Shown: positions 1 through 64,000 of the stretch, piece by piece
Layout: the number at the start of each line of letters is the position of its first letter
Numbering within the stretch: position 1 is the stretch's first letter
Sequence record: NC_048054.1
Direction: 5' to 3' (one strand)
DNA length: 64,000 nt
Made by a program: the position numbers and the translations under genes
The notes under the pieces: model-generated
Database searches by the model: none
What the model saw: the letters and a program-made list of their open reading frames with translations, nothing else
Told to the model about the DNA's origin: nothing

Positions 1-1
1 T

Positions 2-907
2 GGTGCGTGGAAAGTAGATGACGCTCCGTTCCCGATCGAACTGAACGCTGGTGGCCATGCGTATATCGGTAGCGCCGAGCACCGTCAGTTCACCTTCATG
101 TACGACACGACTGCTGATGGTATGGCGGTGCTGCGCCCTGAGTGGAACACACTCAACCAGCTTGCTCAATACCCAGAGCAGAAAGGCCAGTACGCAGGTC
201 TGCGCGTACCGCCTGTGAAAGAACTGAAAGCGAACGTGCCTGACGCGTTTGATGAAGCAAGCCAGCTCGTTCGTAACCTGCTCGGTAACGCTGACTTCAA
301 GAGCGTACAATTGCCTCTGGCCGTTGCTGGCGATACCACGTTTGCTGCGAACGTACTGACTACCGATATGATTGGTGATCAGGACGATGTTCACACGTTC
401 TCTCTGTGGGCACGTCACCTGCTGTCTATCGGTATCTATGCTTACGCAGACGAAAGCGGCCTGCATATTCCAGGTCTGAACTACCACGAGCTGGAAGCGG
501 CTGTAGCGCAAGACGAACTCGGTGCGTTTGCTGGTATCAGCTTCGAGGCCACCAGCCGTCAACGTCAGACTCAGATGCTGACTGTGATCGCTGATGTGTT
601 CCCTGAACTGACCCGCTATGTGCTGGACTATCAGTTGCAGACTGGTCAGGATAAAATCTATCTGGCGCCAGAGCAGGACTTCGCACAGGCTCTCGACCTG
701 ATTCTGCATAAGCAGATTGAAGGCTACGATGACCAGTACGATCTGCTGATGCAGCAACTGGCGTACATCGACGACTGGTACAACTTCGATAACTCTATCG
801 TTCCTGTTCCGTTCACGCTGAAAGCTCTGGTCAATCCTGTGGAGTTCTGGGATGTGAACGTCGAAGAAACGTCTGTTGTGATCACTAACGGTTTCGTTAG
901 TCACAAC
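2..907 (+). mobile_element. Intein (blocks B, F, G visible) with degenerate LAGLIDADG-like region
   Basis: Block B-like YIGSAEHRQF (His codon 80-82); blocks F/G PVEFWDVNVEETSVVITNGFVSHN followed by Ser+1 (908-910); weak block C/E/H-like segments LLGNAD, FAANVLTTD, WARHLLSIGI. Confidence 0.8.
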
Positions 908-1441
908 TCTGACGTTCGTGTTCGTCTGGCTTCTCGTGCTGTGCCTCAGGGCTGGCCGACAATGAAAGACGCACCAGGTATCGTTGGTGAGAAGTCTGTA
1001 ACTGTTGAAGGTGGTACTGACCGCTATCGTTTCATTGCAGCCAAGACCATCAAGAACAAGATGGGTGGCATCCCGAACCAGCAGACTTGGTTACGTCTGT
1101 GGGAAGCTGACGGCAACGGTGAAGCGCGCGGCTTCGACCCAGTGTTCGATACATGGCATTACCTGAAAACTCTCGGCCTGATCAATGGTACTCGTAAGAG
1201 CTTCAAGATCAAAGCGCCGTGCCCGCTTGCATCTGATGTTAAGATGGATTGGGATGACTTCCGTACTCTTATCAACGGCAGCAAAGAACAAGTTGTCGGT
1301 GTGTGTAAGAAACTGAAAGTCAAACCTGCTGGCCTGCGTCTGTGGTGCTTCAAGTTCGTGCAGTCTGCAAAAGGCAACGAGATGTTGAAGAACGCTATCA
1401 GTAAGTCTGCGAAGACTTCTGATGACGATGACGACGAGTAA
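2..1441 (+). CDS. recA: RecA/UvsX-like recombinase, 3' part, interrupted by an intein (5'-truncated by the window edge)
   Basis: Frame is open from base 2, upstream of the track's ATG at 98. After the intein end (HN, 902-907) the C-extein SDVRVRL...KTIKNKMGG...GFDPVFDTWHYLKTLGLINGTRKSFKI aligns by eye with RecA ASVRLD...KVVKNK...[25 protein letters not shown] and ends in an acidic tail (DDDDDE). Walker motifs lie outside the window. Confidence 0.65.
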   Translation, partial: GAWKVDDAPFPIELNAGGHAYIGSAEHRQFTFMYDTTADGMAVLRPEWNTLNQLAQYPEQKGQYAGLRVPPVKELKANVPDAFDEASQLVRNLLGNADFKSVQLPLAVAGDTTFAANVLTTDMIGDQDDVHTFSLWARHLLSIGIYAYADESGLHIPGLNYHELEAAVAQDELGAFAGISFEATSRQRQTQMLTVIADVFPELTRYVLDYQLQTGQDKIYLAPEQDFAQALDLILHKQIEGYDDQYDLLMQQLAYIDDWYNFDNSIVPVPFTLKALVNPVEFWDVNVEETSVVITNGFVSHNSDVRVRLASRAVPQGWPTMKDAPGIVGEKSVTVEGGTDRYRFIAAKTIKNKMGGIPNQQTWLRLWEADGNGEARGFDPVFDTWHYLKTLGLINGTRKSFKIKAPCPLASDVKMDWDDFRTLINGSKEQVVGVCKKLKVKPAGLRLWCFKFVQSAKGNEMLKNAISKSAKTSDDDDDE

Positions 1442-1448
1442 TAAACGC

Positions 1449-1479
1449 GGGAGGGCTTCGGCTCTCCCTTCTTTTGTTT
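1449..1479 (+). terminator. Rho-independent terminator
   Basis: GGGAGGGC-TTCG-GCTCTCCC stem-loop followed by a T-rich tract, just after the recA stop. Confidence 0.85.
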
Positions 1480-1490
1480 AAGGAGAACAA

Positions 1491-1910
1491 ATGCGTACTC
1501 AAATCTTTACCGCAGATATCGTTAATCTCGAAACGGTGGCGATTGACGAAGAAGGTGTTGAAACCCGCACACCGACAATCGTGCCCAACGTCGAAGGTGA
1601 AATGACTGTTGGCGTTAACGAACTGATTGGTCTGTCGAACGGACTGACTGAGCCTACTGACTCTGATTGCCGTCTTATCATTGTCGTGTCGCCTGATGCA
1701 GAAGGTGCTTTCCGCGCTGAAAGCATGGTCAACTACTTCGACCCAATCGAGCGCGTAGCCGATATCGAAGCAGGTAACATCGGCACTTCATTGGGTATGC
1801 AGGTTGTTCGTGGCCTGCAGGGCGATCATCCTTATGTTGCTGTTGTCGAAGTGCGCGACGCAGACACCGTAGAGATCGTTCGCTACAATGCGTCTGTAGT
1901 AAAGCTGTAA
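1491..1910 (+). CDS. hypothetical protein (139 aa)
   Basis: ORF with AAGGAG RBS; no motif recognised. Confidence 0.8.
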   Translation: MRTQIFTADIVNLETVAIDEEGVETRTPTIVPNVEGEMTVGVNELIGLSNGLTEPTDSDCRLIIVVSPDAEGAFRAESMVNYFDPIERVADIEAGNIGTSLGMQVVRGLQGDHPYVAVVEVRDADTVEIVRYNASVVKL

Positions 1911-1917
1911 ACCAATA

Positions 1918-1941
1918 GTGGGAGTCATACTCCCACATTTT
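1918..1941 (+). terminator. Rho-independent terminator
   Basis: GTGGGAGT-CAT-ACTCCCAC then ATTTT. Confidence 0.75.
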
Positions 1942-1948
1942 CTCGCTT

Positions 1949-1999
1949 GATAGGCAATGCGCCACAAGCAAACAACCTAACTCGATAGGCAATGCGCCA
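1949..1999 (+). repeat. 16-bp perfect direct repeat, 35-bp period
   Basis: GATAGGCAATGCGCCA at 1949-1964 and 1984-1999. Confidence 0.9.
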
Positions 2000-2009
2000 G
2001 GAGTAATTT

Positions 2010-2711
2010 ATGAAAAAGATTCAAACTAACATCTTACCAACCGAAGCTCTGCATGGTCTTATTCACGGCTACGCGCGTCAGGCTAAACAACCAGACGCTG
2101 CAAGCAAGACGTTGTTCTACATTGACGTCACTGAGCGTGGTGCTAACGATGCACTGTACTCCATCCTTCGCCGTGATATTCCTTCAAACATCGTCGGTAC
2201 TGCGTATGATTCTATTGTTAGTTTCCGTGGCCATACAGCGCCGCCACAACTTCCTATCGTACTGTCCGAAAGTTTATTCCACATAAGTTTAGAGAGACTC
2301 GCCAGTTCGCTGGCAGGCATCTTTGATGCGCTCGGTCGTACAGTACATACTAACGACACTCAAATCACTATCTACGGCGAACCAGCAATCGAGAAACTTC
2401 TGGCGATTGTTCGAGACACTCAGTTTAAGAACTTCTTGGAAGTGTGCAATCCTGAGCTTGCCTGCGGTGATTTCGATCTACAGTCCAACATCACTGTGGA
2501 CAACTTTGTGTCTATGGCAATCGACCCTGATTTTGAAAAGCGTATTCCAGAGAGCCCTGGTACCACATACGCGTTTGGCCGAGACTTCATGTTCATGCAC
2601 TATGAAGACCTGCACAAAGTCATTCAACTGTTGCGCAAATATAAAAAGAATTGTACGCTGCATCCAGACTTAATGCGCTACTACTTCATGAACGTAATCT
2701 GTAAATATTGA
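2010..2711 (+). CDS. hypothetical protein, probable paralogue of 3859..4626
   Basis: AGGAG RBS; C-terminal KYKKNCTLHPDLMRYYFMNVI resembles KFKKNHRIIFHEDFRRLFFEEYI of the 3859 ORF. Confidence 0.8.
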   Translation: MKKIQTNILPTEALHGLIHGYARQAKQPDAASKTLFYIDVTERGANDALYSILRRDIPSNIVGTAYDSIVSFRGHTAPPQLPIVLSESLFHISLERLASSLAGIFDALGRTVHTNDTQITIYGEPAIEKLLAIVRDTQFKNFLEVCNPELACGDFDLQSNITVDNFVSMAIDPDFEKRIPESPGTTYAFGRDFMFMHYEDLHKVIQLLRKYKKNCTLHPDLMRYYFMNVICKY

Positions 2712-2759
2712 TCACCAACCGAACACAAATGCTGTGTGTAGTCTAGCCCGATTTGGGCA

Positions 2760-2792
2760 GGGGAGAGCCGGATGGCCTCCCCATTTTTTTTT
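2760..2792 (+). terminator. Rho-independent terminator
   Basis: GGGGAG(A)GCC-GGAT-GGCCTCCCC then A plus nine T. Confidence 0.8.
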
Positions 2793-2815
2793 GTCTACGC
2801 CAGCAGGAGAATCGC

Positions 2816-3814
2816 ATGTCTAAATCAAAATCAACGCCACAGACCTTCCTCGATCTATTCCTAAAGGACGTTAGAAAGTTTTTGCCTATGTTCGACAAAG
2901 GCTTAGATGCACACTTCTTAAAGTGCAAGGGAAAGCCAGGTACTTCTGGTGTCTCATTACATCAATACCTGAAGTGGTTAAGTCCTATCGCTAAACCGCC
3001 AGAGAATGCAAGCAAACTCTCTATAGTTATCTCTGGCTACCTGCATTACTTCTGGCAGTTGTCTAAACCTAACTTCGTGTTTGAGCCTGTGCTCATGAAT
3101 CACATGGCAGACTCAGATCTGCCTGAGAAAATACCTGCCGAAATTCTGCAACGCTTACCGTACTGGTGTCAGTGGATAACATTGCCTATACATCTGGCGA
3201 GCGCTGCACAGACGATGCAGTTAGACTTTGATGGTGCGTTTGTTGGTTACACCGAAATCGACAGGCGGCCTGCGCTGATTCTTGTCGCGCCCTTTGTTGC
3301 CTCTGACGAAAGCATCAAGACAAACGGCTTCACACCTTCGGTGACGTCATATGTTTACCTTGACGAGCCTGTTGACCACCTATCATTCATGAAGAATAGT
3401 CATTTGCTGAATGTCAGTGACCGAATGCCTGACAGATTCTTTCAGGAGTTGATGTTCAGCGTATACCACTACGTGACCAAGATTGTTAATTGTGTCATGT
3501 ATATCTGCTCGCAGCAACAAGCACTGTATCAAGAAGGTCATTCTCAGCCTAAGCCGCAGCGTTTAGGTAAGAGCTATCGCATCACGCCACCGAAAGATGA
3601 TCGCATTATCACGGTCGGCGCCGAGATGACCAAGATTCTCAAAGACTTCGAAGCAGAAGTCGAAGCGTGTACTCGCGCTTTCAATGGGCGTAAGCCGCAT
3701 ATACGGAAAGCGCATTACCACCACTTCTGGACAGGACCGAAAGTAGGAGTTCGTGTTCTTGTCTGTAAGTGGTTGCCACCAAGTATTGTTCGCGGCACTA
3801 TCGTAGAACAATAA
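2816..3814 (+). CDS. AcrVA2/FinQ-family protein
   Basis: Start revised to ATG 2816 (AGGAGA RBS). Motifs DLPEKIPAEILQRLPYWCQWI, NCVMYICSQ and RKPHIRKAHYHHFWTG...CKWLPPSIV match the remembered AcrVA2 motifs LPDDTPTSIFLNLPDWCVYV, YLLWLCVAE and RPHIRRGHWHGYW...RWQPAVFV. Confidence 0.7.
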   Translation: MSKSKSTPQTFLDLFLKDVRKFLPMFDKGLDAHFLKCKGKPGTSGVSLHQYLKWLSPIAKPPENASKLSIVISGYLHYFWQLSKPNFVFEPVLMNHMADSDLPEKIPAEILQRLPYWCQWITLPIHLASAAQTMQLDFDGAFVGYTEIDRRPALILVAPFVASDESIKTNGFTPSVTSYVYLDEPVDHLSFMKNSHLLNVSDRMPDRFFQELMFSVYHYVTKIVNCVMYICSQQQALYQEGHSQPKPQRLGKSYRITPPKDDRIITVGAEMTKILKDFEAEVEACTRAFNGRKPHIRKAHYHHFWTGPKVGVRVLVCKWLPPSIVRGTIVEQ

Positions 3815-3858
3815 CTTTATCTCAACTCCATGTATGGGCGTTATGCCCGGAGGCTATT

Positions 3859-4626
3859 ATGAAATCTCGTGTACAACATGCGTATATCCCTGATATGGGA
3901 TCGTTTGACCCTTACGTCCGCTCTCTGTGCCATATGGCGCGAGCACTGGAAAACAATGGCCTGAACTATGGCAAGTCAAAGCCTGTCGTAATCATCGGCA
4001 CTTCGAAACGCGTAGTTGAAGCCTACGTTAAGCAGTTGCTCAACACAAACAATCTACCGAACACCCTTATTTGCTTTGGCGTAGACGAGCCGCCTGTCAG
4101 CCATCGTGATTATACTTACGCTGGTGCCCATGTTGTGCTGATGCACGACCTGACGTATGTTTGCAGCGACACAATGAACAAGGTTGCCACACGCGTTCTC
4201 GAAATCATCGACAGCCTCAAACAGAAAGAAGGTGACACTGACCTCAAAAACAGTGAGCTGTCTTTGGTGTACTCGAACCCGCATTTGTGGTCTGCTATTC
4301 TTGACTACGGCGCCGCTTCTTTTATGAACATGGCTGGACGCAACATTGAATACCGAAGCGGTTTGGTTTCATCTATCGGCCTCGACGCGTTAATGAAGTG
4401 CGAAAGCAACCAAGAGTACCATGAGCTTCGTGCCGAAACTATTACGATCGGCCTGGAGTTCTTCTGTGTGCGTACGGACTACCTACTGTCTAAGGTACAT
4501 AACTTGCTGTGGTCGCTCGCGTGTGATGACTGCAAGTTCAAAAAGAATCATCGCATCATCTTCCATGAAGACTTCCGTCGCCTATTCTTTGAAGAATACA
4601 TCCTCAGGGACTTCAAGGGCTTTTAA
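3859..4626 (+). CDS. hypothetical protein, probable paralogue of 2010..2711
   Basis: Start revised to ATG 3859 (GGAGG RBS); C-terminal similarity to the 2010 ORF. Confidence 0.8.
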   Translation: MKSRVQHAYIPDMGSFDPYVRSLCHMARALENNGLNYGKSKPVVIIGTSKRVVEAYVKQLLNTNNLPNTLICFGVDEPPVSHRDYTYAGAHVVLMHDLTYVCSDTMNKVATRVLEIIDSLKQKEGDTDLKNSELSLVYSNPHLWSAILDYGAASFMNMAGRNIEYRSGLVSSIGLDALMKCESNQEYHELRAETITIGLEFFCVRTDYLLSKVHNLLWSLACDDCKFKKNHRIIFHEDFRRLFFEEYILRDFKGF

Positions 4627-4700
4627 GAATATTCTTAGCCTGCTCTCTAATTTCTATATGTTGGCAAGTAGTGCTGACGTAGAGTTATTGGAGAAATAAC

Positions 4701-4961
4701 ATGTGCGGTCGTAGCCTTATCAGGTTGAAGTACAACGCACGGTCCTCGAACTGGTGCAATAATAAAGTAAACGCTTGTAGTAAGCGGAAGGCGACCAACG
4801 TACAATGCGAAGATTTTCTGGCAGCAACGAAAAACTGCCGCAGTGTGCAAGAGTCGTCCAGTGTTGTTTCTTTCTTTGATGGTCAAGAGCTGGTTGGTCA
4901 GGCTGTATGGCATGAGATAGAAGGCGACAATACACTTCAATTCCGGTTGCTACTTGCTTAA
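4701..4961 (+). CDS. hypothetical Cys-containing protein (86 aa)
   Basis: GGAGA RBS; ends just before a terminator. Confidence 0.6.
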   Translation: MCGRSLIRLKYNARSSNWCNNKVNACSKRKATNVQCEDFLAATKNCRSVQESSSVVSFFDGQELVGQAVWHEIEGDNTLQFRLLLA

Positions 4962-4965
4962 CGAT

Positions 4966-5003
4966 AAAAGGGCTTTCAGATATTCTCTGATGGCCCTTTT
5001 CTT
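4966..5003. terminator. Rho-independent terminator, possibly bidirectional
   Basis: AAAAGGGC...GCCCTTTT inverted repeat with A-tract and T-tract flanks. Confidence 0.75.
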
Positions 5004-5059
5004 ATTCTAACGCTAATTTTGACCTGTCAATACACACAAACCGAACTCGGGGTACTCAC

Positions 5060-6598
5060 ATGTCTTTGATTAAAATCGAAGGCGTTGCATCCACATCTGC
5101 TCCAACCAAAGCGCAGAAAGATGCCGCCGTATATCTGTTTGGCTCTAAGGGTCATTCAATTGTCGCAGTGCTCGACAAATTCAGTCGCGCCAAAGAACTG
5201 CGTACTGCTCACCTTGACGGTCTGCTCAAGCTGATGAAAGAAGGCGAAGATGATGATATCATCAAATTCGGCGCATCTGCTTTGGGCAAGAAAACCATCC
5301 AGAACGCCAAAGCGTTTGCTGTTGCGAAAACTCTGGCTGCCTCTATCAAGGCGCTGAAACTGATTCGCGTTCCGATGAAGTGGATCGATGGTCACTCCGA
5401 TGTGGCTGCTGCTCGCGCACAGGAAACCAAAGAGATTCGCGCACGTCGTACTGCGGGCAACAAACCTGAGAAGCCGATCAAGCTCGACAACCCAGGCGCA
5501 CCTGAATCAAGTACGGTAGACAGCAAAGGCACAAAAGAACCTTCCGCTAAAGAAGCGAAAGCATTCGCTGAAAGCCTGACTAAATCTCTGGGTATGGACT
5601 TCAAGGTAGTTCGCGGTGACGCTATGGCGGAAGATCCGCTGCGCTACGAAGCAACAAATCCCGATGACCTGTCGGCCGTAGCCAGTTTTAGTATTACGCC
5701 TCCGTTCGACGGCCTCCCAGCAGATATGAAATCTAGCGACAAACCTAAGTGGCGAATCGCAATGACGTATCGTGACGGCAAAGTTCGTATTGCAGTTCTC
5801 GGCACTACGTTCAATGCTGCGGCCGCCAAACGTGTCATCACTAAAGAGAATCAGGCGCGTGTTAAGGGTGCAACTAAAACCACGAAAGGCAAAACACCGG
5901 CACAGCTTGCTTCGCTTGTTGAGACTAAGACTGCTGCATCCCTGAGCAAGTTAGGTACCATTGATAAAAATGCCTTCCTCTCAGGTTTTGCTGAAACAGT
6001 AGGCAAGAAGCTGGGCAAAGGATATGTCGTTGGTGTAAGTGGCACTGGTCTTATTTTGCGTCTTGATGACGGCAATCGCGGTCCTCGTGTTTGGTTGAAT
6101 CTGACCGATGGTGGCTGGACCTTTACTTCTGTTGAAGGTGGTGCAGGTGACAAACAGGAAGAGTCTTTTGGCAGTAAATTCAAGATCGCTGATCTTGTCA
6201 AACGCACCAAAGCATGGCTCAAGTCTCCGAAGTTGAAGGCCGCAGCTCCTGCCAAAGAAGCATACACACCGTCAGGCAAATCTGATGTGACGCTGGTGGA
6301 TGAACTGGCAGAAGTGACTGCACGTAAGATCGCTGCGAAGCCATTACAAGCGCGTGAGGAATATTTCAATGCGCTGCGTAATACTCTGCATTCTAACCTG
6401 CGTAACTCTGTGGTCAACACAACGTCCGACGGTGTTACCGTTGCGCTTGGCAGCAAGCTGTATACGATCCGCCTGTCAGATAACGCGTGGACTATTCAGA
6501 CCGGCGCTACTGGCAAGCAGAAGAAAATCGGTGCAACGTTCGATATCGTTGACCTGCTGGGTATGATGGACAAGAGCATTCTGCGTCCTATAGCATAA
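5060..6598 (+). CDS. hypothetical Ala/Lys-rich protein with three similar C-terminal domains; possibly virion-associated
   Basis: Standalone gene between two terminators; three segments end in W-x(n)-G-x-x-F (LGTTFN, FGSKFK, IGATFD). Virion location is a guess. Confidence 0.8.
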   Translation: MSLIKIEGVASTSAPTKAQKDAAVYLFGSKGHSIVAVLDKFSRAKELRTAHLDGLLKLMKEGEDDDIIKFGASALGKKTIQNAKAFAVAKTLAASIKALKLIRVPMKWIDGHSDVAAARAQETKEIRARRTAGNKPEKPIKLDNPGAPESSTVDSKGTKEPSAKEAKAFAESLTKSLGMDFKVVRGDAMAEDPLRYEATNPDDLSAVASFSITPPFDGLPADMKSSDKPKWRIAMTYRDGKVRIAVLGTTFNAAAAKRVITKENQARVKGATKTTKGKTPAQLASLVETKTAASLSKLGTIDKNAFLSGFAETVGKKLGKGYVVGVSGTGLILRLDDGNRGPRVWLNLTDGGWTFTSVEGGAGDKQEESFGSKFKIADLVKRTKAWLKSPKLKAAAPAKEAYTPSGKSDVTLVDELAEVTARKIAAKPLQAREEYFNALRNTLHSNLRNSVVNTTSDGVTVALGSKLYTIRLSDNAWTIQTGATGKQKKIGATFDIVDLLGMMDKSILRPIA

Positions 6599-6600
6599 TC

Positions 6601-6629
6601 AAAAGGGGTGGCTTCGGCTGCCCCTTTTT
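6601..6629 (+). terminator. Rho-independent terminator
   Basis: AAAAGGGGTGGC-TTCG-GCTGCCCCTTTTT. Confidence 0.85.
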
Positions 6630-6657
6630 GCGTCTATATGCCCTCAAATCTGCGAAG

Positions 6658-6713
6658 TCTGCAAATAATAGGCTGAAATAGCTCTTTATACGCATACGCG
6701 CCTATGATACAAT
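6658..6713 (+). promoter_or_regulatory. sigma70-type promoter with conserved upstream element
   Basis: TCTGCAAATAATAGGCTGAAATAGC; 32 nt from AGGCTG to -10 TACAAT (6708-6713) with TG extension. Confidence 0.7.
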
Positions 6714-6751
6714 ATATGCAGACGCTACACGTCGTAGCGCATACAACACTC

Positions 6752-6765
6752 ATGCTAAGGAGCAT
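6752..6765 (+). promoter_or_regulatory. SD-in-loop hairpin
   Basis: ATGC-TAAGGA-GCAT upstream of ATG 6769. Confidence 0.65.
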
Positions 6766-6768
6766 ACA

Positions 6769-7473
6769 ATGAAAGCAGCAGATTTTGACAAAGCATTCAA
6801 CGCGAAAGACGAAGCAACCTTAACCGCATACGCTGACAAGATTGTTGCGGCACTTAACGCTCTCGGTCGCTATGACCTGAAACTTAAAATCATCTTCGGC
6901 ACCGACCCGTACGGCGAGTGTCCTGATTTTGTGAACGACCCTAATGGTCTGCGCGTTATTCAGAATGGCGAAGAAATTTTTGATATCTACACGCCGACTG
7001 AAAAACAGGTTGAAGGCGATTCGTCAGATGTTTTCGTCTACGCTTCGATCACTGGCGTTGAGGCCGCGAAGTGGGGCAAAGATGTTTCAGACAATGACAT
7101 TGCCGAACTTGCCGCTGACCTGAACGAAGAAATCGAACGTGTCGGCCGCGTGTTCGATGAATCTGATCGTCAGATGCTGCAAAAACTCGCCGACACTTTG
7201 AACGCTCGCATGGATCGTACAGATGCGCGGGTGATCGTAACGAACGGCGCCGAAGACGATCTGATTCTTATGGTTGTCGGCTATGATGTAGAAGAAGATG
7301 AAGTCAGTGACGAATACGGCTTCTTCTTATCGCTGCCGTATACTGATGTAGAAGGTACCGACGAGAAATACAGTCTGCACTACGCTGGCTACCCTGGCGT
7401 GAACGACCACTCATACAGCTCTGCTGACCTCGACGAGATCTCAGAAGAAATCGAATCCCTCGACCTGATGTAA
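6769..7473 (+). CDS. acidic hypothetical protein (234 aa)
   Basis: First gene after the 6658 promoter; D/E-rich throughout. Confidence 0.85.
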   Translation: MKAADFDKAFNAKDEATLTAYADKIVAALNALGRYDLKLKIIFGTDPYGECPDFVNDPNGLRVIQNGEEIFDIYTPTEKQVEGDSSDVFVYASITGVEAAKWGKDVSDNDIAELAADLNEEIERVGRVFDESDRQMLQKLADTLNARMDRTDARVIVTNGAEDDLILMVVGYDVEEDEVSDEYGFFLSLPYTDVEGTDEKYSLHYAGYPGVNDHSYSSADLDEISEEIESLDLM

Positions 7474-7480
7474 TCTACAC

Positions 7481-7529
7481 AAAACTGGTCAAAAGCGCCA
7501 TAGCAATGTGGCGCTCATTATCGTATGAT
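7481..7529 (+). promoter_or_regulatory. sigma70-type promoter with conserved upstream element
   Basis: AAAACTGGTCAAAA; 32 nt to -10-like TATGAT (7524-7529); inverted repeat GCGCCA/TGGCGC in the spacer. Confidence 0.55.
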
Positions 7530-7577
7530 GTAATCTCTAGCGCAATGACGCGCTCAACACTGAAAGAGGCAATAACA

Positions 7578-7817
7578 ATGGCTGAGAAACAAGTAGTTCT
7601 TGATCTGATCGCAGACGTGGCATCACCTACAGAAGTTATCTTTGAAGATGGTCAATCGTCTAATGAGTGGCTGGCGCCATACGATCTGCGTCTGACCGTG
7701 TCGCAGAACGAAGGGCCGAACGGCTACCCCGAAGTGAACATCATCGGCGATGAAGACAATCTGAAACGCTTCTTGTCTGAACAAGACCTTGAAGGTTCGG
7801 TCGAAGAAGTGAAGTAA
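7578..7817 (+). CDS. small acidic hypothetical protein (79 aa)
   Basis: Start revised to ATG 7578 (GAGG RBS). Confidence 0.8.
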   Translation: MAEKQVVLDLIADVASPTEVIFEDGQSSNEWLAPYDLRLTVSQNEGPNGYPEVNIIGDEDNLKRFLSEQDLEGSVEEVK

Positions 7818-7826
7818 AGTTGTTTG

Positions 7827-7853
7827 AGCGGGGCTTCGGCCTCGCTTCTTTTT
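7827..7853 (+). terminator. Rho-independent terminator
   Basis: AGCGGGGC-TTCG-GCCTCGCT then TCTTTTT. Confidence 0.85.
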
Positions 7854-7873
7854 ATTCTGCCTGAGATAAAACG

Positions 7874-8377
7874 ATGAAAACATCATACCTGATTATTCGC
7901 CTCAACGCCAAAGATATGTATGACCGTGAATTTTTAATGCGCGGCTTTAACGCAAAACGCATTGAGAAAGTTATCGGCGTTATCGCTATTGTAGGTGAAG
8001 GCCTGCTGACCGATGATTCTAAGATGTACCACCTGTCGCGTGTCGATATCAACCTGCTTGAGTCAGATACTCAACAAAGCTGGGCGCGTTTTAACTGGTC
8101 ATGTATTGACGACAACCTCATTGATTCTGGTATGCGCCGTTTGCCGACTGAGTTGCGCGATAGAATTACGGCGATGCGCACTAATCGCATTTATTGCGAA
8201 GTCGATACGGCTATACCAGAAGCGTTTCGTGATTGCCATACTAAGTTTGTGTATAAGTCACGCCCCGCACGTCTGTCGGTCAGTGACGAGAAAACAGGTA
8301 CGCTCGACGAGTTCACTGTAGAAGAAATCGTAGCTAACCTGAAGACGCGCATTAAAGGCGTCACCATCGCTTTCTAA
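7874..8377 (+). CDS. hypothetical protein
   Basis: 167-aa ORF; no motif recognised. Confidence 0.8.
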   Translation: MKTSYLIIRLNAKDMYDREFLMRGFNAKRIEKVIGVIAIVGEGLLTDDSKMYHLSRVDINLLESDTQQSWARFNWSCIDDNLIDSGMRRLPTELRDRITAMRTNRIYCEVDTAIPEAFRDCHTKFVYKSRPARLSVSDEKTGTLDEFTVEEIVANLKTRIKGVTIAF

Positions 8378-8439
8378 TCATCGTTTGACTGTGGCGTTAC
8401 GGCGCCACTTACTTCACAATCTAATCGAGAGAACATGCC

Positions 8440-9054
8440 ATGAATCTTATCAAAACTTTCTTCGCCAAACGCTCTTACGCTTCTCTGGCTGCTGGTAACT
8501 TCTCAATTGACGCCAAGCATGTACAGGAGCTGGTCGAATGTGAGTGCATGATCGTACACGTTGACACTGGCCATCGTAATGCGTTCGCGTTAAAGAACAT
8601 CTCTATCACACCTATCGACGAGCACAACGTTCGCATTACGTTCGATCCGCTGACCGACGCACACGCAATGCCTGTGACTGTCATGCCGAAAGATTTGAAA
8701 GGCAGCATTGATGTGTACGACATGTACGTAGAAGACCTGAAAGACGTACCGCGTTTCAACGTATCAAGTGACGCGTCAGGCAACAACCCAAACATTCTGT
8801 CGCTTGACCTTGAGAGTCGCCAGCGTTTCGTTCAATACTTCGGTGGTATGTGTACGCTGACTGACCTGTGCCTGACGCTGCACGACAAAGGCATTCACGT
8901 TGTCGATATTCACCATAACGTGAAGCAGCACGATCACGGCGTTGGCGTTTTCACTCAGCGCTACCGCACGGCATTCGAACTGAACAAAGACAACGGCATC
9001 AAACGCCACAACGATGACTTCCCTGTTCTGGCGCGCATGACCGTATTAATGTAA
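8440..9054 (+). CDS. hypothetical protein
   Basis: 204-aa ORF; no motif recognised. Confidence 0.8.
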   Translation: MNLIKTFFAKRSYASLAAGNFSIDAKHVQELVECECMIVHVDTGHRNAFALKNISITPIDEHNVRITFDPLTDAHAMPVTVMPKDLKGSIDVYDMYVEDLKDVPRFNVSSDASGNNPNILSLDLESRQRFVQYFGGMCTLTDLCLTLHDKGIHVVDIHHNVKQHDHGVGVFTQRYRTAFELNKDNGIKRHNDDFPVLARMTVLM

Positions 9055-9063
9055 ACACACATT

Positions 9064-9086
9064 GCCTCGCATTGAGCGGGGCTTTT
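9064..9086 (+). terminator. Rho-independent terminator
   Basis: GCCTCGC-ATTGA-GCGGGGC then TTTT. Confidence 0.65.
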
Positions 9087-9102
9087 CTATTTGGAGAATG
9101 CT

Positions 9103-9363
9103 ATGATTTACGAACGCGAAGAACTCGAAGACATGCCTCTCGATGTGCTTTATCATCTGGCGAGCGCCAAAGGTCTTCTGGACGATCTGGACGATGATGA
9201 CGATGCGCCTGATCGTGAAGTGCTGGTGGGCATGATTCTGGACGCCCAGAATGAAGACGAACAGGCAGAGCAAGATGCTGCCGACAAACAACGCGCCGAA
9301 GATGATCGCGACCCACGTATCAATCGTCGTGATGGTCAAGACGGCTCGGACGACTACTGCTAA
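9103..9363 (+). CDS. small acidic protein with Rho-N/HeH-like helical module
   Basis: Start revised to ATG 9103 (GGAG RBS); LEDMPLDVLYHLASAKGLL...DREVLVGMILDAQ follows the Rho N-terminal pattern L-x-x-M-x-L-x-x-L-x-x-L-A...R-x-x-L-V-x-x-I-L. Confidence 0.6.
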   Translation: MIYEREELEDMPLDVLYHLASAKGLLDDLDDDDDAPDREVLVGMILDAQNEDEQAEQDAADKQRAEDDRDPRINRRDGQDGSDDYC

Positions 9364-9367
9364 CACA

Positions 9368-9395
9368 AGGGCTGCCATTGCTGGTGGCCCTTTTT
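9368..9395 (+). terminator. Rho-independent terminator
   Basis: AAGGGCTGCCA...TGGTGGCCC followed by TTTTT. Confidence 0.75.
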
Positions 9396-9441
9396 CATTT
9401 CTGTAAATATCTCGTACACAAACAACAATGCGAGATATACA

Positions 9442-9810
9442 ATGCGCCGCTTCGTTATCGTCTTCAACGTCAGTCAGGCAGAGCTTGATGACCGCCGCTT
9501 CTTTCAGTCTAAGTTCAATATCGTTTCGTCACTGCGCCGCGCTCGCTGCGTCTTCCTCGTCGTTCGTGAAACCAAACAGGTGCTGTGTGTTTCAGAACTG
9601 ACCTATCAACCGAGCGTCGAGCCTGGCATTCGTCAGGTAGACTTCGATGCGCCGCGTGACGTAACAGCATACGTGCTGCCTTTCGCAGAACTCACCACAG
9701 CGATGATCAATAACTCGCAAGACCCGAGCATTCGTTACTTCGGCCGCAGCCTTGATATGGATATGGACCAGGCCAAACGCTTTCACACTCAACTGGAGAT
9801 TGTCCCATGA
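9442..9810 (+). CDS. hypothetical protein
   Basis: 122-aa ORF downstream of a TCTGTAAATA motif (9400). Confidence 0.75.
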   Translation: MRRFVIVFNVSQAELDDRRFFQSKFNIVSSLRRARCVFLVVRETKQVLCVSELTYQPSVEPGIRQVDFDAPRDVTAYVLPFAELTTAMINNSQDPSIRYFGRSLDMDMDQAKRFHTQLEIVP

Positions 9811-10052
9811 GTCAGACACTAGGCGCCTCGCTTGGCGCTCGCTTCGCTGTTACTTCTCAGGCCAACATTGAGAAGCGTAAGAAGCGCGATCCCAAAAACA
9901 GAACGCTGAGTTGTGCCGCTACCTCAGCGCAGCATGATGCTGTTGGTATACTGGCGAATAAACTCAACGTGTCTCGCTCTCGTGCAGTAGAGATCGCAGT
10001 TGAAGAACTGTTGGCTAAGCATGGCGTTAAGGTGCAGACCGACAATGAGTGA
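9807..10052 (+). CDS. ribbon-helix-helix (CopG-like) DNA-binding protein
   Basis: RTLSCAATSAQHDAVGILANKLNVSRSRAVEIAVEELL fits RHH beta-strand, helix A, S-R-S turn and helix B. Confidence 0.65.
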   Translation: MSQTLGASLGARFAVTSQANIEKRKKRDPKNRTLSCAATSAQHDAVGILANKLNVSRSRAVEIAVEELLAKHGVKVQTDNE

Positions 10053-10407
10053 CACGCACATCTACTGCAAGCTGTATGGCGTCCAGCACCGCTTAAAGAT
10101 CACGGCGTTCAACTTCATGAAGCAGCCGAACATGATCACGGTTGATTCGTCTGACGTGCTCAAGATGCTGCCGCTGATTAATGTCGGTGCAGCATACGAT
10201 ACGTACACGCCGTACAACGTACTCAAAGCTGGACGTGCTGACTTCAAAATCAAATTGATCGAGCGCACTGATGCGAACGTCTGGCGCTATGAGTTCGAAG
10301 ACTATCGTGGTCAACGCTTCGAAACGTACCTGATACGGAGACACTATGAAACGCCTCGGGATTGTAACGGTGTTGTCATTAAAGGACAAACAACCCAAAT
10401 CATGTGA
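10045..10407 (+). CDS. hypothetical protein
   Basis: Start revised to ATG 10045, overlapping the upstream stop. Confidence 0.75.
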   Translation: MSDTHIYCKLYGVQHRLKITAFNFMKQPNMITVDSSDVLKMLPLINVGAAYDTYTPYNVLKAGRADFKIKLIERTDANVWRYEFEDYRGQRFETYLIRRHYETPRDCNGVVIKGQTTQIM

Positions 10408-10981
10408 CCTCGATATCACGCCTGTATCGAAAGACGAAGAATGGGGCTCGCTGAGTCCCTTTCATTTAGGTCCGTGCAGAACGCCAGATGGCGTCATGTT
10501 TCACAACATGGAAAACTTGTGGCAGTACAGCAAGGTCTATGAAGAACATCTCGTCAATTCGAACGATCTATTTCACGGCGAGATTGCTGCCGACTGGTGG
10601 GCGTGGCATTTGAAAGGCAGTATGACAAAACAGGCGCATCGCTATCCTATGGGAAAAGGCCAAAAGGCTCTGTTCTCTAAATGGGGCGACTTGCGCCTTT
10701 CTTACGTTGCCGCACGAAAACAGATCTATGTGCCTGAGTACGCAAAGCTGGTGGTGCAGCAAAAGATGTTCAAACGTTTACTCAAGGAGTATAAGAAAGG
10801 CGCTCACATAGTTTTGCGCGACTATGACACCTACGATATCCAGAAGGCATATCCAGACGCACGTAGTCCCTGGATATCTGCCATTCAAAACAACAATGCT
10901 AAATTCGGACATGCGTTCGTTATTGCATTGGCCTTGCTCTTCCACGAACGACCACTATGGTACAACCAATGGGTGATATGA
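10346..10981 (+). CDS. NADAR-superfamily-like protein (putative ADP-ribose processing)
   Basis: GGAG RBS; LSPF...HNMENLWQYSKVY resembles the NADAR E-x-x-[YFW]-Q-x-x-K motif; also ARKQIYVPEY and GHA near the C-terminus. Confidence 0.5.
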   Translation: MKRLGIVTVLSLKDKQPKSCDLDITPVSKDEEWGSLSPFHLGPCRTPDGVMFHNMENLWQYSKVYEEHLVNSNDLFHGEIAADWWAWHLKGSMTKQAHRYPMGKGQKALFSKWGDLRLSYVAARKQIYVPEYAKLVVQQKMFKRLLKEYKKGAHIVLRDYDTYDIQKAYPDARSPWISAIQNNNAKFGHAFVIALALLFHERPLWYNQWVI

Positions 10982-11286
10982 AATACGAAGCCTGCATTGA
11001 TCTGTTCGAGCGTCAAGGTAACATGAACCTGCCTGTGCTTCCTAAATGCGAGCTACAGGCGACTCTATTTGATCGGTACACGAAGACGCGAATACCTGTT
11101 CGCTTCAACGCCACAAACGTGATCAAAGTTAAAGGCGTTACTTGTGGTAGTTTGCAGATCTTTGATAGCGTTAACCTTATTATCTGGTCATCGTTCGATA
11201 TTGGTCGCTTTACTTTATATATCGAACGGGTACGCAAAACAGACGAGCGCACAGAAGCCCTACAATCAGATGAACTCTGCAAATAA
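10978..11286 (+). CDS. hypothetical protein
   Basis: Start revised to ATG 10978 (ATGA overlap). Confidence 0.7.
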   Translation: MKYEACIDLFERQGNMNLPVLPKCELQATLFDRYTKTRIPVRFNATNVIKVKGVTCGSLQIFDSVNLIIWSSFDIGRFTLYIERVRKTDERTEALQSDELCK

Positions 11287-11331
11287 CTGGTCAAAATAGC
11301 CATTCTTTTTAGTACCAGTCTATGATATAAT
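11276..11331 (+). promoter_or_regulatory. sigma70-type promoter with conserved upstream element
   Basis: TCTGCAAATAACTGGTCAAAATAGC; 32 nt to perfect TG-a-TATAAT (11326-11331). Confidence 0.8.
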
Positions 11332-11361
11332 AAAAGCGAGCGCTATTGCTCAAAACAACAC

Positions 11362-11375
11362 AAGCTGAGGAGCTT
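11362..11375 (+). promoter_or_regulatory. SD-in-loop hairpin
   Basis: AAGC-TGAGGA-GCTT upstream of ATG 11379. Confidence 0.65.
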
Positions 11376-11378
11376 AAC

Positions 11379-11696
11379 ATGTCATCTTCTACTACTCTGA
11401 CTTTCATCTTCCCAGAACTGACCTCTCTGGAAGTTTCTATCGGTAACGGCGTTGTCCCCCACTATCTGGGAATTGCCGAGAACATGGACAAGACGTTTAG
11501 CGATGTTAAGGCGCTGCGTTTGATGCAAGACTCGAACGTCGTAGGCGTTATGAGCCGCTTCGATCAGTCATTGCTTAATATGCTGATCGCTCGCCACGAA
11601 ACGCACGAACATATTCGTTGTCGTGACGCCATTGAGAACGGCACCGAGCATTTCCCATCTACCTGTCTCTACCTGAAGGTAGCGCACCACCGCTAA
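11379..11696 (+). CDS. hypothetical protein
   Basis: Start revised to ATG 11379. Confidence 0.8.
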   Translation: MSSSTTLTFIFPELTSLEVSIGNGVVPHYLGIAENMDKTFSDVKALRLMQDSNVVGVMSRFDQSLLNMLIARHETHEHIRCRDAIENGTEHFPSTCLYLKVAHHR

Positions 11697-11741
11697 GATT
11701 TGTGAAGGGCCTTCGACGAGGGTCCTTTGAAAATCAAACCA

Positions 11742-11757
11742 TGTTCTGAGGAGAACA
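11742..11757 (+). promoter_or_regulatory. SD-in-loop hairpin
   Basis: TGTTC-TGAGGA-GAACA upstream of ATG 11761. Confidence 0.7.
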
Positions 11758-11760
11758 ACA

Positions 11761-12114
11761 ATGCCAGCAACTGAATTGCCTATCGACGCTCGCGCTTTTG
11801 ATGACCTGAGCAATAGCAACTTCCTGCAGGTCTGCAATGCAATCTCTTTCTGTGTGTCTCGTGGTGACCTTGAGTTTCGTCATCATATCAAAGGCCGTCA
11901 CATTGACGTTGCATACCGAGCTGGTGGCCATAACACTTTCGGTATTAGCACCATCCGCATCCTGATGCCGTCAGAAGTTCTGCGTGAAGATATCGTAGAA
12001 GACTTCGAAATCATTCACGGCGATGCAGTCATTCAGATTGAACGCCAGAAAGATTCGTTCTCGACGTTGCAGCGTATCGCTGGCGCAGTCGAAGCGTGTA
12101 TGCCTAAAAAGTGA
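11761..12114 (+). CDS. hypothetical protein
   Basis: 117-aa ORF with strong RBS. Confidence 0.8.
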   Translation: MPATELPIDARAFDDLSNSNFLQVCNAISFCVSRGDLEFRHHIKGRHIDVAYRAGGHNTFGISTIRILMPSEVLREDIVEDFEIIHGDAVIQIERQKDSFSTLQRIAGAVEACMPKK

Positions 12115-12161
12115 TTGTTGCTCGCAGGTTCTTACGAGAGCCTGCTGTCAACATAACCCCA

Positions 12162-12177
12162 TAAGCTGAGGAGCTTA
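12162..12177 (+). promoter_or_regulatory. SD-in-loop hairpin
   Basis: TAAGC-TGAGGA-GCTTA upstream of ATG 12180. Confidence 0.7.
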
Positions 12178-12179
12178 AC

Positions 12180-12584
12180 ATGAAACAATATCCACAACGT
12201 GGTCAAGTATACACGCTGAAAGAAATCGAGAACGACCTCGAACTGCGTGACAGCCCGTTCCTGCGTTTCGTCCCGCAGAAAGTGCGTTACATCGGGATGC
12301 CTGCCGGTGTGCAGGTTATCCAGCAATCTCATATTGCTAACCTGTCTGAACTCGAAGGCTGGGCAGACACTAAGTGGTCCTTCGTTCGTGAGACCGACGA
12401 GTGGATTCCACTTTTCCGCGCTGTGGACGATGCTGAGATCGAAGCGCTGTGTGTCATTGAGCCTGACGTGTCCGAGTTCCGCTCTGACAACACGTTGTTC
12501 GTTTACCCTAAAGGTACTGAGTGCAAACAGTATGACGGGTATGACGAAGAAATTCACGGTGAACTGCTGGAACGTGACGAATAG
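12180..12584 (+). CDS. hypothetical protein
   Basis: 134-aa ORF with strong RBS. Confidence 0.8.
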   Translation: MKQYPQRGQVYTLKEIENDLELRDSPFLRFVPQKVRYIGMPAGVQVIQQSHIANLSELEGWADTKWSFVRETDEWIPLFRAVDDAEIEALCVIEPDVSEFRSDNTLFVYPKGTECKQYDGYDEEIHGELLERDE

Positions 12585-12591
12585 TAAACAA

Positions 12592-12622
12592 GGGATGCCC
12601 GCATTGGTGGGTGTCCCATTTT
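12592..12622 (+). terminator. Rho-independent terminator
   Basis: GGGATGCCC...GGGTGTCCC then ATTTT. Confidence 0.75.
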
Positions 12623-12641
12623 GCATTCAAGGACTAATCCT

Positions 12642-13094
12642 ATGGAAATGTTTGATCGCTCAAACGTGATTAAAGCAATCATGCGTAACCTGAAAGATGC
12701 GCGGAGAATAGAAGACATACGCACGTTCGACGACAAGGTATACTTCAAAGTTAACGGCGTAGGCTACTTTGTCACTGGTAACTATCCTAATCTGAAAGTT
12801 GTATCTCGCGGTCAGTATGACCAAGAGATGATGAACCAACTCAACTATGTTTATAGGCGCAAGAAGGGTGTAGAAGAAGATACGCCAATGCGCATAGCAC
12901 GTACCACTCGCAATCTTACGCTTACGCAGATAGCAAAAGAGCTTGGTATGGACCCAGGCAATCTGAGTCGAATCGAACGAGGTATGCAGATACCTTCTAT
13001 GGAACTGGCGGAACGTATCGCCGCGTATTTCGATAACACAATAACAGCAATTCAAATTTGTCATCCGACTTATAAGGGGAATCCAAATGCTTGA
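12642..13094 (+). CDS. XRE/Cro-CI helix-turn-helix protein with an N-terminal domain shared with the next gene
   Basis: C-terminal MRIARTTRNLTLTQIAKELGMDPGNLSRIERGMQIPSMELAERIAAYF is a typical XRE HTH. Start uncertain (12642 or 12648). Confidence 0.8.
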   Translation: MEMFDRSNVIKAIMRNLKDARRIEDIRTFDDKVYFKVNGVGYFVTGNYPNLKVVSRGQYDQEMMNQLNYVYRRKKGVEEDTPMRIARTTRNLTLTQIAKELGMDPGNLSRIERGMQIPSMELAERIAAYFDNTITAIQICHPTYKGNPNA

Positions 13095-13626
13095 CCAAAT
13101 CACTCACATCGTCCAAGTGATGATGACCAGCCTGAAAGACGTTCGTGAAGTAGAGCAGGTTAACTTCATTGGCAATCAGGCAGTACGCTTCCGTGTCAAA
13201 GGCAAAGTCTTTGACGTGCGTGGCCACTACCCACTGTTTTCTGTTCATGAAATTGAAGGCGCTTGCATGTCTGGTTCGAAAGCTGCCTATGAAATCGAAC
13301 GCCAGATGAATGGAGGCCCGATTGAAAGCCAGGACAGCGAAGACTTCGCGCATGACTCGCACGAAGAAGCTGTGAACGACCTGCTGTGCAATCACGTTGA
13401 TAGTATGTGTGAAGAACGTGTACGCGCATACAATGAAGAATGCGGCGGTCCTGATTTAGACCCAATCAATGCGCAACGCGTTTGGTTGAAAGCGCACTTC
13501 ATTCATATCAGCGCGGAAATTCCAAGCATGTTGGAAACCGTAATGTTTATGGAAGGCAAAGAGCGTTACGAGCAACTGCGTAAAGCAATCAAAGAGATTT
13601 ACTCACCTAAACCAAAAGTAGCCTAA
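13087..13626 (+). CDS. hypothetical protein; N-terminal domain paralogous to 12642 ORF
   Basis: LKDVREVEQV...FRVKGKVFDVRGHYP versus LKDARRIEDI...FKVNGVGYFVTGNYP. Confidence 0.8.
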   Translation: MLDQITHIVQVMMTSLKDVREVEQVNFIGNQAVRFRVKGKVFDVRGHYPLFSVHEIEGACMSGSKAAYEIERQMNGGPIESQDSEDFAHDSHEEAVNDLLCNHVDSMCEERVRAYNEECGGPDLDPINAQRVWLKAHFIHISAEIPSMLETVMFMEGKERYEQLRKAIKEIYSPKPKVA

Positions 13627-13638
13627 GAGGAAATAGAA

Positions 13639-14079
13639 ATGAGCGAAATAGATATTCTGATCCGTGAGTTCGAACGGGCGTATCTCAAGTCACTGTCGTC
13701 GCCTTGGGGAAACGTTGCGTATCACGTTCACGACCTTCACCCTGAGATGAAGAACTTCCGAGTGTACTTGCGTTTTCGCACCCAGTTCCAGTGTCTCTGG
13801 AATCGCCCTGTGTTAGTGCTGTCAACTATCGACGTGACTAACCCAGGCCAAGGCGAGTTCTCGAAGTTACTCGCACGTACCAAAGAGATGTGTCGGCAAC
13901 GTGACTGGATTCTCCAGATCGAAAACGTTATAACGCCGAAGTTCAGAAAGTTTCTACAGCGTGGTGGATTCAAGCCGTTTGGTATTGACGCCGAAGTACC
14001 GTTCGGCAGTCTCTACTGGTTCCACGACGAAACAATCCCAACGCAGTGTGCAATGTACCGACAGGAGCGTTCACTATGA
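13639..14079 (+). CDS. putative GNAT-fold acetyltransferase
   Basis: VLVLSTIDVTNPGQGEFSKLL (motif A-like) followed by LQIENV and KFLQRGGF (motif B-like). Confidence 0.5.
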   Translation: MSEIDILIREFERAYLKSLSSPWGNVAYHVHDLHPEMKNFRVYLRFRTQFQCLWNRPVLVLSTIDVTNPGQGEFSKLLARTKEMCRQRDWILQIENVITPKFRKFLQRGGFKPFGIDAEVPFGSLYWFHDETIPTQCAMYRQERSL

Positions 14080-14519
14080 ATATCTGGTGGCCTTCAATCG
14101 CTATCGGCTTGTTGCCGCTCGCTACATGCTACGCCGTGTTCCCGTGGTTTCGTGCTGCCGTGAATCGCCGTCTGACATTCAAAGCGTTTGACTATGACGC
14201 GCTTGATGACATTCTCTCTGGCAATATGCCTGAGCGTTTGCGCATTAAATGTTTGCAGGCGAGCTACAGTTCGAACGATGGCGATCACACGCACGTGGAC
14301 ATTTATCCGTATAAAGAGAACACGGCCGTGATTCGCATTGCGATGGATGATGACTTCCCCATCGCCAGAATGTTTCGTGATGTATTGATCAATAACATCA
14401 CCGCACTGTGCCTGAAAGGTCGCAAGCTGCCTCTGATTACGATCAATCAATCGACGTACCAAGTGCTGGGATATCAGCACGACAACTACTATCTCCATAT
14501 TTACGTGGAGCATAAATAA
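14076..14519 (+). CDS. membrane-anchored hypothetical protein
   Basis: Start revised to ATG 14076 (AGGAG RBS); hydrophobic N-terminus IWWPSIAIGLLPLATCYAVFPWF. Confidence 0.75.
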   Translation: MNIWWPSIAIGLLPLATCYAVFPWFRAAVNRRLTFKAFDYDALDDILSGNMPERLRIKCLQASYSSNDGDHTHVDIYPYKENTAVIRIAMDDDFPIARMFRDVLINNITALCLKGRKLPLITINQSTYQVLGYQHDNYYLHIYVEHK

Positions 14520-14528
14520 GGGACTATC

Positions 14529-14828
14529 ATGGTCACCCAACAACAACTCAAAGAGTTTTCTGCATTGCCCTCTTTAGACAGGAAAGTGTTTCTGCGTAGT
14601 ATGCAAGTAGAGATGTTGGGTGCTCTCCCTGAGGTCGAAGCGATTGTGCGCGAGATGTTGTGTCGCGCCATCGTGGTAGACGTATCCCAAGCGGAGATGG
14701 CACTCCTTGCAGCACGTCAAATGTGTGAGAACAAGGACGTAAAGAAAGCCATTGACGATTTACTTTTATTCGCGGCTCGTATTCATGATGCCGCTGACGA
14801 TACCTTATTTCTTGGAGATATAGCATGA
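14529..14828 (+). CDS. hypothetical protein
   Basis: 99-aa ORF within the operon. Confidence 0.75.
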   Translation: MVTQQQLKEFSALPSLDRKVFLRSMQVEMLGALPEVEAIVREMLCRAIVVDVSQAEMALLAARQMCENKDVKKAIDDLLLFAARIHDAADDTLFLGDIA

Positions 14829-15880
14829 ACACAATTTCTGGTTCCGTAATTGATGAAGATGTTCTGGACTGGCTTGATAACTTTAGCTCGCACGACCAGC
14901 GTAAGATTGCTGACACGATCAACGCGATTGCTTATGCGCACCGTACCGAGCTGTCTATTCCAAACATGCTGCATGACGAAGACATTGCTGCACTGTCTCA
15001 TGCCGACCTGTTCACCATTCTGTCGCTCGCTGCGCCGAATGCGAAGTACGACCTCACGTTGTCTAACGTGCAACTGCTTGGTCTGGCTATGAGCGCCCTG
15101 GGCGTCATCGACTACAACCTGCCTGAGTTGAACAGCCCTATCATGATCAAACGTACCTTTGCCGACGAGCGCCGCAAAAATATGCTCGGTGGAGATAGCT
15201 CTCGTGGTGATGTGATTAAAGCACTCAATCAGTGGATATGCGGTATGCGCGATATCGACCTGACTCACGCAGGCACTGATTATGCGCCTGATATCCCAGG
15301 CATGTATTTGTGTCTCGACGAGCATGAACAGATTCGCTATGGCCGTCTGTTCCGTAACAGCAGCGATGGTTGGACATTCTGTGAATCGCACGAGAATAAT
15401 GGCGCTACTGTTTGGTATGATCGTCAGACAACGCACCTCAAGGAAGATGACCTGCCGATGACTTTGCTTAGTCATTGGGTGCTGGTGGCTGAGTGGTATA
15501 GCCCGAACGAACGTGCTGCACAAAAAGCAATCCCGATCGGTATCGTAAGCGACACACATCGTATCTTTATGTTTCTGCGTAGTCTCAGCCCGCATGTGAA
15601 AGCAGAGCTGGTAGCTCACTTCAAAGGTGTGCTTGACCATAAAGAGCCAACGTCTGTTGACGGTATTGGTCGCCTGACTGAACACGACTGGCGAACGGCA
15701 GCAATCGCAGTTGCCGATGACGCTAAAATGCCTGAGGGTGTTAAGAGCTGGTCAGAAGTAAACGCGTGGGTGTGCTTCGTTGCTGTTGCAGAAGCGCTTG
15801 GCTTTAACTTTGAAACTCGTCAGTTTGACCCGCAGTTTGACTATCAGGCAAATGACGATGCACTGGAAGAAGATGAATGA
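14825..15880 (+). CDS. hypothetical protein
   Basis: 351-aa ORF, ATGA-coupled. Confidence 0.8.
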   Translation: MNTISGSVIDEDVLDWLDNFSSHDQRKIADTINAIAYAHRTELSIPNMLHDEDIAALSHADLFTILSLAAPNAKYDLTLSNVQLLGLAMSALGVIDYNLPELNSPIMIKRTFADERRKNMLGGDSSRGDVIKALNQWICGMRDIDLTHAGTDYAPDIPGMYLCLDEHEQIRYGRLFRNSSDGWTFCESHENNGATVWYDRQTTHLKEDDLPMTLLSHWVLVAEWYSPNERAAQKAIPIGIVSDTHRIFMFLRSLSPHVKAELVAHFKGVLDHKEPTSVDGIGRLTEHDWRTAAIAVADDAKMPEGVKSWSEVNAWVCFVAVAEALGFNFETRQFDPQFDYQANDDALEEDE

Positions 15881-16086
15881 ATAGAAAGATGATTGCCTGG
15901 GCAGCTTTGGTGATCTTCTGCGTGGTGGGCGTGGTAGCTTCCACTGTCGCACTCAATCACTACAACTTCCTGTTGAGCACGTTGCTCACAATCGTATTTG
16001 GCGTTGGCCTCGTTATCTGCGTGAAGTGCTTAGACGCGGCCACATGGGATTACTGCGTTAAGAAAGGAAAAGAAAAGAATGGCTAA
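15877..16086 (+). CDS. small two-TM membrane protein
   Basis: Two hydrophobic stretches and a basic C-terminus. Confidence 0.7.
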   Translation: MNRKMIAWAALVIFCVVGVVASTVALNHYNFLLSTLLTIVFGVGLVICVKCLDAATWDYCVKKGKEKNG

Positions 16087-16612
16087 ATCACTTGGCGTTT
16101 ACCTGACGTATATCTTGCGTCATAAGCCACAAGATATCGGCATCGCAATGGACACTCAGGGTTGGGTGTCTGTGCATGAGCTGCTTGAGAAAGCGCGTTA
16201 TGTAAAACCAGTCACTCTGGAAACACTGACCGCCGAAGTGGAGTCAGACAACAAAGGTCGATTCGAGTTCAACAAAAACAAAACGCGCATACGTTGTGTT
16301 CAGGGTCACTCGGTTGAGCATGTGCTTTTGAACATGCAGGAGTGGACAGACTGGTCGCCGTTGTATCATGGTACGGCAGAAAAGAACATCTCGTCTATTC
16401 AGCATGACGGCATTCTAAAACGCAAACGCAAGCACGTCCATCTGAGCAACGATCTCGAAACTGCTCGACGTGTTGGTCAACGTCATGGCGTACCTGTTGT
16501 GTTCCAGATTGATACACTGTCCATGATTACTCACGGCTATAAGTTTTACCGTGCGGAGAACGGAGTCATCCTGACCGAGTACGTTCCTTCCCGCTACATC
16601 CGACTGGTGTAG
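16079..16612 (+). CDS. kptA: RNA 2'-phosphotransferase (Tpt1/KptA family)
   Basis: YILRH, GWVSV, DNKGRF, IRCVQGHS, LYHGT, RKHVHLS, VVFQID and FYRAENGVILT: all hallmark Tpt1 motifs are present. Confidence 0.95.
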   Translation: MAKSLGVYLTYILRHKPQDIGIAMDTQGWVSVHELLEKARYVKPVTLETLTAEVESDNKGRFEFNKNKTRIRCVQGHSVEHVLLNMQEWTDWSPLYHGTAEKNISSIQHDGILKRKRKHVHLSNDLETARRVGQRHGVPVVFQIDTLSMITHGYKFYRAENGVILTEYVPSRYIRLV

Positions 16613-16614
16613 TT

Positions 16615-17028
16615 ATGGAGAAGACGTACATGACACACTGGGGATCGCGCTATGTGAGATCTCCCACAGGCAAGTGGTACTCGGTTCATGGGCGTGAGGG
16701 TGCATGGGTAACGAATCGCTACGGCACCTCATTCTATCGTAGCGGCTCCGAAGTATGGCGAGACATATCTCCTGCCTCTTGTAGGAATCTGGAGCGTGAG
16801 TTACTCAAACGAACTCGCAGTGACTTCAAGGATAGTAAGAACAAGTACAATCAGTGGGGCAAGGTAGTGCTGACGATTGCTCGTCAGTCAGAAGAAGAAA
16901 AGAATCCCCACACGTCAGAGCTTGCTGAGATGCTCGAAGCGCTTAGACAGACTTTCTACGGACAGAAGGTACAGCAACTAAGCACAATTCTGGACGAAAT
17001 AGGTCTTACAAGCAGATATCGTTCGTGA
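16615..17028 (+). CDS. hypothetical protein
   Basis: 137-aa ORF. Confidence 0.7.
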   Translation: MEKTYMTHWGSRYVRSPTGKWYSVHGREGAWVTNRYGTSFYRSGSEVWRDISPASCRNLERELLKRTRSDFKDSKNKYNQWGKVVLTIARQSEEEKNPHTSELAEMLEALRQTFYGQKVQQLSTILDEIGLTSRYRS

Positions 17029-17077
17029 TATAATAGAGATGAACGCTAGACACTCGTTTAGCTACTTACATGAGGAT

Positions 17078-18571
17078 ATGTATATGAAAAAGATTAAACA
17101 CGCTTTCCGTCTGACTGACCTGGTTAATATCGAAAAAGTCGATACCGTTGATTATTCCCAATTACACCACGGTAAACGTGCTATCATTGTTGGTCGTGAG
17201 TCTGACTGCCAGATGTATGACCTGCATATCGAAGGTGTTGGCGTCCACCACATGCAGTACCCAGAAGAATGTCTGTCGCTTATTAAGCGCAATCAGGGTG
17301 AGATGCTCGACAAGTGGGAAGCTGGTAAGTACGGCAAGAAGAAAAAGGTTGAACGCAAGATTCCTGACGTGCTGCGTAACTTCACTGCTATCCTGCCTGT
17401 GACCTGCAACGCCGATTGTTCATTCTGTCCTGAGAAAGAGATGGAGAACAAAGCGTCGCAGAAAGAGTGGCTGGACAAACTGATCGCTGCGATTAAGACT
17501 CACGGTCATCGCGTTGATCACGTATCTATCTCTGGTGGCGAACCTACACTGCGTATGAAGTACCTGTTCGAAACGATCGACCAGATTCAGACCAAAGCAC
17601 ATATGTATAAAGTTGGTCTGACGTCGAATGGTCAGTTCCTTGAGAAACCTAATCAGTTGCTGACATTCCTTGACCTGAACACCAACGAGATGTTGGAAAG
17701 CAAACTGTCGCATCTGAATATCAGTATGCACTCGTTCGACCGTGAGAAAGCAAACAAGATCATGGGCGTTAATTATACGTGGACTCTCGAAGACTTAGCC
17801 CGCTTCCGTCGTCAGTTAGGCCGCAAGCTGAGTTTCCACATCAACTTCGTTATCAACGAACAAAACATTGATAACATCGAGTGGGAGTTCCGTCAAGCCA
17901 ACGAGTTCATGAAAGAGAACCAGTGGATTGACGTTGTGTTCCGTGTTGACTACAACAACAAGAAGCTGAACAAAGAACTGCGTAAGTACGGTCTGGCGGT
18001 ACAGGCTGCGCGTGAAGCAAAACGACCACGCGATAAGAGCATCAAGTACACGCCTCCGAAAGTTAAAGAGCCTGCGCTGATCAGGCTGTTTAACTCGATC
18101 TTCGACGGTAGCTTCTACGATGACTTGACCGAAGAGACTATGCCTGGCATTGGTGATACGTTCACAACTGCATGTCCGTCCTGCTTCACTCACCGAAGCA
18201 CTGACTTGGGTAATAGCTTCGCCTACCTGAAAGCGTCTTCATACGAACCGAACGAAGACGAAGAAGAATACACCGAGATGGTGTTCCACATGGACGGCGG
18301 CCTGTACTTCGACTGGTCACGCAAAGAGCCTGTACCTGAAATGAAGGCGAAGACTAAAAAGTCGAAGCGCTTCGACTTCGAACAAAAGGCAGAGCATGAT
18401 GAACCTAATGGTGCTGCGCTTAAACTTGAACACGGTAAGAAAGCCAAACCTGTTCGCGTTAAGAAAGTCAAGAAGACTGAACCACAAGGCTACCCAGATA
18501 GCTGCAACTATCCTTCTCCGTGCAGTTACTCGCGTGGTTCGTCTTGCAGTTTCGGCAGCGGCATGTGCTAA
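17078..18571 (+). CDS. radical SAM enzyme with N-terminal extension and Cys/Ser-rich C-terminal tail
   Basis: CNADCSFC (CxxxCxxC), ISGGEPT, LTSNG, LNISMHS. Start 17078 or 17084 (GAGGA RBS). Confidence 0.9.
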   Translation: MYMKKIKHAFRLTDLVNIEKVDTVDYSQLHHGKRAIIVGRESDCQMYDLHIEGVGVHHMQYPEECLSLIKRNQGEMLDKWEAGKYGKKKKVERKIPDVLRNFTAILPVTCNADCSFCPEKEMENKASQKEWLDKLIAAIKTHGHRVDHVSISGGEPTLRMKYLFETIDQIQTKAHMYKVGLTSNGQFLEKPNQLLTFLDLNTNEMLESKLSHLNISMHSFDREKANKIMGVNYTWTLEDLARFRRQLGRKLSFHINFVINEQNIDNIEWEFRQANEFMKENQWIDVVFRVDYNNKKLNKELRKYGLAVQAAREAKRPRDKSIKYTPPKVKEPALIRLFNSIFDGSFYDDLTEETMPGIGDTFTTACPSCFTHRSTDLGNSFAYLKASSYEPNEDEEEYTEMVFHMDGGLYFDWSRKEPVPEMKAKTKKSKRFDFEQKAEHDEPNGAALKLEHGKKAKPVRVKKVKKTEPQGYPDSCNYPSPCSYSRGSSCSFGSGMC

Positions 18572-18585
18572 TAAGGAAAACTAAA

Positions 18586-19203
18586 ATGGCTACTCAAAAA
18601 GAAGTAAACGATTTTCTGATCGAGTTCGAAAAGAACTATGGTCTCTCTATCCCTATCACGGACGAAGACGAGTTTGGCCTTAACGTCCTTGAGCAAACCA
18701 ATCGTGGCTCCTTCATCGCCTATCTCGATGAAGATGTGTTTGACATGTACGACCAGGAAGGTGAGTTTGACGAAGACGAGGATGACGATGTTATCGACGG
18801 CGAGGATGAAGAAGCCGTGCTTGATCGCATTGATGCGCAGCTTGATCGCTCGCACGTCTTCCGCGTCCTGTACCTGGCGCTGAAAGACTGGCAAGGCACT
18901 ATCAAAGAACTTGAGATGGTGATGTTCGACGTTATGGAAGAGATGGATATTCTCGAAGAACACCCAGAGGTTATCACGGAGCCTTTGGCCACCATCGTCG
19001 TTTCACAAGATGACCTGAAAGCTCTGGCAGACATTGTGCGTGAATACACAGGGCCAGAAACGCATCGTCTGTACGGCATGTTGACTGTGCGTAAGTTGCA
19101 ACGTCTTGCTGCCGGCCGACCGTTCCCTGAGAAGTTTGCTCGACTCACTATTACGAGTAGTGCGTTTGAACTTACCGAAGCGCTGACCGAGCTTGGAGAA
19201 TAA
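18586..19203 (+). CDS. acidic hypothetical protein
   Basis: Start revised to ATG 18586 (AAGGA RBS); D/E tract. Confidence 0.8.
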   Translation: MATQKEVNDFLIEFEKNYGLSIPITDEDEFGLNVLEQTNRGSFIAYLDEDVFDMYDQEGEFDEDEDDDVIDGEDEEAVLDRIDAQLDRSHVFRVLYLALKDWQGTIKELEMVMFDVMEEMDILEEHPEVITEPLATIVVSQDDLKALADIVREYTGPETHRLYGMLTVRKLQRLAAGRPFPEKFARLTITSSAFELTEALTELGE

Positions 19204-19204
19204 C

Positions 19205-19561
19205 ATGCGTTGTAACTATTACTATGACAGCCCGTTTTTCTATGGGCTTATCGTGTGGCGTAGACGCCTTGCTGTTGTTGGCGCAATGCTGATTGCTATT
19301 CTGATTATGCACGGTCGCTCCGCGCCTGCTGTCGAAGACATGTGGTTCTGGACTGGCATCATCTTTGGCATCGTTGGTGGTGTGTGCTATATTCGTATGT
19401 GGTCCTATGAGTGCTACCTGCTTGCTGCAATGGGTCCGCTAGATAACAGTACCGTTATCGGTTCGTTGAACTTCGATAAGATCGAACGACGCCACGCTGT
19501 CTGGTACGAAAAGAAGTTCGGTCGCAAGCCACCTAAAACTAACACATGGAGTATCGACTAA
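19205..19561 (+). CDS. two-TM membrane protein
   Basis: Start revised to ATG 19205; two hydrophobic helices. Confidence 0.7.
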   Translation: MRCNYYYDSPFFYGLIVWRRRLAVVGAMLIAILIMHGRSAPAVEDMWFWTGIIFGIVGGVCYIRMWSYECYLLAAMGPLDNSTVIGSLNFDKIERRHAVWYEKKFGRKPPKTNTWSID

Positions 19562-20040
19562 TGCCACGCATGTTCACTGAGACTCACCGCAATAAGCATT
19601 TCCGTGATCGCAACCATCCTGAGTATCACGGTGATGTGTGCGAGCGCATTCATCTTGAAGGTATGGAAACGCTGAAAGATCTGAAATACTATCAGGCTGC
19701 AATTGCGTTGAAGCGCCGTAGCTCCCCGCATCGTGTGCGTCGTACTGTTGAATCCCAAACATGGGATCAACTGTGTCAGTCCAGAGGAGAACGACACGAT
19801 ATCTCCTATCTGCGCTCTATGGTCAAAGCAACGGCCGCGCGTATGAAGGCAATTCGTGTCGCATACACCGAAGAGCATTCAAAGCGGCACAATCAACCAC
19901 TGCGTTTTGAAGTGAAAGACGCAGATGGTAATCGCGTTGATTTGTTCGTGACATACGATGCTGCCAACCACTGTAAACTACGCTCAGGGCTTGGTGCCAC
20001 ACTCAATCGCTACGAGGAAAAAGAAATAAAATGGCTGTAG
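19561..20040 (+). CDS. hypothetical basic protein
   Basis: TAATG overlap with GGAG RBS favours 19561 over 19546. Confidence 0.75.
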   Translation: MPRMFTETHRNKHFRDRNHPEYHGDVCERIHLEGMETLKDLKYYQAAIALKRRSSPHRVRRTVESQTWDQLCQSRGERHDISYLRSMVKATAARMKAIRVAYTEEHSKRHNQPLRFEVKDADGNRVDLFVTYDAANHCKLRSGLGATLNRYEEKEIKWL

Positions 20041-20294
20041 GTTTTGTCAAAGACGATGGTGTGAACGATACCATCGAAACAAACGTGCTGAACGAGATTG
20101 ACCGCGCTCGTTCAGAACTTCAAGGCGTAGGCTCCGACTACTGCATCAACCCTGATTGTGGTGAAAAGATTCCTGTGATGCGCAAACTCGCCATGCCGAA
20201 TGCGCGTTACTGCATTAACTGTCAAGCAGCGCACGACGGCACTGCTAACGTCGGCTACAATCGCCGTGGTTCAAAAGATTCCCAGCTGAGGTAA
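20031..20294 (+). CDS. ybiI: DksA/TraR-family C4 zinc-finger protein, YbiI-like
   Basis: CINPDCGEKIP..RK.AMPNARYCINCQ; the C-terminus GYNRRGSKDSQLR matches E. coli YbiI as I remember it, and the N-terminal GFVKDDGVND parallels GWANDDAVNE. Confidence 0.85.
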   Translation: MAVGFVKDDGVNDTIETNVLNEIDRARSELQGVGSDYCINPDCGEKIPVMRKLAMPNARYCINCQAAHDGTANVGYNRRGSKDSQLR

Positions 20295-20296
20295 TT

Positions 20297-20725
20297 ATGG
20301 AAACTAAAGTAACGCAGACTGCTACTGAATGGCGCGTTAAGGTAACGCAGAAAGATCAGCCAAGCAACACGTTCACTGATGTGTATCGCTCCGAAGAGGA
20401 GTATCAAAAGTGGATGGACTTGCATAAGAACGAATACACCGTAGAAGTGAACGTTGTTCAAACGCTGACTATCGAAGTGAAGAAAGGCACCTACCCTGAC
20501 GTTCAGCCTGTAATTGATCCGAACGTGACGTATTCACTTGAAGCGTTCGTTAAGACCGCCAATGACTGGGTGGTTATTCGCAGTGGTATCGCAACACCAG
20601 AAGAAGTTACTGGTCTGGTTGACCGTCTTAACCTCAAGTACAACAAGCCAGAGTCTGCTACTCATTTCCGTGTTGTGCGTGTTGTGCGTAGCGAAGTAGA
20701 AGAATTGTGGGGAGAGATGTGGTGA
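20297..20725 (+). CDS. hypothetical protein
   Basis: 142-aa ORF, GAGG RBS. Confidence 0.8.
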   Translation: METKVTQTATEWRVKVTQKDQPSNTFTDVYRSEEEYQKWMDLHKNEYTVEVNVVQTLTIEVKKGTYPDVQPVIDPNVTYSLEAFVKTANDWVVIRSGIATPEEVTGLVDRLNLKYNKPESATHFRVVRVVRSEVEELWGEMW

Positions 20726-20907
20726 ACGAAGAAGAACATAAACAGTTCCTCGAACGCTTAGGTAAGCGTAGCGAAGAACTTGCTGAACCATACTCACGCT
20801 GTGAAGACTGCCGTACACCTCTCAAAGAAGGTGAAGTGTATGGCGAGTGGGATGACCTGTGTGAGAACTGCTGTGCTGACCGCGAAGACGAAGGGGAGCC
20901 GACATAA
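20722..20907 (+). CDS. small C4 zinc-finger protein
   Basis: CEDC...LCENCC; GTGA overlap with GGAG RBS. Confidence 0.65.
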   Translation: MNEEEHKQFLERLGKRSEELAEPYSRCEDCRTPLKEGEVYGEWDDLCENCCADREDEGEPT

Positions 20908-21224
20908 TGCTACGTAAACTTTGGATAGCTATGGGATTCATATTCCCTACTGTTGCTGATGCTATGCGTAAACGTCAGGCATGTACGCGCATTGGCTACA
21001 CCAGTTACTGCGTTATGAACCGCGCAGGATTTGCTGAGGCATTCACGCATCACTTGCATGAGTATCGAAACGCCAGCGACTCTCTGGCTGTGCTTAACAA
21101 AAACAAGCATGAGGCTGTAACGGCAAAAGCACAGCGTATGGAATATCCGTGTGTTGTCGTCTTTGTGGAAGATGACTTCTCAACGATTGCAATTGATGCG
21201 CCTACCATGGAGCGCCACGTATGA
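20907..21224 (+). CDS. hypothetical protein
   Basis: 105-aa ORF, TAATG overlap. Confidence 0.7.
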   Translation: MLRKLWIAMGFIFPTVADAMRKRQACTRIGYTSYCVMNRAGFAEAFTHHLHEYRNASDSLAVLNKNKHEAVTAKAQRMEYPCVVVFVEDDFSTIAIDAPTMERHV

Positions 21225-21418
21225 CTCATGGAAAACTGACAGAGGCGGAACTTGCAAGCCTACGCTTCAAACTTAAAGTGCGTGAGGAGCAACGCCCTCT
21301 ACCTGATACACACGCGATGCCTGACCCTAAGTTCGACACGCATCGTATCGACCCGCGCACCGACATGATCGTTGGCGATATCAAACACCACTTTCCACCA
21401 AAAGGTAAAGCGCAATGA
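21221..21418 (+). CDS. hypothetical protein
   Basis: 65-aa ORF, ATGA overlap. Confidence 0.65.
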   Translation: MTHGKLTEAELASLRFKLKVREEQRPLPDTHAMPDPKFDTHRIDPRTDMIVGDIKHHFPPKGKAQ

Positions 21419-21768
21419 AACTGACAAAACTGCCGCGTTACTTATGGCTTACTGGTAAGCAGGTGCAATACTTCTTTAAGTTGCTTAAGGCGAATCGTGA
21501 CCTAGCGAATATGGAGCATGAAGCAGATGTGCTCAAAGCGCTGCATGATCTCACCGAGCGTGATATGAAGAATGGCACTAACATTTGCATAGAGGTGCTT
21601 TCATTCTTTCAGGAGTTGAAGCGCCCGCGTGGTGTAAAACACAATCTACCCTACTTGTGGCCGAAGCGTGATCTAATTCGTCTGCTCAACAAGAACGGCG
21701 TTGCAGTAGGTCCCGTGCCGAATTACTTTGTAGCACTCCATCAACTTGTAGACAAAGGGTTTAAGTGA
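21415..21768 (+). CDS. hypothetical protein
   Basis: 117-aa ORF, ATGA overlap. Confidence 0.7.
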   Translation: MKLTKLPRYLWLTGKQVQYFFKLLKANRDLANMEHEADVLKALHDLTERDMKNGTNICIEVLSFFQELKRPRGVKHNLPYLWPKRDLIRLLNKNGVAVGPVPNYFVALHQLVDKGFK

Positions 21769-22487
21769 TGAACCACCATGAACATTTGGACGCAATCAAA
21801 CAAATCACTGTTGACCAAATTCAAGCGTTCTCTGGCATCGCCCAAGTGATGCACGAACGGGCTCGCATTCAACCTGAATTATTTACCGAAGTGTGGCAGC
21901 GTACTGTGTGCGACCAGCTTGGTCTGAACTATGACTACTGGCTCTACTATAACGAGCTGTCCAACTTCATGGAGCTCGGCATGGTACCATACATGCCTGT
22001 GTTGCAAATCGCAGTGACTGCTTTTGTCGGCGCTGATGTGCGCGAGACAGTAGATCGCTTTTCTCGATACGATAAAGAGTTGGTTGTGTCTGCCTATGAA
22101 GTAGGCAACGAGTGGGTGCTCGACAATCATCGTCTGATTTGTACGTGTCGTGCTATCGACTCTCTGATAAGCCTCTACGCTACGCACATGCTGGAGATTG
22201 ACGAGCAAGAGGTGAATCGTTGCATCGCGTACCCAACAATGCCGAACATGCCGCATCAATTTGTTGAGATGTACAAGCTGATTGATGAAGCACGTATGGT
22301 TGTTGATGGCAAATGGCGCTCACCTCTGCGTTATTTCCATTCCAGAGAGCGGGATTATCTTTGGAACTATCCGCCTAATATGTCAGACTTCCAGAACGTC
22401 ATCATTAAGACTGACTCTGGTACAGTCTATCTTACTGGCGCACCTAAGCGTGGCGACACTAACGCAAACCATTTACGTTCAGTCTAA
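21765..22487 (+). CDS. hypothetical protein
   Basis: 240-aa ORF. Confidence 0.8.
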   Translation: MMNHHEHLDAIKQITVDQIQAFSGIAQVMHERARIQPELFTEVWQRTVCDQLGLNYDYWLYYNELSNFMELGMVPYMPVLQIAVTAFVGADVRETVDRFSRYDKELVVSAYEVGNEWVLDNHRLICTCRAIDSLISLYATHMLEIDEQEVNRCIAYPTMPNMPHQFVEMYKLIDEARMVVDGKWRSPLRYFHSRERDYLWNYPPNMSDFQNVIIKTDSGTVYLTGAPKRGDTNANHLRSV

Positions 22488-22496
22488 GAGGCAACT

Positions 22497-23126
22497 ATGA
22501 ATACGACAATTCAATTTCTCATGGATGAGAACGAGATAGAAGATGCACTCACCTCGTATCACACTGACCCTACCGATGAAAACAAACGTCGTGTGATTGA
22601 AACGATTTTGAGTGAAGCGAAAAACGCACCCAAACCAAACGTAGCACCTGAGCCACACAGAATTATATTCGTGCCGTCTTTGTCTACACTCAGAAGCGAA
22701 CCTGCTCTCAAGCCATTCGCTACTTTCAGCGGAGAGTTTGATAAGACCCTTATGGCCACTGCTAAATTGGCCAAGCGTGTTGTAGACAGAATACACGAAG
22801 CAGGTAGTTCTGCCGTGTATGTTCGATTCGATCCAGAAGAATGGTACTCGTACCGTATTCCTATTCTCTGGGGATTCTATGATTTGGCATTAGAATCCAA
22901 AACGCTGGACGGCATTGATTCGTCCATGCGTGACCTTATGCGTAAGGTTGGTAATCTACCTTTGGACGAAGATGTTGAAGTCTTCTACAAAATGATTAAT
23001 CGTTATGTGATTGAGGGTGAGCACGAAGGTTGTCTGCGCTCCATCACTCAAATGGTGGACACTCAGTTCACGCGCAACCTGCCTCAAACCAAAACTGAAA
23101 TTGAAGAAGAGGGTGAAGAAGAATGA
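22497..23126 (+). CDS. hypothetical protein
   Basis: 209-aa ORF, GAGG RBS. Confidence 0.8.
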   Translation: MNTTIQFLMDENEIEDALTSYHTDPTDENKRRVIETILSEAKNAPKPNVAPEPHRIIFVPSLSTLRSEPALKPFATFSGEFDKTLMATAKLAKRVVDRIHEAGSSAVYVRFDPEEWYSYRIPILWGFYDLALESKTLDGIDSSMRDLMRKVGNLPLDEDVEVFYKMINRYVIEGEHEGCLRSITQMVDTQFTRNLPQTKTEIEEEGEEE

Positions 23127-23494
23127 TCAGACAAATGCCATTGCAGCTTTTAAGCAAAGATCCAGATGTAACAGCACAATCGACCGCAGCGCGTCTCGGC
23201 CTCACTAACTATACGATAATCGTTCGTGGTGATTGGCAACTGATTTGCGGCAATGGTGCAGATCGTAAACCTCGCATCGCACTTATCGGTCCTTATAAAA
23301 TCAATCCTGATTTGACCGGTGTGCATATTCTGACTCATGCTGGCTTCTCTGATATTGACGCACTGCTGGCTCTCGGTCTGCATCGCAATGACTTCCGCAG
23401 TATGCAGAAAGAACACCGTGCCCGCGTCAAAGCTGTAAAAGAACAGAAACGCATGGGCAACACTACCGCACTCGACGATATCAAGGGGAAGTAA
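23123..23494 (+). CDS. hypothetical protein
   Basis: 123-aa ORF, ATGA overlap. Confidence 0.75.
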   Translation: MIRQMPLQLLSKDPDVTAQSTAARLGLTNYTIIVRGDWQLICGNGADRKPRIALIGPYKINPDLTGVHILTHAGFSDIDALLALGLHRNDFRSMQKEHRARVKAVKEQKRMGNTTALDDIKGK

Positions 23495-23495
23495 G

Positions 23496-24254
23496 ATGAA
23501 ACAGTTATTCGTAGGCAGCCATCCAAACACCGTTCGCTTTTCTGATCTCGACAGCCGTGACCGCATCTGTGAGATTCGCGCGATGATCGCCGACGCGTAT
23601 CGCATGTTGCGTGATTCAATTGGCGAGCAAGCCAAGAACGAAACGAATACCTTCCACGGTCCGTGGCTTGTGTTTCGTAATCTCATGAACGATCACCCTG
23701 CCGCTTGTCTGGAAGAGTTCCGCCATGCGTCTATCTACTTCGATGCAGATACAGAAGGCAAGGTAACTGAGATTGCTGACCTGATTGAACAGCACATCGA
23801 ACTTTCGCGTGAAGCCCTGAGCCTGAAAGGTGTGCACCAACATCAAGCTGACGCGATGATCAGTGTTCAACCTGATACGGCTACGCGTGAAGTAACGTTG
23901 CGTGTTGGTCTCGGCAAAACGCGCAGCAATAACCCGCATCTCATTTTGGCTGATAGCGTTCGTCACTACATCGATCTGGCTTCCACTGCTGCATCGACGT
24001 TCGAGTTCTGCGTCCTGCTGACCAAGAAACTGGACTCTGACGCTCACGATAACTACGGCGAGATGACGCACGACGAGATGGTAGATTGCGTACATGACCT
24101 GATTCTCGGCTCGTCCAAGAGCGTGAAGTGCATCCGTGAGCTGATCATGAGCAGTATTAACGAATTGTCTATGCCGTATTCTCAATTCGTTTCTGGTCCT
24201 AAGTTCGATGACGAACAGGCGGCTGACGATGAAAACTTTGCGTTGCGTGGCTAA
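23496..24254 (+). CDS. hypothetical protein
   Basis: 252-aa ORF. Confidence 0.8.
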   Translation: MKQLFVGSHPNTVRFSDLDSRDRICEIRAMIADAYRMLRDSIGEQAKNETNTFHGPWLVFRNLMNDHPAACLEEFRHASIYFDADTEGKVTEIADLIEQHIELSREALSLKGVHQHQADAMISVQPDTATREVTLRVGLGKTRSNNPHLILADSVRHYIDLASTAASTFEFCVLLTKKLDSDAHDNYGEMTHDEMVDCVHDLILGSSKSVKCIRELIMSSINELSMPYSQFVSGPKFDDEQAADDENFALRG

Positions 24255-24432
24255 ACGTTATTGGCGCGAGGCGATGATACTGATTGTGTTGGTTGTCATC
24301 GCTTTCGCTTTACCTTACTTCGAAGTACGCAACCCTACGCTGACTATGCTGGTGGCTGTTATCGTGGCTGTGTACTTCCTCGCTACTTGGGCATGTAAGC
24401 CTAGTTACGGAAAAGACAATGAGAAAGAATGA
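24247..24432 (+). CDS. small two-TM membrane protein
   Basis: Two hydrophobic helices; start uncertain (GTG 24247 or ATG of MILIV). Confidence 0.6.
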   Translation: MAKRYWREAMILIVLVVIAFALPYFEVRNPTLTMLVAVIVAVYFLATWACKPSYGKDNEKE

Positions 24433-24970
24433 AATCGTACTGAGCGCCGAAGAGATTGCAGACGGCATTGAGAAGATCAATCACGCACTGCTGCAAGTTG
24501 GTCTGCGTTGTAACGAAGGTGATGTTGGTTACGAAACTGTGTACACCGATGATCGTGGTGAAACGCAGGGCGGCTGGTACGCCGAGTTCGATAAGAAGTC
24601 CCGCGACAAACTGCGTGAATCAAAGAAAGTGTCATGGCGTAACTGCGGCATGATTAGCGGCGACACGCTTGATAGCATTCTGCGTACTGCGGCCAGTCTG
24701 AAATTCCGTAACTACGGCAAAGAGCCTAGTCCTACTCAGATTAAGAAGGTGGTGCACATGATGACCAAAGAAGGTGCAACTCAGAGAGCGCTTGAGATCT
24801 ACAACTCAGCTCGGCCTTTGTCTGACGATGACCTCAAGCTGTGTATCGAACACTTCCGCACTCTGGAAAACTTAATCAAAGTTGACCCGATGTTGAAGCT
24901 GGCGCAGCCTTATGTTGTAAACAACCTGTATCAACTCGAAAACTATTTGCAAGCACGTAAGAGCAAGTAA
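24419..24970 (+). CDS. hypothetical protein
   Basis: 183-aa ORF ending before a terminator. Confidence 0.8.
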   Translation: MRKNEIVLSAEEIADGIEKINHALLQVGLRCNEGDVGYETVYTDDRGETQGGWYAEFDKKSRDKLRESKKVSWRNCGMISGDTLDSILRTAASLKFRNYGKEPSPTQIKKVVHMMTKEGATQRALEIYNSARPLSDDDLKLCIEHFRTLENLIKVDPMLKLAQPYVVNNLYQLENYLQARKSK

Positions 24971-24976
24971 CAATCA

Positions 24977-25002
24977 TGGGAGGCCCTTAACGGGGTTTCC
25001 CA
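24977..25002 (+). terminator. putative terminator hairpin
   Basis: TGGGAGGCCC-TTAAC-GGGGTTTCCCA; weak U-tract. Confidence 0.55.
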
Positions 25003-25028
25003 TTAGTCATTTCTGGAGCAAATTTCGC

Positions 25029-26009
25029 ATGAGATTCGGATTCGCCTGTAAGCTGCTTGACGCAAACGACAAACAACCATACACCAACAAGAGCCTTAGC
25101 TATAAACACTTCTCGGCGCTGTCTGCACCTGACCAGCACGATAAACTTATTGCTGTTGTCACGCACAATCTGACTTCGCTACTTAACATGATCAAACACG
25201 TTGGTCGTCTGCGTACCGATCTGCGTATGTTCCGAATCACAAGTGAGTTACTTCCTTTGTACACTCACCCAAAAGTGTTCCACATGTACATGCGCCATGA
25301 CGTCGCAGCCCTAACCGAAAAGATGTTAGCACTCTGTGGTGCGGCGGCTCGTCGTCTTGACGTTCGCCTCTCTTTTCACCCAGGTCAATTCACTGTGCTC
25401 GCGTCTGATCGTCCTGACGTTGTGGAAAATTCAATTCGTGAACTTGAGTACCATGCGTATTGTGCCTACCACATGGGATACGGTCGACGCTTTCAGGACT
25501 TCAAGATCAACATTCACCTCAGTGGTAGACTTGGTGCAAAAGGCTTTCGTGCATCACATTCGAAACTTTCTGACCACTGCCGTAAGATGTTAACCGTAGA
25601 GAACGACGAGATCACTTCCAGTCTCGAAGATTGTTTAGAGCTGGCAGACATATGCCCGATCGTCCTCGACATTCATCATCACTGGGTTATGACAAACGAA
25701 TACATACAGCCGACCGATGATCGTGTTAAGCGTGTCATTGACTCTTGGCGAGGTGTTCGCCCAACTGCTCACTACTCTGTGTCTAAGCCAGAGTTCGTGC
25801 CGTCTCGTGGTCTGCCTGATCAGAATAAGCTGACCGCTAATCGTATGCAGCTACGCGCACACTCTGATTACTACCACAACGACGACGTAAACGACTGGGC
25901 CCTCAGCTTCACTGATTTTGACCTGATGTGCGAGTCAAAAGCGAAGAATAGAGCGCGAGTCAAATTGGCGTGTTTTAACGTCAACTCTGCAAATAAATGG
26001 ACAAAATGA
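25029..26009 (+). CDS. uvsE: UV damage endonuclease (UvsE/UVDE)
   Basis: RFGFACK, FRITSELLP, RLSFHPGQF, ELEYH, INIH, LTVENDE, VLDIHHH, HSDY, DLMCESKAK. Confidence 0.95.
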   Translation: MRFGFACKLLDANDKQPYTNKSLSYKHFSALSAPDQHDKLIAVVTHNLTSLLNMIKHVGRLRTDLRMFRITSELLPLYTHPKVFHMYMRHDVAALTEKMLALCGAAARRLDVRLSFHPGQFTVLASDRPDVVENSIRELEYHAYCAYHMGYGRRFQDFKINIHLSGRLGAKGFRASHSKLSDHCRKMLTVENDEITSSLEDCLELADICPIVLDIHHHWVMTNEYIQPTDDRVKRVIDSWRGVRPTAHYSVSKPEFVPSRGLPDQNKLTANRMQLRAHSDYYHNDDVNDWALSFTDFDLMCESKAKNRARVKLACFNVNSANKWTK

Positions 26010-26042
26010 GGCTTGTTTGCGATATTCGACCTGTGATACACT
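25986..26042 (+). promoter_or_regulatory. sigma70-type promoter with conserved upstream element
   Basis: TCTGCAAATAAATGGACAAAATGAGG; TTGTTT -35-like; 33 nt to TG-a-TACACT (26037-26042). Confidence 0.7.
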
Positions 26043-26097
26043 GTTTATGAGCACTTTCGCTCGTTTTTCTCATATAACTAGACAGAGGAAATAAGAC

Positions 26098-26400
26098 ATG
26101 TTCACAACAACTACTCTCGCAACCAAAGCACCTGTTGTTCAGTCCGCCAACCATTCATTCGGTATTACAGGTATCACACCTACCAACCGTATCTCCTGCA
26201 TTTGGCCTGGCGCTCTGGAAGTTCCTGCGAATATTAAACGTTGGTGCCGTGTTAACGAAATCACCAACGACCTTGATGCTTACATGCGTGTTCGCTTTAA
26301 AGGTCGCCGCGCAGATATTCTGAACCTGGTGACTAAACACCTCGCTCCGAATAATCCTGAACTGGCGGTTCGTATTCTCGCAACTATTACTGAGGCGTAA
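26098..26400 (+). CDS. hypothetical protein
   Basis: 100-aa ORF, GAGGA RBS, first gene after the promoter. Confidence 0.8.
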   Translation: MFTTTTLATKAPVVQSANHSFGITGITPTNRISCIWPGALEVPANIKRWCRVNEITNDLDAYMRVRFKGRRADILNLVTKHLAPNNPELAVRILATITEA

Positions 26401-26401
26401 A

Positions 26402-26665
26402 ATGAAAGTCCAATGTTTGGAAGCCGTATACGGTACTACGAATACCAATACTCCGTTTGTGGAGAAACGTGGCTTCCGTCCTGTCGAATCAAAATATCTC
26501 GATGGTACGGAGGTTAGATTACAACGGTTATCACACGATATACATGAACGTGTGATTGTGGGTTATGACCGCTTTGGTCGTGCTGTGTATGGAACACAAG
26601 TACCACAATCGACGTTCGAAGTGCGTGACAGCAAGGAAAGCGAACCGAATAAAACGGCGCCCTAG
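26402..26665 (+). CDS. hypothetical protein
   Basis: 87-aa ORF, GAGG RBS. Confidence 0.7.
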   Translation: MKVQCLEAVYGTTNTNTPFVEKRGFRPVESKYLDGTEVRLQRLSHDIHERVIVGYDRFGRAVYGTQVPQSTFEVRDSKESEPNKTAP

Positions 26666-26738
26666 CAAGCTCACAACCAGAAGCCATAGAATAACCAACA
26701 ATAAATTCATGTGCTGACCTATCGTGGGGTGTCTTAAA

Positions 26739-27116
26739 ATGATCGTCATTTGTAACAGTTCAAAACAGTTTTGTGCTGATCGTCTGGCACACGGGGATGC
26801 TTTTGTTTTTGGTAAAACTCGCATGTTGTTACGTGCGGACTTTATCGTCCTGACCGACAAAAACAATTGCTTCTATGTAGTACGCAAATCTGATGTTGTT
26901 TGGGCTCCCGAGCTTACGGGTGCGACGCATGTGATTAAGATCCGGGCGTTCGCCCAGATTAAGCCATTTGAACTCAACGCAGCATGTCCACAGTTCAATA
27001 GTCGCGTATTCGGAACAATCGCTTTCCGCAATCCGCACTTCGAACACAGACTGAATAGTCTGAAATATGTCGAGACAAACTTCGGAGGTTTACATGGCAC
27101 GGTATCATGTGTTTAG
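26739..27116 (+). CDS. hypothetical protein
   Basis: ATG 26739 preferred; start uncertain. Confidence 0.55.
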   Translation: MIVICNSSKQFCADRLAHGDAFVFGKTRMLLRADFIVLTDKNNCFYVVRKSDVVWAPELTGATHVIKIRAFAQIKPFELNAACPQFNSRVFGTIAFRNPHFEHRLNSLKYVETNFGGLHGTVSCV

Positions 27117-27345
27117 CGCGACCCATAGATATTACGGCGAAGCATACGAAGGTACGTGGCTGAAAGAGATTACACTCAACGGCCATCAAGTTACCTCAGC
27201 CGAGTTTAAAGACTTCGAGAGCGCAAAGGAATGCGCGGACAAGCTGCATGAGGTTTGCGATATAGGGTGGATCGTATACAACGCCTTCTCTGAAAGAGCG
27301 ATGTACGATACCCGCACAGAGCAAGGCGAGTCTGTAAATACATAG
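27094..27345 (+). CDS. hypothetical protein
   Basis: Start revised to ATG 27094 (GGAGG RBS). Confidence 0.75.
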   Translation: MARYHVFSATHRYYGEAYEGTWLKEITLNGHQVTSAEFKDFESAKECADKLHEVCDIGWIVYNAFSERAMYDTRTEQGESVNT

Positions 27346-27419
27346 CAGCCTCGCCTGCACCTATTCTTAATGTGGCGCTTACGGGCAACACACAAATTCA
27401 CTATCTAATGAGGTTCAGA

Positions 27420-27932
27420 ATGAAATTCACTTCCATCGCTATCGCACTGGTTATGGCCGCTTCTTCCGCTAACGCTGCAAACTACAAAGCTCCTGCTCCA
27501 GCTGCGGGCATGGAGTCTTCTGGTATGTCTATCTCTGACAAGCTGGACGACTCCTGCCAAACCAAGCTGGCTCAGGCCATTGACCTGCGTGGTGCCGTTG
27601 TTGACTTTGCCGTGTCGCGTGACGCTATCGACACTGTGCCGCTCTGGCCTCTGGTCTGTGCGCCGACTGTTGAAACCAAATCAATCAACGTTGAGCGTAC
27701 AGGCGCTGACCTGACGATCACCTACACCAACAACGATGTGAAGATGCCAAAACTTACTTTGGTGTTGCAGCGCGTTAAGTCTGAGAATGACGATGATGCA
27801 CCTGCGTATCAGATCGTTCAGGTCGGAGATATGAATGCGATGGGCTACGAAGAACAGTCCGCCGTTAAAGATTGGCTGCTTGATTGCTATGCTGCCACTA
27901 TTCAAGATGACATGGTGGCGGTGCTGAACTAA
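27420..27932 (+). CDS. secreted/periplasmic protein with Sec signal peptide
   Basis: Start revised to ATG 27420; MKFTSIAIALVMAASSANA-A has the n/h/c regions and an A-x-A site; two Cys in the mature part. Confidence 0.75.
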   Translation: MKFTSIAIALVMAASSANAANYKAPAPAAGMESSGMSISDKLDDSCQTKLAQAIDLRGAVVDFAVSRDAIDTVPLWPLVCAPTVETKSINVERTGADLTITYTNNDVKMPKLTLVLQRVKSENDDDAPAYQIVQVGDMNAMGYEEQSAVKDWLLDCYAATIQDDMVAVLN

Positions 27933-28219
27933 TGAAAGGAAAGAAGTTAGACGTATTCCTGCAACAACGCACGGCGATAAACAAGGTAGCTTCCAGTCCG
28001 CAAGACTGGCAGACCTATAAAGAAATGCTGTTGAACATACGGCTCGCCGTTGCTGTTGAACCACGACCCGATGCTGCGGTACGGCACTTAGCTCGTACTT
28101 GGCACGCGGAAAAGAAATATGCGCTCCCTGTCTGTCAGGCTACGCTTCTTAAACTCATGACGTTGAAGAAAGCGAACCAAACGCTTGAAGAAATGATCGC
28201 GCTCTACATTGGACCTTGA
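27932..28219 (+). CDS. hypothetical protein
   Basis: 95-aa ORF, TAATG overlap. Confidence 0.75.
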   Translation: MKGKKLDVFLQQRTAINKVASSPQDWQTYKEMLLNIRLAVAVEPRPDAAVRHLARTWHAEKKYALPVCQATLLKLMTLKKANQTLEEMIALYIGP

Positions 28220-28234
28220 GGAAGGACAGAAACA

Positions 28235-29407
28235 ATGAACGATATCGCCAGTATTGCCCGCAGCATTTTCGAACGTGGTACTATCGAGCAACGTGATGCG
28301 TTACGCGCAGTTGCGAATACCGTACTCGTGCCTTCCATGCGACTCTCCTATGAAGTCGCCGAACCTACGGTTGAAGAAACGTATCGCCTCCTTGAAGGCA
28401 TCGCGTTCACAGGCGACGGCAAGATGATGCTGCCTGGTGACGAGATCTATGCGCTCGATTCTCTTTTGAACAAAGAGTGGAAGAAGACTTTCTTCGAAGC
28501 TGTTGCGAACATGACGCTTACCATGTATTGCACAGACCCGCATACCGCAGGCAAAGGCTTCTGGCCTAAGAGCAACAATGATTGTTGCGAGTTTATTACG
28601 CGGGCCTTTATCTGGATGCTCACTCAGCACGGTCTGACCAATATTCTGGTGCGTGATACGAGCGTCGTAAGTCATACGCGTCTGCCGCAGTTTATCATTG
28701 CGTTGCAGACAGAAGGTAAAGATGATGGCTATGCGCGTCATTTCAGTTTGTATGATCCGTATTCTGATTCAGGCAATATCACTGTTTCTAACTTGTGGTC
28801 TGAGGAATACAAAGCTGCCAGAGTGAGTGAGACTCTTGCAGGCCGTCCGCCTGAATACGATGCGGTTCGCCATATGAATTTCGATGATCTTGCAGATCTG
28901 TGTGAGCGACTGGAACTCATTGCAGTGAAGTCTGACTCGAATTGCGATTGTGACGACGATGACTGCGAATGCGACGAGCTGGTAACTCGCCATGACCTCG
29001 ACCGCGACCCAGATGATCTGCGTGAAATCTTCTACGCCAAGTATGGCGACCCTGACGACGAAGGCGTTGTCGATGAAGAAGACTGGATCACAGGCGCTTC
29101 ACTCATGGAAGTTGAAATCAATCTGCCGATTGTCACTCTGCACAAGCCCGTGCCTAAAACGAATATGCCAAGATCTGGGCATATGAAAATGAAAAAGCCG
29201 ATGGCGAAATCGACTAACAAGAGTCGCGTCGTTTTGAACCACGACCAGCAGATTTGGCATGAGCTGGATGAAAAGCAAGAGTTCGGTGATCGCCGTTTTG
29301 CTATTACTCTCGTATCACGTCATACGTGCGGCATCAATCGCCCTGTCGCAACGAACAACGAAGCGCTGGCTATCGCATACGCCCTGTTAGCGTTAGACAG
29401 CAAATAA
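28235..29407 (+). CDS. hypothetical protein with a Cys/acidic insert and a helical module
   Basis: 390 aa; MNFDDLADLCERLEL...CDCDDDDCECDE...DPDDLREIF. Confidence 0.8.
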   Translation: MNDIASIARSIFERGTIEQRDALRAVANTVLVPSMRLSYEVAEPTVEETYRLLEGIAFTGDGKMMLPGDEIYALDSLLNKEWKKTFFEAVANMTLTMYCTDPHTAGKGFWPKSNNDCCEFITRAFIWMLTQHGLTNILVRDTSVVSHTRLPQFIIALQTEGKDDGYARHFSLYDPYSDSGNITVSNLWSEEYKAARVSETLAGRPPEYDAVRHMNFDDLADLCERLELIAVKSDSNCDCDDDDCECDELVTRHDLDRDPDDLREIFYAKYGDPDDEGVVDEEDWITGASLMEVEINLPIVTLHKPVPKTNMPRSGHMKMKKPMAKSTNKSRVVLNHDQQIWHELDEKQEFGDRRFAITLVSRHTCGINRPVATNNEALAIAYALLALDSK

Positions 29408-29452
29408 CTGGTCAAACTAGCGCTTCAATTCGAGGCGCTTTTCTGCTATAAT
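29400..29452 (+). promoter_or_regulatory. sigma70-type promoter with conserved upstream element
   Basis: GCAAATAACTGGTCAAACTAGC; 32 nt to TG-c-TATAAT (29447-29452); inverted repeat AGCGC/GCGCT in the spacer. Confidence 0.75.
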
Positions 29453-29519
29453 CATAGCTAGAGCAATATCGCTCTCAACGTCATTTTTAACCATACGTTT
29501 ATAACGGGAATTGTCATTT

Positions 29520-29822
29520 ATGTCACGCACTATTTCACGCAAGAAAGCAGTTAACCTCATGTCCACCACTTACAACGCGAAACACCCTGAGTACCTGCCG
29601 CGCCTGTTGGCCGAAGATATGGACTCGACTCACCTGTTTGAGTTTCGTGAAATGGTAATCGCCAAGATCCAATCTGGCGAAGACCCAACTAAAGTGGTCG
29701 ATGATATGATCGATACTGCAATCCGCGTCACTCAGGTTCGTCGTCGCACCAGCAATGATTATAATCCTAAGATCGCTGACGTGCTGACTGATGAAATGCG
29801 TGAGATGCTCCGTAACCTTTAA
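29520..29822 (+). CDS. hypothetical protein
   Basis: ATG 29520 chosen; start uncertain. Confidence 0.7.
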   Translation: MSRTISRKKAVNLMSTTYNAKHPEYLPRLLAEDMDSTHLFEFREMVIAKIQSGEDPTKVVDDMIDTAIRVTQVRRRTSNDYNPKIADVLTDEMREMLRNL

Positions 29823-29830
29823 GGATTAAA

Positions 29831-30385
29831 ATGAAAAGCTACGGTTACTTCTTCATTCTGAATCACATCGCTATGGCCGTAGATGCACCCGACAAGGACG
29901 TCGGGTTTAAAGCTCTGGTTGAACTGGATATGCTCAATCGCGCATCTATCTTTACGCGCCCTGACGCCGAGCCTCGCGCTGCAAAACTTGTACGCGATTT
30001 AACTCAGGCTATCTATCCACCTGCATCCGATATCCATCCGACTGTTGCGCAGCGTATGATGTTGGTGAAAGCGCTGCACGACGAAGAACTCGAATCTATC
30101 GTCGGCGGTATTCGATTCTTCGTGCCGTTTGCGTACACGAAAGAACAACTGACCGAGCAGTTCGGTTTCTTTGATAGTGGTGAGGCTCTTAACGTGCCCT
30201 ACTATCTGCGACACATGCTCATGGACGATCAAGCCGTCTTCCTTGACGGTAAGCTGACCAGCTTCGCGCATTCGTGTGCATATGGAGAAGTGACGCAGAC
30301 AGCCAGAACCTACGGTCTGCTTCCTGCTCAGGCTTATGGCAAGAACGATATCCCTGAGCAATTCAAACATCTGCCTCTGTTTTAG
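29831..30385 (+). CDS. hypothetical protein
   Basis: 184-aa ORF, AAGGA RBS. Confidence 0.8.
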   Translation: MKSYGYFFILNHIAMAVDAPDKDVGFKALVELDMLNRASIFTRPDAEPRAAKLVRDLTQAIYPPASDIHPTVAQRMMLVKALHDEELESIVGGIRFFVPFAYTKEQLTEQFGFFDSGEALNVPYYLRHMLMDDQAVFLDGKLTSFAHSCAYGEVTQTARTYGLLPAQAYGKNDIPEQFKHLPLF

Positions 30386-30397
30386 GAGACAACGCTC

Positions 30398-30856
30398 ATG
30401 GGAGTTGTTAAAGGCATAACCGCTACCACGTTCCCTTCTCGGGGACGTGACGAGGGCCAGAAGATTGCTCTCAAGACTCGCTGGGGAATTTATCCAGCGG
30501 TCATTGTGCGACAAGATAACGACCAGCCGTACAATGAGATATGGAAGATCGATGCAAAGAATCTTCCTCGTCGTTATTTCACCGAGAACGACGACCTGTT
30601 CGTGTCACGTCACTACATTGAGAACTACGCAAAGCATTCACCTATCTGTCCGAAGGGTGAGCATGAAGACCAGTTCGTTGATGTTGTGTTTGACTACGAC
30701 ACACAAAATAAATGCGAAGGCGTCGTTGTGACGCATCGTGATCTGCTTTTGGTAATTCTGATTACCACAGGCCCACATTCAGGTCGCTACGTTACTGGCA
30801 AAGAATGTCAGTATGCACCACGACCTCGCTCCACCAAAGAACTTATCGACAACTAA
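30398..30856 (+). CDS. hypothetical phage protein with a tandemly duplicated beta-rich domain
   Basis: FPSRGRDEGQKI...AVIVRQD...RHYI and CPKGEHEDQFV...GVVV...GRYVTGKECQY look like two copies of one domain. Confidence 0.75.
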   Translation: MGVVKGITATTFPSRGRDEGQKIALKTRWGIYPAVIVRQDNDQPYNEIWKIDAKNLPRRYFTENDDLFVSRHYIENYAKHSPICPKGEHEDQFVDVVFDYDTQNKCEGVVVTHRDLLLVILITTGPHSGRYVTGKECQYAPRPRSTKELIDN

Positions 30857-30866
30857 GGATATAAGA

Positions 30867-31436
30867 ATGCAATTCAAAGTAATGCCAGACCTCGAACGTT
30901 TCCCTGACTTCATTATGCCTAAACGTGCTACTGCACATTCGGCTGGGTTTGACCTGTTTGCACAGGAAGATATGATCATCACCGAGCAAACAACTTTGTT
31001 TGAGTTGGGCTTTAAAGCAGCCGTACCTCGCGACTTTACTGGCGCTAACGATCAGGTTCCGAAAGAGTATGTAGGGATCATCTTCCCACGAAGTGGCCTG
31101 GGTGCTAAGTTCAACTGTCAATTGTCAAACACGCTCGGTGTTATTGATTGTGACTACCGTGGACAATGGATGGCCGCTATGCACCTAGGCGGTAAAGGCA
31201 CTAAGAGTGGTGCGCTCGAAAAAGTACGCGCACTTCTTCAACGTGTTGCACCTTCTGTTGCCGCTCTGGTCACGGGGCCTGATACGCAACTCGCGCTTCA
31301 CATCAAGCGTGGCGAAGCATTTGCACAAGTGCTGTTCTTCGAAGTACCTCTGATGGACATTGCGCAAGTCACCGAGCTGGACGACACTGAACGCGGTGAG
31401 GGTGGTTTCGGTTCCACCACACCTGCTCGTGGATAA
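30867..31436 (+). CDS. dut: trimeric dUTPase with insertion
   Basis: Motifs I AGFDL, II RSGLG, III GVIDCDYRG, IV GEAFAQ, V RGEGGFGST. Start revised to ATG 30867. Confidence 0.95.
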   Translation: MQFKVMPDLERFPDFIMPKRATAHSAGFDLFAQEDMIITEQTTLFELGFKAAVPRDFTGANDQVPKEYVGIIFPRSGLGAKFNCQLSNTLGVIDCDYRGQWMAAMHLGGKGTKSGALEKVRALLQRVAPSVAALVTGPDTQLALHIKRGEAFAQVLFFEVPLMDIAQVTELDDTERGEGGFGSTTPARG

Positions 31437-31446
31437 TCTGCTGATA

Positions 31447-31644
31447 GTGATTATCGCCTACTATATTGTGGGCGTTATCATATTCATTCGCGATCTATGC
31501 GAAGTCGCAGAAGACACGGTGCTCCGCAAACAGTTCAATGCGGAACTCGAACAGATCTCTAACACAGGTCTTGCGATTGAACTTATCCGTGTTGTGCTAT
31601 TCGTTGTGTTTATCCACATTCCTTGCTGGATATTCCGCGTATAG
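31447..31644 (+). CDS. small membrane protein
   Basis: Two hydrophobic segments; start uncertain. Confidence 0.5.
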   Translation: MIIAYYIVGVIIFIRDLCEVAEDTVLRKQFNAELEQISNTGLAIELIRVVLFVVFIHIPCWIFRV

Positions 31645-31702
31645 TGACGCTACTCACACGAGGAGCCTTACGTGGGTTCCTCATTATCGTAATATAAACA
31701 CT

Positions 31703-32017
31703 ATGGCAAAGAAAACTTATCTGCTACCTCGTGAGCGCCCAAGCCCGTTGCCTAATCTACGAGCCTATCTCGCGTTTCTCGCCCGGAAGCCTAATGCTAA
31801 TCGCGCAGTATTAGAATCGTATTGCAAAGCAAGTCTGGCACAAATGGCGCGCGGCCGTTTCTTTGTAGGTAAGCTCTTTGGCTACAAGGTGTATACGAAA
31901 TCGAACAAGCTCGCATACACGGTTGTGTGGATTGACCCATACAACTACGATTGTCTTGTTCTAAACCATCAAAGGAGAGAAGTAGAGTTTAAAAACCTTT
32001 ATGGCCTGCTTTTATAG
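31703..32017 (+). CDS. hypothetical basic protein
   Basis: ATG 31703 chosen; the track's upstream extension overlaps the previous gene. Confidence 0.6.
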   Translation: MAKKTYLLPRERPSPLPNLRAYLAFLARKPNANRAVLESYCKASLAQMARGRFFVGKLFGYKVYTKSNKLAYTVVWIDPYNYDCLVLNHQRREVEFKNLYGLLL

Positions 32018-32054
32018 TTAGGTCCTAGCGCCTTCACACTAGGGGAATCTTCCG

Positions 32055-32732
32055 ATGATAACTGTTCTTAACAATCGTACCGACGAGGTAATTAAACGCC
32101 TGAACGTAGCAGTATGGGTATGTGTCGCAATCATGTTTGCTGTCTTCATCGCAATCGTGAGTAACGCAAACGCCAGTATGTCTACAGGCCCTGACAACGC
32201 CATTGATCTTTCATCTTCCGTGTCACTCGATCCCTCCAATCGTGTGGCAACCAAATACAAGGAGATAGAAAAGGCAGTAGCCGCAAAAGAAGAACGAAGG
32301 CCCAAACGTTATGTAACGAGAGAGCGCCTCCGACAACTCTATGCGCACTTGCCGCATCCGTCTGACTTAGGCAAGCAGATTGATTTGGCCGCAGAGAAGT
32401 ACAACGTAGATGCAAAATTGCTTCTATCGATCTGCGTGTCCGAGTCGCATCTTCGTGCAAAGGTCAGGAACAAGTCCGGAGCTACAGGCCTGTGTCAAAT
32501 CATGCCTAAAATGCACGGACGTTCTGTACGGGAACTCATGGACTACCGAATCAATGTTGATCAGGCAGCCCAGATTGTTGCGTTACTAAACAAGCAGTGT
32601 AGAGGCAGACGCGCCTGCGTCATCCAAAGTTACAACACTGGTTGGGGAGCATATTTGAGAGGGGTACGTGCCCCACAATATTTAGCGAAAGTACAGACTG
32701 AGTATCGCCGCAAGCATACTCCATCTTCCTAA
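32055..32732 (+). CDS. soluble lytic transglycosylase (SLT family) with N-terminal TM helix
   Basis: AAEKYNVDAKLLLSICVSES (catalytic Glu), SGATGLCQIMP, NVDQAAQIV, SYNTG; TM segment VAVWVCVAIMFAVFIAIVSNANA. Confidence 0.9.
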   Translation: MITVLNNRTDEVIKRLNVAVWVCVAIMFAVFIAIVSNANASMSTGPDNAIDLSSSVSLDPSNRVATKYKEIEKAVAAKEERRPKRYVTRERLRQLYAHLPHPSDLGKQIDLAAEKYNVDAKLLLSICVSESHLRAKVRNKSGATGLCQIMPKMHGRSVRELMDYRINVDQAAQIVALLNKQCRGRRACVIQSYNTGWGAYLRGVRAPQYLAKVQTEYRRKHTPSS

Positions 32733-32747
32733 TAAGAGGACATAATA

Positions 32748-33434
32748 ATGAACATCAATATCACCACGCTGTACAAAATGCAATTCCAGTTACTGAAACC
32801 TCTGTCACCTCGTCAGGAGTATGCGCTTGTTGTGCTGCTCTGCGACAACGTGCAGGACGGTGATGTGGCTGCACTGGCACAAGTAATCGTTCGTGACTAT
32901 CCGCACGTTGCGCGTCTGTATGATGCGTTCGCTGCTGCCAACCAATACGAAAACGCTGTGCCGTTTATCGTGCCTGTGTTGAACTCCGAAGAAGTCACCG
33001 AAGAGATCTTCTGCATTCGTAATCACGCTCTGGTTGTTGCACCTGGCCTGCGCGATTCTCTGTATCAGGCTCTGACTCGCGTTGTAATGATGCGTGAAAC
33101 TCCTGATGAATTGCTGATGCGTGAAGGCGCTGAATTGATTCTGGTCCATGACGCTCTGCCGTTCTTACTTGGCCAGTTCGTTGACAGTATGCTCGACGCG
33201 TACAACTGTGGTGTGCTGCCTATGGTTATTCGTCCTACGAAAGACCAGCAGGCTATGCGTGATGATCGCCTGTTGTCGTTTGAGATGTTGCGCGACAACA
33301 ATATGTTCTCTGGGAGTCTGGACTTCACTAAAGCTCTACAGCCGAGCGAGAAAGCAAAAGCAATTGCTGCCCAGCTTATCTCTCGTCTGCGTGGTGTCAA
33401 GCCTGCACACGGCTTCGATGCAGTAGCACAATAA
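32748..33434 (+). CDS. hypothetical protein
   Basis: 228-aa ORF, GAGGA RBS. Confidence 0.8.
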   Translation: MNINITTLYKMQFQLLKPLSPRQEYALVVLLCDNVQDGDVAALAQVIVRDYPHVARLYDAFAAANQYENAVPFIVPVLNSEEVTEEIFCIRNHALVVAPGLRDSLYQALTRVVMMRETPDELLMREGAELILVHDALPFLLGQFVDSMLDAYNCGVLPMVIRPTKDQQAMRDDRLLSFEMLRDNNMFSGSLDFTKALQPSEKAKAIAAQLISRLRGVKPAHGFDAVAQ

Positions 33435-33441
33435 AACACAA

Positions 33442-33470
33442 CGGGAGACCTTAACTGGTTTCCCGTTTTT
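33442..33470 (+). terminator. Rho-independent terminator
   Basis: CGGGAGACC-TTAACT-GGTTTCCCG then TTTTT. Confidence 0.8.
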
Positions 33471-33502
33471 CATTTCTGCGCAAATTTTTTGAGACTACGA
33501 CA

Positions 33503-34444
33503 ATGACTAAAATGGCTGCTCTGCCTTTCGCTGATTCTGCCCAGCGTAACCGCTATTTCGCTGAGAGCATTCGCGCTCTTAAACTTAACTCTGTTTGGGA
33601 CTATGTTGTGTCAAACAATAACCCAAACTGGAAAGGCGATCCGTTGCTGCGCCATATGCACTATCACTCCACTGAGCACATGAAGCAGGTCACAGCTCTG
33701 GCTCTTTGGTTGTTGTACAGAGAATCGCAGCATACGTGGCAGTATGATGCAGGCGCATTGCCTTTGGCCGTTGCCTGCATGTTTCACGACATGGACCATT
33801 CACTCGGACGCCTCAATGATGAAGCTAATATTCGTCAGGCGCAGGATGCTTTTAGGAAGTATCTGACAGTGTGCGATGACGACCGCATCAAAGACCACGC
33901 GGAAATCATTCTCGACTTGATAGACATTACGCGGTTCCCTTACATGAAGAACCGTCAGCCGAAAAATCTGATCGAACGTTGCATTCGTGACGCCGATATT
34001 CTATATGGCATGCAGGACGATGCTCTGGATATCGTGATGTTCTCGCTGCGCCGAGAAGTGAATCGCAATGTAAATGAAAACGTTTACTTCCAGGCAGACG
34101 TGTGGGCACAAGGCCGCGTTGACTTCCTTCGCAGTGTTGAAATCTACTGCCCTACTGCTGATGCAATTATGGAGTGGCTGCTGTCAGAGGACAACGACCA
34201 CAATCATCAAGATCGAATCGACGACTGGATGGCACACGAAGTTAGTTTCCGTGATACGTTTGCACAGAAACTCGAAGTCAATGACGTGCTGTTCATCGAC
34301 ACTGAGGAAGACAGTACGCCTAAGCGCCGACTGATCAAACAGATTGAAGACATTGGTGAAGGCTTCAACGTCGTATTCGACGGTGATGAAGGTGTCTATC
34401 TGCGCAATGGTGAGGGTTGTGTGATCGTCGAAAGACGCAAATAA
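33503..34444 (+). CDS. HD-domain phosphohydrolase with C-terminal beta-rich domain
   Basis: YHSTEH...CMFHDMDH...IRDADI gives the H..HD..D metal-binding pattern. Confidence 0.8.
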   Translation: MTKMAALPFADSAQRNRYFAESIRALKLNSVWDYVVSNNNPNWKGDPLLRHMHYHSTEHMKQVTALALWLLYRESQHTWQYDAGALPLAVACMFHDMDHSLGRLNDEANIRQAQDAFRKYLTVCDDDRIKDHAEIILDLIDITRFPYMKNRQPKNLIERCIRDADILYGMQDDALDIVMFSLRREVNRNVNENVYFQADVWAQGRVDFLRSVEIYCPTADAIMEWLLSEDNDHNHQDRIDDWMAHEVSFRDTFAQKLEVNDVLFIDTEEDSTPKRRLIKQIEDIGEGFNVVFDGDEGVYLRNGEGCVIVERRK

Positions 34445-34489
34445 TAGGCTGAAATAGCCATACTGTCTAAAGTGCACCTGTGATAAAAT
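34438..34489 (+). promoter_or_regulatory. sigma70-type promoter with conserved upstream element
   Basis: CAAATAATAGGCTGAAATAGC (same variant as 6658); 32 nt to TG-a-TAAAAT (34484-34489). Confidence 0.7.
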
Positions 34490-34521
34490 ACGCGTAGACG
34501 CACTAACAAAGAGAAAACGAT

Positions 34522-35226
34522 ATGAAGCCGCTAAAACGAATCCCTCTGAGTTCGGACACAAACCTGTTTGCTATTAACGCCATAGTGCATATGACCGCAT
34601 TCCTATATCTGGACGTTACTGTGCATTCCGAACACTTCGGAGACAAAGAGATAATGTTACCAGTGCGTGTTAATCACAATGTGTCGCCGCACGAACGTCT
34701 GGCTGGTGTACAATATGCCGCGTATATACCTGTGCTGGCGTGTCATCCAACCTCGGACACAGAGTTTTATACAGAGCTTGGTTATACGGAAGTGAATGTC
34801 AAACACTTCACCATGGACTGCGCCAAATGTAGCCATTGGGCATATATAGGACTTTTGCCTGACGTGGCTGAGTCTGATATTAGAGATAAGCGTTACGTTG
34901 CTCCTCTGCGTGTGCATACAGTCCCGCATGAAAGAGGTATGCCTGAGGTATACAGACGTAACATCGTTCACGGCGCAGCGATACGCACTGACTACTTGCG
35001 TACTTCGGCTTTGGATAGTATTGATGACGAAACCTGGGAACAGCTACGGGCACGTCCAGATCACGGCACGTCGTGGTCGCAGTTCCTGGATTCTATCACT
35101 AATGGCCGATTGACTCCTAAGGACAATCTGTCCGAGTGTCTCGAAGACATTGACCAAGAGTTCATGCCTGAGCGTGTAGTTAAACGCCTGCGTCTGGCTC
35201 AAGCTGAAAGACGCATGAGAGGTTAA
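34522..35226 (+). CDS. hypothetical protein
   Basis: 234-aa ORF, first gene after the promoter; contains a CAKC motif. Confidence 0.75.
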   Translation: MKPLKRIPLSSDTNLFAINAIVHMTAFLYLDVTVHSEHFGDKEIMLPVRVNHNVSPHERLAGVQYAAYIPVLACHPTSDTEFYTELGYTEVNVKHFTMDCAKCSHWAYIGLLPDVAESDIRDKRYVAPLRVHTVPHERGMPEVYRRNIVHGAAIRTDYLRTSALDSIDDETWEQLRARPDHGTSWSQFLDSITNGRLTPKDNLSECLEDIDQEFMPERVVKRLRLAQAERRMRG

Positions 35227-35231
35227 TCATT

Positions 35232-35459
35232 ATGCACGATATATACAAGGTGAGTGCTGTCCTGTTCTACCTGCTTGGCGCTATGGCTTTCCTTGCACAT
35301 ATCGTTGGCTTCGTGAAGAACTGGATGAAGATAAAAGAGATGCGGCAGAAAGCACAGGCGAAGATTGCCAAAGTGAAAACGCCGCACGAACTGATTAGAC
35401 GCCGTTTGCGTAAAGCAGAAGAACGCGCACGGCATCGACCACGTAAACTGAGAGATTGA
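35232..35459 (+). CDS. small membrane protein with a basic C-terminus
   Basis: N-terminal TM segment followed by a K/R-rich tail. Confidence 0.7.
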   Translation: MHDIYKVSAVLFYLLGAMAFLAHIVGFVKNWMKIKEMRQKAQAKIAKVKTPHELIRRRLRKAEERARHRPRKLRD

Positions 35460-35461
35460 TT

Positions 35462-35770
35462 ATGGCTGAGATAACTATCGAACCTAAATTGACAAACAAA
35501 GTACGCAAGGCTCTTGAGACTTGCTGGAATGAAACAACCAATAGAAACGAAGGCCCGATAGCATTCTCGTTTCTCGCCTCATCTTTTGCCAAAGATGGTA
35601 AGCGCCTGTTCGAAGGTGAGTTGCGCCTGATCAATGCGATTCTGCGCGAAGCCATAAACATCAACCTGTATGGCTGGTACGTAGCAACTGTCCATAACAG
35701 TAAAAAGGGTGACATGCTGATATTCCAGCCTGTTGCTGACCTCGAAGATATCGTTGAACTGGAGCTCTAA
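35462..35770 (+). CDS. hypothetical protein
   Basis: ATG 35462. Confidence 0.75.
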   Translation: MAEITIEPKLTNKVRKALETCWNETTNRNEGPIAFSFLASSFAKDGKRLFEGELRLINAILREAININLYGWYVATVHNSKKGDMLIFQPVADLEDIVELEL

Positions 35771-36345
35771 TGGAACAGATTGATATGTTTGATACTCAGG
35801 GTGCGCATGAAATCTCCGAGTACACCGAACTTGATTCAGATCGTTTGCATCCATCTGTGGTTACGCGCAATGACCGTCGCGTGATTGCTGCGTTCGGCCA
35901 GCCTGTACTTAGTGATGAATATCTTGCTAAGTACCCAAGTATGCGTCCCGGTAAATTGAAGTTTCGCAAGAAGCTGGTTGTGATTCATGAGTTCGTGCTC
36001 GTCACGCACGATAAACTGAAAGCCAGTTTATTGAAAAAGCAGGGCGACGTGCGCCGTATGAGTAACGCCGATCCGCAGTACCTGATCAATGTGTACAACC
36101 ACACAGAGAAGGTAGCGCTGTTCCTGCGAGACTTTGAAGACTTCATGAGTCACTTCATGAATGCCCTTCACCTGTTTACCGTGGCAACTGTGTATGATGG
36201 CAGACTGCTGGTGTTTGCAGAGAACGGCGATCCGCTTGTTACCTCAGAAGAAACGCTGGCGATGCTCACCGAGATTGAGCACTTCATCAACAAAAGCAAA
36301 GTGTATCGCGTATACTCACAACACGCCATCTACCGTACAATCTAA
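35770..36345 (+). CDS. hypothetical protein
   Basis: 191-aa ORF, TAATG overlap. Confidence 0.8.
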   Translation: MEQIDMFDTQGAHEISEYTELDSDRLHPSVVTRNDRRVIAAFGQPVLSDEYLAKYPSMRPGKLKFRKKLVVIHEFVLVTHDKLKASLLKKQGDVRRMSNADPQYLINVYNHTEKVALFLRDFEDFMSHFMNALHLFTVATVYDGRLLVFAENGDPLVTSEETLAMLTEIEHFINKSKVYRVYSQHAIYRTI

Positions 36346-36397
36346 TCTAATCTATCAATCACTGCGGCGCTTACGGGTGTCGCATAGGAGAAACATT

Positions 36398-37999
36398 ATG
36401 TCATTCGATATGCGTCAAAACGTACTCATGGTTCGCTCTCTGATTCACGGCCAACCGTTCTACAATTTCTATAACGCCGAAGGTCTGGACTTCACCCTGC
36501 CTGGTTATCAACTCAAAGAGATCTATGATCGTCACTTCGAAGGTCGTATGTCAGGCGTCACCACTTACTGGGGATTCTCGAACAAGTCGAACTGTGAGTC
36601 TTTCGAGTTTGCAGAGAACGGTGATCTGTTGTGGCATGTTTCTCTGAATGCGACCTGTCATACGCTGCTTCCTCTTGAGATGGTTATAGGCCACGAAGGA
36701 TTTAACGTTATCAACGGTTTTGAGATCAGCGATCATAAACGTACCGTGATGAAGATTCACCAGAAAGCTGTTGGTCGCACTGTAGAGAACCTGACGTGGT
36801 TCCGCGACCTGTCTGAAAACCATATGCGCGAACTGCTGTGTTCACTTGGTCACGGCCCGCTGCGCATCGCAAAAGCAGACCGCGAAGAACTGATTAAGAT
36901 TCATCGTGACTGGCAGCGTAAGCATGACGAAGAATTTAAATACACGCACAATGCTTGCGGTATTGACCCTGACGATAAACTGCCTGCTGACCTGTATGAC
37001 GATCACGGCAAGTGGTTGCGTCAACGTCACATGGCGAAAGGCAAAACGCTTGAGATGATGGCCAGCGAGCTTGCTAATCTCGTTCGCATCTTCGATTTGT
37101 ACATCGGTGATGACGACTTCGATCATATGAATCCTGATTGGGATGAAGGTCTGCTTCGTGTTGCACAGGCTTATATCTACGGACCGAACGCCAAAGAGCG
37201 TTTCGATGCAGTGAAGTATGATCCGCAGTTCATTGTCAATGGCATCTATGCGCTGGCGAAAGACATGAACTGGATTCATGTTAACGAAGAATCTCAGGAC
37301 TATCAAGAGTCGCTGCTTCGTCGCCTGATGCAGGAATTGAAAAACGAAGTTGAGCGCCCTGACGGTGTGTTCGTTGTTGAAGACGGTCGGGTTCTGCTTA
37401 AGGCTGTGTCTGCTACTGCCGATACTGACGTGGTGGATGAGGTAGAAGAAGATGAAGACGCCGCCGCGGGAGAGGAAGCCGCAGAAGTGCGCACCTTCCT
37501 TGAAGGTTTAAGCGATAGCAAGTTGCGCCACTACGCGAAGTTGTTCAAGTTAGCGAGCAAAATAAAGCTCCTGAAAATGGATCATGCAGCGCTGGTTGAC
37601 CTGTGCGCTGATTACTGCGGGTCTAACTGGCCAGAAGATCTGGAAGAAGACGAAGCTGAGGCCGAGCCTGAGAAAGAACGCGAGCCTCGTAAATTCCCTG
37701 CAACTAGATCGGCCGATACGTATGACTATGTACGTATTCGTAAAGTTCTCGTTTGGCTGAAATTGCTTACTGGTAGTATGTCAAGCCGTGACGCAGACTG
37801 CTCCCGTGAAGATGTGGAGCTGAACCGCAAGAAAGCTGTAAGCGTTTTACGCAATGCAGTCAAAGACGGAAAACTGGACACACTGAAAGAGATTCATCTT
37901 AAATCTCTCGCATACGCTCTGACAAAGATGAAAGATGGTGATCGCTATCCGCGTGATACAGATTACCTGAAAGAGCTAATTAAACACGCACTGCGTTAA
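36398..37999 (+). CDS. hypothetical protein with HeH-like modules and acidic linkers
   Basis: Start revised to ATG 36398 (AGGAG RBS); LSENHMRELLCSLG...READ and LSDSKLRHYAKLFKLASKIKLLKMDHAALVDLC. Confidence 0.8.
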   Translation: MSFDMRQNVLMVRSLIHGQPFYNFYNAEGLDFTLPGYQLKEIYDRHFEGRMSGVTTYWGFSNKSNCESFEFAENGDLLWHVSLNATCHTLLPLEMVIGHEGFNVINGFEISDHKRTVMKIHQKAVGRTVENLTWFRDLSENHMRELLCSLGHGPLRIAKADREELIKIHRDWQRKHDEEFKYTHNACGIDPDDKLPADLYDDHGKWLRQRHMAKGKTLEMMASELANLVRIFDLYIGDDDFDHMNPDWDEGLLRVAQAYIYGPNAKERFDAVKYDPQFIVNGIYALAKDMNWIHVNEESQDYQESLLRRLMQELKNEVERPDGVFVVEDGRVLLKAVSATADTDVVDEVEEDEDAAAGEEAAEVRTFLEGLSDSKLRHYAKLFKLASKIKLLKMDHAALVDLCADYCGSNWPEDLEEDEAEAEPEKEREPRKFPATRSADTYDYVRIRKVLVWLKLLTGSMSSRDADCSREDVELNRKKAVSVLRNAVKDGKLDTLKEIHLKSLAYALTKMKDGDRYPRDTDYLKELIKHALR

Positions 38000-38034
38000 T
38001 TGTCCAACCATACCTAACATTGTAGGGAACAAAA

Positions 38035-38469
38035 ATGAAATTCGAACAAAACATTCTGGTAGTAAATCGTATTCAACTGGCTATGAACGACGAGCTGGTC
38101 AAGAAGCTGACTGATGCTGCGCGTGATGATCGTGGCGCCTCGGCTATGACACTGGGTTATGCGACTGCAATCGTCATGGCCAAACTCCAGCACAAGATCA
38201 CCTTTGCGTTGGCTGAGGAGAATCCTGAGGCCTGTGTTCGTGCTGAACTGCTCTGGACCGATCATGGCTCAGTCACCACAAGTGCGCTATTCCTCATAGC
38301 GTCCGCAGCCGACGAAGAAGTATTAAACCACGTCGAAGACCATGACTACCTGAACCATCTGCACACAATCAAACGTGTTGCAGAGGCGAACGGGTTTAAG
38401 CTCCATGTCTTCCCTGTGGCTGCTAACTTCCCGTTCAAGCGTACTGAAATCCCGGCTGATATGCAGTGA
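38035..38469 (+). CDS. hypothetical protein
   Basis: 144-aa ORF. Confidence 0.75.
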   Translation: MKFEQNILVVNRIQLAMNDELVKKLTDAARDDRGASAMTLGYATAIVMAKLQHKITFALAEENPEACVRAELLWTDHGSVTTSALFLIASAADEEVLNHVEDHDYLNHLHTIKRVAEANGFKLHVFPVAANFPFKRTEIPADMQ

Positions 38470-38477
38470 GGTGATCT

Positions 38478-38777
38478 ATGGCTGATAAACTGACGTTGGT
38501 ACCGAATGTCGCTATCGTCCTAAAGATGAACGAGCGCCGTTCCTTCTTGGGGCCGAAAGAAGATGGGTTTGTCTATCTGGCGAGCAAGGAAGCGCTCGAT
38601 AAATTCGAGGCGCATATCCTGCGTTACCGCAGCCGCGAAGAATACTCCGAGATAGACGAGCGTGAATTACGCGCTCTGACAGACGACGGTGTTCGGGCTT
38701 TGAGTCATGCAGTCAAAGAAGACCCAGAACGCCCATGGCTGTGGACAAAGACAGACTTCCGCAAGAAGCTCTGGTAA
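38478..38777 (+). CDS. hypothetical protein
   Basis: 99-aa ORF, GAGGTG RBS. Confidence 0.8.
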   Translation: MADKLTLVPNVAIVLKMNERRSFLGPKEDGFVYLASKEALDKFEAHILRYRSREEYSEIDERELRALTDDGVRALSHAVKEDPERPWLWTKTDFRKKLW

Positions 38778-38781
38778 GCAT

Positions 38782-38830
38782 AAAACTGGACAAAACAGCG
38801 GTAGTATCTGAAAGCGTCCTATGATACAAT
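38782..38830 (+). promoter_or_regulatory. sigma70-type promoter with conserved upstream element
   Basis: AAAACTGGACAAAACAGC; 32 nt to TG-a-TACAAT (38825-38830). Confidence 0.75.
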
Positions 38831-38864
38831 AGAAGCGTAGCTTGTGCTGCGCTTTTATAACATA

Positions 38865-38878
38865 TGTCTGAGGAGACA
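38865..38878 (+). promoter_or_regulatory. SD-in-loop hairpin
   Basis: TGTC-TGAGGA-GACA upstream of ATG 38884. Confidence 0.65.
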
Positions 38879-38883
38879 ACGAA

Positions 38884-39348
38884 ATGATGAACGAAACTCA
38901 AGCAACCCCATCTGATATCGAATTGCAGGACCGCATGATGGACGCCGCTGTCCAGAAAGTTATTGAACTGACCCCAGAGTGGATTGACGTGGCAGCCGCA
39001 GGCCTTCGCCTGTACCTGACCGTGTGTGACCAGCTCGGTGGCCCAATTCCTGAAATGCGTTTTGTACACAACAACCGTCCGTGCAAACTTCAATTCACTT
39101 TGAACGAAGTCGCCGAAGGTTCTGAGTTTGTTGCGAACGATATCGATCACGAAAAGCAGATGGAAATCTGTGAAGCGATTCTCGCTACAGCCGAAGCGAA
39201 CGAAAATGGTCACTCGCTGATGGACCTTGCGATTTGTTCTGGCCGCCTGTTTATGATCGGCTACGATGGTCTTGCTGGCACGGTTAGCAAAGTTTGCTTC
39301 CGCTTCGCCAAAAAGAACTACGTTATGAATCTGGTTGAGGCTAAATAA
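38884..39348 (+). CDS. hypothetical protein
   Basis: 154-aa ORF, first gene after the promoter. Confidence 0.8.
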   Translation: MMNETQATPSDIELQDRMMDAAVQKVIELTPEWIDVAAAGLRLYLTVCDQLGGPIPEMRFVHNNRPCKLQFTLNEVAEGSEFVANDIDHEKQMEICEAILATAEANENGHSLMDLAICSGRLFMIGYDGLAGTVSKVCFRFAKKNYVMNLVEAK

Positions 39349-39349
39349 C

Positions 39350-40045
39350 ATGAAACTCTCACCGTTTATGTTGAAACGCAGTAAGCTGGCTCCAGACGTG
39401 TTTGCGCTTGTTCGTGAAAACGAAGTGCTTGCCTCATTCAAACCCAGAAAGTTTCTGGAAGCTCTCCAGACTGTTGTAAAAGAGAACGGTCTGAAAGAAG
39501 TTGATGTTGTGTGGCGTGACGGCTCTCGCACTGTAGAGCATTTAGTTGTCGGACATATCCGTGAGCTAGTATCAACCGACACTATCATGAACCGATACAA
39601 CATGTGTCTGATGCTTCGCTCGCAGGGCATTGCGGCCAGTCTTGCTGTGCCTGTCGATATTCGCACGATGTATGATGGACACGGTCCGATGATCAGTGAG
39701 ATTCACATTGACCCTGAAATCGCTGACAAGCTGGCTGTAGCACTCGCACCAAAACATCCCCTGTACGAGGATGCGCATAACGGGTATGAGGATGAGGATG
39801 ACGCCATCGACGACGAGGACGACTTTAACGACGATGAATGTATCGACGACGAAGAAGACTTCGACATGGAAGATACTAACCCTGAAATCGAGCGTATGAT
39901 GATTTGCAGTTGGGGCTATCGTGCCGAAGACTGGGCAATCACCCTGAACGAAGATCAGGTTCAGGAAGTACATAGCCTTGAAGTTGGCGTTGACCCTGAC
40001 ATTGAACTGCCACTCGCACCTGATGCGAAGGACAAATACTTCTAA
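39350..40045 (+). CDS. hypothetical protein with acidic tract
   Basis: Start revised to ATG 39350. Confidence 0.8.
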   Translation: MKLSPFMLKRSKLAPDVFALVRENEVLASFKPRKFLEALQTVVKENGLKEVDVVWRDGSRTVEHLVVGHIRELVSTDTIMNRYNMCLMLRSQGIAASLAVPVDIRTMYDGHGPMISEIHIDPEIADKLAVALAPKHPLYEDAHNGYEDEDDAIDDEDDFNDDECIDDEEDFDMEDTNPEIERMMICSWGYRAEDWAITLNEDQVQEVHSLEVGVDPDIELPLAPDAKDKYF

Positions 40046-40236
40046 TGAAAACCACTAACGAAATGATCAAAGAGTTGCGACAACGCGGCGAGCTTGTTAT
40101 TGAAGAACGCCAGAAAGACGCAGTGCCAGACTTAACGTTCACGCTTGATTGTCTGTGCCTCACATACAAGAAGCGGGAAGTGGAAACAACCAAGCGCGGC
40201 CGCGTTATCACAATCAAGTTGACGAACATGCACTAA
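40045..40236 (+). CDS. hypothetical protein
   Basis: 63-aa ORF, TAATG overlap. Confidence 0.65.
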   Translation: MKTTNEMIKELRQRGELVIEERQKDAVPDLTFTLDCLCLTYKKREVETTKRGRVITIKLTNMH

Positions 40237-40251
40237 CAATCAGTTTGGCTC

Positions 40252-40340
40252 GCCCGTCCAGAAATGCTCACCCCCAATGAGGCGCCCTTCGCAGAGGCGT
40301 GACGACGCGGGTCCTTTTTGAAGCGTACTGAGTAGTGCGC
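40252..40340 (+). ncRNA. candidate structured RNA element (three-way junction)
   Basis: GCCCGTC/GAC(GC)GGGT encloses hairpins CTCA/TGAG and CGCCCT/AG(A)GGCG, followed by CCTTTTT and a further hairpin GCGTAC/GTGCGC. Confidence 0.35.
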
Positions 40341-40361
40341 TGCATAAAGTACCTAAAACCA

Positions 40362-40375
40362 AACAGGAGGCTGTT
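40362..40375 (+). promoter_or_regulatory. SD-in-loop hairpin (tetraloop variant)
   Basis: AACAG-GAGG-CTGTT upstream of ATG 40377. Confidence 0.6.
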
Positions 40376-40376
40376 A

Positions 40377-40859
40377 ATGAAGTTCAACGAAGCAAGTAAA
40401 GACGCACAGGTCATTCTCATGGGTGGCGCACTTGCAGGTGTGATTGAAGTCTTCGGACGCGACGAAGAAGACGAAGGCAAAAAGCTGATCGAAACGGCAT
40501 TGCACCAGATAGGTCTGACGTTCGACGAGTTCCGTGTGCTGATGACCGATATGGTGCCTGAGGTCGAAGCAGAAGTTGAAGCGATTCTCGGCGAGCATAA
40601 AGCTGTACGTGCTGCTGACCCTGACGATGACTTTGAAGATCCAGAAGATCTTGGTGTCTGCGTCGAATGCGATCATCCTGTCGAGGATTGTGTGTGCGAG
40701 CACGATGATGAAGACCTCGACACTGCGGAAGAACGTCCAGGCAATCTCAACGACGACGGCCGCACCGACGAAAACGGTTGGCAGAACCTCGACGAGGGTG
40801 AAGATGAAGTTTGCTTCGCCTGCCACAAAGAGCACTGCGAATGTAATCGTGTGGGGTAA
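40377..40859 (+). CDS. acidic protein with two CxxC...CxC motifs
   Basis: Start revised to ATG 40377; CVECDHPVEDCVC and CFACHKEHCEC. Confidence 0.8.
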   Translation: MKFNEASKDAQVILMGGALAGVIEVFGRDEEDEGKKLIETALHQIGLTFDEFRVLMTDMVPEVEAEVEAILGEHKAVRAADPDDDFEDPEDLGVCVECDHPVEDCVCEHDDEDLDTAEERPGNLNDDGRTDENGWQNLDEGEDEVCFACHKEHCECNRVG

Positions 40860-40863
40860 TCAA

Positions 40864-41079
40864 ATGAGCCGACGTCCTACACAAGATGAAGTGAACGGCC
40901 AGATAGCTGCCGCCGAAGAACAGCGCTACAATGAGCGTGAAGCGCGTTATGCTGATATGTCAGATGACGATCTACGCGATGCTCTGTTGGAGCAGGGTCT
41001 CGTTTTTGTCGAAGGCGACGACGTAGACGACTACAGCCGACAAGACTGTATCAGACTGCTTATGGCGAGCGGCTACTGA
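40864..41079 (+). CDS. small acidic protein with HeH-like module
   Basis: Start revised to ATG 40864; MSDDDLRDALLEQGL...YSRQDCIRLL. Confidence 0.7.
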   Translation: MSRRPTQDEVNGQIAAAEEQRYNEREARYADMSDDDLRDALLEQGLVFVEGDDVDDYSRQDCIRLLMASGY

Positions 41080-41082
41080 GCA

Positions 41083-41132
41083 TAAATCTGGACAAAATGA
41101 GGATTGTCTCAAAACAGCGTCCGTGATACAAT
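41083..41132 (+). promoter_or_regulatory. sigma70-type promoter with conserved upstream element
   Basis: TAAATCTGGACAAAATGAGG; TTGTCT-17 nt-TACAAT (41127-41132); 32 nt from TGGACA. Confidence 0.8.
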
Positions 41133-41138
41133 ATAGAG

Positions 41139-41310
41139 ACAGCGAGACATGTTCTCTCTGTGATGTGCCTATAACGTTTTGACCGTGTGTTTATCTTTTC
41201 CCGGGCACACGGTCCTTTTAAAGCCGCTTCCTGTGAGGCTGTTTTAAAAAGGGTTCGATACCCTTTGAGCGCGTCGGGCTTTACGCGGTTTCCGCCTGCC
41301 GTGCTCTCAT
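41139..41310 (+). ncRNA. candidate structured non-coding RNA or long 5' leader
   Basis: About 195 non-coding nt after a strong promoter with five consecutive hairpins, including a 12-bp stem (41181-41192/41203-41214) and a T-arm-like AAGGG-TTCGATA-CCCTT (41249-41265). Confidence 0.45.
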
Positions 41311-41333
41311 GCTAAACCGCAAAGGAAATAGAT

Positions 41334-42065
41334 ATGCCTACTACTTCACGCCCTAAGACAGAAGACAAATTCTCCCGCGCTCGCGCCGCTAAGAACTCGC
41401 CAAAGCGCGTTAAAGGCAAAAAGCAGTCTGATCGTCCAGAGAATCTGAGCGAGAAGAAACGACCAACACCACGCGGGCCATCTTCCGCTAAACCTCGTCA
41501 ACTGCCTCCGGGATATGGCTTCAAGTCTAAGGCTACAGGTGAACGTGCGCCTGACCCGTCACGCAAAGAGTTCGCTGCCAAAAATAAAGTGCGCGATGAA
41601 GAACGCGTGTTCAATTTGGTTCACGCAATTCTTTCTGCGTGGAAAGCAGATGTGGGGAACGCCGAGCACACGGCAGCCTCAGCTGGCATCATCAAAGTGT
41701 CACGTCGTAAGATTGAAGGCGCCTTGCGTGACCTCAAGAATACGCGCTTCACTAAGATCCCGACGCTCATTAATGACGTCCTCGTGTATAACGAAGTCTG
41801 CAATGAGTTCGGTCAGTGGGTGTACGTCGAGCATGATTCTCCTGATTGGATTTTCGTTCGACTGCCTGAAAACAGTACGCAAGTGATTCGTGCTGATATC
41901 AGTTCCGACCGTAGTGGCGAAACGTCTGCTGCCGTGACGACTTCTGTTGAGGTACTGCTGGATAATACTTACCTCGAAGACGATGAAGAGGAGATTCCTG
42001 AGAACGTCGAATATGACGACGAAGATGAATCTGACGCCAACGAAGAAGAGGATGAGGAAGAATAA
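41334..42065 (+). CDS. hypothetical protein with basic N-terminus and acidic C-terminus
   Basis: K/R/P-rich first 80 aa; D/E tail. Confidence 0.85.
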   Translation: MPTTSRPKTEDKFSRARAAKNSPKRVKGKKQSDRPENLSEKKRPTPRGPSSAKPRQLPPGYGFKSKATGERAPDPSRKEFAAKNKVRDEERVFNLVHAILSAWKADVGNAEHTAASAGIIKVSRRKIEGALRDLKNTRFTKIPTLINDVLVYNEVCNEFGQWVYVEHDSPDWIFVRLPENSTQVIRADISSDRSGETSAAVTTSVEVLLDNTYLEDDEEEIPENVEYDDEDESDANEEEDEEE

Positions 42066-42514
42066 TGACCACTTCTATTCGATCAGCCTCAGAAACAGCC
42101 GCAATGATCATTGAAAACGTTTCTCTGTATTCGCAAGAGAAGGCGCATGAGCACACGCTGCCGCGTTTTAAAATGTCAGATACGGCGATACGTCGAATCT
42201 CTGGACATGTTCGCTTCCTGCCTGAAAGCTATATCGAGCAACTCACCTTCGAGTTGCGGCAACTTGATTGGCTGATGGCTAGATATGACTCTGGCATGTT
42301 TATCTTCATGGGGTATGCAGTTGCAAAGAACTGGACGACACTGACGGCAAAACGAGTAGTGCCGAACGACGACCTCACTCTTGAGTACGATACTTGGACG
42401 CTGCCTGAGTTACAGGGTTTCGCCCAACGTAACGACTTTTTGCAGCCTGGTGAAGAAGGTTTCCATAACAGAGATGCACTGATTCGCGCCATCATTAAGG
42501 GCGAGACTCACTGA
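42065..42514 (+). CDS. hypothetical protein with C-terminal Rho-N/HeH-like module
   Basis: YDTWTLPELQGFAQRNDF...NRDALIRAII. Confidence 0.75.
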   Translation: MTTSIRSASETAAMIIENVSLYSQEKAHEHTLPRFKMSDTAIRRISGHVRFLPESYIEQLTFELRQLDWLMARYDSGMFIFMGYAVAKNWTTLTAKRVVPNDDLTLEYDTWTLPELQGFAQRNDFLQPGEEGFHNRDALIRAIIKGETH

Positions 42515-42531
42515 CTCTGAGGAGTAATCGA

Positions 42532-42684
42532 ATGAAACGACCTACTAAGCGTGTTGAAGTAGAAGACCCAGACATTGCTAAGATGCGCAAGCGCCTGGTG
42601 TCTGCGAAAATCATCAAGCCAGAAGCTGCTGCAAAGCTGTCTAGCAATGATGTAGTGAAGCTGTTCACGTATTACAGCGCATAA
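42532..42684 (+). CDS. 50-aa protein consisting of a single helical module (missing from the ORF track)
   Basis: GAGGAG RBS; MKRPTKRVEVEDPDIAKMRKRLVSAKIIKPEAAAKLSSNDVVKLFTYYSA, then a 10-bp hairpin. Confidence 0.75.
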   Translation: MKRPTKRVEVEDPDIAKMRKRLVSAKIIKPEAAAKLSSNDVVKLFTYYSA

Positions 42685-42693
42685 GCAATAACG

Positions 42694-42723
42694 AGCAGGG
42701 CAGTGAAATATAGCTGCCCTGCT
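42694..42723 (+). other. strong hairpin without U-tract
   Basis: AGCAGGGCAG / CTGCCCTGCT perfect 10-bp stem. Confidence 0.7.
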
Positions 42724-42740
42724 ATCTGCGAAGTATGCAG

Positions 42741-42790
42741 AAAACTGGACAAAATCGTGGTTGTTATCTGACGGCCACCTATGCTATAAT
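42741..42790 (+). promoter_or_regulatory. sigma70-type promoter with conserved upstream element
   Basis: AAAACTGGACAAAAT; TTGTTA-18 nt-TATAAT (42785-42790) with TG extension; 33 nt from TGGACA. Confidence 0.8.
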
Positions 42791-42827
42791 AGATTCAGAC
42801 GCAATAGTGCGTCACACACAAAAACAC

Positions 42828-42841
42828 ATACTGAGGAGTAT
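42828..42841 (+). promoter_or_regulatory. SD-in-loop hairpin
   Basis: ATAC-TGAGGA-GTAT upstream of ATG 42847. Confidence 0.65.
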
Positions 42842-42846
42842 TAATC

Positions 42847-44478
42847 ATGGCACGTATCGAAACTAGCACTAACCTGGTTGGCAAAACTATCGTCCTGCTG
42901 AACGGCACCAAATCTAAAATCGAAGATGCAATCGCGTCTGGTTATAAAGTGAAGGGCCTGACCAAGCGTATCGCCACCCGCTGCATCATCAAAGAAGGCT
43001 CTCACTTCCGCGAAATCGAGCGCATGAACATGAGCCAGCTGGAAGATACAGGCGAAGGTTATGTTAAGCTGAAAGATGCGAAAGCGTCTGGCAAGAAAAC
43101 TGCCAAGAAAGAAACAGCCGCGCCGAAAGCGTCTGGTAAGAAAGCTGGCACCAAGAAAACTTCTGGCAAGAAAGATGCCAAGCCGTCGAAAGACAAAGAG
43201 CCGAAAGTTCGCCGTAAATCTTCCGAAGAGCAATCCGAAGATTACCAGAATCTGGCACACGCTATCATCAAAGGCGGCAAAGCCAAGCCTGCTGTTGAGA
43301 TCGAAGCTGTAGACGAAGCGCTGACCGATAGCGTAGCGAAACGCCTCGCCGACTACGTGCTTAACTCAGACGTTGCGCGTGTTTGTGCTGACAACAAAAC
43401 GCCGATCGCTAACGCACTGGACGTTACTTACGGTGCCGAGTATGCGCCTGAAGGCAACGTGCTCCAGATTACTCTGAACCTGCAATATGCGGCGCCTGTT
43501 AAAACTGTTGCTGCTGCGCCTGAGCTGGACGAAGCTGTTGCGAAACGTGCTGCCAAGCTCGCTGCTAAGAAAATTGGCAAAGTGTTGGCGAAAGCAATCA
43601 AAGCTGCGTTCGACCTCGAAGATGCGAACGACCTGCTGCCAGGCACCGTGCTGACTAACGACGGTACTGAGTTCGTGTTCGTCGGTGAGTCTGCGAAACA
43701 TGCAGGCAAAGCGCTGATGTATAGCGCCGATACTGACGGCTTCAAATCATTCGGTGCCGACAAACTGGCCGACTTCGAAATCGTCGCTGATGAAAGCGAA
43801 GAAGAGGAAGACGAAGATGAAATTGAAGACGAAGATGAAATCGAGGAGGAAGAAGAAGAGGAAGAATCCTCCGAAGACGAAGAAGACGGTGAAGAAGACG
43901 ATGGCGAAGAAGAAGACGGCGAATCGCAAGATGCCGAATACGAGTTCGTCGCAGTCGATGCCGATCAACTTGAACTGGTTAATAAGAAAGTAACCGCTAA
44001 GTATCACGCCGCTCTGGCTGAACGCTTCGGTGTTGATGAAGAGGCGCTGGCCCCTGGCCTGATGCTGACTGATGGCGAAACTACTTTCGCTTACCTCGGC
44101 TGCGATAGCAAAGGTGGTCTGCTGGTTATCGACCTGTCTGACGATGCAGACGAAGATGATAACGTGCTGGTGTATAGCAAAGCCGATATCAAAACTCTGA
44201 CCGACTTTAGCCCTGTGATCGATAGCGGTGAAGCTGACGATTCAGAAGAAGAAGACGGTGAGGAAGAAGACGGCGAAGAAGAAGACTTCGAAGAAGATGG
44301 CGAAGAGGAAGATGACGAAGAAGAGGAAGACGACTTCGAGTTCAACGACCTGCCGTCCGAAGATCTGGAAGACCTGTCTGATGACGAACTGCGTGACCGC
44401 GTAGTTGAAGCCGGCCTGACCACTGTGCGCAAAGCTGAAAACATGACTGCTGCACAACTGCGCAAGCTGCTGAAATAA
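42847..44478 (+). CDS. modular acidic protein (shared N-domain, Lys-rich linker, two repeated beta domains, D/E tracts, C-terminal HeH-like module)
   Basis: Repeats LLPGTVLTNDGTEFVFVG and LAPGLMLTDGETTFAYLG; C-terminal LSDDELRDRVVEAGLTTVRKAENMTAAQLRKLL. Confidence 0.9.
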   Translation: MARIETSTNLVGKTIVLLNGTKSKIEDAIASGYKVKGLTKRIATRCIIKEGSHFREIERMNMSQLEDTGEGYVKLKDAKASGKKTAKKETAAPKASGKKAGTKKTSGKKDAKPSKDKEPKVRRKSSEEQSEDYQNLAHAIIKGGKAKPAVEIEAVDEALTDSVAKRLADYVLNSDVARVCADNKTPIANALDVTYGAEYAPEGNVLQITLNLQYAAPVKTVAAAPELDEAVAKRAAKLAAKKIGKVLAKAIKAAFDLEDANDLLPGTVLTNDGTEFVFVGESAKHAGKALMYSADTDGFKSFGADKLADFEIVADESEEEEDEDEIEDEDEIEEEEEEEESSEDEEDGEEDDGEEEDGESQDAEYEFVAVDADQLELVNKKVTAKYHAALAERFGVDEEALAPGLMLTDGETTFAYLGCDSKGGLLVIDLSDDADEDDNVLVYSKADIKTLTDFSPVIDSGEADDSEEEDGEEEDGEEEDFEEDGEEEDDEEEEDDFEFNDLPSEDLEDLSDDELRDRVVEAGLTTVRKAENMTAAQLRKLLK

Positions 44479-44548
44479 GATCGACCTGTAATACGAAAAC
44501 TTGAAGTAAGATGCGGTTCAGACAGAGCCGCATCTCTGACAACTAAGC

Positions 44549-44562
44549 TGATTGAGGAATCA
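44549..44562 (+). promoter_or_regulatory. SD-in-loop hairpin (tetraloop variant)
   Basis: TGATT-GAGG-AATCA upstream of ATG 44567. Confidence 0.6.
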
Positions 44563-44566
44563 CACT

Positions 44567-45799
44567 ATGTCAAACGCAAATGCAAACCTGTTGAATGCCC
44601 GTGTACGTCGTCTGGATGGCACCACCACTTTCATCAACAAAGTAAACGCTAACGGTTATAGCACCGACGCGAAAGGTCCGCAGATTCCGGTGAAGCGTAT
44701 CGTGCTTGCTGGTAAAACTCTGAAAGAGATCGAACAGCCGTATGCGAAAGCCGAGCACGTTCTGATTGACGGCATCACCGTTAAGCTGAACAAGCGCCAG
44801 CAGAAAGATCTGCGCAACGACGAAATCGACGTTGACACTATCAAGCCTGACTTCGGCAATCTGGTCTACATCGACCCTGAGACAGGCAAGCCTGCTGTGA
44901 AAACTGCGAAAGTGAAAGGCGGCGTGAAAGCTACCCGCGAACGTAACAAAGACAAGCGCACCAAGAAAGAGCGTAAAGCAGAAGTCGCCGCATCGAAAGA
45001 CGAAATCGACGTACTGCCGTCTGATAAAGTTGATCGTAAAACTGAACTGGCTGGCATCATCGACGCAACCATCGCCGACGCGAATACGAAAGACCGTCGC
45101 AAGATGTTGAGCGAAGCGTTTGACATGGACTGGAAAGATGTGAAGAAACACGGCGGTGCTGGTGTTATCAAACACATGGGCCGCAAAGCTGCACAGACCG
45201 CAGTGAATCGCCTGAACGCCAGCGTAACGCAAGACACGTTCATCAAGCAGATGCCTGTCGCGTTGAAACGTCTGATTCAAGACGGCGCCCTGACGTTGAA
45301 TCGTTCGCAGATTGAGCGCGTACTTAGTGCGCTTGACCTCGACGTGAAATTCTACGATGTTGCCATTCAAACTCTGATGGGCAACCTCAAGCTGACTCTC
45401 GATAAGTCCATCGAGAACCCGAAAGTGAAATCAAAGAAGGCAAAGCATAAACTCGCCGTGCCTACTTACGCGTCTGAAAAGGAAATCAGCAAACGCATCC
45501 GCAAGATGACAATCAAGCTGATTAAGCCGAGCAAGAAAGATATGCCCGCGCTGAAAGAGCACTCGAAAGCATCGAAAGCGGTTATCGCTAAAAAGCTGGG
45601 TATCAAATCTTCTGACGTGAAGCGCGGCCTGATCGTGTACAAGCCGAACGGCGTTGAGTTGATGTTCCTGACTTGCGATATGACGGGTCCTGTCTTCATC
45701 GACAAAGACGGTGCCGAGAGTGTGATGGCCCATGCTAATGTGGACAGCACTTTCAATCTGACCCTGGGCAAAACTTCTGAACTGGACGCCAGCGTATGA
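44567..45799 (+). CDS. Lys-rich paralogue of 42847 ORF
   Basis: Start revised to ATG 44567; N-domain NLLNARVRRLDGT...GY...IPVKRIVLAGKTLKEIE versus NLVGKTIVLLNGT...GY...IATRCIIKEGSHFREIE. Confidence 0.9.
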   Translation: MSNANANLLNARVRRLDGTTTFINKVNANGYSTDAKGPQIPVKRIVLAGKTLKEIEQPYAKAEHVLIDGITVKLNKRQQKDLRNDEIDVDTIKPDFGNLVYIDPETGKPAVKTAKVKGGVKATRERNKDKRTKKERKAEVAASKDEIDVLPSDKVDRKTELAGIIDATIADANTKDRRKMLSEAFDMDWKDVKKHGGAGVIKHMGRKAAQTAVNRLNASVTQDTFIKQMPVALKRLIQDGALTLNRSQIERVLSALDLDVKFYDVAIQTLMGNLKLTLDKSIENPKVKSKKAKHKLAVPTYASEKEISKRIRKMTIKLIKPSKKDMPALKEHSKASKAVIAKKLGIKSSDVKRGLIVYKPNGVELMFLTCDMTGPVFIDKDGAESVMAHANVDSTFNLTLGKTSELDASV

Positions 45800-46176
45800 C
45801 AAACAACGAAATCGTTTTGTCTGGTGTGTTTGCGCAAATCTATTCGCGGCTGACAACGGCCGCGATACTGAAAACCTACGTGTATTACTCTGACCTGTCG
45901 CCTGCTGTGTTCGGTCTCCAGCTCAATGTGAGCACTGCACAATACCACGCGCTGTGGGAATTTGTTGTAAAGACCATGCGACTTGATATAGCTAACGGCC
46001 GCCCACCGTTAGCTGCGCTCTACGTATCACGGGCAAACGACGAGAAGGCTCCTGCGAAGAAGTTCTTCTCTGAATACTACAAGCTCACTGGGAAGCGCCT
46101 GACACTTGATGAATGGCAAGCACTCGTTGAACATGTGTGGAAATCATATGAGCCAGATCTTCGGGAGCCATCATGA
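45796..46176 (+). CDS. hypothetical protein
   Basis: 126-aa ORF, ATGA overlap. Confidence 0.75.
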   Translation: MTNNEIVLSGVFAQIYSRLTTAAILKTYVYYSDLSPAVFGLQLNVSTAQYHALWEFVVKTMRLDIANGRPPLAALYVSRANDEKAPAKKFFSEYYKLTGKRLTLDEWQALVEHVWKSYEPDLREPS

Positions 46177-46634
46177 AAAAGTCGAAAGTTGTAATTAGTC
46201 GTGGCGGCTACAGGCCGTCTTCACCAGAAGAAGCTCAGAAGCTGGTAGCTGAGTTTATTCTGGGTACTATCGGTGTTAACCCTACTGTTATCAGCCAGCA
46301 AATGTTGTTGAACATTGCGAACTACAATTACCTGACGTCTATCGCTGACACAGGTAAGGCTAATCAAGCGAACCAGAGCGCATTGCATAAAACTGTAAAA
46401 GAACTTAATGCGTTCTGTAGATTGCACAAGATTCCACTGGGATTACTAATTATGCCGCATACGTCGGACAGTGATTATGCTGGTGACGAGGTTGTAGCGA
46501 TTCCTTGGGAGCATGTGCGCACAAACGCATTGAGCCAGTCTGCCATCGAATCTCTGTTTGAAGTAGTTGTAGCCGATGGTTATCCGCAGTTTGTGACTGA
46601 TGCGAAAACAGTAGAGGGATACAATGTTTTATGA
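46173..46634 (+). CDS. hypothetical protein
   Basis: 153-aa ORF, ATGA overlap. Confidence 0.75.
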   Translation: MKKSKVVISRGGYRPSSPEEAQKLVAEFILGTIGVNPTVISQQMLLNIANYNYLTSIADTGKANQANQSALHKTVKELNAFCRLHKIPLGLLIMPHTSDSDYAGDEVVAIPWEHVRTNALSQSAIESLFEVVVADGYPQFVTDAKTVEGYNVL

Positions 46635-47904
46635 CCACGTATTCAACCACGACCAGAGACAGTTGCTCTTGTCGGTGGCTGAATCTAAATATCTGGTGCG
46701 GCTCGACTGCCCCGACTATTTGAAAAAGTCGAAACATGCAATTGAAGTTCGGCACACAGTAACCAACCGCGGCGAACAGCGTCGTAGCGGTACAATCACA
46801 ACTGCATTCGTACCTCGCATTCATTCCGCAACCGTTCAGCGGCTTGTTCGTGAGGTGCGTGATACCCAGAGCAAAAGCGCATCGTCCAGTCTGGCCGCGC
46901 TATTTGAGCTGGGGCTTGGTGTACCGAAGCAACATGACATTGCGGTGTACCTTAAAGACTACTGCCAGGAAAACGATAAGAAGGGTGTGGGTATCAAGTA
47001 TATCCGCAAACTGATTAACGAATACCACCGCAAGCATCGTCATAGCTTCGCGGGAAGTCGCTGGTTGATGCCTGCCGCATATACGGCGAACATGCTCAAC
47101 ATGCAGTCTTTCATTCATCTGAAAGAAGACGGCTATGCGAACAAGGTTAAAGTGCCTGACGGTATTCCTGTCGTGTTCATCTACCAGAACACGAATCATG
47201 AGCAAGCCACATTTACTTTGTGTGACGCATTCACGATAAGCCCGCTTGGTTATCCAATGCCGTTCGCACAGATAGCGTTACGACCTGAGTTCAAAGCTGC
47301 ACCGAAAGAGTTCAAGTCGAAAGCGTTGCGTGGTAAGAGCATGTATGCAATGGTCATGGGCATGGTTTACTGGACAGAAGGCGATTCTGTTTCTAACTTC
47401 CGTGAACTGCAAGATATCGACGACGACCCGTACCTGACGCTGCTGTCAAATGACAAGTACGCTGATCGCCGTAGCCCTGAATATCAGGCGCTGCTGGATG
47501 AACGTGTTGCGTTGAACGAGCAAGCACCGAAGTGGAACGCAGTGATTGCCAAGTACGGTAACACGACTCGAACGCTCAAGCCAGAGCAAGCCGAGAAACT
47601 CCAGAAAGCTAACGACTTCTTCCAGAGGCGTAAAGAGTTCATGGATGCTTTCGACAAGTTCGAGAAGAAAGAGAACCACCACGCCGCGAAGAAGTTCGCT
47701 GCTGCCCGTGCTCTGTTTGCTGCCGTAGATTGTGGTACTATCATGGACCGCAGTACGTACATGTCGGTATCGTCTGGTCTTGACGATGTGAATAAAATTC
47801 TCACTCGGTGGGGATTCACTACAGTCAACACTGTTAATAGTAGTTTGAAGAAGTCTATCCTTACTTACGACCGCAAAGGCGCAAGTCGCGTCTGGTCGCT
47901 GTAG
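46624..47904 (+). CDS. hypothetical basic protein
   Basis: 426-aa ORF, GAGGG RBS. Confidence 0.8.
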   Translation: MFYDHVFNHDQRQLLLSVAESKYLVRLDCPDYLKKSKHAIEVRHTVTNRGEQRRSGTITTAFVPRIHSATVQRLVREVRDTQSKSASSSLAALFELGLGVPKQHDIAVYLKDYCQENDKKGVGIKYIRKLINEYHRKHRHSFAGSRWLMPAAYTANMLNMQSFIHLKEDGYANKVKVPDGIPVVFIYQNTNHEQATFTLCDAFTISPLGYPMPFAQIALRPEFKAAPKEFKSKALRGKSMYAMVMGMVYWTEGDSVSNFRELQDIDDDPYLTLLSNDKYADRRSPEYQALLDERVALNEQAPKWNAVIAKYGNTTRTLKPEQAEKLQKANDFFQRRKEFMDAFDKFEKKENHHAAKKFAAARALFAAVDCGTIMDRSTYMSVSSGLDDVNKILTRWGFTTVNTVNSSLKKSILTYDRKGASRVWSL

Positions 47905-47910
47905 ACAACC

Positions 47911-47926
47911 TTATCTGAGGAGATAA
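47911..47926 (+). promoter_or_regulatory. SD-in-loop hairpin
   Basis: TTATC-TGAGGA-GATAA upstream of ATG 47932. Confidence 0.7.
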
Positions 47927-47931
47927 CACAA

Positions 47932-50900
47932 ATGTCTAATAATAACCTGGGCGCTGCTGCAACATTCGGCACTGAGACTCAACGCCAGATTGCTGACGAA
48001 CAACGTCGTGCTAATTCGTCTGAGTCCGGCCACATCAACAAATGTACCATCGTCGTTCTGACTTCGCTTAACGCACACGGCCGCTTCTCTTACATGAGCG
48101 CCAGCGAGCAACTGCATGAACGTCCGATCGAAGGCAAAGTGATGGATCGTCTGCCGAGCCTGATCGAACGCGCATCGGGTCCTTCGACCGACCAAAACAG
48201 CGCGTACTACATTCTGCATCCGAACAATGGTGTGCCTACTCGTATTGACGAGCGCATCAAAGTGGGTGAAGGTGATGCAGTCATCGTTTCGTATACTGTA
48301 AATAAAGCAGTGTCAGAGATGCACGGTAGTCTGTCGCTTGCTCTGTTCAGTGCTGGCGAAACAGATCTCGCAGACCTCGCAGCCGAGTTTGGTGTTCACT
48401 CAATCTCGATTGTCGAAGAAAGCAAAGCTGGTCCGTACATTCGCGCACTGGCTACGCAGGTGGAAAATCTGCAAACTGTAAATATCACGAGCATTGATGA
48501 AACTGACGGCGCTTTCGATAAAGCAGTAATCGACTACAGCGCGTTGCCGGCCAATCCTGTTACTGTGCTGTCCGGCGCTGTGCGTACTTTCATCATGCAA
48601 ACCATTAGCGGCGAGATCGTTGCTGCAATTCCAAATAACGGAGAACTGAACGTGAAACAACCTACCAACGCAACGCCTGTTAACCTGAACGAAGACTTCG
48701 ACGCAGAAGACGAAGTTGTTGATCAGCAGGAAGACGGCGAAGAAGAAGTTGCGGCCGGCACGGATCTGTTTGGCTACAAAGCGGAAACGCTGTCTGTTGA
48801 ACAAATGTCCGAAGCGCTTGAAGCTATCGGCTATACCCTGGACGCGATGAACGAAGACGGCATCCGTGAATCGTTCGAAACTGAACAGGCCATCTGGCTT
48901 GAAAAAGGCGAAAGCGCCGAAGACGACGAAGAAGAAGTTGACGGCGAAGCTGATGATGACGCCGAAGACGAAGAAGAAGCGGACGAAGAAGTAGAAGAAG
49001 ACTTCGACGCTGTTCAATTCCTCGCTTCTGTGCTGGTGGCCGAAGAGCTGGACCGCGCCGGTCTGAAAGTTCTGGTTCGCACTCAGGATATCACGGTGAT
49101 GAAGAAAGACACCGTTGAAACTCTGACTGCGAAGTTGCTGGAAGTTGTTGAAGGTGCGACTGAGCAGGAGATGATTGAACTGCTGAACACCTTCGTCGGC
49201 GCTCTGCAAGAGCACGAAATCGCCTGCCCTAACATGCTGGCCGCTCTGTCTTCTGATGAAGAAGACGAAGAAGATCTGGACGAAGAAGAATCCGATGAAG
49301 AAGAATCGGAAGACGACGAGTCCGAAGACGGCGAAGAAGAAGACGAAGATGAAGTGCAGCACCAGATTGACGCTGTTACCGATCCTCTCGACTACTTCCA
49401 GTTTGCTGGTGGTATGCTGACTGCCGAACAACGCGCCGCTGCTGTTACTGCTATGGGCGAAGACGCATCAACGATGACCATCGTTCAGGTAATGAAAGCG
49501 TTCACCCGCATTCAGGGTCAGGCCAACGAAGAAGTTGAAGCCGAAGAAGTTGAAACCTCTAACGCCGAGCAAGTTGTTGAACTGCTGCGCCAGTACGACG
49601 ACGCTACCATTCAGCACGTAGCTGAAAGCCTGGGCATTCTGGTCGATGAATGCGAAACCGCTGACGAAATGATCGAAGCGATCATTAACGGCGGTAGCGA
49701 AGATGACTTCGCTGCTGTTGAAGAAATCGCAACCAACTACGGTGTTGACCTGTCAGAGATTGCTGATGAAGACGGTCTGTCGTTTGTTGACGCGCTGCTG
49801 GCAGTGCTGCCTGAGTTCCTGGCTGATGACGAATCTGCTGATCAGGAAGACGAAGGCGAAAGCGAAAGCGACGAAGATGAAGAAGCCGACTTCGTGGAAG
49901 AAGAAGACGAAGAAGAAGACAGCGCCGAGCAGTCTGCTGAGTCTGAAACTAACGATCATCTGAAATTCGTTAAAGACGTTGACACTACCAACTCTGTCGG
50001 CCCGATGCTGTCTGTCGATATGGACCAGACGCTGATCATCAACTTCACTCTGACTGACGGCAACACCTACGGTCCGATTGAAAGCGAACTGTCCGACGTG
50101 AACGGCTTCAACTATCGCTACCCGTTCAATCTGGGTAAACCGGGTAAAGCGCCTGGTTCAATGCACCTGCCAGCCCAGTCTATTCTGGATATTCTGGAGC
50201 GCGTTGGTACTACTCGCTTCCTCGCTAACCCGAAAACGTTTGACATTGAAACGTGGGCAGAAAGTCTGGAGCAGACTATCAAGCAGGACCTCGATGCTAA
50301 CCTGTACGCTGGCCGCATCGAAGACGGCATGGACCCTACCGAAGCGGGTCTGATTGTTGGTGACTTCATCGACGAAGAAGAAATGGCTCAGGCTGCTGAG
50401 ATGGGCTATCTCGACGAAGACGGTCTGGACGAAATGCAGGGTGATCATCTGCCGCTGGCTAGCCTGTACAGTGCTAAGTCTCGCGTTCGTCCTGTTCAGG
50501 TTGACACCGCACACGTTGCGCTGCACACCACTGTGATGAACGTAGCTGTCCCAGGCTTCTGGGGTGACTCCGAAGTTTCGCGTCTGGTGCAGGCCGCTGT
50601 TAACCGCGTTATCTCTCTGGCTGAAACAGTCGAAGGTATCAAAGTGTACGCTGGCTTCACTATGGAGTCCGCTGCTCTGCTGAACAACGACCGCCTGTTC
50701 GAAGCGCTGACCGCACTGCGCGCCATGGAAAACGTACAGTCCTACTCTGCTGCTGACGCTGCAAACTTCGACGATGCCGAAGACGTGATCGAAGTAGCAA
50801 GTGCGCTGGACTCTCGTGACCTGCCTCTGGCTGTGCTGTCTGGTGGTCTGGCCGCTGCAACGTTCGACAACGGCGGTGACCTGACCGTGCTGGTGCTGTG

Positions 50901-50955
50901 TTCTCCTGAGGACGAAGACGACGAGTCCGCAGAAGACGAAGGCGACGACGAGTAA
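47932..50955 (+). CDS. large acidic modular protein (1007 aa)
   Basis: Globular-looking N- and C-terminal regions separated by several short helical modules and D/E linkers. Confidence 0.9.
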   Translation: MSNNNLGAAATFGTETQRQIADEQRRANSSESGHINKCTIVVLTSLNAHGRFSYMSASEQLHERPIEGKVMDRLPSLIERASGPSTDQNSAYYILHPNNGVPTRIDERIKVGEGDAVIVSYTVNKAVSEMHGSLSLALFSAGETDLADLAAEFGVHSISIVEESKAGPYIRALATQVENLQTVNITSIDETDGAFDKAVIDYSALPANPVTVLSGAVRTFIMQTISGEIVAAIPNNGELNVKQPTNATPVNLNEDFDAEDEVVDQQEDGEEEVAAGTDLFGYKAETLSVEQMSEALEAIGYTLDAMNEDGIRESFETEQAIWLEKGESAEDDEEEVDGEADDDAEDEEEADEEVEEDFDAVQFLASVLVAEELDRAGLKVLVRTQDITVMKKDTVETLTAKLLEVVEGATEQEMIELLNTFVGALQEHEIACPNMLAALSSDEEDEEDLDEEESDEEESEDDESEDGEEEDEDEVQHQIDAVTDPLDYFQFAGGMLTAEQRAAAVTAMGEDASTMTIVQVMKAFTRIQGQANEEVEAEEVETSNAEQVVELLRQYDDATIQHVAESLGILVDECETADEMIEAIINGGSEDDFAAVEEIATNYGVDLSEIADEDGLSFVDALLAVLPEFLADDESADQEDEGESESDEDEEADFVEEEDEEEDSAEQSAESETNDHLKFVKDVDTTNSVGPMLSVDMDQTLIINFTLTDGNTYGPIESELSDVNGFNYRYPFNLGKPGKAPGSMHLPAQSILDILERVGTTRFLANPKTFDIETWAESLEQTIKQDLDANLYAGRIEDGMDPTEAGLIVGDFIDEEEMAQAAEMGYLDEDGLDEMQGDHLPLASLYSAKSRVRPVQVDTAHVALHTTVMNVAVPGFWGDSEVSRLVQAAVNRVISLAETVEGIKVYAGFTMESAALLNNDRLFEALTALRAMENVQSYSAADAANFDDAEDVIEVASALDSRDLPLAVLSGGLAAATFDNGGDLTVLVLCSPEDEDDESAEDEGDDE

Positions 50956-50968
50956 TATCGTCTGATTG

Positions 50969-50995
50969 AGCGGCTCGAAAGGGCCGCTTACTTTT
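50969..50995 (+). terminator. Rho-independent terminator
   Basis: AGCGGCTC-GAAA-GGGCCGCT then TACTTTT. Confidence 0.8.
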
Positions 50996-51012
50996 CTCGG
51001 GGATCTGTAAAC

Positions 51013-51843
51013 ATGACACAAGAAGTAGATCACGAAGCTAACATCATTCAGATGCTTAGTAGCCGTGACGATAAAATCCGTGAACTGACCAACGAGCTTG
51101 AAGAAGCTGTTGGTGATAAGAAAGATGTGGAGAACGTCTTAGAGGACACAGTGCGCGGCAATACTGTGCTGCGTGTCGCACTCAGACGTAAAGTACGTCA
51201 ACACGCCGTTGAAATCTCACTGCGCGATGAACGCATTCGTGAAATCACTGGATTCTGCAACGAGCAGACCGAAGAAGTTCGCACACTGAAAGCTGAACTC
51301 GAATCTGTAAAGAGTAAACAGAAGCAAGCGAATCCTCTGCCGTTTGCCCTGCATATGATAATGTGTGCTGGTATTAGCCACTACCATAATGTCGTACAGC
51401 AACTCGCACACGGATCTGTAAACCGTGAAACGAACAAAGTGGCCAGAGCGCTTGCTGATTTGAACCGCACCGACGTGGTAGTCAAACAGCCTTCACTGTA
51501 TCGCTCTGTCGCAATGTATTGTTCTGCTGTTGGTGCCGACGCTCCTGCAAGCGCTGCTCTACTTGCCGAACTCAATAACTACATTCGAGCGAACATCGAC
51601 CTGTTCCTCAAAGATACCCAGTACGAACAGTCACGTAAAATGTTACACTGGGTGTGGGAGGCGAAGAACAACTCTGCTCATATGGGCTTCGCCGCACGTA
51701 ACATCTGTCAGGCCTTCGACTGGTTGCCTATCGCATTTGAGAGCGATGCTATTGACCATCTCGAAGATGACGATGATTACGAAGAATTGTTCTGTGAAAC
51801 ACTTCTGAAAATTTGTACGCATCTGATTCGTGATAGCTTTTAA
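51013..51843 (+). CDS. hypothetical protein with N-terminal coiled coil
   Basis: Heptad-rich first 105 aa; TCTGTAAACA directly upstream. Confidence 0.8.
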   Translation: MTQEVDHEANIIQMLSSRDDKIRELTNELEEAVGDKKDVENVLEDTVRGNTVLRVALRRKVRQHAVEISLRDERIREITGFCNEQTEEVRTLKAELESVKSKQKQANPLPFALHMIMCAGISHYHNVVQQLAHGSVNRETNKVARALADLNRTDVVVKQPSLYRSVAMYCSAVGADAPASAALLAELNNYIRANIDLFLKDTQYEQSRKMLHWVWEAKNNSAHMGFAARNICQAFDWLPIAFESDAIDHLEDDDDYEELFCETLLKICTHLIRDSF

Positions 51844-51943
51844 TAATCTGTAAAAGTTACCTGCAATCGAAACTGTAAACACTAATTGAAGTTCGAACCG
51901 AGCAACAAGCTCACACTTTATAAAATCCCGGAGCATTAAACAA

Positions 51944-52489
51944 ATGGCTAAAGTAACTAAAGGCACTTCACTGGCACCTACCCTGGCATCTCGCATCGCT
52001 AAAAAATCTGGTTCCATTAGCACCTCTAAAGTGAAGCCTGCTGAACTGCCGCACGACATTCTGATCGAAACAGTTCAGGCTGTTGAGCTGATTGGTTTCA
52101 TTACCGACCGCACCGATAACAGCGTGACCATTCGTCATAAAAAAGGCCACGGCTCTTCTGCGCAGATCATCTCAACCTTCGGTCCGAACCAAATCCTGTC
52201 TATCCTGGGCGATGCTGGCCAGCACGGTAGCGTTACTGCTCTGGTTAACGCGCCGGTTCGTGAGTACAAAGGCTTCACCGTCAAATACGTCGGCGCCATG
52301 ATTCACGCAACCTCTGTTGAAACTGGCGAAGTGATTCACATCAACACCGCACTGCCTGGCTTCAACGTTCGTCCTACTGTAAACGAAAACGCGGCCGCTA
52401 AGAAGTATGGCACCGCTGCTCCAACCAAAGCTAAGAAAGGCGATAAATCTGACAAGCCTGCGAAGCTGGTAAAGAAAGTAAAAAAGTAA
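51944..52489 (+). CDS. hypothetical beta-rich protein with Lys-rich termini
   Basis: GGAG RBS; basic N- and C-terminal tails; preceded by CTGTAAA motifs. Confidence 0.85.
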   Translation: MAKVTKGTSLAPTLASRIAKKSGSISTSKVKPAELPHDILIETVQAVELIGFITDRTDNSVTIRHKKGHGSSAQIISTFGPNQILSILGDAGQHGSVTALVNAPVREYKGFTVKYVGAMIHATSVETGEVIHINTALPGFNVRPTVNENAAAKKYGTAAPTKAKKGDKSDKPAKLVKKVKK

Positions 52490-52638
52490 TAAAGTCTGAC
52501 GAAGACTTTTAACTGACTTTCTGAAATCTGTAAACATTAAGTATGCAGCGAGATAAAATGTTCTCGCTGCCTGTCTCTCGAAATCTGTAAATCTTAATTG
52601 AAGCAACGTCGCTTCTAATCAAACAGGAAAAACAAATC

Positions 52639-53460
52639 ATGGCTAAAGCTGCTAAAGCAACCGTTAACACCGCATCTCTGGTTCTGGCTAAAATGCTGGG
52701 TGTTGTAGTAGAGAACGCGACTGACAAAGAAATCGCTGCGCTGCTCACCTCTGCCGGCCTGACCGTGTCTGGTGGCAAAGTTGTTAAAGCTGACAAAGGC
52801 GGTAAAGCTGCTAAAGGCAAAAAGTCTAAGGCACCAACCGTTGCTGAAATCGTCGCTGCTGTGAAAGACGAAGAAGAACTGGATATCTCCGGCGTCGATG
52901 AAGACACTCTGCGCGAAGCAGTTGTCAAAGCCAAACTGTCTACCGCCAAGAAAGCTAAAGCGCTGGACGAAGACGAACTGCGCGAACTGCTGAACGATAA
53001 CCTGGGCGGCGAGTCCGAAGAGGACGAAGACGAAGACGAAGAAGAGGACGACGAAGACGAGGACGAAGACGACTCGGACGACGAAGATGAAGACGGCGAC
53101 GACGACGAAGACGAAGACGACGAAGACTCTGATGATGAAGAAGAGGACGACGAAGACGGCGACGACGACGACGACGAAGACGAAGACGACGAGGACGAAG
53201 AAGAGGACGACGAAGACGAAGATGAAGACGAGGACGAAGATGATGAACTCGACCTCGATTCACTCGACGAAGACGAACTCCGCGCCCTGGTAATCGAACA
53301 CAAGCTGGCCACCGCCAAAAAGGCGAAGAAAATGGACGAAGATGAACTGCGCGAACTCTGCGAAAGTCACTTCGGTGGTGAAGACGACGAAGACGACGAA
53401 GACGAAGATGAAGACGACGAAGACTTCGACGATGAAGACGAAGACGAAGACGACGAATAA
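52639..53460 (+). CDS. hyperacidic low-complexity protein with two HeH-like modules
   Basis: AGGA RBS; basic N-terminus; two copies of DED(T/E)LR...KL(S/A)TAKKAK..DEDELREL flanking an ~80-residue near-pure D/E tract. Confidence 0.9.
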   Translation: MAKAAKATVNTASLVLAKMLGVVVENATDKEIAALLTSAGLTVSGGKVVKADKGGKAAKGKKSKAPTVAEIVAAVKDEEELDISGVDEDTLREAVVKAKLSTAKKAKALDEDELRELLNDNLGGESEEDEDEDEEEDDEDEDEDDSDDEDEDGDDDEDEDDEDSDDEEEDDEDGDDDDDEDEDDEDEEEDDEDEDEDEDEDDELDLDSLDEDELRALVIEHKLATAKKAKKMDEDELRELCESHFGGEDDEDDEDEDEDDEDFDDEDEDEDDE

Positions 53461-53678
53461 TATCTTCTGACCGGCGCGCCCCTCTAGTTCTCTGTGAATG
53501 AGCGAGGGGCAAATATTCGAGTTAAAATGATTCGAATATTTTTGTAAAAAGTTTCAAAATTCCTTGCAGACGTATGTTGAATATAATAATGTACGTCTAC
53601 AGGGAAACAAACCTGAACAAATTTATCTTTCATCCAGCGGTGAAAACGCCGCATCAAAAACAAAGTAAGGAATATCGT

Positions 53679-54215
53679 ATGTCTAAGAAAGCAATCAGCG
53701 GCCTGAACAAAGAAATCCGTGCCCTGGACAAATCTGAAAAAAATCTGGTTAAAACTGCTGCCAGCCTGACCAAAGAAGCCGAAGCGATCGCACAGCGCCG
53801 CGCCGGTCTGACCGCTCAGGTTGAAGCTCTGTCTGCTGACGGCGCTGCTCCTGCTAAAGCGACCAAAGCTGCTAAACCAGCGAAAGCTGAGAAAGCCGCT
53901 AAGCCTGCTAAAGCAGAAAAAGCTGGTAAGAAAGCGAAAGCTGAGAAAGCCGAAAAGCCTGCTAAGGCCGAGAAAGCTGGTAAGAAAGCTAAAGCAGAAA
54001 AACCTGCTAAAGCTGAGAAAGCCGCTAAACCTGCTAAAGCAGACAAAAAAGCAAAAGCTGAAAAGCCGGCCAAAGCTGATAAAAAAGCTAAAGCCGAAAA
54101 ATCTGCTAAGCCTGCGAAAGCAGACAAAGCTGCCAAGAAAGTGAAAGGCGATAAAAAAGCCAAAGGCGGCAAGCAGAAAAAACAAGAAGAAGATTTCGAC
54201 TTCGAAATGGAATAA
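53679..54215 (+). CDS. histone H1-like (AlgP/Hc2-type) Lys/Ala/Pro-repeat protein
   Basis: Start revised to ATG 53679 (AAGGA RBS); N-terminal coiled coil, eight PAKA(E/D/T)K repeats plus KKAKAEK repeats, acidic EEDFDFEME end; no TM segment. Confidence 0.8.
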   Translation: MSKKAISGLNKEIRALDKSEKNLVKTAASLTKEAEAIAQRRAGLTAQVEALSADGAAPAKATKAAKPAKAEKAAKPAKAEKAGKKAKAEKAEKPAKAEKAGKKAKAEKPAKAEKAAKPAKADKKAKAEKPAKADKKAKAEKSAKPAKADKAAKKVKGDKKAKGGKQKKQEEDFDFEME

Positions 54216-54248
54216 GCAAGTAATCGCACACTAGCGGTCACTTGATCG

Positions 54249-54280
54249 AAAGGGCAGCGCTGACGAGCGTTTGCCCTTTT
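54249..54280 (+). terminator. Rho-independent terminator
   Basis: AAAGGGCA-GCGC...GCGT-TTGCCCTTTT. Confidence 0.8.
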
Positions 54281-54312
54281 GTCTTATCTACACGAATTTT
54301 CGAGGTAATGCC

Positions 54313-54813
54313 ATGTCTGCCGAACATCTGCTTAACGACGACCTGCCCGACGACACTAAGCCGTCAAAACAAGCTCCAGAAAAACCTTCCTACTACGACC
54401 TGATGACGCTACGCCTTGAAGCTGGCGTCCGCCTTGCTCGTTCCCTCAAAACTCTGTGTGACGCTAACGTCCTACCTACGTCTGGTGGTGGCTCGACGCT
54501 TCTTGCTGCTGCTCTCGATGTAGCTGAACGCCACTTCGCTGATATCTGCATGGGACTTGTGCCAGTTCGTGACGGCACTGACGTATGCACAATCAAAATG
54601 CGTGAAGACCTTCCTGCGTGTGTCGAAGCCTTTCGTATTGTTGTTATGGAACATGCGCAACGTGAAGCCCTTGAGCGTGAGTGCCGCAACATGATCGCTG
54701 ACGGTAACGGCTTCAAACTTCTCACTCAGCCTCAAGTGCTGCACATCGAAAACAAACACGTCTGTGACGAAAACTGCGATCACAGAAAAGATGATTACCA
54801 GTGGAAATGCTAA
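54313..54813 (+). CDS. hypothetical protein
   Basis: Start revised to ATG 54313 (GAGGT RBS); C-terminal HVCDENCDH. Confidence 0.8.
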   Translation: MSAEHLLNDDLPDDTKPSKQAPEKPSYYDLMTLRLEAGVRLARSLKTLCDANVLPTSGGGSTLLAAALDVAERHFADICMGLVPVRDGTDVCTIKMREDLPACVEAFRIVVMEHAQREALERECRNMIADGNGFKLLTQPQVLHIENKHVCDENCDHRKDDYQWKC

Positions 54814-54837
54814 TACTAACCTGATAGGATTGAGACA

Positions 54838-55578
54838 ATGGGCCAGAAACTGTCTGAACAAATCAACCGCTATTTTAATCTCATGGAAAAAATCCGTGAG
54901 CAAATGTACCGCGTCCTGCCAGTCAGTGATCGCTATCTGTGTGTCGTAAGTTTCAGCACACAACTCCAGGCACTCCAGTGTGTACTGGTGAGTAAGGCCT
55001 CGTTAATGGAAGCAAAGCTGATCGAAGGGCTAACGGGTCAAGAGCTGGTGACGTATGGCCAGTACCTGCGAACTGCCGAAGAGTGGGTTGCTAACGGTAT
55101 GCAGGACGATTATCCGTTCACTCAGGACAAAGACGTGTATGCCGAGTACCGCAGCCTGACGCGCGATGACTCTCAGCCTGTACCTGAAATGGACGACGAA
55201 GAAGACCTCGACGAACAAGAGCTGGATAACCTGCGCACCTCAATTCTCTGCTCAGACAAAGCCACCCTGATGCAGATGTATGCAGATGAAAATCTCGGCA
55301 CAAAAGCCAAAGCCGCTGACATGGATGCGGAGCAATTGCAGGAAGCTCTGTGTGAACACTACGGTCTTAACCCTGATGTTCCTGTCAGACTGGTCGATGT
55401 TGTTGGCGAAATGGTTAAGCGCATTGAAAGCCTTCCGAATCATGCTGCCCTCAAAGAAGTTGATCTCCTGACTAAGGAAGAACTGCTTAGTCTCGCAGAC
55501 GCGTGGGACATTGAAAAGACAGCGCATGAGCACACTATGCGCTCTCTTGTTAAGGGCTATCTGCTGCGCCGTACCTAA
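54838..55578 (+). CDS. hypothetical protein with C-terminal HeH-like modules
   Basis: SDKATLMQMYADENLGTKAKAADMDAEQLQEALCEHYG and LTKEELLSLADAWDI. Confidence 0.8.
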   Translation: MGQKLSEQINRYFNLMEKIREQMYRVLPVSDRYLCVVSFSTQLQALQCVLVSKASLMEAKLIEGLTGQELVTYGQYLRTAEEWVANGMQDDYPFTQDKDVYAEYRSLTRDDSQPVPEMDDEEDLDEQELDNLRTSILCSDKATLMQMYADENLGTKAKAADMDAEQLQEALCEHYGLNPDVPVRLVDVVGEMVKRIESLPNHAALKEVDLLTKEELLSLADAWDIEKTAHEHTMRSLVKGYLLRRT

Positions 55579-55585
55579 TTCAAAC

Positions 55586-55641
55586 TCTGCAAATAACTGG
55601 ACAGATTGCGGGTATATAAGAATAGTCTTATGTGATATAAT
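55586..55641 (+). promoter_or_regulatory. sigma70-type promoter with conserved upstream element (topoisomerase operon)
   Basis: TCTGCAAATAACTGGACAGA; 32 nt to TG-a-TATAAT (55636-55641). Confidence 0.8.
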
Positions 55642-55715
55642 AGCGTCAGACAAGCAGTGTCTGAAATTGCTAATATCGAGTAGTCCACACGATACTCACT
55701 CAGGAGAATACGAAA

Positions 55716-57746
55716 ATGGCCAAAGCGCCTAAAGCTGCCAAAGTTAAAAAGAAAACGGGAGATGGGTCCGAACAAGAAGGATTCATGATTGCCGAAGGCC
55801 TTGATGGTATTCGTCTAAATCCCGGGATGTACATGGGGGAACGCGGTGCCGATATGGCTTACCGTGCGGTTAAAGAGCCAGTTGATAACGACTATGATGA
55901 ATACATCGCAGGCCGAAACAAACTTATCGAAGTGGTCATCGACTACGATAACGACCTGAACGTTGTTGCCGATATGGCGAAAGGTATTCCGACCGACTTC
56001 AAGAAACTGAAAGACGGTTCGAAAGAAACGATCATGACCGCAGCGTTTAGCCGAGCACACGCTGGTGGTAAGTTCGACGATAAAGCATATAAGACCTCTG
56101 CTGGTACTCACGGCGTAGGCGTTGCAGCACTGAACGCAATTTCAAGTCGCCTGCGTGTATGGTCAATGTACAAAGGCGGTTGTGCGTATCAGATGTGGGA
56201 GTGCGGTGTCGCCAAGTCAGGCAAAGACCCGAAACAGGTTAAAGCAGTAGACAAAGATGTTATGAGCCTACTGCGTGAAAAGAAACACAGCAAGTACGGT
56301 ACGATTGTCGCATGGACTCTCGACCAGACTGTTGTGTCTGCTGACGTACAGCGCGGTAAGAAGCTGCCGAAGAACTATCGTCACGCTGCGCCAGACCCAG
56401 CACAGCTTGGTTCATGGTTGCGTAATATGTCTATGCTCAACCCAGGTCTTGAAGTCCGCCTGACGTTGATCAAGAAAGGCAAGCGCAAAGAGTTCACCTT
56501 CCTCAACAAGAAAGACTTGGCACACGTTGTTAAGACGATGGTTGAAGAACGCGAGCTTGGCTCAGTTGGTAAGCCGTTCATCTTCAAGAACGACAACATC
56601 ACCGCTGCGCTGACATGGACCGACCATGCAGACACAGACAACTTCCTGTCTTTCGTTAACACCAGCCCGACAATTGACGGCGGCTGGCACGTTGTTGGTT
56701 TCCGTGATGCGTTGTTCGAAGCAATTAAGCCTTTCATGAAAGAGCCGAAAGGTAAGAGCAAGAAGAAGCAGGGCTTCAAACAAGAAGACTTGCTTATCGG
56801 CCTGACTGGCATGTTCGACTGGCGTATGCACGGTGCTCAGTACACCTCGCAGGTTAAAGACAAGCTGGCGAGCCGTGTCGAAAAAGAAGTGTACGAAATG
56901 CTGAAAGATGCTTTCGTGAAATACTTCAAAGAGAATAAGAAGGTCGCAACCACGATCATCAAACGCGCCGAAGCGATGAACAAAGGCCGTGAAGAATTGT
57001 CGGCTGTCGTGAAGTCGATGGCAGACACGAAGAAAAAGCTGAAAGGTAACGCACTGCCTGCTGACCTCGTAGTCGCCAACAAATGTAAGCCGCATGAGCG
57101 TGAGCTTGTCGTGGTGGAAGGGGACTCTGCTGGTGGTACTGCGAAAGATGCGCGTAACCCTGACTATCAGGAAGTTATGAAAGCTGGCGGTAAGCCGCTT
57201 AACGGTCTGAAAGCGTCACTGGCTGATGTGCTCAAGCACAAAGAAGTGCAGGGCATGTTGGTATCTATCGGTGCTGACCTGAAATCGTTAGACCCGAAAG
57301 CAGAAGCGCCTCAACTCAGCACGAAGAATCTGCGTATCGGCAACATCCTGTTCCTTGCAGATGCTGACCCTGATGGCTTCCACATCAACGTGCTGTTCCT
57401 GGGTGTTATCTATCGTCTGCTGCCTGACCTGATGAAAGAAGGGCGTGTGTGGATTGTAGACGCTCCGCTGTACAACGTCATTCACAACGGCAAGCACTAC
57501 GGTGGCATGACCTTTGAAGAATGCCGCAAGAAAGCACCTGCTGCCGTGAAAGACAAAGATATCATTCGCGCAAAAGGTTGGGGTGAAGTTGAGCCTGACA
57601 TTCTTGAAGCGATTGCATTCAATCCGAAGACGCGCCGACTCATTCGTGTTAACCCGTTTGAGAACGCTGAACAAGAGCGTTTCTTCCGCGGCGTTGTAGC
57701 AGAAGATGCAGTGCACCGTCGTCGTTTACTTGGTCTGGAGAGCTAA
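55716..57746 (+). CDS. gyrB: type IIA topoisomerase ATPase/TOPRIM subunit (GyrB/ParE-like)
   Basis: GHKL motifs [29 protein letters not shown]; [30 protein letters not shown]. Confidence 0.95.
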
Positions 57747-57747
57747 C

Positions 57748-59394
57748 ATGGCAGTTAAGCCGAAGAAAGTTAAAGTCGTGAAGAAAGCGACTGCGGTAGC
57801 GAAGCCCGCTAAGGTGAAAGTCAAATCGAAAGCTGTTGCTGTCGATGACATGCCGAAGAAAAAGAAGAAAAGCGAAGTATCGGTTGCAGGCGCTATCACT
57901 TCCCTCTATCCGATGCTTGGTCAGGACGAGGCCAACATTCGTGATGAAGGTCTTGCTGACTATACGCGCCGCGCTCTTGGTGTGTATGGCTCTTACGTTG
58001 TTGAAGACCGAGCTATCGCTGACTATCGTGATGGCCTCAAGCCAGTTCACAGGGCGCTACTCTGGTCCATGTGTGACTTGAGCTTGCGTCCAAGTTCTGC
58101 GTTCAAGAAAGCGGCTCGTACTGTTGGTGACACAATCGGTAAGTATCACCCACACGGTGACCAAGCGTGTTACGGTGCGATGGTGACGATTGCAAACACA
58201 GTGCCTCCTGCTGTAGCTGGTCAAGGTAACTGGGGCCGTCCTGATGACCCAGCCGCAGCAATGCGTTACACAGAAGCGCGTATGTCGAAGTTCACCGGTG
58301 CGTTCCTGCTCGACCCTGACTATCTCGAAGTTGTGCCACGCGTACCGAACTTCTCAAACGATCTTGAGATACCGCTGTATCTGCCTGCGCTTATGCCGTA
58401 CATGTTGTTCAACGGCTCAGTACCTGCACCAGCATATGGTGTTAAGTGCGGTAACCCGTCGTTCAGCTTTACGTCTGTCAGTAAGGTCGTGTGTGAGATG
58501 CTGAACGGCAAAGAGTACACAGCGAAGAAGCTGGCCGATGCTCTTGAGATTCGTCATGAGTTCGGTTGTCTGGATGTGTCGTCTGATGAAGACCACTTCC
58601 AGCTTATCTCTACAGGCAAAGGCAAAGTGACGTATGAGCCAGTGATGAAGATTGACGAGAAATCGAAAATCATCACCGTTCAGACGTATGTGCCTGGTGG
58701 CATGGCGAACACTGCTGGTATCACGAAGAAGCTGGAGAAGATTGCAGAGTGGCAAGGTGTTGTCTCTGCTGCTAACGCCTCTGGTAAGAAGAACAAGAAC
58801 GCGGGCCCGTATGGTGCGGCGTTTGAGATCAAAGTTCGTGGCTCAGAAGACACGCTGTATGAAATCGCAAGCAAGGTGCAGAAGGAAATCACCGCAGCGA
58901 TCAACTACACGTTGGGTGTAACCATTCGTCGTGCTGACGCCAGTAACAAGTTCAAGTACCTGAACTACCTCGAATACTTCAAAGCGTGGATTGCGTACCG
59001 CATCAAGCTGGAAGTTCGTATGCTGGAGAACAAGCTGGCGAAAGCGGAGCGAGCGTTGCACATTCAGCAAGTCTATCTGTGGGCAGTGGACAACATGGAC
59101 AAACTGCTTAAGGTGCTGCCGAAAGTTCTGGTTGCATCTGACCCTGACGCAACGCTTGCGAAGCTGTGCAAGATTCCTGTTGATGATGCGAAAATCATCC
59201 TCGACCGTCAGGTGCGTAAACTGGCTAAACTGGAACGTGCTGGTCTGCTGGCCAAGATTAAAGAAATCAAGGCCGAGATTGCTGAATACAAAGGCGGTCT
59301 GAAAGAACCAGGCAAATACGCTGCGGCAAGCACTGCTGTAAAAGTTAAGGCGTATCTCAAGTCTCCAGACGATAAGCTGCCTGTAAGTCTTTGA
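57748..59394 (+). CDS. gyrA: type IIA topoisomerase breakage-reunion subunit (GyrA/ParC-like), no C-terminal pinwheel
   Basis: Start revised to ATG 57748; [35 protein letters not shown] (catalytic Tyr); 548 aa including a Lys-rich N-terminal extension. Confidence 0.95.
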
Positions 59395-59422
59395 GAAATC
59401 TGTAAATACAACTAAGCATATT

Positions 59423-59468
59423 CCTGGACGAAACGTGGTTGTATCAGAATAGTCTTATATGATATAAT
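59423..59468 (+). promoter_or_regulatory. sigma70-type promoter with conserved upstream element
   Basis: CCTGGACGAAA; 32 nt to TG-a-TATAAT (59463-59468). Confidence 0.75.
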
Positions 59469-59475
59469 GGTACTG

Positions 59476-59710
59476 TTGAGTAGAGCTGTCTATCGGGAAA
59501 TAGACAGCCTGCTCCTAACTCAAACTGGAGGAAATAGCTGCACAGCGAAATCACACTCAGGCATTAAAAATAAACCGAGCTTAAAAAGCCGAACCGCCTG
59601 ACCTCGGACATATAAACTGAGGCAGAGCAATACTATAATCGACCCAAGTAATGCTAATATGATATCGTATCGGCATTCGAAGTGTCGCTAGGACTGGCAA
59701 CAATGGTCCT
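59476..59710 (+). ncRNA. candidate structured non-coding RNA or long 5' leader
   Basis: About 265 nt without a substantial ORF after a promoter; hairpins GCTGTCTAT/ATAGACAGC nested in TTGAGT/ACTCAA, TCAGGC/GCCTGA, CCTCGG/CTGAGG, CGGCATT/AGTGTCG, AGGAC/GTCCT. Confidence 0.4.
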
Positions 59711-59740
59711 CAACTCTTAATGAAGTTTGGAAATCCATAG

Positions 59741-61015
59741 ATGAAAAATCAGGTAAGCAACCTTAAAGCTGGTTTAGAGAAGGTTAATGGAACATTGGCC
59801 TCCCTCCGTTCAGGCACCAATTTGAAACGCCAGCACGTTGTTGATTCATTATGTCAGCCGGCCTCCGTACTGGCAGACCTGATCAAGGCATTAAAGAGTA
59901 ATACTTATAAGTCGTACCCCGATGTACTGCAATTGCGTGATTCTGTACGCGCAACCTGCACCACCTGCCTAAGCCTGTCAGAACAAGTGGCCGCTAAACG
60001 CATCAAGCCACGCGAACTGATGGAAAAGCTCGGTGAGATTGTGAAGTCGTTTGAAGCCGACGTGTCGTTGGCGAAGTCTTGTCTAGGTTATCTGCCTGAA
60101 TCGCGCAAAGTCGTAACGCTCGACGATGTGAAGATGAACGCAGACGGTAGCACCGATCTGGATTCATTCCAGAAAGTTGCGGAAGAGATCTACGAACAGG
60201 AATCGAATGACAAAGCTGTACGCCGTGAGCAACGCGAAGATGCTGCGACTGCTAAAACAAGTCGTGTGCTCAAGCGCCTCAAGGACACGTACGGACACAA
60301 AGTCCCGAGAACGTTCAAGAACGCTATTCAGATAGTCCAACTTCCTGTGATGGCTCGATTCGGTACACTCGCCATGAGTCCTGAGTCGTTATCGCGCATG
60401 GGTTTCAAAATCGAAACTGCTGGTCTGCACTCAACCCCAAGTTCAGACTTAGGTATCATCTTTGAAAACCAGCTCCTGCTTTTCTTTCGCATGTCCGACG
60501 CGAAAGGTATGGCAGAAGAAGCCGCGAAAGATCACAAGATGCTCGATGGAACCCTCGTAGAACGCAAACGTCTCCAGAAAGAACGCAACGCAGAACGCCG
60601 TGACCTCAAGAAGCTCAATCAGCTTTTGGAGCAGGCGAAGTCGCTGAAAGCTCGTCGTGCCCTCCGTGAACAAATCACAGAGACACAAGAGAACATCGAC
60701 GAGATCACTGCGAAGCTGGACTCTATGGAAACAAAAGTCCGTGCGAGTAACTCCAAAGAGCGCGTGTATCGCCAGATGAAGACCTCAAACGATCACGCGA
60801 TGTTAGACTACCTTAACCCTATTGTCGATATGCTCAATGAAAAAAGCAGTTCCACGCTCGGTCTGTTCACCACCATGCCGTTACGCGGCGTGATGAAGGA
60901 CAGCGATGTGCATTGTGCTTGGCTTATGGAGAAATCAGCTATCAACTTGTTGCTGCGCCATACGGGCGGCGACGTGAAGTTGCAGAACTGGTTCCTGCCG
61001 TGGACAAATGGCTAA
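59741..61015 (+). CDS. hypothetical coiled-coil-rich protein
   Basis: 424-aa ORF with heptad-rich segments. Confidence 0.85.
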   Translation: MKNQVSNLKAGLEKVNGTLASLRSGTNLKRQHVVDSLCQPASVLADLIKALKSNTYKSYPDVLQLRDSVRATCTTCLSLSEQVAAKRIKPRELMEKLGEIVKSFEADVSLAKSCLGYLPESRKVVTLDDVKMNADGSTDLDSFQKVAEEIYEQESNDKAVRREQREDAATAKTSRVLKRLKDTYGHKVPRTFKNAIQIVQLPVMARFGTLAMSPESLSRMGFKIETAGLHSTPSSDLGIIFENQLLLFFRMSDAKGMAEEAAKDHKMLDGTLVERKRLQKERNAERRDLKKLNQLLEQAKSLKARRALREQITETQENIDEITAKLDSMETKVRASNSKERVYRQMKTSNDHAMLDYLNPIVDMLNEKSSSTLGLFTTMPLRGVMKDSDVHCAWLMEKSAINLLLRHTGGDVKLQNWFLPWTNG

Positions 61016-61550
61016 CAACGATAACCGACTACCGGCGGTGACGAAAGGTGATTTATCGCAGTGTATCATCTGCATGAAGTTCAGTAGATCGATTCACTAT
61101 CACCATACCGTTCCCCGCTCACTGGGAGGCGAGCTTTCGCTTCAAATCCCAATAGACGGTGACTGCCACACAACGCTTCACGCAAAAGCAGAAGCTGTGG
61201 TAGCGAAGTTAGCAGGCAACCGTAAGCAACCTATCGGTACGTTCTGGGATGACCCAGACGCCGAACGTAGAGCACAAACGTGGCTAGACATTCTGGTAGA
61301 TGCTATGCTCAACCCACCGGTACAGCCAGGACAGAAAGAAGTCCTGCTGCCGATGATTAAGGTCGACATGGAAACCAGACATGCGCTAGAACTTCTAAAG
61401 CGCGACACGCCTGGCATTACTAATATGAGCCAAGTGTTGCGGTACTGCATTGAGACAACATTGAAATCAAAGGGGTTAAAAAATGGCGAATCCAAAAGTA
61501 CGCACTCTGGACATCAAGGCACTCGTAAAAAGCGAACTCACTTGTGGTGA
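61008..61550 (+). CDS. HNH-fold domain fused to a C-terminal ribbon-helix-helix
   Basis: CIICM...HYHHTVPRSLGG...QIPIDGDCHTTLH; C-terminal MIKVDMETRHALELLKRDTPGITNMSQVLRYCIETTL. Confidence 0.65.
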   Translation: MANNDNRLPAVTKGDLSQCIICMKFSRSIHYHHTVPRSLGGELSLQIPIDGDCHTTLHAKAEAVVAKLAGNRKQPIGTFWDDPDAERRAQTWLDILVDAMLNPPVQPGQKEVLLPMIKVDMETRHALELLKRDTPGITNMSQVLRYCIETTLKSKGLKNGESKSTHSGHQGTRKKRTHLW

Positions 61551-62355
61551 CTGCCGCGGGCTGACTCGTGATGCCTTGTTACCGACTGCCGAAAAGCCAT
61601 GTGCTACACAAGGTCAGTTAGCAGATTCTAAGATCTGCAAGCACTATCGCTCTGACAGCCAATCGCTGACCGAGCTGATGACCGAGCATGGCGATACGCT
61701 GGTGGCTCTTTTTAACACGTTCCGTAAAATGTCGGACAAAGACCTGCGCGTTGTCGCTGGTATGCTGCTGTCTGAATCTAAAACTCGTCGTCATGGCGTG
61801 AAGATGGGACAAGCTGTATTTGTTCGTTATCGTGGTCGTGAGACACGCAACTACCTGAACAACTTCATGGCAGCGCGTGTGCTGGACGTTGACGATGATT
61901 CGATTCGCCTTATCTCCGAGAAAGGTGATATCGTTCTGACTTACGCCAACAACGGCTTCAATGGTCCGTCCGTATATACGAAGAAGCAATTTGCTAAACT
62001 GCGCACAGAGATGATCAAAGCTGGCAAGCTGATCGACCCTGAGCAGGAGATCAAAACCGCTAAACGTAATCTTCCACAAGAAGACAACGTTAACTTCTCC
62101 GCACCAAGTTCACTCGATGGCTTCGCTATTCCTCTCATGGAGGATGTGACGAAAGGCCGTGGTGGTAAGCGTAAGGGCAAGAAGACCCAGACGCTGGTGG
62201 ACATTGTGTCTATGATCGAGAACGGTCACGACATGGGTGCAGAGCAGGACGAGTCAGGTGTAATGACTCTTGGTGGTAACTCCTACAAGTCTAAAGAGAA
62301 GAAAAAGAAACTCCGTGTCGGTAAGAACGGTGTTGTCGAACTCGGCGACCTGTAA
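61483..62355 (+). CDS. hypothetical protein with N-terminal Cys4 motif
   Basis: TCGDC...KPC...KICKHY; AAGGGG RBS. Confidence 0.8.
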   Translation: MANPKVRTLDIKALVKSELTCGDCRGLTRDALLPTAEKPCATQGQLADSKICKHYRSDSQSLTELMTEHGDTLVALFNTFRKMSDKDLRVVAGMLLSESKTRRHGVKMGQAVFVRYRGRETRNYLNNFMAARVLDVDDDSIRLISEKGDIVLTYANNGFNGPSVYTKKQFAKLRTEMIKAGKLIDPEQEIKTAKRNLPQEDNVNFSAPSSLDGFAIPLMEDVTKGRGGKRKGKKTQTLVDIVSMIENGHDMGAEQDESGVMTLGGNSYKSKEKKKKLRVGKNGVVELGDL

Positions 62356-62409
62356 TTAAGATCTGAGCACAGCATACCTTCAAACTATACGAACAGGATC
62401 TCGGAAAAC

Positions 62410-63549
62410 ATGATCACAGAAGAATTAGGTCTTAATGCTTATCTGGCACAGCGTCTGGGAATTGAGGAATCCTCAGAGGCGTTCCAACGAGTATACGCTG
62501 CAACGATTCGTTATATTGGCAGCGGGTATAAGTCTATCGCGGGTTATCACCGCGACTTGCAAGCAGCCGTTGATTTTAAGCAGTACGAATTTACTGCTCC
62601 TGACTTGCGTATTGAGATATCTTCCATTTGTCGTTTCACGTTGAAGATGCGTTTCTTCGTGCTGGCTGTTTGCCTGCACAAGAACCCGAAAGAAACAGTT
62701 TTGAAATACGCCTCGTATGGCCTGTCGAAGCGCGAAGCCGTGTTAGCATGGAACTTGGTGCTGAAAGACGATGCGAAGCGTACACAGATTCGTCGTTGTG
62801 CGAAAGCGCGAGCGAAATCCAAAGGTGGTCTTGATATCACTATGGTCAGTAGCAATGAATTGCGCTTGCGCCTTGAGCAGTCTGCTAGCCTGTTCGGTGA
62901 GATTCACCGCAGCGCCAAGCGTCTGGTCAGAAAGAAATTGCAGTGGGTGTCAGTAAGCCACAACATTCCTATCGCGGACCTTACCTGCGATATCATGTGT
63001 AAGGTCTTGCTGTCGTATTATCAGTCTCTGCCAAATCGTTTTAGTGAGGGCCACCAGCTTAACTACTTACGTGCGTCACTGACGAACCGCATTAACAACA
63101 TGAACAACTACTACGGCGCTGAGAAGCGCAAGCGTATGAAGAAAGTGGGCGAAGACAAATACGAGATTGTGGTTATGTCTGACAATCAGATGTGGCACAA
63201 TCCAGAAGATGATTCGTCTAACTCTTATGAAGACATGTTGGGTGAGGATGCTCGCGTACACACCGAGCAGATGGAAAACAATCTGACCATCAATCGTCTT
63301 CTGGAAGATTCAGAGGGAACGAAACGCCACAAGCTGTATCAAACGGTACTCGGCCGTGATTGTGCCGAGTTCACCGAATATCTGCGTGAGAACGGAATGC
63401 TTAAACAGACCATGACGTGTGCCACTCAGTGGATAATGTCAAAGCCTACGAAGTTCATACGCAAGACTCTGGCCAAGTGGCTGGAGGTTAGCGTTGATGC
63501 TGTAACAGGCGGTCTTGAAACATTACGTGGATCATTACAGGTAGCATGA
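62410..63549 (+). CDS. putative divergent sigma70-family RNA polymerase sigma factor
   Basis: Region 2-like IADLTCDIMCKVLLSYYQSLP...LNYLRASLTNRINN; region 3-like DDSSNSYEDMLGED; region 4 HTH-like TLAKWLEVSVDAVTGGLETLRGSL. Confidence 0.5.
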   Translation: MITEELGLNAYLAQRLGIEESSEAFQRVYAATIRYIGSGYKSIAGYHRDLQAAVDFKQYEFTAPDLRIEISSICRFTLKMRFFVLAVCLHKNPKETVLKYASYGLSKREAVLAWNLVLKDDAKRTQIRRCAKARAKSKGGLDITMVSSNELRLRLEQSASLFGEIHRSAKRLVRKKLQWVSVSHNIPIADLTCDIMCKVLLSYYQSLPNRFSEGHQLNYLRASLTNRINNMNNYYGAEKRKRMKKVGEDKYEIVVMSDNQMWHNPEDDSSNSYEDMLGEDARVHTEQMENNLTINRLLEDSEGTKRHKLYQTVLGRDCAEFTEYLRENGMLKQTMTCATQWIMSKPTKFIRKTLAKWLEVSVDAVTGGLETLRGSLQVA

Positions 63550-63938
63550 GGGGTCACCATATAGTTATGCAAGCACCAATCATTAACACTGACGTAGAGC
63601 GCTGCGCTCTCGCCCTGTTCACTCGTCCGCAGCTCGACGAGGACTATAAGCGTACCGTGTTGTACCTCGTGTATAAGACTGTAAATCGTAATGGCATGAT
63701 GCAAGTCAATCGTCTGGTGTTTGAACTCAGCCAGAAGTATGGACTGAACAAAGAGGACGTGAAGTCTGCTATCAGTGCGCTCAAAGCGCCTGCGGCATTC
63801 AACTCGCTTTCTGTGTTCGTGCCTCGTGCAGATCTGAAAGCTAACCGTGTATGTCGTGTCAATTCAAATGAAGCGATTGAAAACTGGATTGCAGAAGTAG
63901 AATCGACTCGACCTCATATCACCCGCTTGTTGCAGTAG
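63546..63938 (+). CDS. hypothetical protein (possibly winged-helix-like)
   Basis: ATGA overlap; VNRLVFELSQKYGLNKEDVKSAISAL helix pair. Confidence 0.7.
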   Translation: MRGHHIVMQAPIINTDVERCALALFTRPQLDEDYKRTVLYLVYKTVNRNGMMQVNRLVFELSQKYGLNKEDVKSAISALKAPAAFNSLSVFVPRADLKANRVCRVNSNEAIENWIAEVESTRPHITRLLQ

Positions 63939-63946
63939 GGGCGTAA

Positions 63947-64000
63947 ATGGAAATGTTTTCGCTTGGCCTGGAAGTTCGGGCCATTCGAACTATAACGAAC
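63947..64000 (+). CDS. 5' start of an ORF truncated by the window end
   Basis: AGGGG RBS then ATG GAA ATG TTT (MEMFSLGLEVRAIRTITN), open to the window end. Confidence 0.55.
   Translation, partial: MEMFSLGLEVRAIRTITN

Follow-up and report, generated by a model that had tools for sequence, protein, structure and literature searches.

We propose that the RecA/UvsX-like recombinase gene of the Dickeya jumbo phage vB_DsoM_AD1 carries a 344-aa class-1 intein at an insertion site of its own. This intein would belong to a phage-RecA family, be fixed in its clade, have probably lost its nuclease, keep its middle domain under selection and exchange one half-domain between phages; we give this reading a probability of roughly 85%. 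The window (the whole stretch of 64,000 nucleotides of record NC_048054.1 that was analysed) opens inside the gene, an 841-aa frame at genome positions 196574-199099 (window -1084 to 1441). Extension of the frame upstream in the whole genome places the start ATG at position 196574, 1,084 nt 5' of the window, and the frame is uninterrupted from base 2 through the stop codon (Table 1). Window positions 1-907 would correspond to most of the intein, the start of which is placed 125 nt upstream of the window. According to the proposed mechanism, translation would yield an 841-aa precursor whose ATPase core is split by the intein, which follows the Tyr of the conserved GGxALKFY strand and precedes an invariant Ser. 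The Hint domain would then excise itself by means of Cys1, His69 of block B, Asp326 of block F and the terminal His343-Asn344, with Ser+1 as second nucleophile, and ligation of the exteins would give a 497-aa recombinase. A first-pass annotation of the window had already suggested an intein in a phage recA/uvsX-like gene, which the exact boundaries, the splice motifs and the Hint model bear out. It had also read correctly the open frame from base 2, blocks B, F and G and the junction between HN and S (all these motifs are present), and had recognised the 447-aa open reading frame at 98-1441 as a composite of intein and extein. This frame, a fragment of intein and C-extein, is an artefact of the window edge and an internal ATG.

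Table 1. Features of the intein-bearing recombinase gene in window coordinates (negative positions lie upstream of the window); functional assignments are predictions
Feature	Position	Strand	Basis
3' part of the RecA/UvsX-like precursor gene	2..1441	+	stop codon 1439-1441; rest of gene upstream
Intein residues 1-42, including Cys1 and block A	-124 to 1	+	upstream genome sequence
Putative N-terminal splicing (Hint) lobe, intein residues 43-97	2..166	+	motif conservation, model superposition, hhalign
Block B, GSAEHRQ	68-88	+	SAEH at 71-82 (intein aa 66-69)
Putative LAGLIDADG-like alpha-beta-beta-alpha-beta-beta module, intein aa 122-222, hypervariable and apparently exchangeable cassette	239..541	+	models, structural matches, DNA identity, omega
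LLGNAD	278-295	+	motif read in translation
VLTTDM	353-370	+	motif read in translation
Predicted helical bundle, intein aa 223-306, at the position expected of a second LAGLIDADG half-domain	542..793	+	model, omega, conserved residues
Putative C-terminal splicing lobe (blocks F and G), ...EFWDVNVEETSVVITNGFVSHN	794..907	+	Asp326, Thr337, Ser342, His343 and Asn344 invariant
Block F, EFWDVNVEE	842-868	+	motif read in translation
SHN, intein end	899-907	+	motif read in translation
Codon of Ser+1, putative C-extein nucleophile	908..910	+	Ser invariant in 12 of 12 aligned recombinases, intein-free ones included
C-extein, 177 aa and stop codon	908..1441	+	PHROG 97, E 1.1e-18; colinear with intein-free proteins

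Judged from their sequence, the exteins are those of a RecA/UvsX recombinase, with an ATPase core containing Walker A and B, the L2/ALKFY region and a family profile match. Indeed, PHROG 97 ("UvsX-like recombinase") spans both exteins (E 1.9e-76), Pfam RecA (PF00154) matches the N-extein (E 2.9e-23), and TIGR02012 gives E 8e-23 on the AD1 protein, under its equivalog cut-off, as suits a divergent phage clade. The exteins align to E. coli RecA residues 140-218. The upstream extension recommended in the first-pass annotation recovered the RecA N-terminal half with a Walker A-like GGEQSCKST and a Walker B-like MVIVDS, and KFY followed by block A. The same annotation had taken the downstream 177 aa for the RecA C-terminal half; this holds (Table 1), the segment being colinear with the C-terminal half of each of the JA29, NCTB, PaBG and Lu11 proteins, which lack the intein, though none of the Pfam RecA models matches these 177 aa alone. 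Purifying selection on the exteins is strong (omega 0.01-0.12), which indicates that the recombinase has to work and hence that splicing is required.

The boundaries of the insert are exact. The AD1 precursor reads ...GGDALKFY/C...SHN/SDVRVRL (slashes mark junctions), the N-extein ending in ...GGDALKFY and being followed at once by block A, CFDRDTQIRTDHG. Comparison with intein-free alleles had been proposed as a check: in an alignment of 12 recombinases, the four intein-free orthologues (Dickeya phage JA29, NCTB, PaBG and Lu11) read uninterrupted LKFY-SDVR, and the eight intein-bearing ones have a block of 328-347 aa, C...HN, exactly between Y and S. Cys1, Ser66, His69, Asp326, His343 and Asn344 are invariant across 22 relatives, and the splice residues and Ser+1 stay so although intein identity falls to 25-30%. 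Block B is S66-A-E-H69, with Ser in place of the usual Thr, and D326, within WDVNV, is the block F Asp. All of the 43 database relatives are RecA proteins with C1 and HN/SDVR. A phmmer search of the intein against 1.84 billion proteins returned four representatives (at 50% identity), all RecA with C1 and HN/SDVR; since the matches are confined to these same-family representatives, the intein is without distant sequence relatives.

The insert is predicted to have the Hint fold. An AlphaFold (AF2) model of the intein, built from an alignment, reached a pLDDT of 92.2 and a pTM of 0.90 and was compared with known structures by VIA-align and Foldseek. With VIA-align, the model superposes on more than 30 solved inteins (Z 16-17.5, rmsd 1.7-2.4 A over 123-132 residues), including the NpuDnaB, Ssp DnaB and Mtu RecA mini-inteins (Z 16-17.5, rmsd about 2 A, about 130 residues). 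With Foldseek, the whole chain matched at E<=1e-3 only the endonuclease-bearing inteins TliVMA, PI-PkoII and PI-SceI (E 2.8e-7 to 7.7e-4), whose Hint lobes, like those of the AD1 intein, enclose a further domain at the canonical position, but which contain complete two-half-domain endonucleases where AD1 has one half-domain-like module and a helical bundle. By its motifs and its model the insert appears to be a class-1 Hint intein, and from these we infer that it splices. The intein HMM check suggested in the first-pass annotation gave a mixed outcome, the curated profiles staying under threshold and the Hint fold coming from the model. TIGR01443 (intein_Cterm) scored 14.5 bits on AD1, below its cut-off of 15.6, and Pfam PF14890 (Intein_splicing) does not match AD1 and matches 3 of the 22 relatives (best E 6.6e-4). 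Searches of the insert alone with Pfam, NCBIfam and PHROGs gave no usable family, just noise (CUE, PilN) and the sub-threshold intein C-terminal match, and the profile of the intein alignment found nothing meaningful among PDB sequences. These missed thresholds reflect the low sensitivity of the profiles and are not a defining biochemical feature.

The middle domain is modelled as a single alpha-beta-beta-alpha-beta-beta module (aa 122-218) followed by a bundle of helices (223-238, 243-256, 270-277 and 285-304); no second LAGLIDADG half-domain is found in the model, residues 223-306 forming the bundle. Of the two motifs that had been named as LAGLIDADG-like blocks, LLGNAD does lie in a LAGLIDADG-like helix; VLTTDM is a beta-strand in the model and not a second LAGLIDADG helix. 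Compared by itself, the middle domain is structurally closest to WhiA (8DY9 chain I; Z 6.9 over 79 residues), and weak matches to the module recur for I-DmoI, the PI-PkoII endonuclease domain, E-DreI, I-CreI, I-Vdi141I, I-MsoI and I-CvuI (Z 3.7-5.4), these LAGLIDADG-like Z scores of 4-7 being under the level that the tool itself calls reliable. Foldseek gives the LAGLIDADG-like matches a probability of 0.2-0.44. The model thus weakly suggests that the module is one LAGLIDADG-like half-domain. WhiA is a DNA-binding LAGLIDADG protein of degenerate, non-catalytic type; as a transcription factor it is free-standing and combines two half-domains with a helix-turn-helix. It resembles the AD1 middle domain as a LAGLIDADG scaffold without catalysis, in a match that is weak and shows no sequence similarity.

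The helical bundle gave just generic helical matches in structure comparison, and contains the invariant or near-invariant residues Q229, R230, P243, L245, Q294, A296 and Y297. The LLGNAD helix ends, on its C-terminal side, with Asp140. AD1, Alexandra and Y3 cassette types keep D here, which leaves some small chance of residual activity as a homodimer; elsewhere the position is G, V, A, S or other. No acid is invariant in aa 98-306, and the nearly invariant D286, D289 and D300 are all in the helical bundle. PF00961, PF03161 and PF14528 have no match in the AD1 protein or the 22 relatives, PF14528 and the LAGLIDADG profiles have none anywhere in the AD1 genome, and Pfam and PDB sequence searches with the middle domain found nothing. 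Between this domain and the intact endonuclease of same-site sister inteins there is no detectable homology, and the flanking open reading frames contain no recognisable free-standing endonuclease. With one half-domain, a helical bundle and no conserved catalytic acid, the AD1 middle domain is most likely no longer a nuclease.

The homing endonuclease had been described as eroded. This stands in so far as no active LAGLIDADG endonuclease is recognisable and no acid is conserved; the word is nevertheless misleading, given that purifying selection acts on the middle domain and that phages swap it as a cassette. The added suggestion that a splicing-only intein could make recombinase activity conditional is purely speculative. 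Omega is 0.07-0.35 for the middle module (0.07-0.10 within each cassette type), which shows that the middle domain is not neutrally decaying, and 0.05-0.21 for the helical bundle. In a contig whose upstream part is 99-100% identical to AD1, the DNA identity of the cassette block to AD1 drops to 47-67%, and a gradient of DNA identity is centred on the intein (100, 97, 92, 57, 90, 95 and 99%). At synonymous sites the divergence among cassette alleles is about 10 times that of their flanks (dS 1.63 vs 0.16), and one cassette type is found in three extein backgrounds. Raised synonymous divergence of the whole intein was considered as proof of lateral transfer and rejected, because dS in neighbouring genes is 0.6-2.0 and tracks dN; mosaic blocks of similar depth are present there too. 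Only the contrast at the level of the cassette, in the contig nearly identical upstream, argues convincingly for exchange, and this exchange probably proceeds by homologous recombination through conserved flanks. On the preferred reading, the intein has become fixed in the AD1 clade, its endonuclease position is taken by a half-domain and a helical bundle, purifying selection keeps the whole middle domain, and co-circulating phages swap the half-domain, a cassette that has diverged deeply.

Beyond this, the middle domain might be a working module with a selected function of its own, such as WhiA-like binding of DNA or protein or recognition for a nuclease acting in trans, with a specificity surface that diversifies and is traded between phages. 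We consider this unlikely, although it agrees with purifying selection within cassette types, with the depth of the cassette relative to its flanks, with the occurrence of one type in three extein backgrounds and with a non-catalytic protein as best structural match. It agrees also with the retention of the domain throughout the AD1 clade, where mini-inteins are absent, though P0191, in the sister group, is a mini-intein with the middle domain deleted. However, purifying selection could simply mean a folded spacer for the docking of the two Hint lobes, and the mosaic blocks in neighbouring genes mean that cassette exchange may be the general mosaicism of these phages. A specific version, in which a LAGLIDADG-derived module has been put to new use as a folded, selected, hypervariable recognition cassette traded by co-infecting jumbo phages, perhaps binding DNA like WhiA or serving as specificity subunit for a trans-acting nuclease, we hold to be quite unlikely. 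Were it true, cassette diversity would be kept by selection, for instance through allele-specific exclusion or targeting of rivals' recA, and the intein would be a domesticated weapon or marker in phage-phage competition.

It is very improbable that the domain still works as a homing endonuclease in some unusual form, such as a lone LAGLIDADG half-domain that acts as a homodimer in the way of I-CreI. The identity gradient centred on the intein does resemble co-conversion tracts, and the AD1, Alexandra and Y3 type has retained Asp140 where the LAGLIDADG-like helix ends, but no acid is conserved at this position across cassette types, the second half-domain and any genome-wide LAGLIDADG profile match in AD1 are lacking, replacement of one intein by another needs no cleavage, and fixation of the intein in its clade makes empty target sites rare.

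The preferred reading, a clade-fixed intein without nuclease, is placed in context by its family, which would occupy the single site ALKFY/S in phage-type RecAs and whose distant members would keep a LAGLIDADG_3 homing endonuclease. The AD1-type inteins (317-354 aa) are fixed in a clade comprising AD1, Alexandra, Y3, Yoloswag, fHe-Yen9-02 and Afa-NA1. Same-site inteins of more distant phage-type RecAs (metagenomic P0047, P0160-P0167 and P0175-P0178) share with AD1 the ALKF[YF]/SD.R site, the host family and Cys1/HN/Ser+1. Between the endonuclease-intact inteins at this site and AD1 the N-terminal splicing lobe is homologous (hhalign probability 95%, E 2e-8) and the C-terminal block is much alike (TIVTNGIVSHN against VVITNGFVSHN). 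Unlike AD1, the endonuclease-intact inteins measure 447-474 aa and have two canonical LAGLIDADG motifs and LAGLIDADG_3 (PF14528); they are also sporadic between near-identical exteins, whereas the AD1 type is fixed in its clade. Sporadic presence together with an intact LAGLIDADG_3 endonuclease fits active homing.

The first-pass annotation had put the AD1 intein at the same position as the mycobacterial RecA-b, after ALKFY, and this did not hold. The AD1 junction follows the Tyr equivalent to Y218 of E. coli RecA and Y219 of M. tuberculosis. Cellular RecAs (actinobacterial and other) carry a LAGLIDADG intein of about 350-365 aa at VMFG/SPETTTGG, after about residue 205, and have ALKFYAS contiguous (53 junction-parsed RecA proteins, mostly cellular, and five actinobacterial genomes). 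In actinobacterial RecAs a 365-aa intein is found at VMFG/S, in a contig scan that covered Actinomycetota MAGs only, M. leprae itself not being among them; we take the label RecA-b to denote the M. leprae intein, residues 206-570. The AD1 site is 14 residues downstream of the VMFG junction and reads VMFGSPEYEPGGDALKFY/C. Members of the VMFG-site family (M. leprae-type "RecA-b"; LAGLIDADG_2, PF03161) are class-1 RecA inteins with +1 Ser, as in AD1, but they are inserted where loop L2 begins, Pfam recognises them, and they show no sequence relationship to the AD1 family (hhalign probability 0.9%). They are found in the AD1 relatives pEa_SNUABM_17, fHe-Yen9-02 and P0045; pEa_SNUABM_17 and fHe-Yen9-02 have both inteins, 14 residues apart, and AD1 has none at VMFG. 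The M. tuberculosis RecA intein (RecA-a, PI-MtuI) presumably lies about 32 residues downstream of the AD1 site, at K251/C252 in M. tuberculosis numbering. It shares with AD1 a RecA host and the Hint fold (Z about 17 vs 2IMZ, 2IN0 and 3IFJ), with a sequence identity of only about 15%, and its +1 residue is Cys. On these junctions, the AD1 insertion point appears to be an allele of its own, distinct from the mycobacterial-type RecA-b.

It is highly improbable, then, that the AD1 insert and the mycobacterial RecA-b intein are alleles sharing one insertion point, the LAGLIDADG endonuclease of the AD1 insert having decayed to a splicing-only remnant: the host protein family, the +1 Ser and the LLGNAD helix are what such an origin would lead one to expect, but the junctions differ, two relatives carry both inteins, hhalign does not connect the two families, and the omega of the middle domain is not that of a remnant. 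That the insert is a permanently retained, never excised Hint-like insertion has next to no probability, for although the curated intein HMMs remain under threshold, the insert breaks a core beta-strand of the ATPase just after the K216/F217/Y218 equivalents, all splice-active residues are invariant while the rest drifts to 25% identity, and the exteins are strongly constrained.

Inteins as such are already known, and the AD1 intein is unannotated in GenBank, where the gene is labelled only "putative RecA protein", and missed by Pfam. In more than 50 jumbo-phage genomes the gene goes under "putative RecA", "UvsX-like recombinase" or "hypothetical protein", and the annotation does not mention an intein. 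We found no published description: an intein in this gene is unmentioned in the AD1 genome paper, the PaBG paper, jumbo-phage reviews, the Erwinia jumbo-phage paper, "Fractured genes" and intein surveys. As the intein is unannotated and invisible to Pfam, this marker gene yields distorted protein lengths, alignments and phylogenies. The short stretch VMFG...ALKFY of one phage protein offers two independent intein sites, and at the ALKFY site every stage of the homing cycle can be seen together: unoccupied sites, sporadic inteins with an intact endonuclease, a mini-intein, and fixed inteins whose endonuclease has been remodelled. It is uncommon to see a putative one-time endonuclease half-domain that is hypervariable from phage to phage and still constrained inside each cassette type, and this bears on the fate of endonucleases after intein fixation. 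AD1, with the intein, and JA29, without it, both infect Dickeya solani MK10, so that homing, splicing dependence and the role of the cassette are open to direct co-infection tests.

The window corresponds to positions 197659-261658 of the 261,658-bp record of Dickeya phage vB_DsoM_AD1 (MH460463 / NC_048054), a jumbo myovirus of Dickeya solani. The frame open from window base 2 stops at 1439-1441 and continues upstream to an ATG at genome 196574 (window -1084), giving an 841-aa protein that GenBank names "putative RecA protein". The 447-aa ORF (98-1441), considered in the first-pass annotation as a chimera of intein and extein, is indeed only the part of this frame located 3' of an internal ATG. 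The motifs named there were all found in place, and the upstream extension that it proposed revealed the other RecA half: residues 1-320 match Pfam RecA (E 2.9e-23), contain Walker A-like (GGEQSCKST) and Walker B-like (MVIVDS) motifs and terminate in VMFGSPEYEPGGDALKFY, directly followed by block A in its textbook form, CFDRDTQIRTDHG. The insert ends in ...VSHN, then SDVRVRL, and the UvsX-like recombinase profile PHROG 97 gives a single alignment over residues 28-833 that skips it (E 1.9e-76).

Coordinates of the inteins and associated features (/, splice junction)
Feature	Window	Genome or locus	Remark
AD1 recombinase intein	-124 to 907	genome 197534-198565	protein residues 321-664 (344 aa)
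Walker A loop, AD1	-817 to -791	genome 196841-196867	N-extein residues 90-98
Mosaic block	~1542-1741		ORF 1491-1910
Mosaic block	~2042-2342		inside ORF 2010-2711
Mosaic block		genome 192950-193099	
Two-intein recombinase gene, Erwinia phage pEa_SNUABM_17		L003:1381-4956	
Two-intein recombinase gene, Yersinia phage fHe-Yen9-02		L004:1426-4929	
Intein in terminase large-subunit P-loop, AD1		genome ~2483-5311 (L019)	...GQR/C...HHN/SGKS...
Intein in C5-cytosine DNA methyltransferase, AD1		genome ~29986-32115 (L020)	DLLDGSPP/C...VVHN/CKGFS

Gap-free orthologues, invariant splicing residues and a Hint-like model support the presence of an intein in the phage recA, and we conclude that the insert is a real class-1 intein in a RecA/UvsX-like recombinase, unannotated until now. 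In a 12-sequence recombinase alignment, the intein-free orthologues of JA29 (a Dickeya phage sharing the host of AD1, with extein identity of about 72%), NCTB and the Pseudomonas phages PaBG and Lu11 read ...LKFY-SDVR... contiguously, and this comparison with intein-free alleles, suggested earlier as a check, places the insert exactly at the Tyr/Ser boundary. A block of 328-347 aa lies between these two residues in AD1, Alexandra, Y3, pEa_SNUABM_7, Yoloswag, fHe-Yen9-02 and Afa-NA1; the +1 Ser is invariant, intein-free proteins included. Across 22 copies that diverge to as little as 25% identity, invariance is found at C1, F2, S66, H69, D326, T337, S342, H343 and N344, almost exactly the splicing residues (S66 and H69 in block B, D326 in block F), and C1 and HN/SDVR are present in 43 of 43 database relatives. 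The AlphaFold2 model built from the 22 sequences (mean pLDDT 92.2, pTM 0.90) has two beta-rich lobes that superpose on mini-inteins including NpuDnaB, Ssp DnaB, Mtu RecA, gp41-1 and VidaL (Z 16-17.5, rmsd ~2 A, ~130 residues), and Foldseek at E<=1e-3 retrieved solely the endonuclease-bearing inteins TliVMA, PI-PkoII and PI-SceI. The exteins are under strong purifying selection (omega 0.01-0.12). Since the insert interrupts a core ATPase strand, a working recombinase needs the predicted excision.

The proposed search with intein HMMs, by contrast, did not detect it: TIGR01443 scores 14.5 bits on the AD1 protein, under its 15.6 cut-off, and Pfam Intein_splicing has no match in AD1 and matches in only 3 of the 22 relatives. 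The intein was left unannotated because curated profiles miss threshold; precomputed Pfam annotation lists RecA and nothing else for every relative with a single intein, and neither the AD1 paper nor other literature was found to mention the AD1 intein.

The assignment to the RecA-b site does not hold, nor does the premise behind it that mycobacterial RecA-b inteins follow ALKFY: this intein type sits at VMFG/S with ALKFY contiguous, whereas the AD1 junction is 14 residues downstream. Aligned to solved RecA structures, the last N-extein residue corresponds to E. coli Y218 / M. tuberculosis chain residue 219; counting back, VMFG/S is G205/S206 in mycobacterial numbering, which we take to be the M. 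leprae intein position (intein residues 206-570, +1 Ser). A search with the VMFG-site intein seen in pEa_SNUABM_17 and fHe-Yen9-02 returned 158 proteins, and the best 120 of the 158 all carry Pfam RecA. Junctions were parsed automatically in 53 of these proteins from the matches listed; the majority are cellular RecAs, about 700 aa long, whose intein begins near residue 205 at ...VM[FY]G/C...VHN/ and in which ALKFY runs straight into ASVR or SSVR. Actinomycetota genomes have the same arrangement, as in locus L024, where a 365-aa intein separates EKIGVMFG/CLSYNTRVTLAD from the C-side VVHN/. In AD1, VMFGSPEYEPGGDALKFY is unbroken and the intein lies 14 residues beyond VMFG/S. Profile comparison finds the two families unrelated (probability 0.9%), and the AD1 insertion point is an allele distinct from RecA-b; no name for it was found in the literature consulted.

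The VMFG-site family has at least 158 members, mostly cellular RecA inteins. The recombinases of pEa_SNUABM_17 and fHe-Yen9-02 each hold a pair of inteins separated by 14 residues, which brings their precursors to 1191 and 1167 aa. The additional one is an unrelated 350-aa intein (CLHG...IVHN) at VMFG/SPEYEP, the mycobacterial-type RecA-b position; its LAGLIDADG motifs are clear and Pfam Intein_splicing matches it. This intein is sporadic (JA29 vs P0045, P0042 vs P0051, pEa_SNUABM_17), and phages with nearly identical exteins can differ in whether they have it, as in the first pair.

In the site-specific family to which the AD1 intein belongs, the LAGLIDADG endonuclease of the other members still looks active. 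The 469-aa ALKFY-site intein of P0047, a metagenomic protein bearing both inteins, retrieved about 15 further RecAs of phage type; their inteins, 447-474 aa long and located at ALKF[YF]/SD.R, all contain Pfam LAGLIDADG_3 with canonical motifs. These inteins share with AD1 a homologous N-terminal splicing lobe (hhalign 95%, E 2e-8) and a similar C-terminal block (TIVTNGIVSHN vs VVITNGFVSHN in AD1). In an extein tree built after in-silico removal of inteins, all the AD1-type inteins (317-354 aa) fall in one clade (100/100 support). Within it the site is empty only in the JA29/P0045 lineage and the base is a polytomy, so that either one gain and one precise loss occurred or JA29 branches first. 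Outside this clade, endonuclease-intact inteins are scattered, present or absent between almost identical exteins (P0047 vs P0048, NCTB vs P0163, Lu11 vs P0167). Such a distribution is the pattern expected of a homing cycle, in which endonuclease-intact inteins would actively invade the ALKFY site and the AD1 clade would represent a fixed intein with a changed endonuclease. The same search found a 241-aa mini-intein at ALKFF/SDVR in the metagenomic P0191 (743 aa; intein residues 327-567). P0160, with nearly the same exteins, has a 459-aa endonuclease-intact intein, and the P0191 version looks like a recent endonuclease deletion; in the AD1 clade, by contrast, the middle domain was never lost.

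In the AD1 model, a helix (122-138, ending in LLGNAD), a hairpin (142-163), a helix (172-183) and a hairpin (190-199) follow the alpha-beta-beta-alpha-beta-beta order of one LAGLIDADG half-domain; further helices lie at 203-209, 223-238, 243-256, 270-277 and 285-304. In whole-intein comparison, residues 124-218 align to 5-94 of I-CreI, I-Vdi141I, I-MsoI and I-CvuI (Z 4.6-5.4). Modelled alone (pLDDT 88.9) and compared with 48,161 chains, the middle domain best matches WhiA, a catalytically dead LAGLIDADG protein (Z 6.9, under the tool's reliable level), then, over the same segment (Z 3.7-4.9), I-DmoI, the PI-PkoII endonuclease domain, E-DreI, I-Vdi141I, I-CreI, I-CvuI, I-Tsp061I, the WhiA N-domain and I-MsoI. 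Its helical half matches generic helical proteins only, and the Foldseek list, with nothing significant, consists mostly of LAGLIDADG enzymes. Because these scores are below the reliable level, we call the modelled module LAGLIDADG-like, not LAGLIDADG. Of the two motif remnants suggested previously, LLGNAD occupies the expected position, but VLTTDM lies in a beta-strand and is no motif. Nuclease activity has likely been lost, since the helix end has no acidic residue common to the cassette types, LAGLIDADG profiles have no match in the AD1 intein, and homology between its middle domain and the intact endonuclease of sister inteins is undetectable.

The eroded endonuclease of the first-pass annotation is retained as to this likely loss, but the domain is not simply eroding: its omega is 0.04-0.38 (Nei-Gojobori), with 0.05-0.21 in the helical bundle and, in the cassette (aa 123-222), 0.07-0.10 within and 0.20-0.35 between cassette types. 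The histories of intein and extein are discordant. Compared with AD1, the RecA-type proteins P0019 and P0028 have exteins 100% and 98% identical and inteins 81% and 69% identical, and P0036 combines AD1-like exteins (93%) with a Yoloswag-type intein (51% identical to that of Yoloswag vs 32% to that of AD1). At the DNA level, the P0019 contig is 99-100% identical to AD1 over 3 kb upstream and 96-100% in exteins, and then drops, by way of 92-94% in the Hint lobe, as far as 47-67% at genome 197900-198200 (window ~242-542), with 27 nt of gaps, before climbing back symmetrically; dS is 1.63 in the cassette vs 0.16 in exteins. A second contig shows the same dip, which is absent from pEa_SNUABM_33 and pEa_SNUABM_3, and one cassette type was found in three extein backgrounds. 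Given this dip, the dS excess and the shared cassette type, the module is a collection of folded alleles, old and diverged, that pass from one co-circulating phage to another, homologous recombination via conserved flanks being the simplest route. The exchange may be ordinary phage mosaicism, since neighbouring genes hold similar mosaic blocks. In the AD1 clade the intein is fixed, and its middle domain is remodelled, probably non-nucleolytic, yet constrained and exchangeable. The cassette behaviour is the part of this case most worth attention, and a function of the module's own would be the new element.

In the mosaic blocks, DNA identity between AD1 and a metagenomic phage that elsewhere matches it at 99-100% is down to 52-82%. 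These blocks are replacement hot spots in small recA-flanking ORFs without assigned function; Pfam gave no match on ORFs 1491-1910 and 2010-2711. The counterpart of window 2816-3814 in a related metagenomic contig (L018:5739-6812) has a precomputed Pfam PF26125 (AcrVA2-like) annotation. Members of this phage RecA clade have GGEQSCKST as their Walker A loop, vs GPESSGKTT in cellular RecA; the 12 aligned phage recombinases are invariant at G96, E98, Q99, S100, K102 and T104 and nearly so at Cys101, a P-loop cysteine being unusual for RecA. Finally, the AD1 genome holds two more inteins outside the window, likewise under Pfam threshold. That of the methyltransferase sits exactly at the catalytic Pro-Cys motif, and its +1 Cys would therefore be the catalytic cysteine.

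What the first reader, a model, noticed from the sequence alone, without database searches (positions are those of the whole stretch)
2816..3814. AcrVA2/FinQ-family protein in a lytic jumbo phage
Seen: three motif blocks spaced as in AcrVA2, including the diagnostic C-terminal R-x-P-H-I-R-x-x-H-x-H-x-[FY]-W-x-G...W-x-P. Known: AcrVA2 down-regulates Cas12a by translation-coupled mRNA destruction, and the homologous plasmid protein FinQ inhibits F tra expression. Inferred: Cas12a is uncommon in enterobacteria, so this copy may silence a different host defence or conjugation transcript by recognising its nascent peptide. It is insulated by an upstream terminator and has its own RBS.
Basis: partly seen in the sequence, partly recalled or inferred. 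Interest (0 to 1): 0.8.

Follow-up and report, generated by a model that had tools for sequence, protein, structure and literature searches.

The report
AcrVA2/FinQ-family gene in jumbo phage
A gene labelled "hypothetical" in the Dickeya jumbo phage AD1 is a genuine member of the AcrVA2/FinQ family of gene silencers, and related phages that are otherwise almost identical carry very different versions of it at the same spot, so its still unknown target probably varies between phages.

Summary
The window is Dickeya phage vB_DsoM_AD1 (Alexandravirus, 261,658 bp). ORF 2816-3814 (+, 332 aa; GenBank AD1_242, "hypothetical", annotated from a later ATG) matches the AcrVA2 crystal structure by sequence (E 9e-6 alone, 2.3e-23 as a profile) and by fold (Foldseek E 3e-9, the only significant PDB hit). 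It also matches plasmid proteins named FinQ. The residues that AcrVA2 needs for mRNA down-regulation are conserved (W80, H295, R297, H300).

The family is large (about 4,500 clusters at 50% identity) and was already reported on plasmids and megaphages, mostly in hosts without Cas12a. This is therefore a new member of a known kind.

One result goes beyond the finding. The gene sits at a fixed locus downstream of the UvsX-like recombinase in every related phage examined, but as deeply divergent alleles that do not follow the phage backbone. For example, pEa_SNUABM_23 and _40 have 100% identical UvsX and about 99% identical flanking DNA, yet their versions of this protein are 32-33% identical. 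The swapped stretch runs from just after the upstream hairpin to the conserved C-terminal motif. Within an allele class dN/dS is 0.05-0.20.

The target and the mechanism were not tested. The "insulated" claim is weak, because no promoter-like site follows the hairpin.

The parts
2712..2792 (+). Conserved intergenic element: stop of the preceding gene, small hairpins, then the terminator-like hairpin and T-run. It is also the 5' boundary of the swapped cassette.
   Evidence: This stretch is nearly invariant in 8 phages, whatever allele follows and whichever gene precedes. Divergence begins right after the T-run.
2760..2792 (+). Intrinsic-terminator-like hairpin (6+3 bp stem with one bulged A, 4-nt loop) followed by nine T.
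   Evidence: Sequence and RNA fold. pEa_SNUABM_23 and _40 carry one change on each side of the outermost stem pair that keeps the pair.
2805..2809 (+). Shine-Dalgarno AGGAG, 6 nt before the ATG.
   Evidence: Sequence. Alleles of other classes carry their own purine-rich stretch at this position.
2816..3814 (+). AcrVA2/FinQ-family protein gene, 332 aa plus stop (AD1_242, annotated from 2888).
   Evidence: PHROG 6160, E 3e-50. dN/dS 0.05-0.20 within its allele class.
3038..3085 (+). Motif block 1 (residues 75-90). W80 corresponds to AcrVA2 W79 and E90 to AcrVA2 D89.
   Evidence: HMMER alignment to 7ci1_A. W80 is nearly invariant in A1 and A2.
3122..3175 (+). Motif block 2 (residues 103-120), with invariant P107, L114, P115 and W117.
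   Evidence: It is the best conserved block outside the C-terminus.
3689..3790 (+). Motif block 3 (residues 292-325). H295, R297 and H300 correspond to AcrVA2 H286, R288 and H291. H302, W305, G307, W319 and P322 are also invariant.
   Evidence: These AcrVA2 residues are needed for mRNA down-regulation.
2797..3769 (+). Swapped cassette: RBS plus about 318 codons with no nucleotide similarity to the allele of phage vB_Ea_2910A, although the flanks are 90-92% identical.
   Evidence: blastn of L001 against L002. The same pattern is seen for pEa_SNUABM_23 against _40, with 99.3% and 98.8% flanks.
3859..4626 (+). Downstream gene AD1_243 (255 aa, no family match). It is probably co-transcribed, since the gap is 44 nt and holds no hairpin followed by a T-run.

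Best explanation
The ORF encodes a functional member of the AcrVA2/FinQ family (Pfam PF26125 in the precomputed annotation of its relatives). Shown: homology by sequence, profile and fold; conservation of the residues AcrVA2 needs for activity; purifying selection; one copy at a fixed locus after the SSB and UvsX-like genes in four related jumbo-phage genera; and replacement of the gene body by deeply divergent alleles between phages that are otherwise nearly identical. Inferred: like AcrVA2, the protein binds a short peptide of a specific target protein, probably as it emerges from the ribosome, and through the conserved C-terminal H-x-R-x-x-H module causes loss of that protein's mRNA. Under this reading, the variable body (residues 1-100 except W80, and 121-220) sets which target is recognised and the conserved C-terminal end carries the effector function. 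The conserved upstream hairpin and the conserved C-terminal coding stretch would also serve as homology arms that let co-infecting phages exchange the specificity part. The target is most likely not Cas12a but a host defence or other host protein that varies among Erwinia and Dickeya strains.
For: Homology: AcrVA2 7ci1 at E 9e-6 and at E 2.3e-23 with a profile of 15 alleles. Foldseek finds 7ci2_A at E 3.2e-9, TM 0.56/0.59, the only PDB hit at E<=0.001 (model pLDDT 71.7, pTM 0.72). Proteins named FinQ and 'AcrVA2 family anti-CRISPR protein' were recovered.
Key residues: W80, H295, R297 and H300 align with the tested W79, H286, R288 and H291.
Selection: dN/dS 0.05-0.20 at dS of about 1.
Fixed locus.
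Allele swapping: UvsX against this protein is 100% vs 32% (SNUABM_23/_40), 98% vs 30% (AD1/2910A) and 98% vs 32% (SNUABM_30/phB78). The reverse also occurs: 82% vs 90% (2910A/phB78).
Junctions: they lie just after the T-run and inside the C-terminal motif.
Conservation: it is concentrated at residues 101-120 and 281-332. Across the library most relatives match only from about profile position 80, or only the C-terminal third.
Literature: C-terminal domain conserved, N-terminal part divergent, homologues mostly in hosts without Cas12a.
Against: No function was measured. How AcrVA2 itself brings about mRNA loss is still unknown. The gene is present in every related phage examined, which is unusual for an accessory counter-defence gene and could point to a housekeeping role in infection. 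The AD1 allele is 90-91% identical to alleles of Erwinia phages, so one allele class serves on two host genera; any target must be shared by both or belong to the phage. The whole region after UvsX is mosaic (g240, g241 and g243 also vary), so allele exchange is not unique to this gene. The structure model has only moderate confidence, and residues 1-60 are poorly predicted.
Confidence: 0.6

Rival explanations
1. It is a true anti-CRISPR against Cas12a, like AcrVA2 itself.
For: It is homologous to AcrVA2 and keeps the residues AcrVA2 needs for activity.
Against: Identity to AcrVA2 is only about 16-20%. In the pairwise alignment, one of the three AcrVA2 residues reported to contact a Cas12a peptide aligns with an alanine, although the alignment is uncertain in that region. 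The CRISPR types reported in the Dickeya papers I found (both on D. zeae) are I-E, I-F and III-A. Marino et al. report that most homologues occur where Cas12a is absent. Several deeply divergent alleles in phages of one host species fit poorly with a single conserved target.
Confidence: 0.05
2. It is a FinQ-like weapon against rival mobile elements. It would silence genes of resident plasmids, prophages or co-infecting phages rather than host defence genes.
For: FinQ, a homologue recovered here, lowers mRNA of F-plasmid transfer genes. Allele diversity would match diversity among rival elements.
Against: A lytic jumbo phage gains little from blocking conjugation. No plasmid or prophage target is known in these hosts. 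This was not tested.
Confidence: 0.15
3. It is a host-takeover or self-regulating factor that belongs to the core infection programme. It would act on a conserved host gene or on the phage's own transcripts.
For: One copy is present at the same place, next to the SSB and UvsX-like genes, in all 13 related loci examined across four genera. Selection within a class is strongly purifying. The same allele class occurs in phages of Dickeya and of Erwinia.
Against: Core regulators do not normally exist as 30%-identical alleles exchanged between phages whose flanking DNA is 99% identical. That pattern is more typical of genes in conflict with a variable partner.
Confidence: 0.2
4. The fold is retained but the protein works as a plain stoichiometric binder or inhibitor of a finished protein, or acts at the nucleic-acid level as first proposed for FinQ, without translation-coupled mRNA decay.
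For: AcrVA2 also binds mature Cas12a and a Cas12a peptide in crystals. The way mRNA is lost is unknown for every member of the family.
Against: The H-x-R-x-x-H residues are dispensable for binding but required for mRNA loss in AcrVA2. They are invariant here and in all 15 aligned proteins, which argues that the effector function is kept.
Confidence: 0.1

Closest known systems
AcrVA2 (Moraxella bovoculi prophage; PDB 7CI1/7CI2)
   Same: Similar length (332 aa here; the 7CI1 chain has 323). Same three motif blocks and spacing. The fold was recovered as the only significant PDB hit. W79, H286, R288 and H291 are conserved as W80, H295, R297 and H300. Both are encoded on a mobile element.
   Different: Sequence identity is about 16-20%. 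The N-terminal 60-80 residues and the central sheet region are unrelated in sequence. It sits in a lytic jumbo phage of Enterobacterales rather than a prophage with a neighbouring acrVA1. No Cas12a is known in the hosts, though this was not tested. Activity was not measured.
FinQ (fertility inhibition protein of IncI-type plasmids)
   Same: It is a homologue: tblastn E of about 4e-6 to genes annotated 'protein finQ', profile E down to 1e-70 for FinQ-like proteins, and pairwise E 6e-5 to Swiss-Prot FINQ_ECOLX. Blocks 2 and 3 are shared.
   Different: Identity is 19-23%. FinQ is about 30 residues longer, with a C-terminal tail. It is plasmid-borne and acts on F transfer-gene mRNA. The phage protein has no known link to conjugation.
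Putative AcrVA2 of Shewanella phage vB_SbaS_Y11 (PMC10846135)
   Same: It is another AcrVA2-family gene reported in an isolated phage whose host carries a type I-E system, not a type V system.
   Different: That is a 63-kb siphovirus and a single report. No allelic series at a fixed locus was described.
Nascent-chain-triggered mRNA decay in eukaryotes (tubulin autoregulation)
   Same: It is the analogy drawn in the literature for how AcrVA2 works: a factor recognises an N-terminal peptide and the mRNA being translated is destroyed.
   Different: There is no homology. This is only a 'works like' comparison, and it rests on the inferred mechanism.

Membership tests
AcrVA2/FinQ family (PF26125) | Significant sequence similarity to AcrVA2 over most of the protein | tested here: met
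   phmmer E 9e-6, query 60-325 against chain 60-316. Profile of 15 alleles E 2.3e-23, chain 56-318 of 323.
AcrVA2/FinQ family (PF26125) | Significant similarity to FinQ | tested here: met
   Named 'protein finQ' hits in plasmids at E 4e-6. FinQ and 'AcrVA2 family' proteins found with the profile. BLASTP E 6e-5 to FINQ_ECOLX.
AcrVA2/FinQ family (PF26125) | Match to the curated family model | tested here: inconclusive
   Relatives 56-90% identical carry precomputed PF26125.1, as do the FinQ proteins. The local Pfam and NCBIfam copies give no hit even for FinQ itself, so they do not appear to hold the model.
AcrVA2/FinQ family (PF26125) | Conserved C-terminal H-x-R-x-x-H (AcrVA2 H286/R288/H291, required for mRNA down-regulation) | tested here: met
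   H295, R297 and H300 align with them and are invariant in 15 divergent proteins.
AcrVA2/FinQ family (PF26125) | Conserved N-proximal Trp and acidic residue (AcrVA2 W79, D89) | tested here: met
   W80 is aligned and nearly invariant. E90 aligns with D89, a conservative change.
AcrVA2/FinQ family (PF26125) | AcrVA2-like three-domain fold | tested here: met
   AlphaFold2 model pLDDT 71.7, pTM 0.72. Foldseek 7ci2_A E 3.2e-9, probability 1.00, TM 0.56/0.59, next hit E 0.06. Confidence is moderate and the N-terminus is poorly modelled.
AcrVA2/FinQ family (PF26125) | Translation-dependent loss of a specific target mRNA | not testable with these tools
   This needs expression data and none is available here.
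Type V-A anti-CRISPR (functional class) | Inhibits Cas12a, and Cas12a is present in the host | not tested
   No Cas12a query could be obtained without typing a sequence from memory. The literature I found lists I-E, I-F and III-A for D. zeae and says most homologues lack a Cas12a host.
Type V-A anti-CRISPR (functional class) | Residues contacting the Cas12a 620-636 peptide (E98, D129, D195 of AcrVA2) | tested here: inconclusive
   E98 aligns with D101 and D129 with A131. D195 lies in a part of the pairwise alignment that is not reliable. These residues were not needed for inhibition in vivo anyway.
Fertility inhibition (FinQ function) | Lowers transfer-gene expression of F-like plasmids | not testable with these tools

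The most novel reading that the evidence does not exclude
The locus is a natural specificity cassette for a peptide-directed gene silencer. Each allele class would recognise the nascent N-terminus of a different host or rival-element protein, while the invariant C-terminal module triggers mRNA loss. Phages would exchange the recognition part by recombination between the conserved upstream hairpin and the conserved C-terminal coding stretch. Natural pairs such as pEa_SNUABM_23/_40, AD1/vB_Ea_2910A and pEa_SNUABM_30/phB78, which over the roughly 11-kb loci compared differ mainly in this cassette, would then point directly to the unknown targets of the non-Cas12a majority of the family.
Probability: 0.3. 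Interest if true: 0.75.

Novelty: new member of a known kind. Interest (0 to 1): 0.45.

Why it matters
AcrVA2 is the only known bacterial example of silencing a gene by recognising its nascent peptide. The family has thousands of members whose targets are unknown, because most occur where Cas12a is absent. This phage group offers a compact, well-sampled set. There is one copy per genome at a fixed locus, at least four deep allele classes (those of AD1, pEa_SNUABM_40, vB_Ea_2910A and pEa_SNUABM_21), and several natural phage pairs whose compared loci (about 11 kb) differ essentially only in the recognition part. That turns 'what else does this family silence?' into a comparison that can be made by observation alone. 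It also corrects the annotation of AD1_242, in both its start codon and its product name.

Tried and rejected
Local family scans: Pfam, NCBIfam and PADLOC scans of the protein found nothing. This is uninformative, because FinQ proteins also get no hit in those copies.

Neighbouring genes: g240, g241, g243, g244 and g245 have no Pfam or PHROG match, so the context gives no functional clue.

Promoter: the sigma-70-type scan found no more sites than in shuffled sequence, and none between the hairpin and the ATG. An 8-mer shared by two intergenic regions (AACCGAAC) is not enriched: 5 matches against 2.35 expected.

RNA genes: Rfam and tRNA scans of the window found nothing.

Supplementary tables: I looked for the AD1 accession and for Erwinia or Dickeya phages in the tables of Marino et al. 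They were not found, but the stored file is truncated, so I cannot say whether these phage proteins were in their tree.

Paralogues: AD1 has a single matching place, so there is no second copy.

Cas12a in the hosts: this could not be tested, because no query was available without typing one from memory.

Full report
**Identity of the window.** The first 8 kb match Dickeya phage vB_DsoM_AD1 (MH460463.1, Alexandravirus, 261,658 bp, host D. solani MK10) at 100% identity. Window base 1 is record base 197,659. AD1 is listed as a jumbo phage in a review of tailed lytic phages of soft-rot bacteria (PMC8472413).

**The observation.**
- The ORF runs from the ATG at 2816 to the stop ending at 3814 (332 aa).
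- AGGAG lies 6 nt upstream of the ATG.
- A hairpin at 2760-2782 is followed by nine T.
- GenBank annotates AD1_242 as "hypothetical protein" from a later ATG at window 2888.
- The longer form is better supported. It has the RBS, the extra 24 residues are conserved in the closest alleles, and pEa_SNUABM_23 and _22 are annotated from the equivalent ATG.

**Homology.** All tests started from the window's own protein.
- phmmer against PDB sequences returns AcrVA2 (7ci1) at E 9e-6, covering residues 60-325 of the query and 60-316 of the chain.
- A profile of 15 proteins (13 jumbo-phage alleles from the fixed locus, two from more distant phages' other loci counted among them, and one plasmid FinQ) raises this to E 2.3e-23.
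- An AlphaFold2 model (pLDDT 71.7, pTM 0.72) finds 7ci2_A as the only PDB hit at E<=0.001 (E 3.2e-9, TM 0.56/0.59).
- tblastn against plasmids returns genes annotated "protein finQ".
- The profile search returns proteins named FinQ, Swiss-Prot FINQ_ECOLX and "AcrVA2 family anti-CRISPR protein". All carry precomputed PF26125.1, as do the close relatives of the AD1 protein.
- The local Pfam and NCBIfam copies give no hit even for FinQ, so their silence means nothing.
- PHROG 6160 (unknown function) matches at E 3e-50.

**Functional residues.** Marino et al. (bioRxiv 10.1101/2022.11.29.518452) showed that AcrVA2 H286, R288 and H291 are needed for loss of cas12a mRNA but not for binding. W79 and D89 contribute moderately. 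The PDB chain is numbered one higher than the paper. On that basis these residues align with AD1 H295, R297, H300, W80 and E90. H295, R297, H300, H302, W305, G307, W319 and P322 are invariant in the 15-protein alignment, and W80 is nearly so.

**Family size.** A full HMMER scan of 1.84 billion representative proteins finds 4,487 clusters at E<=1e-3 and 3,193 at E<=1e-10. Most match only from about profile position 80 onward, or only the C-terminal third. This fits the published picture of a conserved C-terminal part and a divergent N-terminal part. Homologues were already reported on plasmids and megaphages, mostly without Cas12a. The AD1 gene is therefore a new member of a known kind.

**Locus and alleles.** In Alexandravirus, Sasquatchvirus (Y3), Yoloswagvirus and Rivsvirus phages, one homologue sits at the same place: SSB, UvsX-like recombinase, one or two small genes, then this gene. 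Its sequence does not follow the phage backbone.

| Phage pair | UvsX identity | This protein |
|---|---|---|
| pEa_SNUABM_23 / _40 | 100% | 32% (33% by BLASTP) |
| AD1 / vB_Ea_2910A | 98% | 30% |
| pEa_SNUABM_30 / phB78 | 98% | 32% |
| vB_Ea_2910A / phB78 | 82% | 90% |
| AD1 / pEa_SNUABM_30 | 83% | 91% |

- At the DNA level, SNUABM_23 and _40 are 99.3% identical up to 24 nt before the ATG. They then share no similarity for about 920 bp, and are 98.8% identical again from about codon 300.
- For AD1 against 2910A, similarity stops 20 nt before the ATG and resumes 45 nt before the end of the gene.
- The roughly 90 nt upstream, ending at the T-run, are nearly invariant in eight phages, whatever allele follows.
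- The exchanged unit is therefore the RBS plus the body of the gene. Its boundaries are the conserved hairpin and the conserved C-terminal motif.
- Across classes, conservation is concentrated at residues 101-120 and 281-332.
- Within the AD1 allele class dN/dS is 0.05-0.20 at dS of about 1, so the protein is under purifying selection.
- The neighbours g240, g241 and g243 are also mosaic. Exchange is a property of the region, although the clean replacement of this gene alone in the SNUABM_23/_40 pair is striking.

**Transcription.** Hairpins followed by T-runs also come after the UvsX-like gene and g240 and after an unannotated small gene at 4701-4961. The hairpin is therefore not special to this gene. 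Only about 11 nt separate the T-run from the RBS, and no promoter-like site lies there. No hairpin with a T-run separates the gene from AD1_243. The gene is probably expressed by read-through or from an unrecognised phage promoter, together with AD1_243. "Insulated" is not supported.

**Mechanism.**
- Shown: family membership, conserved effector residues, selection, and allele exchange.
- Inferred: peptide-directed, translation-coupled silencing of a target other than Cas12a, with the variable body setting specificity.
- Points against: the gene is present in every relative examined, which is more like a core function. One allele class also serves phages of two host genera.
- Absence of Cas12a from the hosts was not tested. 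The papers I found on a Dickeya species (D. zeae) list types I-E, I-F and III-A.

**Verdict.** The function is inferred and the novelty is modest. The allele series is the part worth following.

Noticed in passing
window 4701-4961 (+): An 86-aa ORF with its own GGAG and a following hairpin plus T-run is not annotated in the AD1 record. It is 99% identical (85/86) to an annotated gene at the same position in Erwinia phage vB_Ea_2910A.
   Followed up: yes
window 31645-32747, ORF 32055-32732 (+): A 1.1-kb stretch has no annotated gene in AD1. It holds a 225-aa ORF that is conserved in 62 phage records (up to 96% identity outside AD1) and is named 'transglycosylase' in RefSeq copies of relatives.
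   Followed up: partly
window 2712-2792; L002, L004-L008, L013 at the same place: The intergenic element before the gene is more conserved than the flanking coding DNA: nearly invariant in 8 phages whose UvsX proteins are 82-100% identical. It holds two or three consecutive hairpins. The outermost pair of the terminator stem changes on both sides in pEa_SNUABM_23 and _40 and the pair is kept. Rfam has no match.
   Followed up: partly
P0017 (Swiss-Prot FINQ_ECOLX) against L003:4740-5822 and P0014: The old Swiss-Prot FinQ entry follows the family motif only as far as the H-x-R. It then departs from the H-x-H-x-x-W part that present-day finQ genes and all phage alleles keep. Whether this is a real variant or an artefact of the old sequence was not examined.
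   Followed up: no
L015:4890-5891 (Erwinia phage vB_EamM_RisingSun gp126): A family member (25% identity to the AD1 protein; Foldseek E 1.5e-16 to its model) is annotated 'putative mycothiosynthase' in the record. That name is probably wrong.
   Followed up: partly
window 2010-2711 (AD1_241) and the same locus in L004, L005, L007: The 233-aa gene before the finding is present in some relatives at 93% identity, at 30-53% in others, and absent from pEa_SNUABM_23, _30 and _40. The last bases before the conserved intergenic element are nevertheless the same with or without it.
   Followed up: no
L011:4872-5915 (Dickeya phage vB_DsoM_JA13): A second, unrelated jumbo phage of the same host strain (Salmondvirus) carries a 29%-identical family member in a different context, directly followed by a gene annotated as a (p)ppGpp synthetase/hydrolase.
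   Followed up: no

Follow-up and report, generated by a model that had tools for sequence, protein, structure and literature searches.

What reads the promoter-like repeats at the end of the genome of the Dickeya jumbo phage vB_DsoM_AD1 (NC_048054.1; 261,658 bp), and what is the conserved sequence in front of each of them for? The initial annotation of the last 64 kb of this genome, referred to here as the window, listed 11 -10 hexamers, all of which lie at the positions given there. We add a twelfth (cassette 4 in Table 1; -10 hexamer at 17029-17034), which was absent from that list. Each site combines a 22-nt upstream element, designated U, with an extended -10, and all 12 lie upstream of genes and are co-oriented with them. 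We believe that these are probably twelve copies of one modular cassette read by host RNA polymerase with its primary sigma factor, most likely as early promoters of the AD1 clade. No earlier description of the cassettes was found in the literature, and the public runs containing AD1 DNA are metagenome contigs only.

Table 1. Coordinates of the twelve cassettes in the window
Cassette	Span	Strand	U	-35	Extended -10	Leader hairpin	First gene (start)	Remarks
1	6658..6743	+	6658-6679 (AGGCTG variant)	TTTATA 6685-6690	6705-6713	6715-6743	gp245 (6769)	Terminator hairpin precedes cassette
2	7474..7569	+	7474-7495	7501-7506	TATGAT 7524-7529 (-10 hexamer, no TG)	7534-7569	gp246 (7578)	Additional hairpin between U and -10
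3	11276..11351	+	11276-11297	11303-11308	11323-11331	11338-11351	gp255 (11379)	TAA within U is the gp254 stop codon
4 (new)	16979..17062	+	16979-17000	17006-17011	17026-17034	17045-17062	Radical-SAM gene gp267 (17084)	U within the end of gp266; TG of extended -10 lies in a TGA stop codon
5	25986..26064	+	25986-26007	TTGTTT 26013-26018 (18-bp spacer)	26034-26042	26047-26064, with T-run	gp284 (26098)	
6	29397..29475	+	29397-29418		29444-29452	29460-29475	gp290 (29520)	Terminator-like hairpin 29419-29439 separates U/-35 from -10
7	34434..34501	+	34434-34455 (AGGCTG variant)	34461-34466	34481-34489		gp297 (34522)	Sole cassette of the 12 without a convincing leader hairpin
8	38775..38856	+	38775-38796		38822-38830	38831-38856 (strong)	gp304 (38884)	First TAA of U is the gp303 stop codon
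9	41077..41161	+	41077-41098	TTGTCT 41104-41109	41124-41132	41139-41161	gp309 (41334)	Followed by a structured, gene-free 201-nt leader up to gp309
10	42734..42813	+	42734-42755	TTGTTA 42761-42766 (18-bp spacer)	42782-42790	42798-42813	gp312 (42847)	
11	55586..55671	+	55586-55607		55633-55641	55642-55671	Topoisomerase II genes gp324-325 (55716)	
12	59400..59514	+	59413-59434		59460-59468	59478-59514	gp326 (59741)	Class B motif CTGTAAATA at 59400, directly upstream of U; 272-nt structured leader up to gp326

The composite site exceeds chance

A position-weight scan of the whole genome returned 12 composite sites, every one on the + strand and within the window, and none on the - strand. U scores were bimodal, with the 12 sites at 18.8-31.8 and all other sequence at or below 15.5, and the U scan never found a U without a -10. 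A skeleton of the invariant bases only, CA.A.....GG....A.......T-N19/20-TG.TA...T, matched the window 9 + 2 times, always on the + strand, against 0.01 and 0.00 expected from dinucleotide-preserving shuffles. The TGGWCAAAA core alone, with one mismatch allowed, was barely enriched (49 occurrences versus 31.6 expected); the composite, not the core motif alone, greatly exceeds chance expectation. On the + strand, 16 extended -10 boxes count as strong (score ≥11), and 11 of them sit 45 or 46 nt downstream of a U; the remaining cassette, at 7474, has a -10 box weaker than this class.

Cassette anatomy

Every cassette shows the anatomy of a sigma70-type promoter: U at approximately -62 to -41, a -35 T, a spacer of 17 or 18 bp, and an extended -10 of the form TRTGnTAyAaT. 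This composite structure supports the earlier description of the sites as promoter-like cassettes with an extended -10, and its counts were reproduced: the distance from core to hexamer is 32 nt at nine sites and 33 nt at two (26037 and 42785), equivalent to an offset of 45 or 46 from the start of U to the -10 block; the AGGCTG variant occurs at two sites (6708 and 34484); and the TG extension is present at 10 of the original 11 sites, the exception being 7524, and at 11 of 12 with the added one. The -35 had been called variable and often poor. Weak it is, as only its first T is fixed and TTG occurs at about half of the sites, but it is not simply variable: 70 of 71 different spacers in nine genomes place this T, overlooked in the earlier annotation, exactly 27 nt past the start of U. 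Because the -35 T is locked to U, the 32/33-nt variation is simply the ordinary 17/18-bp spacing between -35 and -10. A weak -35 is usual among extended -10 promoters. In 49 distinct -10 blocks from the nine genomes, T-12, A-11, and T-7 are invariant, T-15 is present in 46, and G-14 is present in 44, the fuller form being TRTG. Judged by its sequence, the -10 block is an enterobacterial sigma70 extended -10, and the cassettes (class A) fit the sigma70 consensus at every informative position.

Within Alexandravirus, C-58, G-49, and G-48 of U are invariant, and two A-tracts, around -57/-52 and -45/-42, lie approximately 11 bp, or about one helical turn, apart. At this position U is, as had been proposed, too distant for sigma region 4, and it falls in the zone of the alpha-CTD, UP elements, and class I activators, as was also suggested (UP subsites span -58 to -37; PMC2613000).

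A leader hairpin is present at the predicted RNA 5' end in 11 of the 12 cassettes (mean z of -1.8; Mann-Whitney p of 0.006 versus genomic and 0.012 versus intergenic windows). These hairpins typically follow the -10 and mostly lack a T-run, and they look more like 5' stabilisers than terminators; a 5'-terminal hairpin is a known type of mRNA stabiliser.

Conservation and distribution

The cassettes are syntenic in eight other Alexandravirus genomes, and cassette 4 has orthologues in all eight. In a phylogenetic footprint of the nine genomes, the U invariants, the -35 T, and the -10 T, A, and T have a pairwise identity of 1.0 versus approximately 0.5 to 0.6 for flanking sequence. Orthologous sites accept TGGACA, TGGTCA, AGGCTG, TGGCTA, and AGGATG as the core. 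The architecture is also found in Sasquatchvirus Y3, Yoloswagvirus (Yoloswag), and Salmondvirus JA29 with genus-specific cores, TGGWCA/AGGCTG in AD1 and TGTCCA in JA29; AD1 and JA29 were isolated on one host strain, D. solani MK10. In phage records, U is limited to one clade of jumbo phages. Bacterial chromosomes lack it: among 34 exact pattern matches, a properly spaced -10 was seen only on contigs of one 'Raoultibacter' MAG, which look like mis-binned phage DNA. The element can thus be called phage-specific, as it originally was, in the sense of being confined to this clade and absent from host chromosomes, and in that sense only.

Downstream genes, polymerase, and sigma context

The first downstream genes are orphans without Pfam matches and are mostly small; orphan status is typical of early genes. 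A radical-SAM enzyme and topoisomerase II are also encoded behind cassettes. Domain searches of the AD1 genome found neither beta/beta' nor T7-type RNA polymerase domains, and none are annotated; RNA_pol_Rpb2_6 and Rpb1_2 gave zero matches, with the caveat that such genes can be very divergent. According to reviews, jumbo phages of this kind rely on host RNA polymerase and a phage sigma factor (PMC13282480).

AD1 encodes a divergent sigma factor, gp237, in which Pfam recognises no sigma domain and whose sequence matches none of the solved sigma factors; the Sigma70_r4 domain is not detectable in the AD1 genome. The sigma of Pseudomonas phage Lu11 is 36% identical to gp237. A separate class B motif, CTGTAAATA or (A/T)CTGTAAA(T/C)A, has 53 sense and 3 antisense copies, lacks an upstream element, and is annotated as 'putative middle/late promoter' in Lu11. 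Class B is common to the whole sigma-bearing clade including Lu11, whereas class A is not; with class B present in Lu11 beside a related sigma, it follows that class B would be the natural target of gp237, leaving class A for host sigma70. The sigma gene precedes every class A promoter and is itself preceded by the class B motif alone, and the temporal wiring is therefore incomplete.

Proposed mechanism and alternatives

Under the host polymerase reading, the extended -10 would contact sigma regions 2 and 3 and the weak -35, through its single fixed T, sigma region 4, while U, locked to the -35, would occupy the two UP-element subsites. U may recruit or position the alpha C-terminal domains, directly or via a helper factor, and the promoters would then be strong with little need for -35 contact. 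Such cassettes could give the phage an edge in competing with host promoters and would keep working if sigma region 4 were later disabled. Transcripts are predicted to start 6 to 8 nt past the hexamer, with the 5'-terminal hairpin first. In favor of this reading are the composite enrichment, co-orientation with genes, the footprint, the absence of RNA polymerase genes, the leader hairpins, and the precedent of T4 early promoters. Against it, U is by its sequence atypical as an UP element, with its invariant C-58, G-49, and G-48; the cores are genus-specific despite the shared host strain, which would not be expected if the optimum were set purely by the host; and the sigma gene carries the class B motif only, while a generic sigma70 two-hexamer scan detects 4 of the 12 cassettes.

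Alternatively, U could be the site of a dedicated phage protein, possibly delivered with the DNA, that acts as a class I activator via the alpha-CTD or as an early-promoter repressor while host sigma70 reads the core; we think this possible, although we lean against it. Approximately 20 bp conserved asymmetrically with invariant G/C positions, a core that shifts in concert between genera on one host strain, and the restriction of U to this phage clade and its absence from bacterial chromosomes would all be expected of such a site, and an injected factor is conceivable given T4 Alt (PMC2988021). However, no candidate protein emerged: AraC-type HTH, MotA C-terminal (MotCF), and ADP-ribosyltransferase domains are not detectable in the AD1 genome; the sole HTH gene of the region, the XRE gene gp258, lacks an annotated counterpart in two relatives in which U is retained, and most of its orthologues elsewhere carry no label; and the DksA/TraR-like gp271 family binds RNA polymerase, not DNA. 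Because five core variants are tolerated at orthologous sites, little beyond 'GG' is left as a specific contact, and recombination between cassettes can also yield concerted genus differences. A more explicit version, which we consider doubtful, holds that a protein of PaBG-like enterobacterial jumbo phages (at least four genera; possibly injected) would dock host RNA polymerase via the alpha-CTD onto -35-poor promoters, its specificity co-evolving with the genus core (TGGWCA, AGGCTR, TGTCCA). If true, it would add a new route by which a giant phage lacking a polymerase could take over the host enzyme.

It is improbable that the cassettes serve as middle promoters, recognised by the core RNA polymerase of the host in combination with gp237 rather than host sigma70. 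The label 'RpoD subfamily' given to gp237 in the annotation of some relatives, the possibility that a sigma70-like factor keeps a TATAAT/TG preference, and downstream genes of delayed-early type such as topoisomerase II would suit this reading, but it has to contend with the divergence of gp237, the clade-wide sharing of class B rather than class A, and the match of class A to the enterobacterial consensus, and it would leave no recognisable host-type promoters for the start of infection. We judge it very improbable that U is conserved as a recombination linker, through PeSL-like shuffling and homogenisation (PMC2839356, PMC4122927), with no role in transcription. Cassette-plus-gene modules are indeed present or absent between relatives, and 14 of 142 clusters of homology breakpoints between AD1 and the eight relatives fall within cassettes versus 2% expected, a 5-fold excess over a null that is not corrected for intergenic location. 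Homogenisation leaves unexplained, however, both the single invariant positions amid varying neighbours at orthologous sites and the precision with which U and the -35 T stay in register in four genera, and linker and transcription roles are not mutually exclusive.

Comparison with known systems

UP elements are A/T-rich and degenerate and are binding sites of the alpha-CTD. Like a bacterial UP element (e.g., rrnB P1; PMC2613000), U sits directly upstream of the -35 in fixed register, its position of -62 to -41 agreeing with the approximately -60 to -38 of UP elements, and its A-tracts fit a proximal and a distal subsite. It differs in not being A/T-rich without specific G/C, having instead C-58, GG at -49/-48, and a genus-specific core, and in a copy-to-copy conservation much higher than that of natural UP elements. 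The position of U is also compatible with a class I activator, for which domain searches gave no candidate.

The MotA-like middle promoter logic originally proposed found no support. T4 MotA/AsiA middle promoters share with AD1 a sigma70 -10 and a phage-specific upstream motif, but there the MotA box stands in for the -35 at approximately -30, whereas in AD1 nothing does so: a residual -35 persists at the usual distance (the invariant T, often as TTG), the motif lies 15 to 25 bp further upstream, and no MotA homologue was found. The early promoters of phiKZ/AR9-type jumbo phages, read by a virion RNA polymerase (PMC7598289), likewise have a conserved AT-rich, -10-centred motif on one strand; AD1 differs in lacking detectable multisubunit RNA polymerase genes and in a motif that fits the host sigma70 consensus, including the TG and the -35 T.

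The closest analogues appear to be the very strong T4 early promoters and also the promoter-early stem-loop (PeSL) cassettes of T4-like phages (PMC2839356, PMC4122927). PeSL and AD1 cassettes are both approximately 100 bp long and contain a sigma70-like early promoter, a stem-loop, and A/T-rich sequence upstream; both are repeated before orphan genes in variable regions, and homology breakpoints are enriched in the AD1 cassettes over the uncorrected null. In AD1 the hairpin instead follows the -10 at the RNA 5' end, mostly without a T-run, and the phage family is another. T4 early promoters are 'uber' UP/-35/TGn/-10 promoters with extra conserved positions (Hinton 2010, PMC2988021), and AD1 similarly has an upstream element in the alpha-CTD zone, a -35, TGn, and -10, presumably for host sigma70, together with conserved positions beyond the canonical elements. 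Both phages are large lytic myoviruses that carry many copies in front of small early genes, encode a late sigma of their own, and have a short late motif consisting of a -10 only (TATAAATA in T4, CTGTAAATA in AD1). The AD1 lineage (PaBG/Lu11-like jumbo phages) is unrelated, however; its -35 is much weaker, an Alt/ModA-type ADP-ribosyltransferase was not detected, and U is a defined sequence with invariant G/C rather than a generic A/T-rich tract.

Predicted composite promoter cassettes on the gene strand

The window is identical to bp 197,659-261,658 of Dickeya phage vB_DsoM_AD1 (AD1), an Alexandravirus jumbo myovirus with a genome of 261,658 bp whose isolation host was Dickeya solani MK10. 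Its genes lie on the + strand throughout, within a + strand block that runs from 182.3 kb through the end of the record to 44.3 kb; the structural genes form a single long - strand block. Scanned with a two-block weight matrix, the whole genome yields twelve composite sites; they all fall in the window and on the + strand, and the - strand has none. Each consists of a 22-nt upstream element (U), a weak -35 and an extended -10, usually followed by a leader hairpin; we call these units cassettes, or class A promoters, and name them by the first position of U. The eleven -10 hexamers listed in the initial annotation were all recovered where it had placed them, together with the features ascribed to them: the TGGWCA core of U ends 32 nt before the hexamer at nine sites and 33 nt before it at two, the TG extension is present at ten of the eleven, and two carry an AGGCTG variant. 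One site had been missed (Table). With matrices derived from the sites themselves, U scores are bimodal, at 18.8-31.8 for the sites and ≤15.5 for everything else, and of the 16 strong extended -10 boxes on the + strand, 11 are preceded by U at 45 or 46 nt; the twelfth cassette, 7474, has a weaker -10 box. The skeleton of invariant bases alone was searched as well: it matches 9 + 2 times, on the + strand in every case, where shuffled sequences are expected to give 0.01 and 0.00. The core taken alone is barely enriched, and the unit is the composite, not the core.

Table. Features of the AD1 genome discussed in the text (window positions unless marked as genome)
Feature	Position	Remarks
Additional cassette, U	16979-17000	
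Additional cassette, -10	17029-17034	
Embedded hairpin between U/-35 and -10	29419-29439	Good intrinsic terminator for upstream gene gp289
Embedded hairpin between U/-35 and -10	7496-7515	
Ribosome-binding site in loop of small second hairpin	11364-11378, 38865-38877	Also in other leaders
Stretch behind U 41077	41139-41333	195 nt without a convincing ORF
Hairpin and T-run within this stretch	41226-41245	
Leader behind U 59413	59475-59740	266 nt, gene-free, then gp326
Class B motif	1905, 2699, 9401, 27332, 48296, 48476, 51005, 51873, 52528, 59400, others	59400 directly upstream of U 59413
gp258	12642-13094	XRE-family HTH gene
gp271	20031-20294	DksA/TraR-type C4 zinc finger
Phage sigma gene	194154 (genome)	Class B motif alone in front
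Divergent region between - and + blocks	182184-182282 (genome, outside the window)	Promoter-like CTGACA-N15-TATGTT

Anatomy of the cassette

Base-level constraints were read from 87 instances pooled from nine Alexandravirus genomes, which comprise 49 distinct U, 49 distinct -10 blocks and 71 distinct spacers. The -10 block has the consensus T-R-T-G-n-T-A-y-A-a-T, with T-12, A-11 and T-7 invariant; in U, C-58, A-57, G-49, G-48 and A-43 are invariant, A-55, G-59, A-53, A-44 and A-42 are nearly so, and the core reduces to WGGNYR. A T lies exactly 27 nt past the start of U in 70 of the 71 spacers, frequently followed by T or A and then G, and this T opens a weak -35 hexamer. Its distance is constant from U but not from the -10, so that the alternation between 32 and 33 nt amounts to a -35/-10 spacer of 17 or 18 bp. 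Numbering the hexamer as -12 to -7 puts U at -62 to -41, where the distal and proximal UP subsites lie (-58 to -37 in the summary of PMC2613000), and the A-tracts of U are centred near -54.5 and -43.5.

Downstream, a hairpin is found at 11 of the 12 sites, starting 1-11 nt past the hexamer and hence at or beside the predicted RNA 5' end. Leader folding energies are below those of random genomic (p 0.006) and intergenic (p 0.012) windows; the hairpin sequences differ from site to site, and what they share is structure. The cassettes are packed tightly against upstream genes: seven U overlap or directly abut the stop codon of the preceding gene, at an eighth site the stop lies within the TG of the -10, and two cassettes hold an embedded hairpin. 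In several leaders the ribosome-binding site falls within the loop of a small second hairpin, where CTGAGGAG has complementary bases on either side. The stretch behind U 41077 folds far better than its shuffles (z -4.1) and has no match in Rfam; a small early RNA of ~105 nt and a structured leader are the candidate readings. The leader behind U 59413 is likewise highly structured (z -3.9), and this cassette forms a tandem with a promoter of the second class, described below.

Conservation in relatives and absence elsewhere

Eight other Alexandravirus genomes (82-94% identity in the region) carry the cassettes in synteny, always on the gene strand. Column by column, the U invariants, the -35 T and the -10 T/A/T reach a pairwise identity of 1.0, against 0.55-0.8 for spacer columns and ~0.5-0.6 for the upstream flank; leader columns served to choose the orthologues and are not independent in this comparison. 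The core of one orthologous site varies between genomes, with AGGCTG in three, TGGACA in two and TGGTCA in another, and these versions are therefore interchangeable. By weight-matrix scan, the architecture and its register to the -35 T also occur in three further genera: in Erwinia phage Y3 (Sasquatchvirus) with a core that is mostly AGGCTR, in Yoloswag (Yoloswagvirus) with TGGTCA, and in Dickeya phage JA29 (Salmondvirus) with TGTCCA, weaker -10 boxes and TG often missing. It was not found in the 63 kb of Pseudomonas phage Lu11 examined. A 30-nt U probe matched Alexandravirus only by blastn, a blank that reflects the sensitivity limit of the search, since the matrix scan detected U in the three other genera.

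One genome from each of 185,579 prokaryotic species was searched with the exact degenerate U pattern; the 34 matches are scattered, and Enterobacterales has none. A -10 at the right distance was absent from these matches save for three small contigs of one 'Raoultibacter sp.' MAG (L020, L035 and L048; JAVWLC010000071.1, JAVWLC010000053.1), which hold complete U + -10 cassettes and are almost certainly mis-binned Alexandravirus-like phage DNA. Public food, plant, fungus and wastewater metagenome runs contain ≤72% of the sampled words of window 55400-59900; close relatives of AD1 appear to be environmentally widespread. Among public runs, AD1 DNA is present in metagenome and metatranscriptome contigs only; where these end gave no information on transcript 5' ends, and conserved topoisomerase sequence of other organisms contaminates the matches. 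Within cassettes, breakpoints of homology between AD1 and the relatives occur at five times the frequency expected under a null that ignores intergenic location.

A second putative promoter class and the phage sigma factor

Intergenic k-mer enrichment picked out both U and a second motif, (A/T)CTGTAAA(T/C)A, which we call class B. Genome-wide and across both strand blocks, CTGTAAA(T/C/G) occurs 53 times in gene sense and 3 times in antisense, and the sense-strand excess is also seen in relatives. The motif typically lies 25-50 nt ahead of a start codon, often directly behind a terminator, with nothing conserved upstream of it; the GenBank record of Lu11 labels the identical motif 'putative middle/late promoter'. 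CA-rich leaders (CAACAC, ACACAAACAA) are common in both classes. We considered whether U could be a variant of class B, as TCTGCAAATA and TCTGTAAATA differ by one base; the CTG part is unconserved in U and class B promoters lack U, and the resemblance is treated as coincidence or distant ancestry. The JA29 sites whose -10 reads CTGTAAACT or CTGTAAAAT, which might look like U combined with class B, keep the class-A-defining T-7 and were set aside as evidence.

No RNA polymerase (RNAP) subunit genes are present in the AD1 annotation, and Pfam models of the beta and beta' catalytic domains have no match in the genome; the T7-type RNAP model is also without a match, a weak blank given its silence in every control genome. 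To our knowledge, most jumbo phages are without an RNAP of their own, and their capture of host RNAP has hardly been studied. A sigma factor is encoded by AD1: gp237 (PHROG 17569) is very divergent, with neither a Pfam sigma domain nor a sequence match among sigma factors of solved structure. Such a sigma characterises the PaBG/Lu11-like group, which includes AD1 (PMC7412058), and jumbo phages without RNAP rely on host RNAP and phage sigma factors according to a recent review (PMC13282480). Early promoters for a phiKZ-like virion RNAP, a reading suggested by the jumbo-phage origin, were rejected because RNAP genes are neither annotated nor detected and AD1 belongs to this sigma-encoding group. 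Class B is likely the natural target of gp237, since motif and phage sigma go together in phages of such unlike hosts as Pseudomonas and Dickeya. The zinc finger protein gp271 (Pfam E 4e-9), with counterparts annotated at the syntenic position in Y3, JA29 and Yoloswag, may modulate host RNAP via the secondary channel.

Reading of the upstream element

Class A most likely represents early promoter cassettes for host RNAP; we infer early timing and the use of sigma70, the latter by elimination, with class B assigned to gp237, and from the match to consensus. The extended -10 would make the cassettes largely -35 independent, and U would provide an upstream contact in the zone of alpha-CTD, the C-terminal domain of RNAP alpha, which it would recruit or position either directly or through a helper factor. 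5'-terminal stem-loops are known to stabilise transcripts, as the leader hairpin probably does. The initial annotation had likened the logic of the sites to that of T4 MotA-dependent middle promoters, an analogy that finds no support here: the -35 T is retained, U lies 15-25 bp too far upstream, and no MotA homologue was found.

Direct binding of U by alpha-CTD is suggested by its position and fixed register with the -35, by the two A-tracts one helical turn apart and by the T4 precedent, and no candidate for another factor was found. A dedicated factor would account for the invariant G/C bases of U, for a copy-to-copy conservation far above that of natural UP elements, for its restriction to one phage clade, and for the concerted core difference that separates AD1 from JA29 despite an identical isolation host strain. 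However, many core versions are tolerated, with GG alone constant, which argues against a highly specific reader, and cassette recombination could likewise produce the genus-specific look. gp258 is an unlikely reader, as pEa_SNUABM_17 and pEa_SNUABM_32 have no counterpart in their annotation and keep all cassettes. Compared by eye, sites for IHF, Fis, CRP, LexA, DnaA, sigma54 and MarA/SoxS gave no convincing fit to U; the marbox shares GCA...AAA, but its spacing is 2 bp too long. A second promoter further upstream, with TGGACA as its -35, was also rejected, since a -10-like hexamer lies 17 bp downstream at 2 sites only.

Significance and comparison with known systems

We found no promoter analysis for AD1 or Alexandravirus in the literature and no published description of U or class A, although an earlier mention is possible in the Y3 and Lu11 genome papers. 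The two classes, one host-type with a sharply defined upstream element and one a short CTGTAAATA class probably serving the phage sigma, provide a promoter map for the whole clade of Alexandravirus, Sasquatchvirus, Yoloswagvirus and Salmondvirus, and the cassettes improve gene and operon annotation in ~50 sequenced phages. With 22 bp, few invariant bases and natural variants, U is a clean experimental handle that could reveal either that alpha-CTD reads more than the classical UP consensus or that there is a new transcription factor of phage origin, and the cassettes, being compact, are candidates for strong promoters in Dickeya and Erwinia genetics.

Among the closest described systems are the early promoters of T4, with their 'uber UP/-35/TGn/-10' layout, additional conserved positions and use modulated by the injected Alt enzyme (PMC2988021). 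Also close are the promoter-early stem-loop (PeSL) cassettes of T4-like phages, which join strong sigma70-like promoters with an A/T-rich upstream region to a stem-loop and are repeated before orphan genes, acting as recombination linkers (PMC2839356, PMC4122927). The promoter/terminator overlap at the embedded AD1 hairpins is the arrangement described for PeSLs, and the breakpoint enrichment in AD1 is in line with a linker role. Class B, in turn, finds its parallel in the short late promoters of T4.
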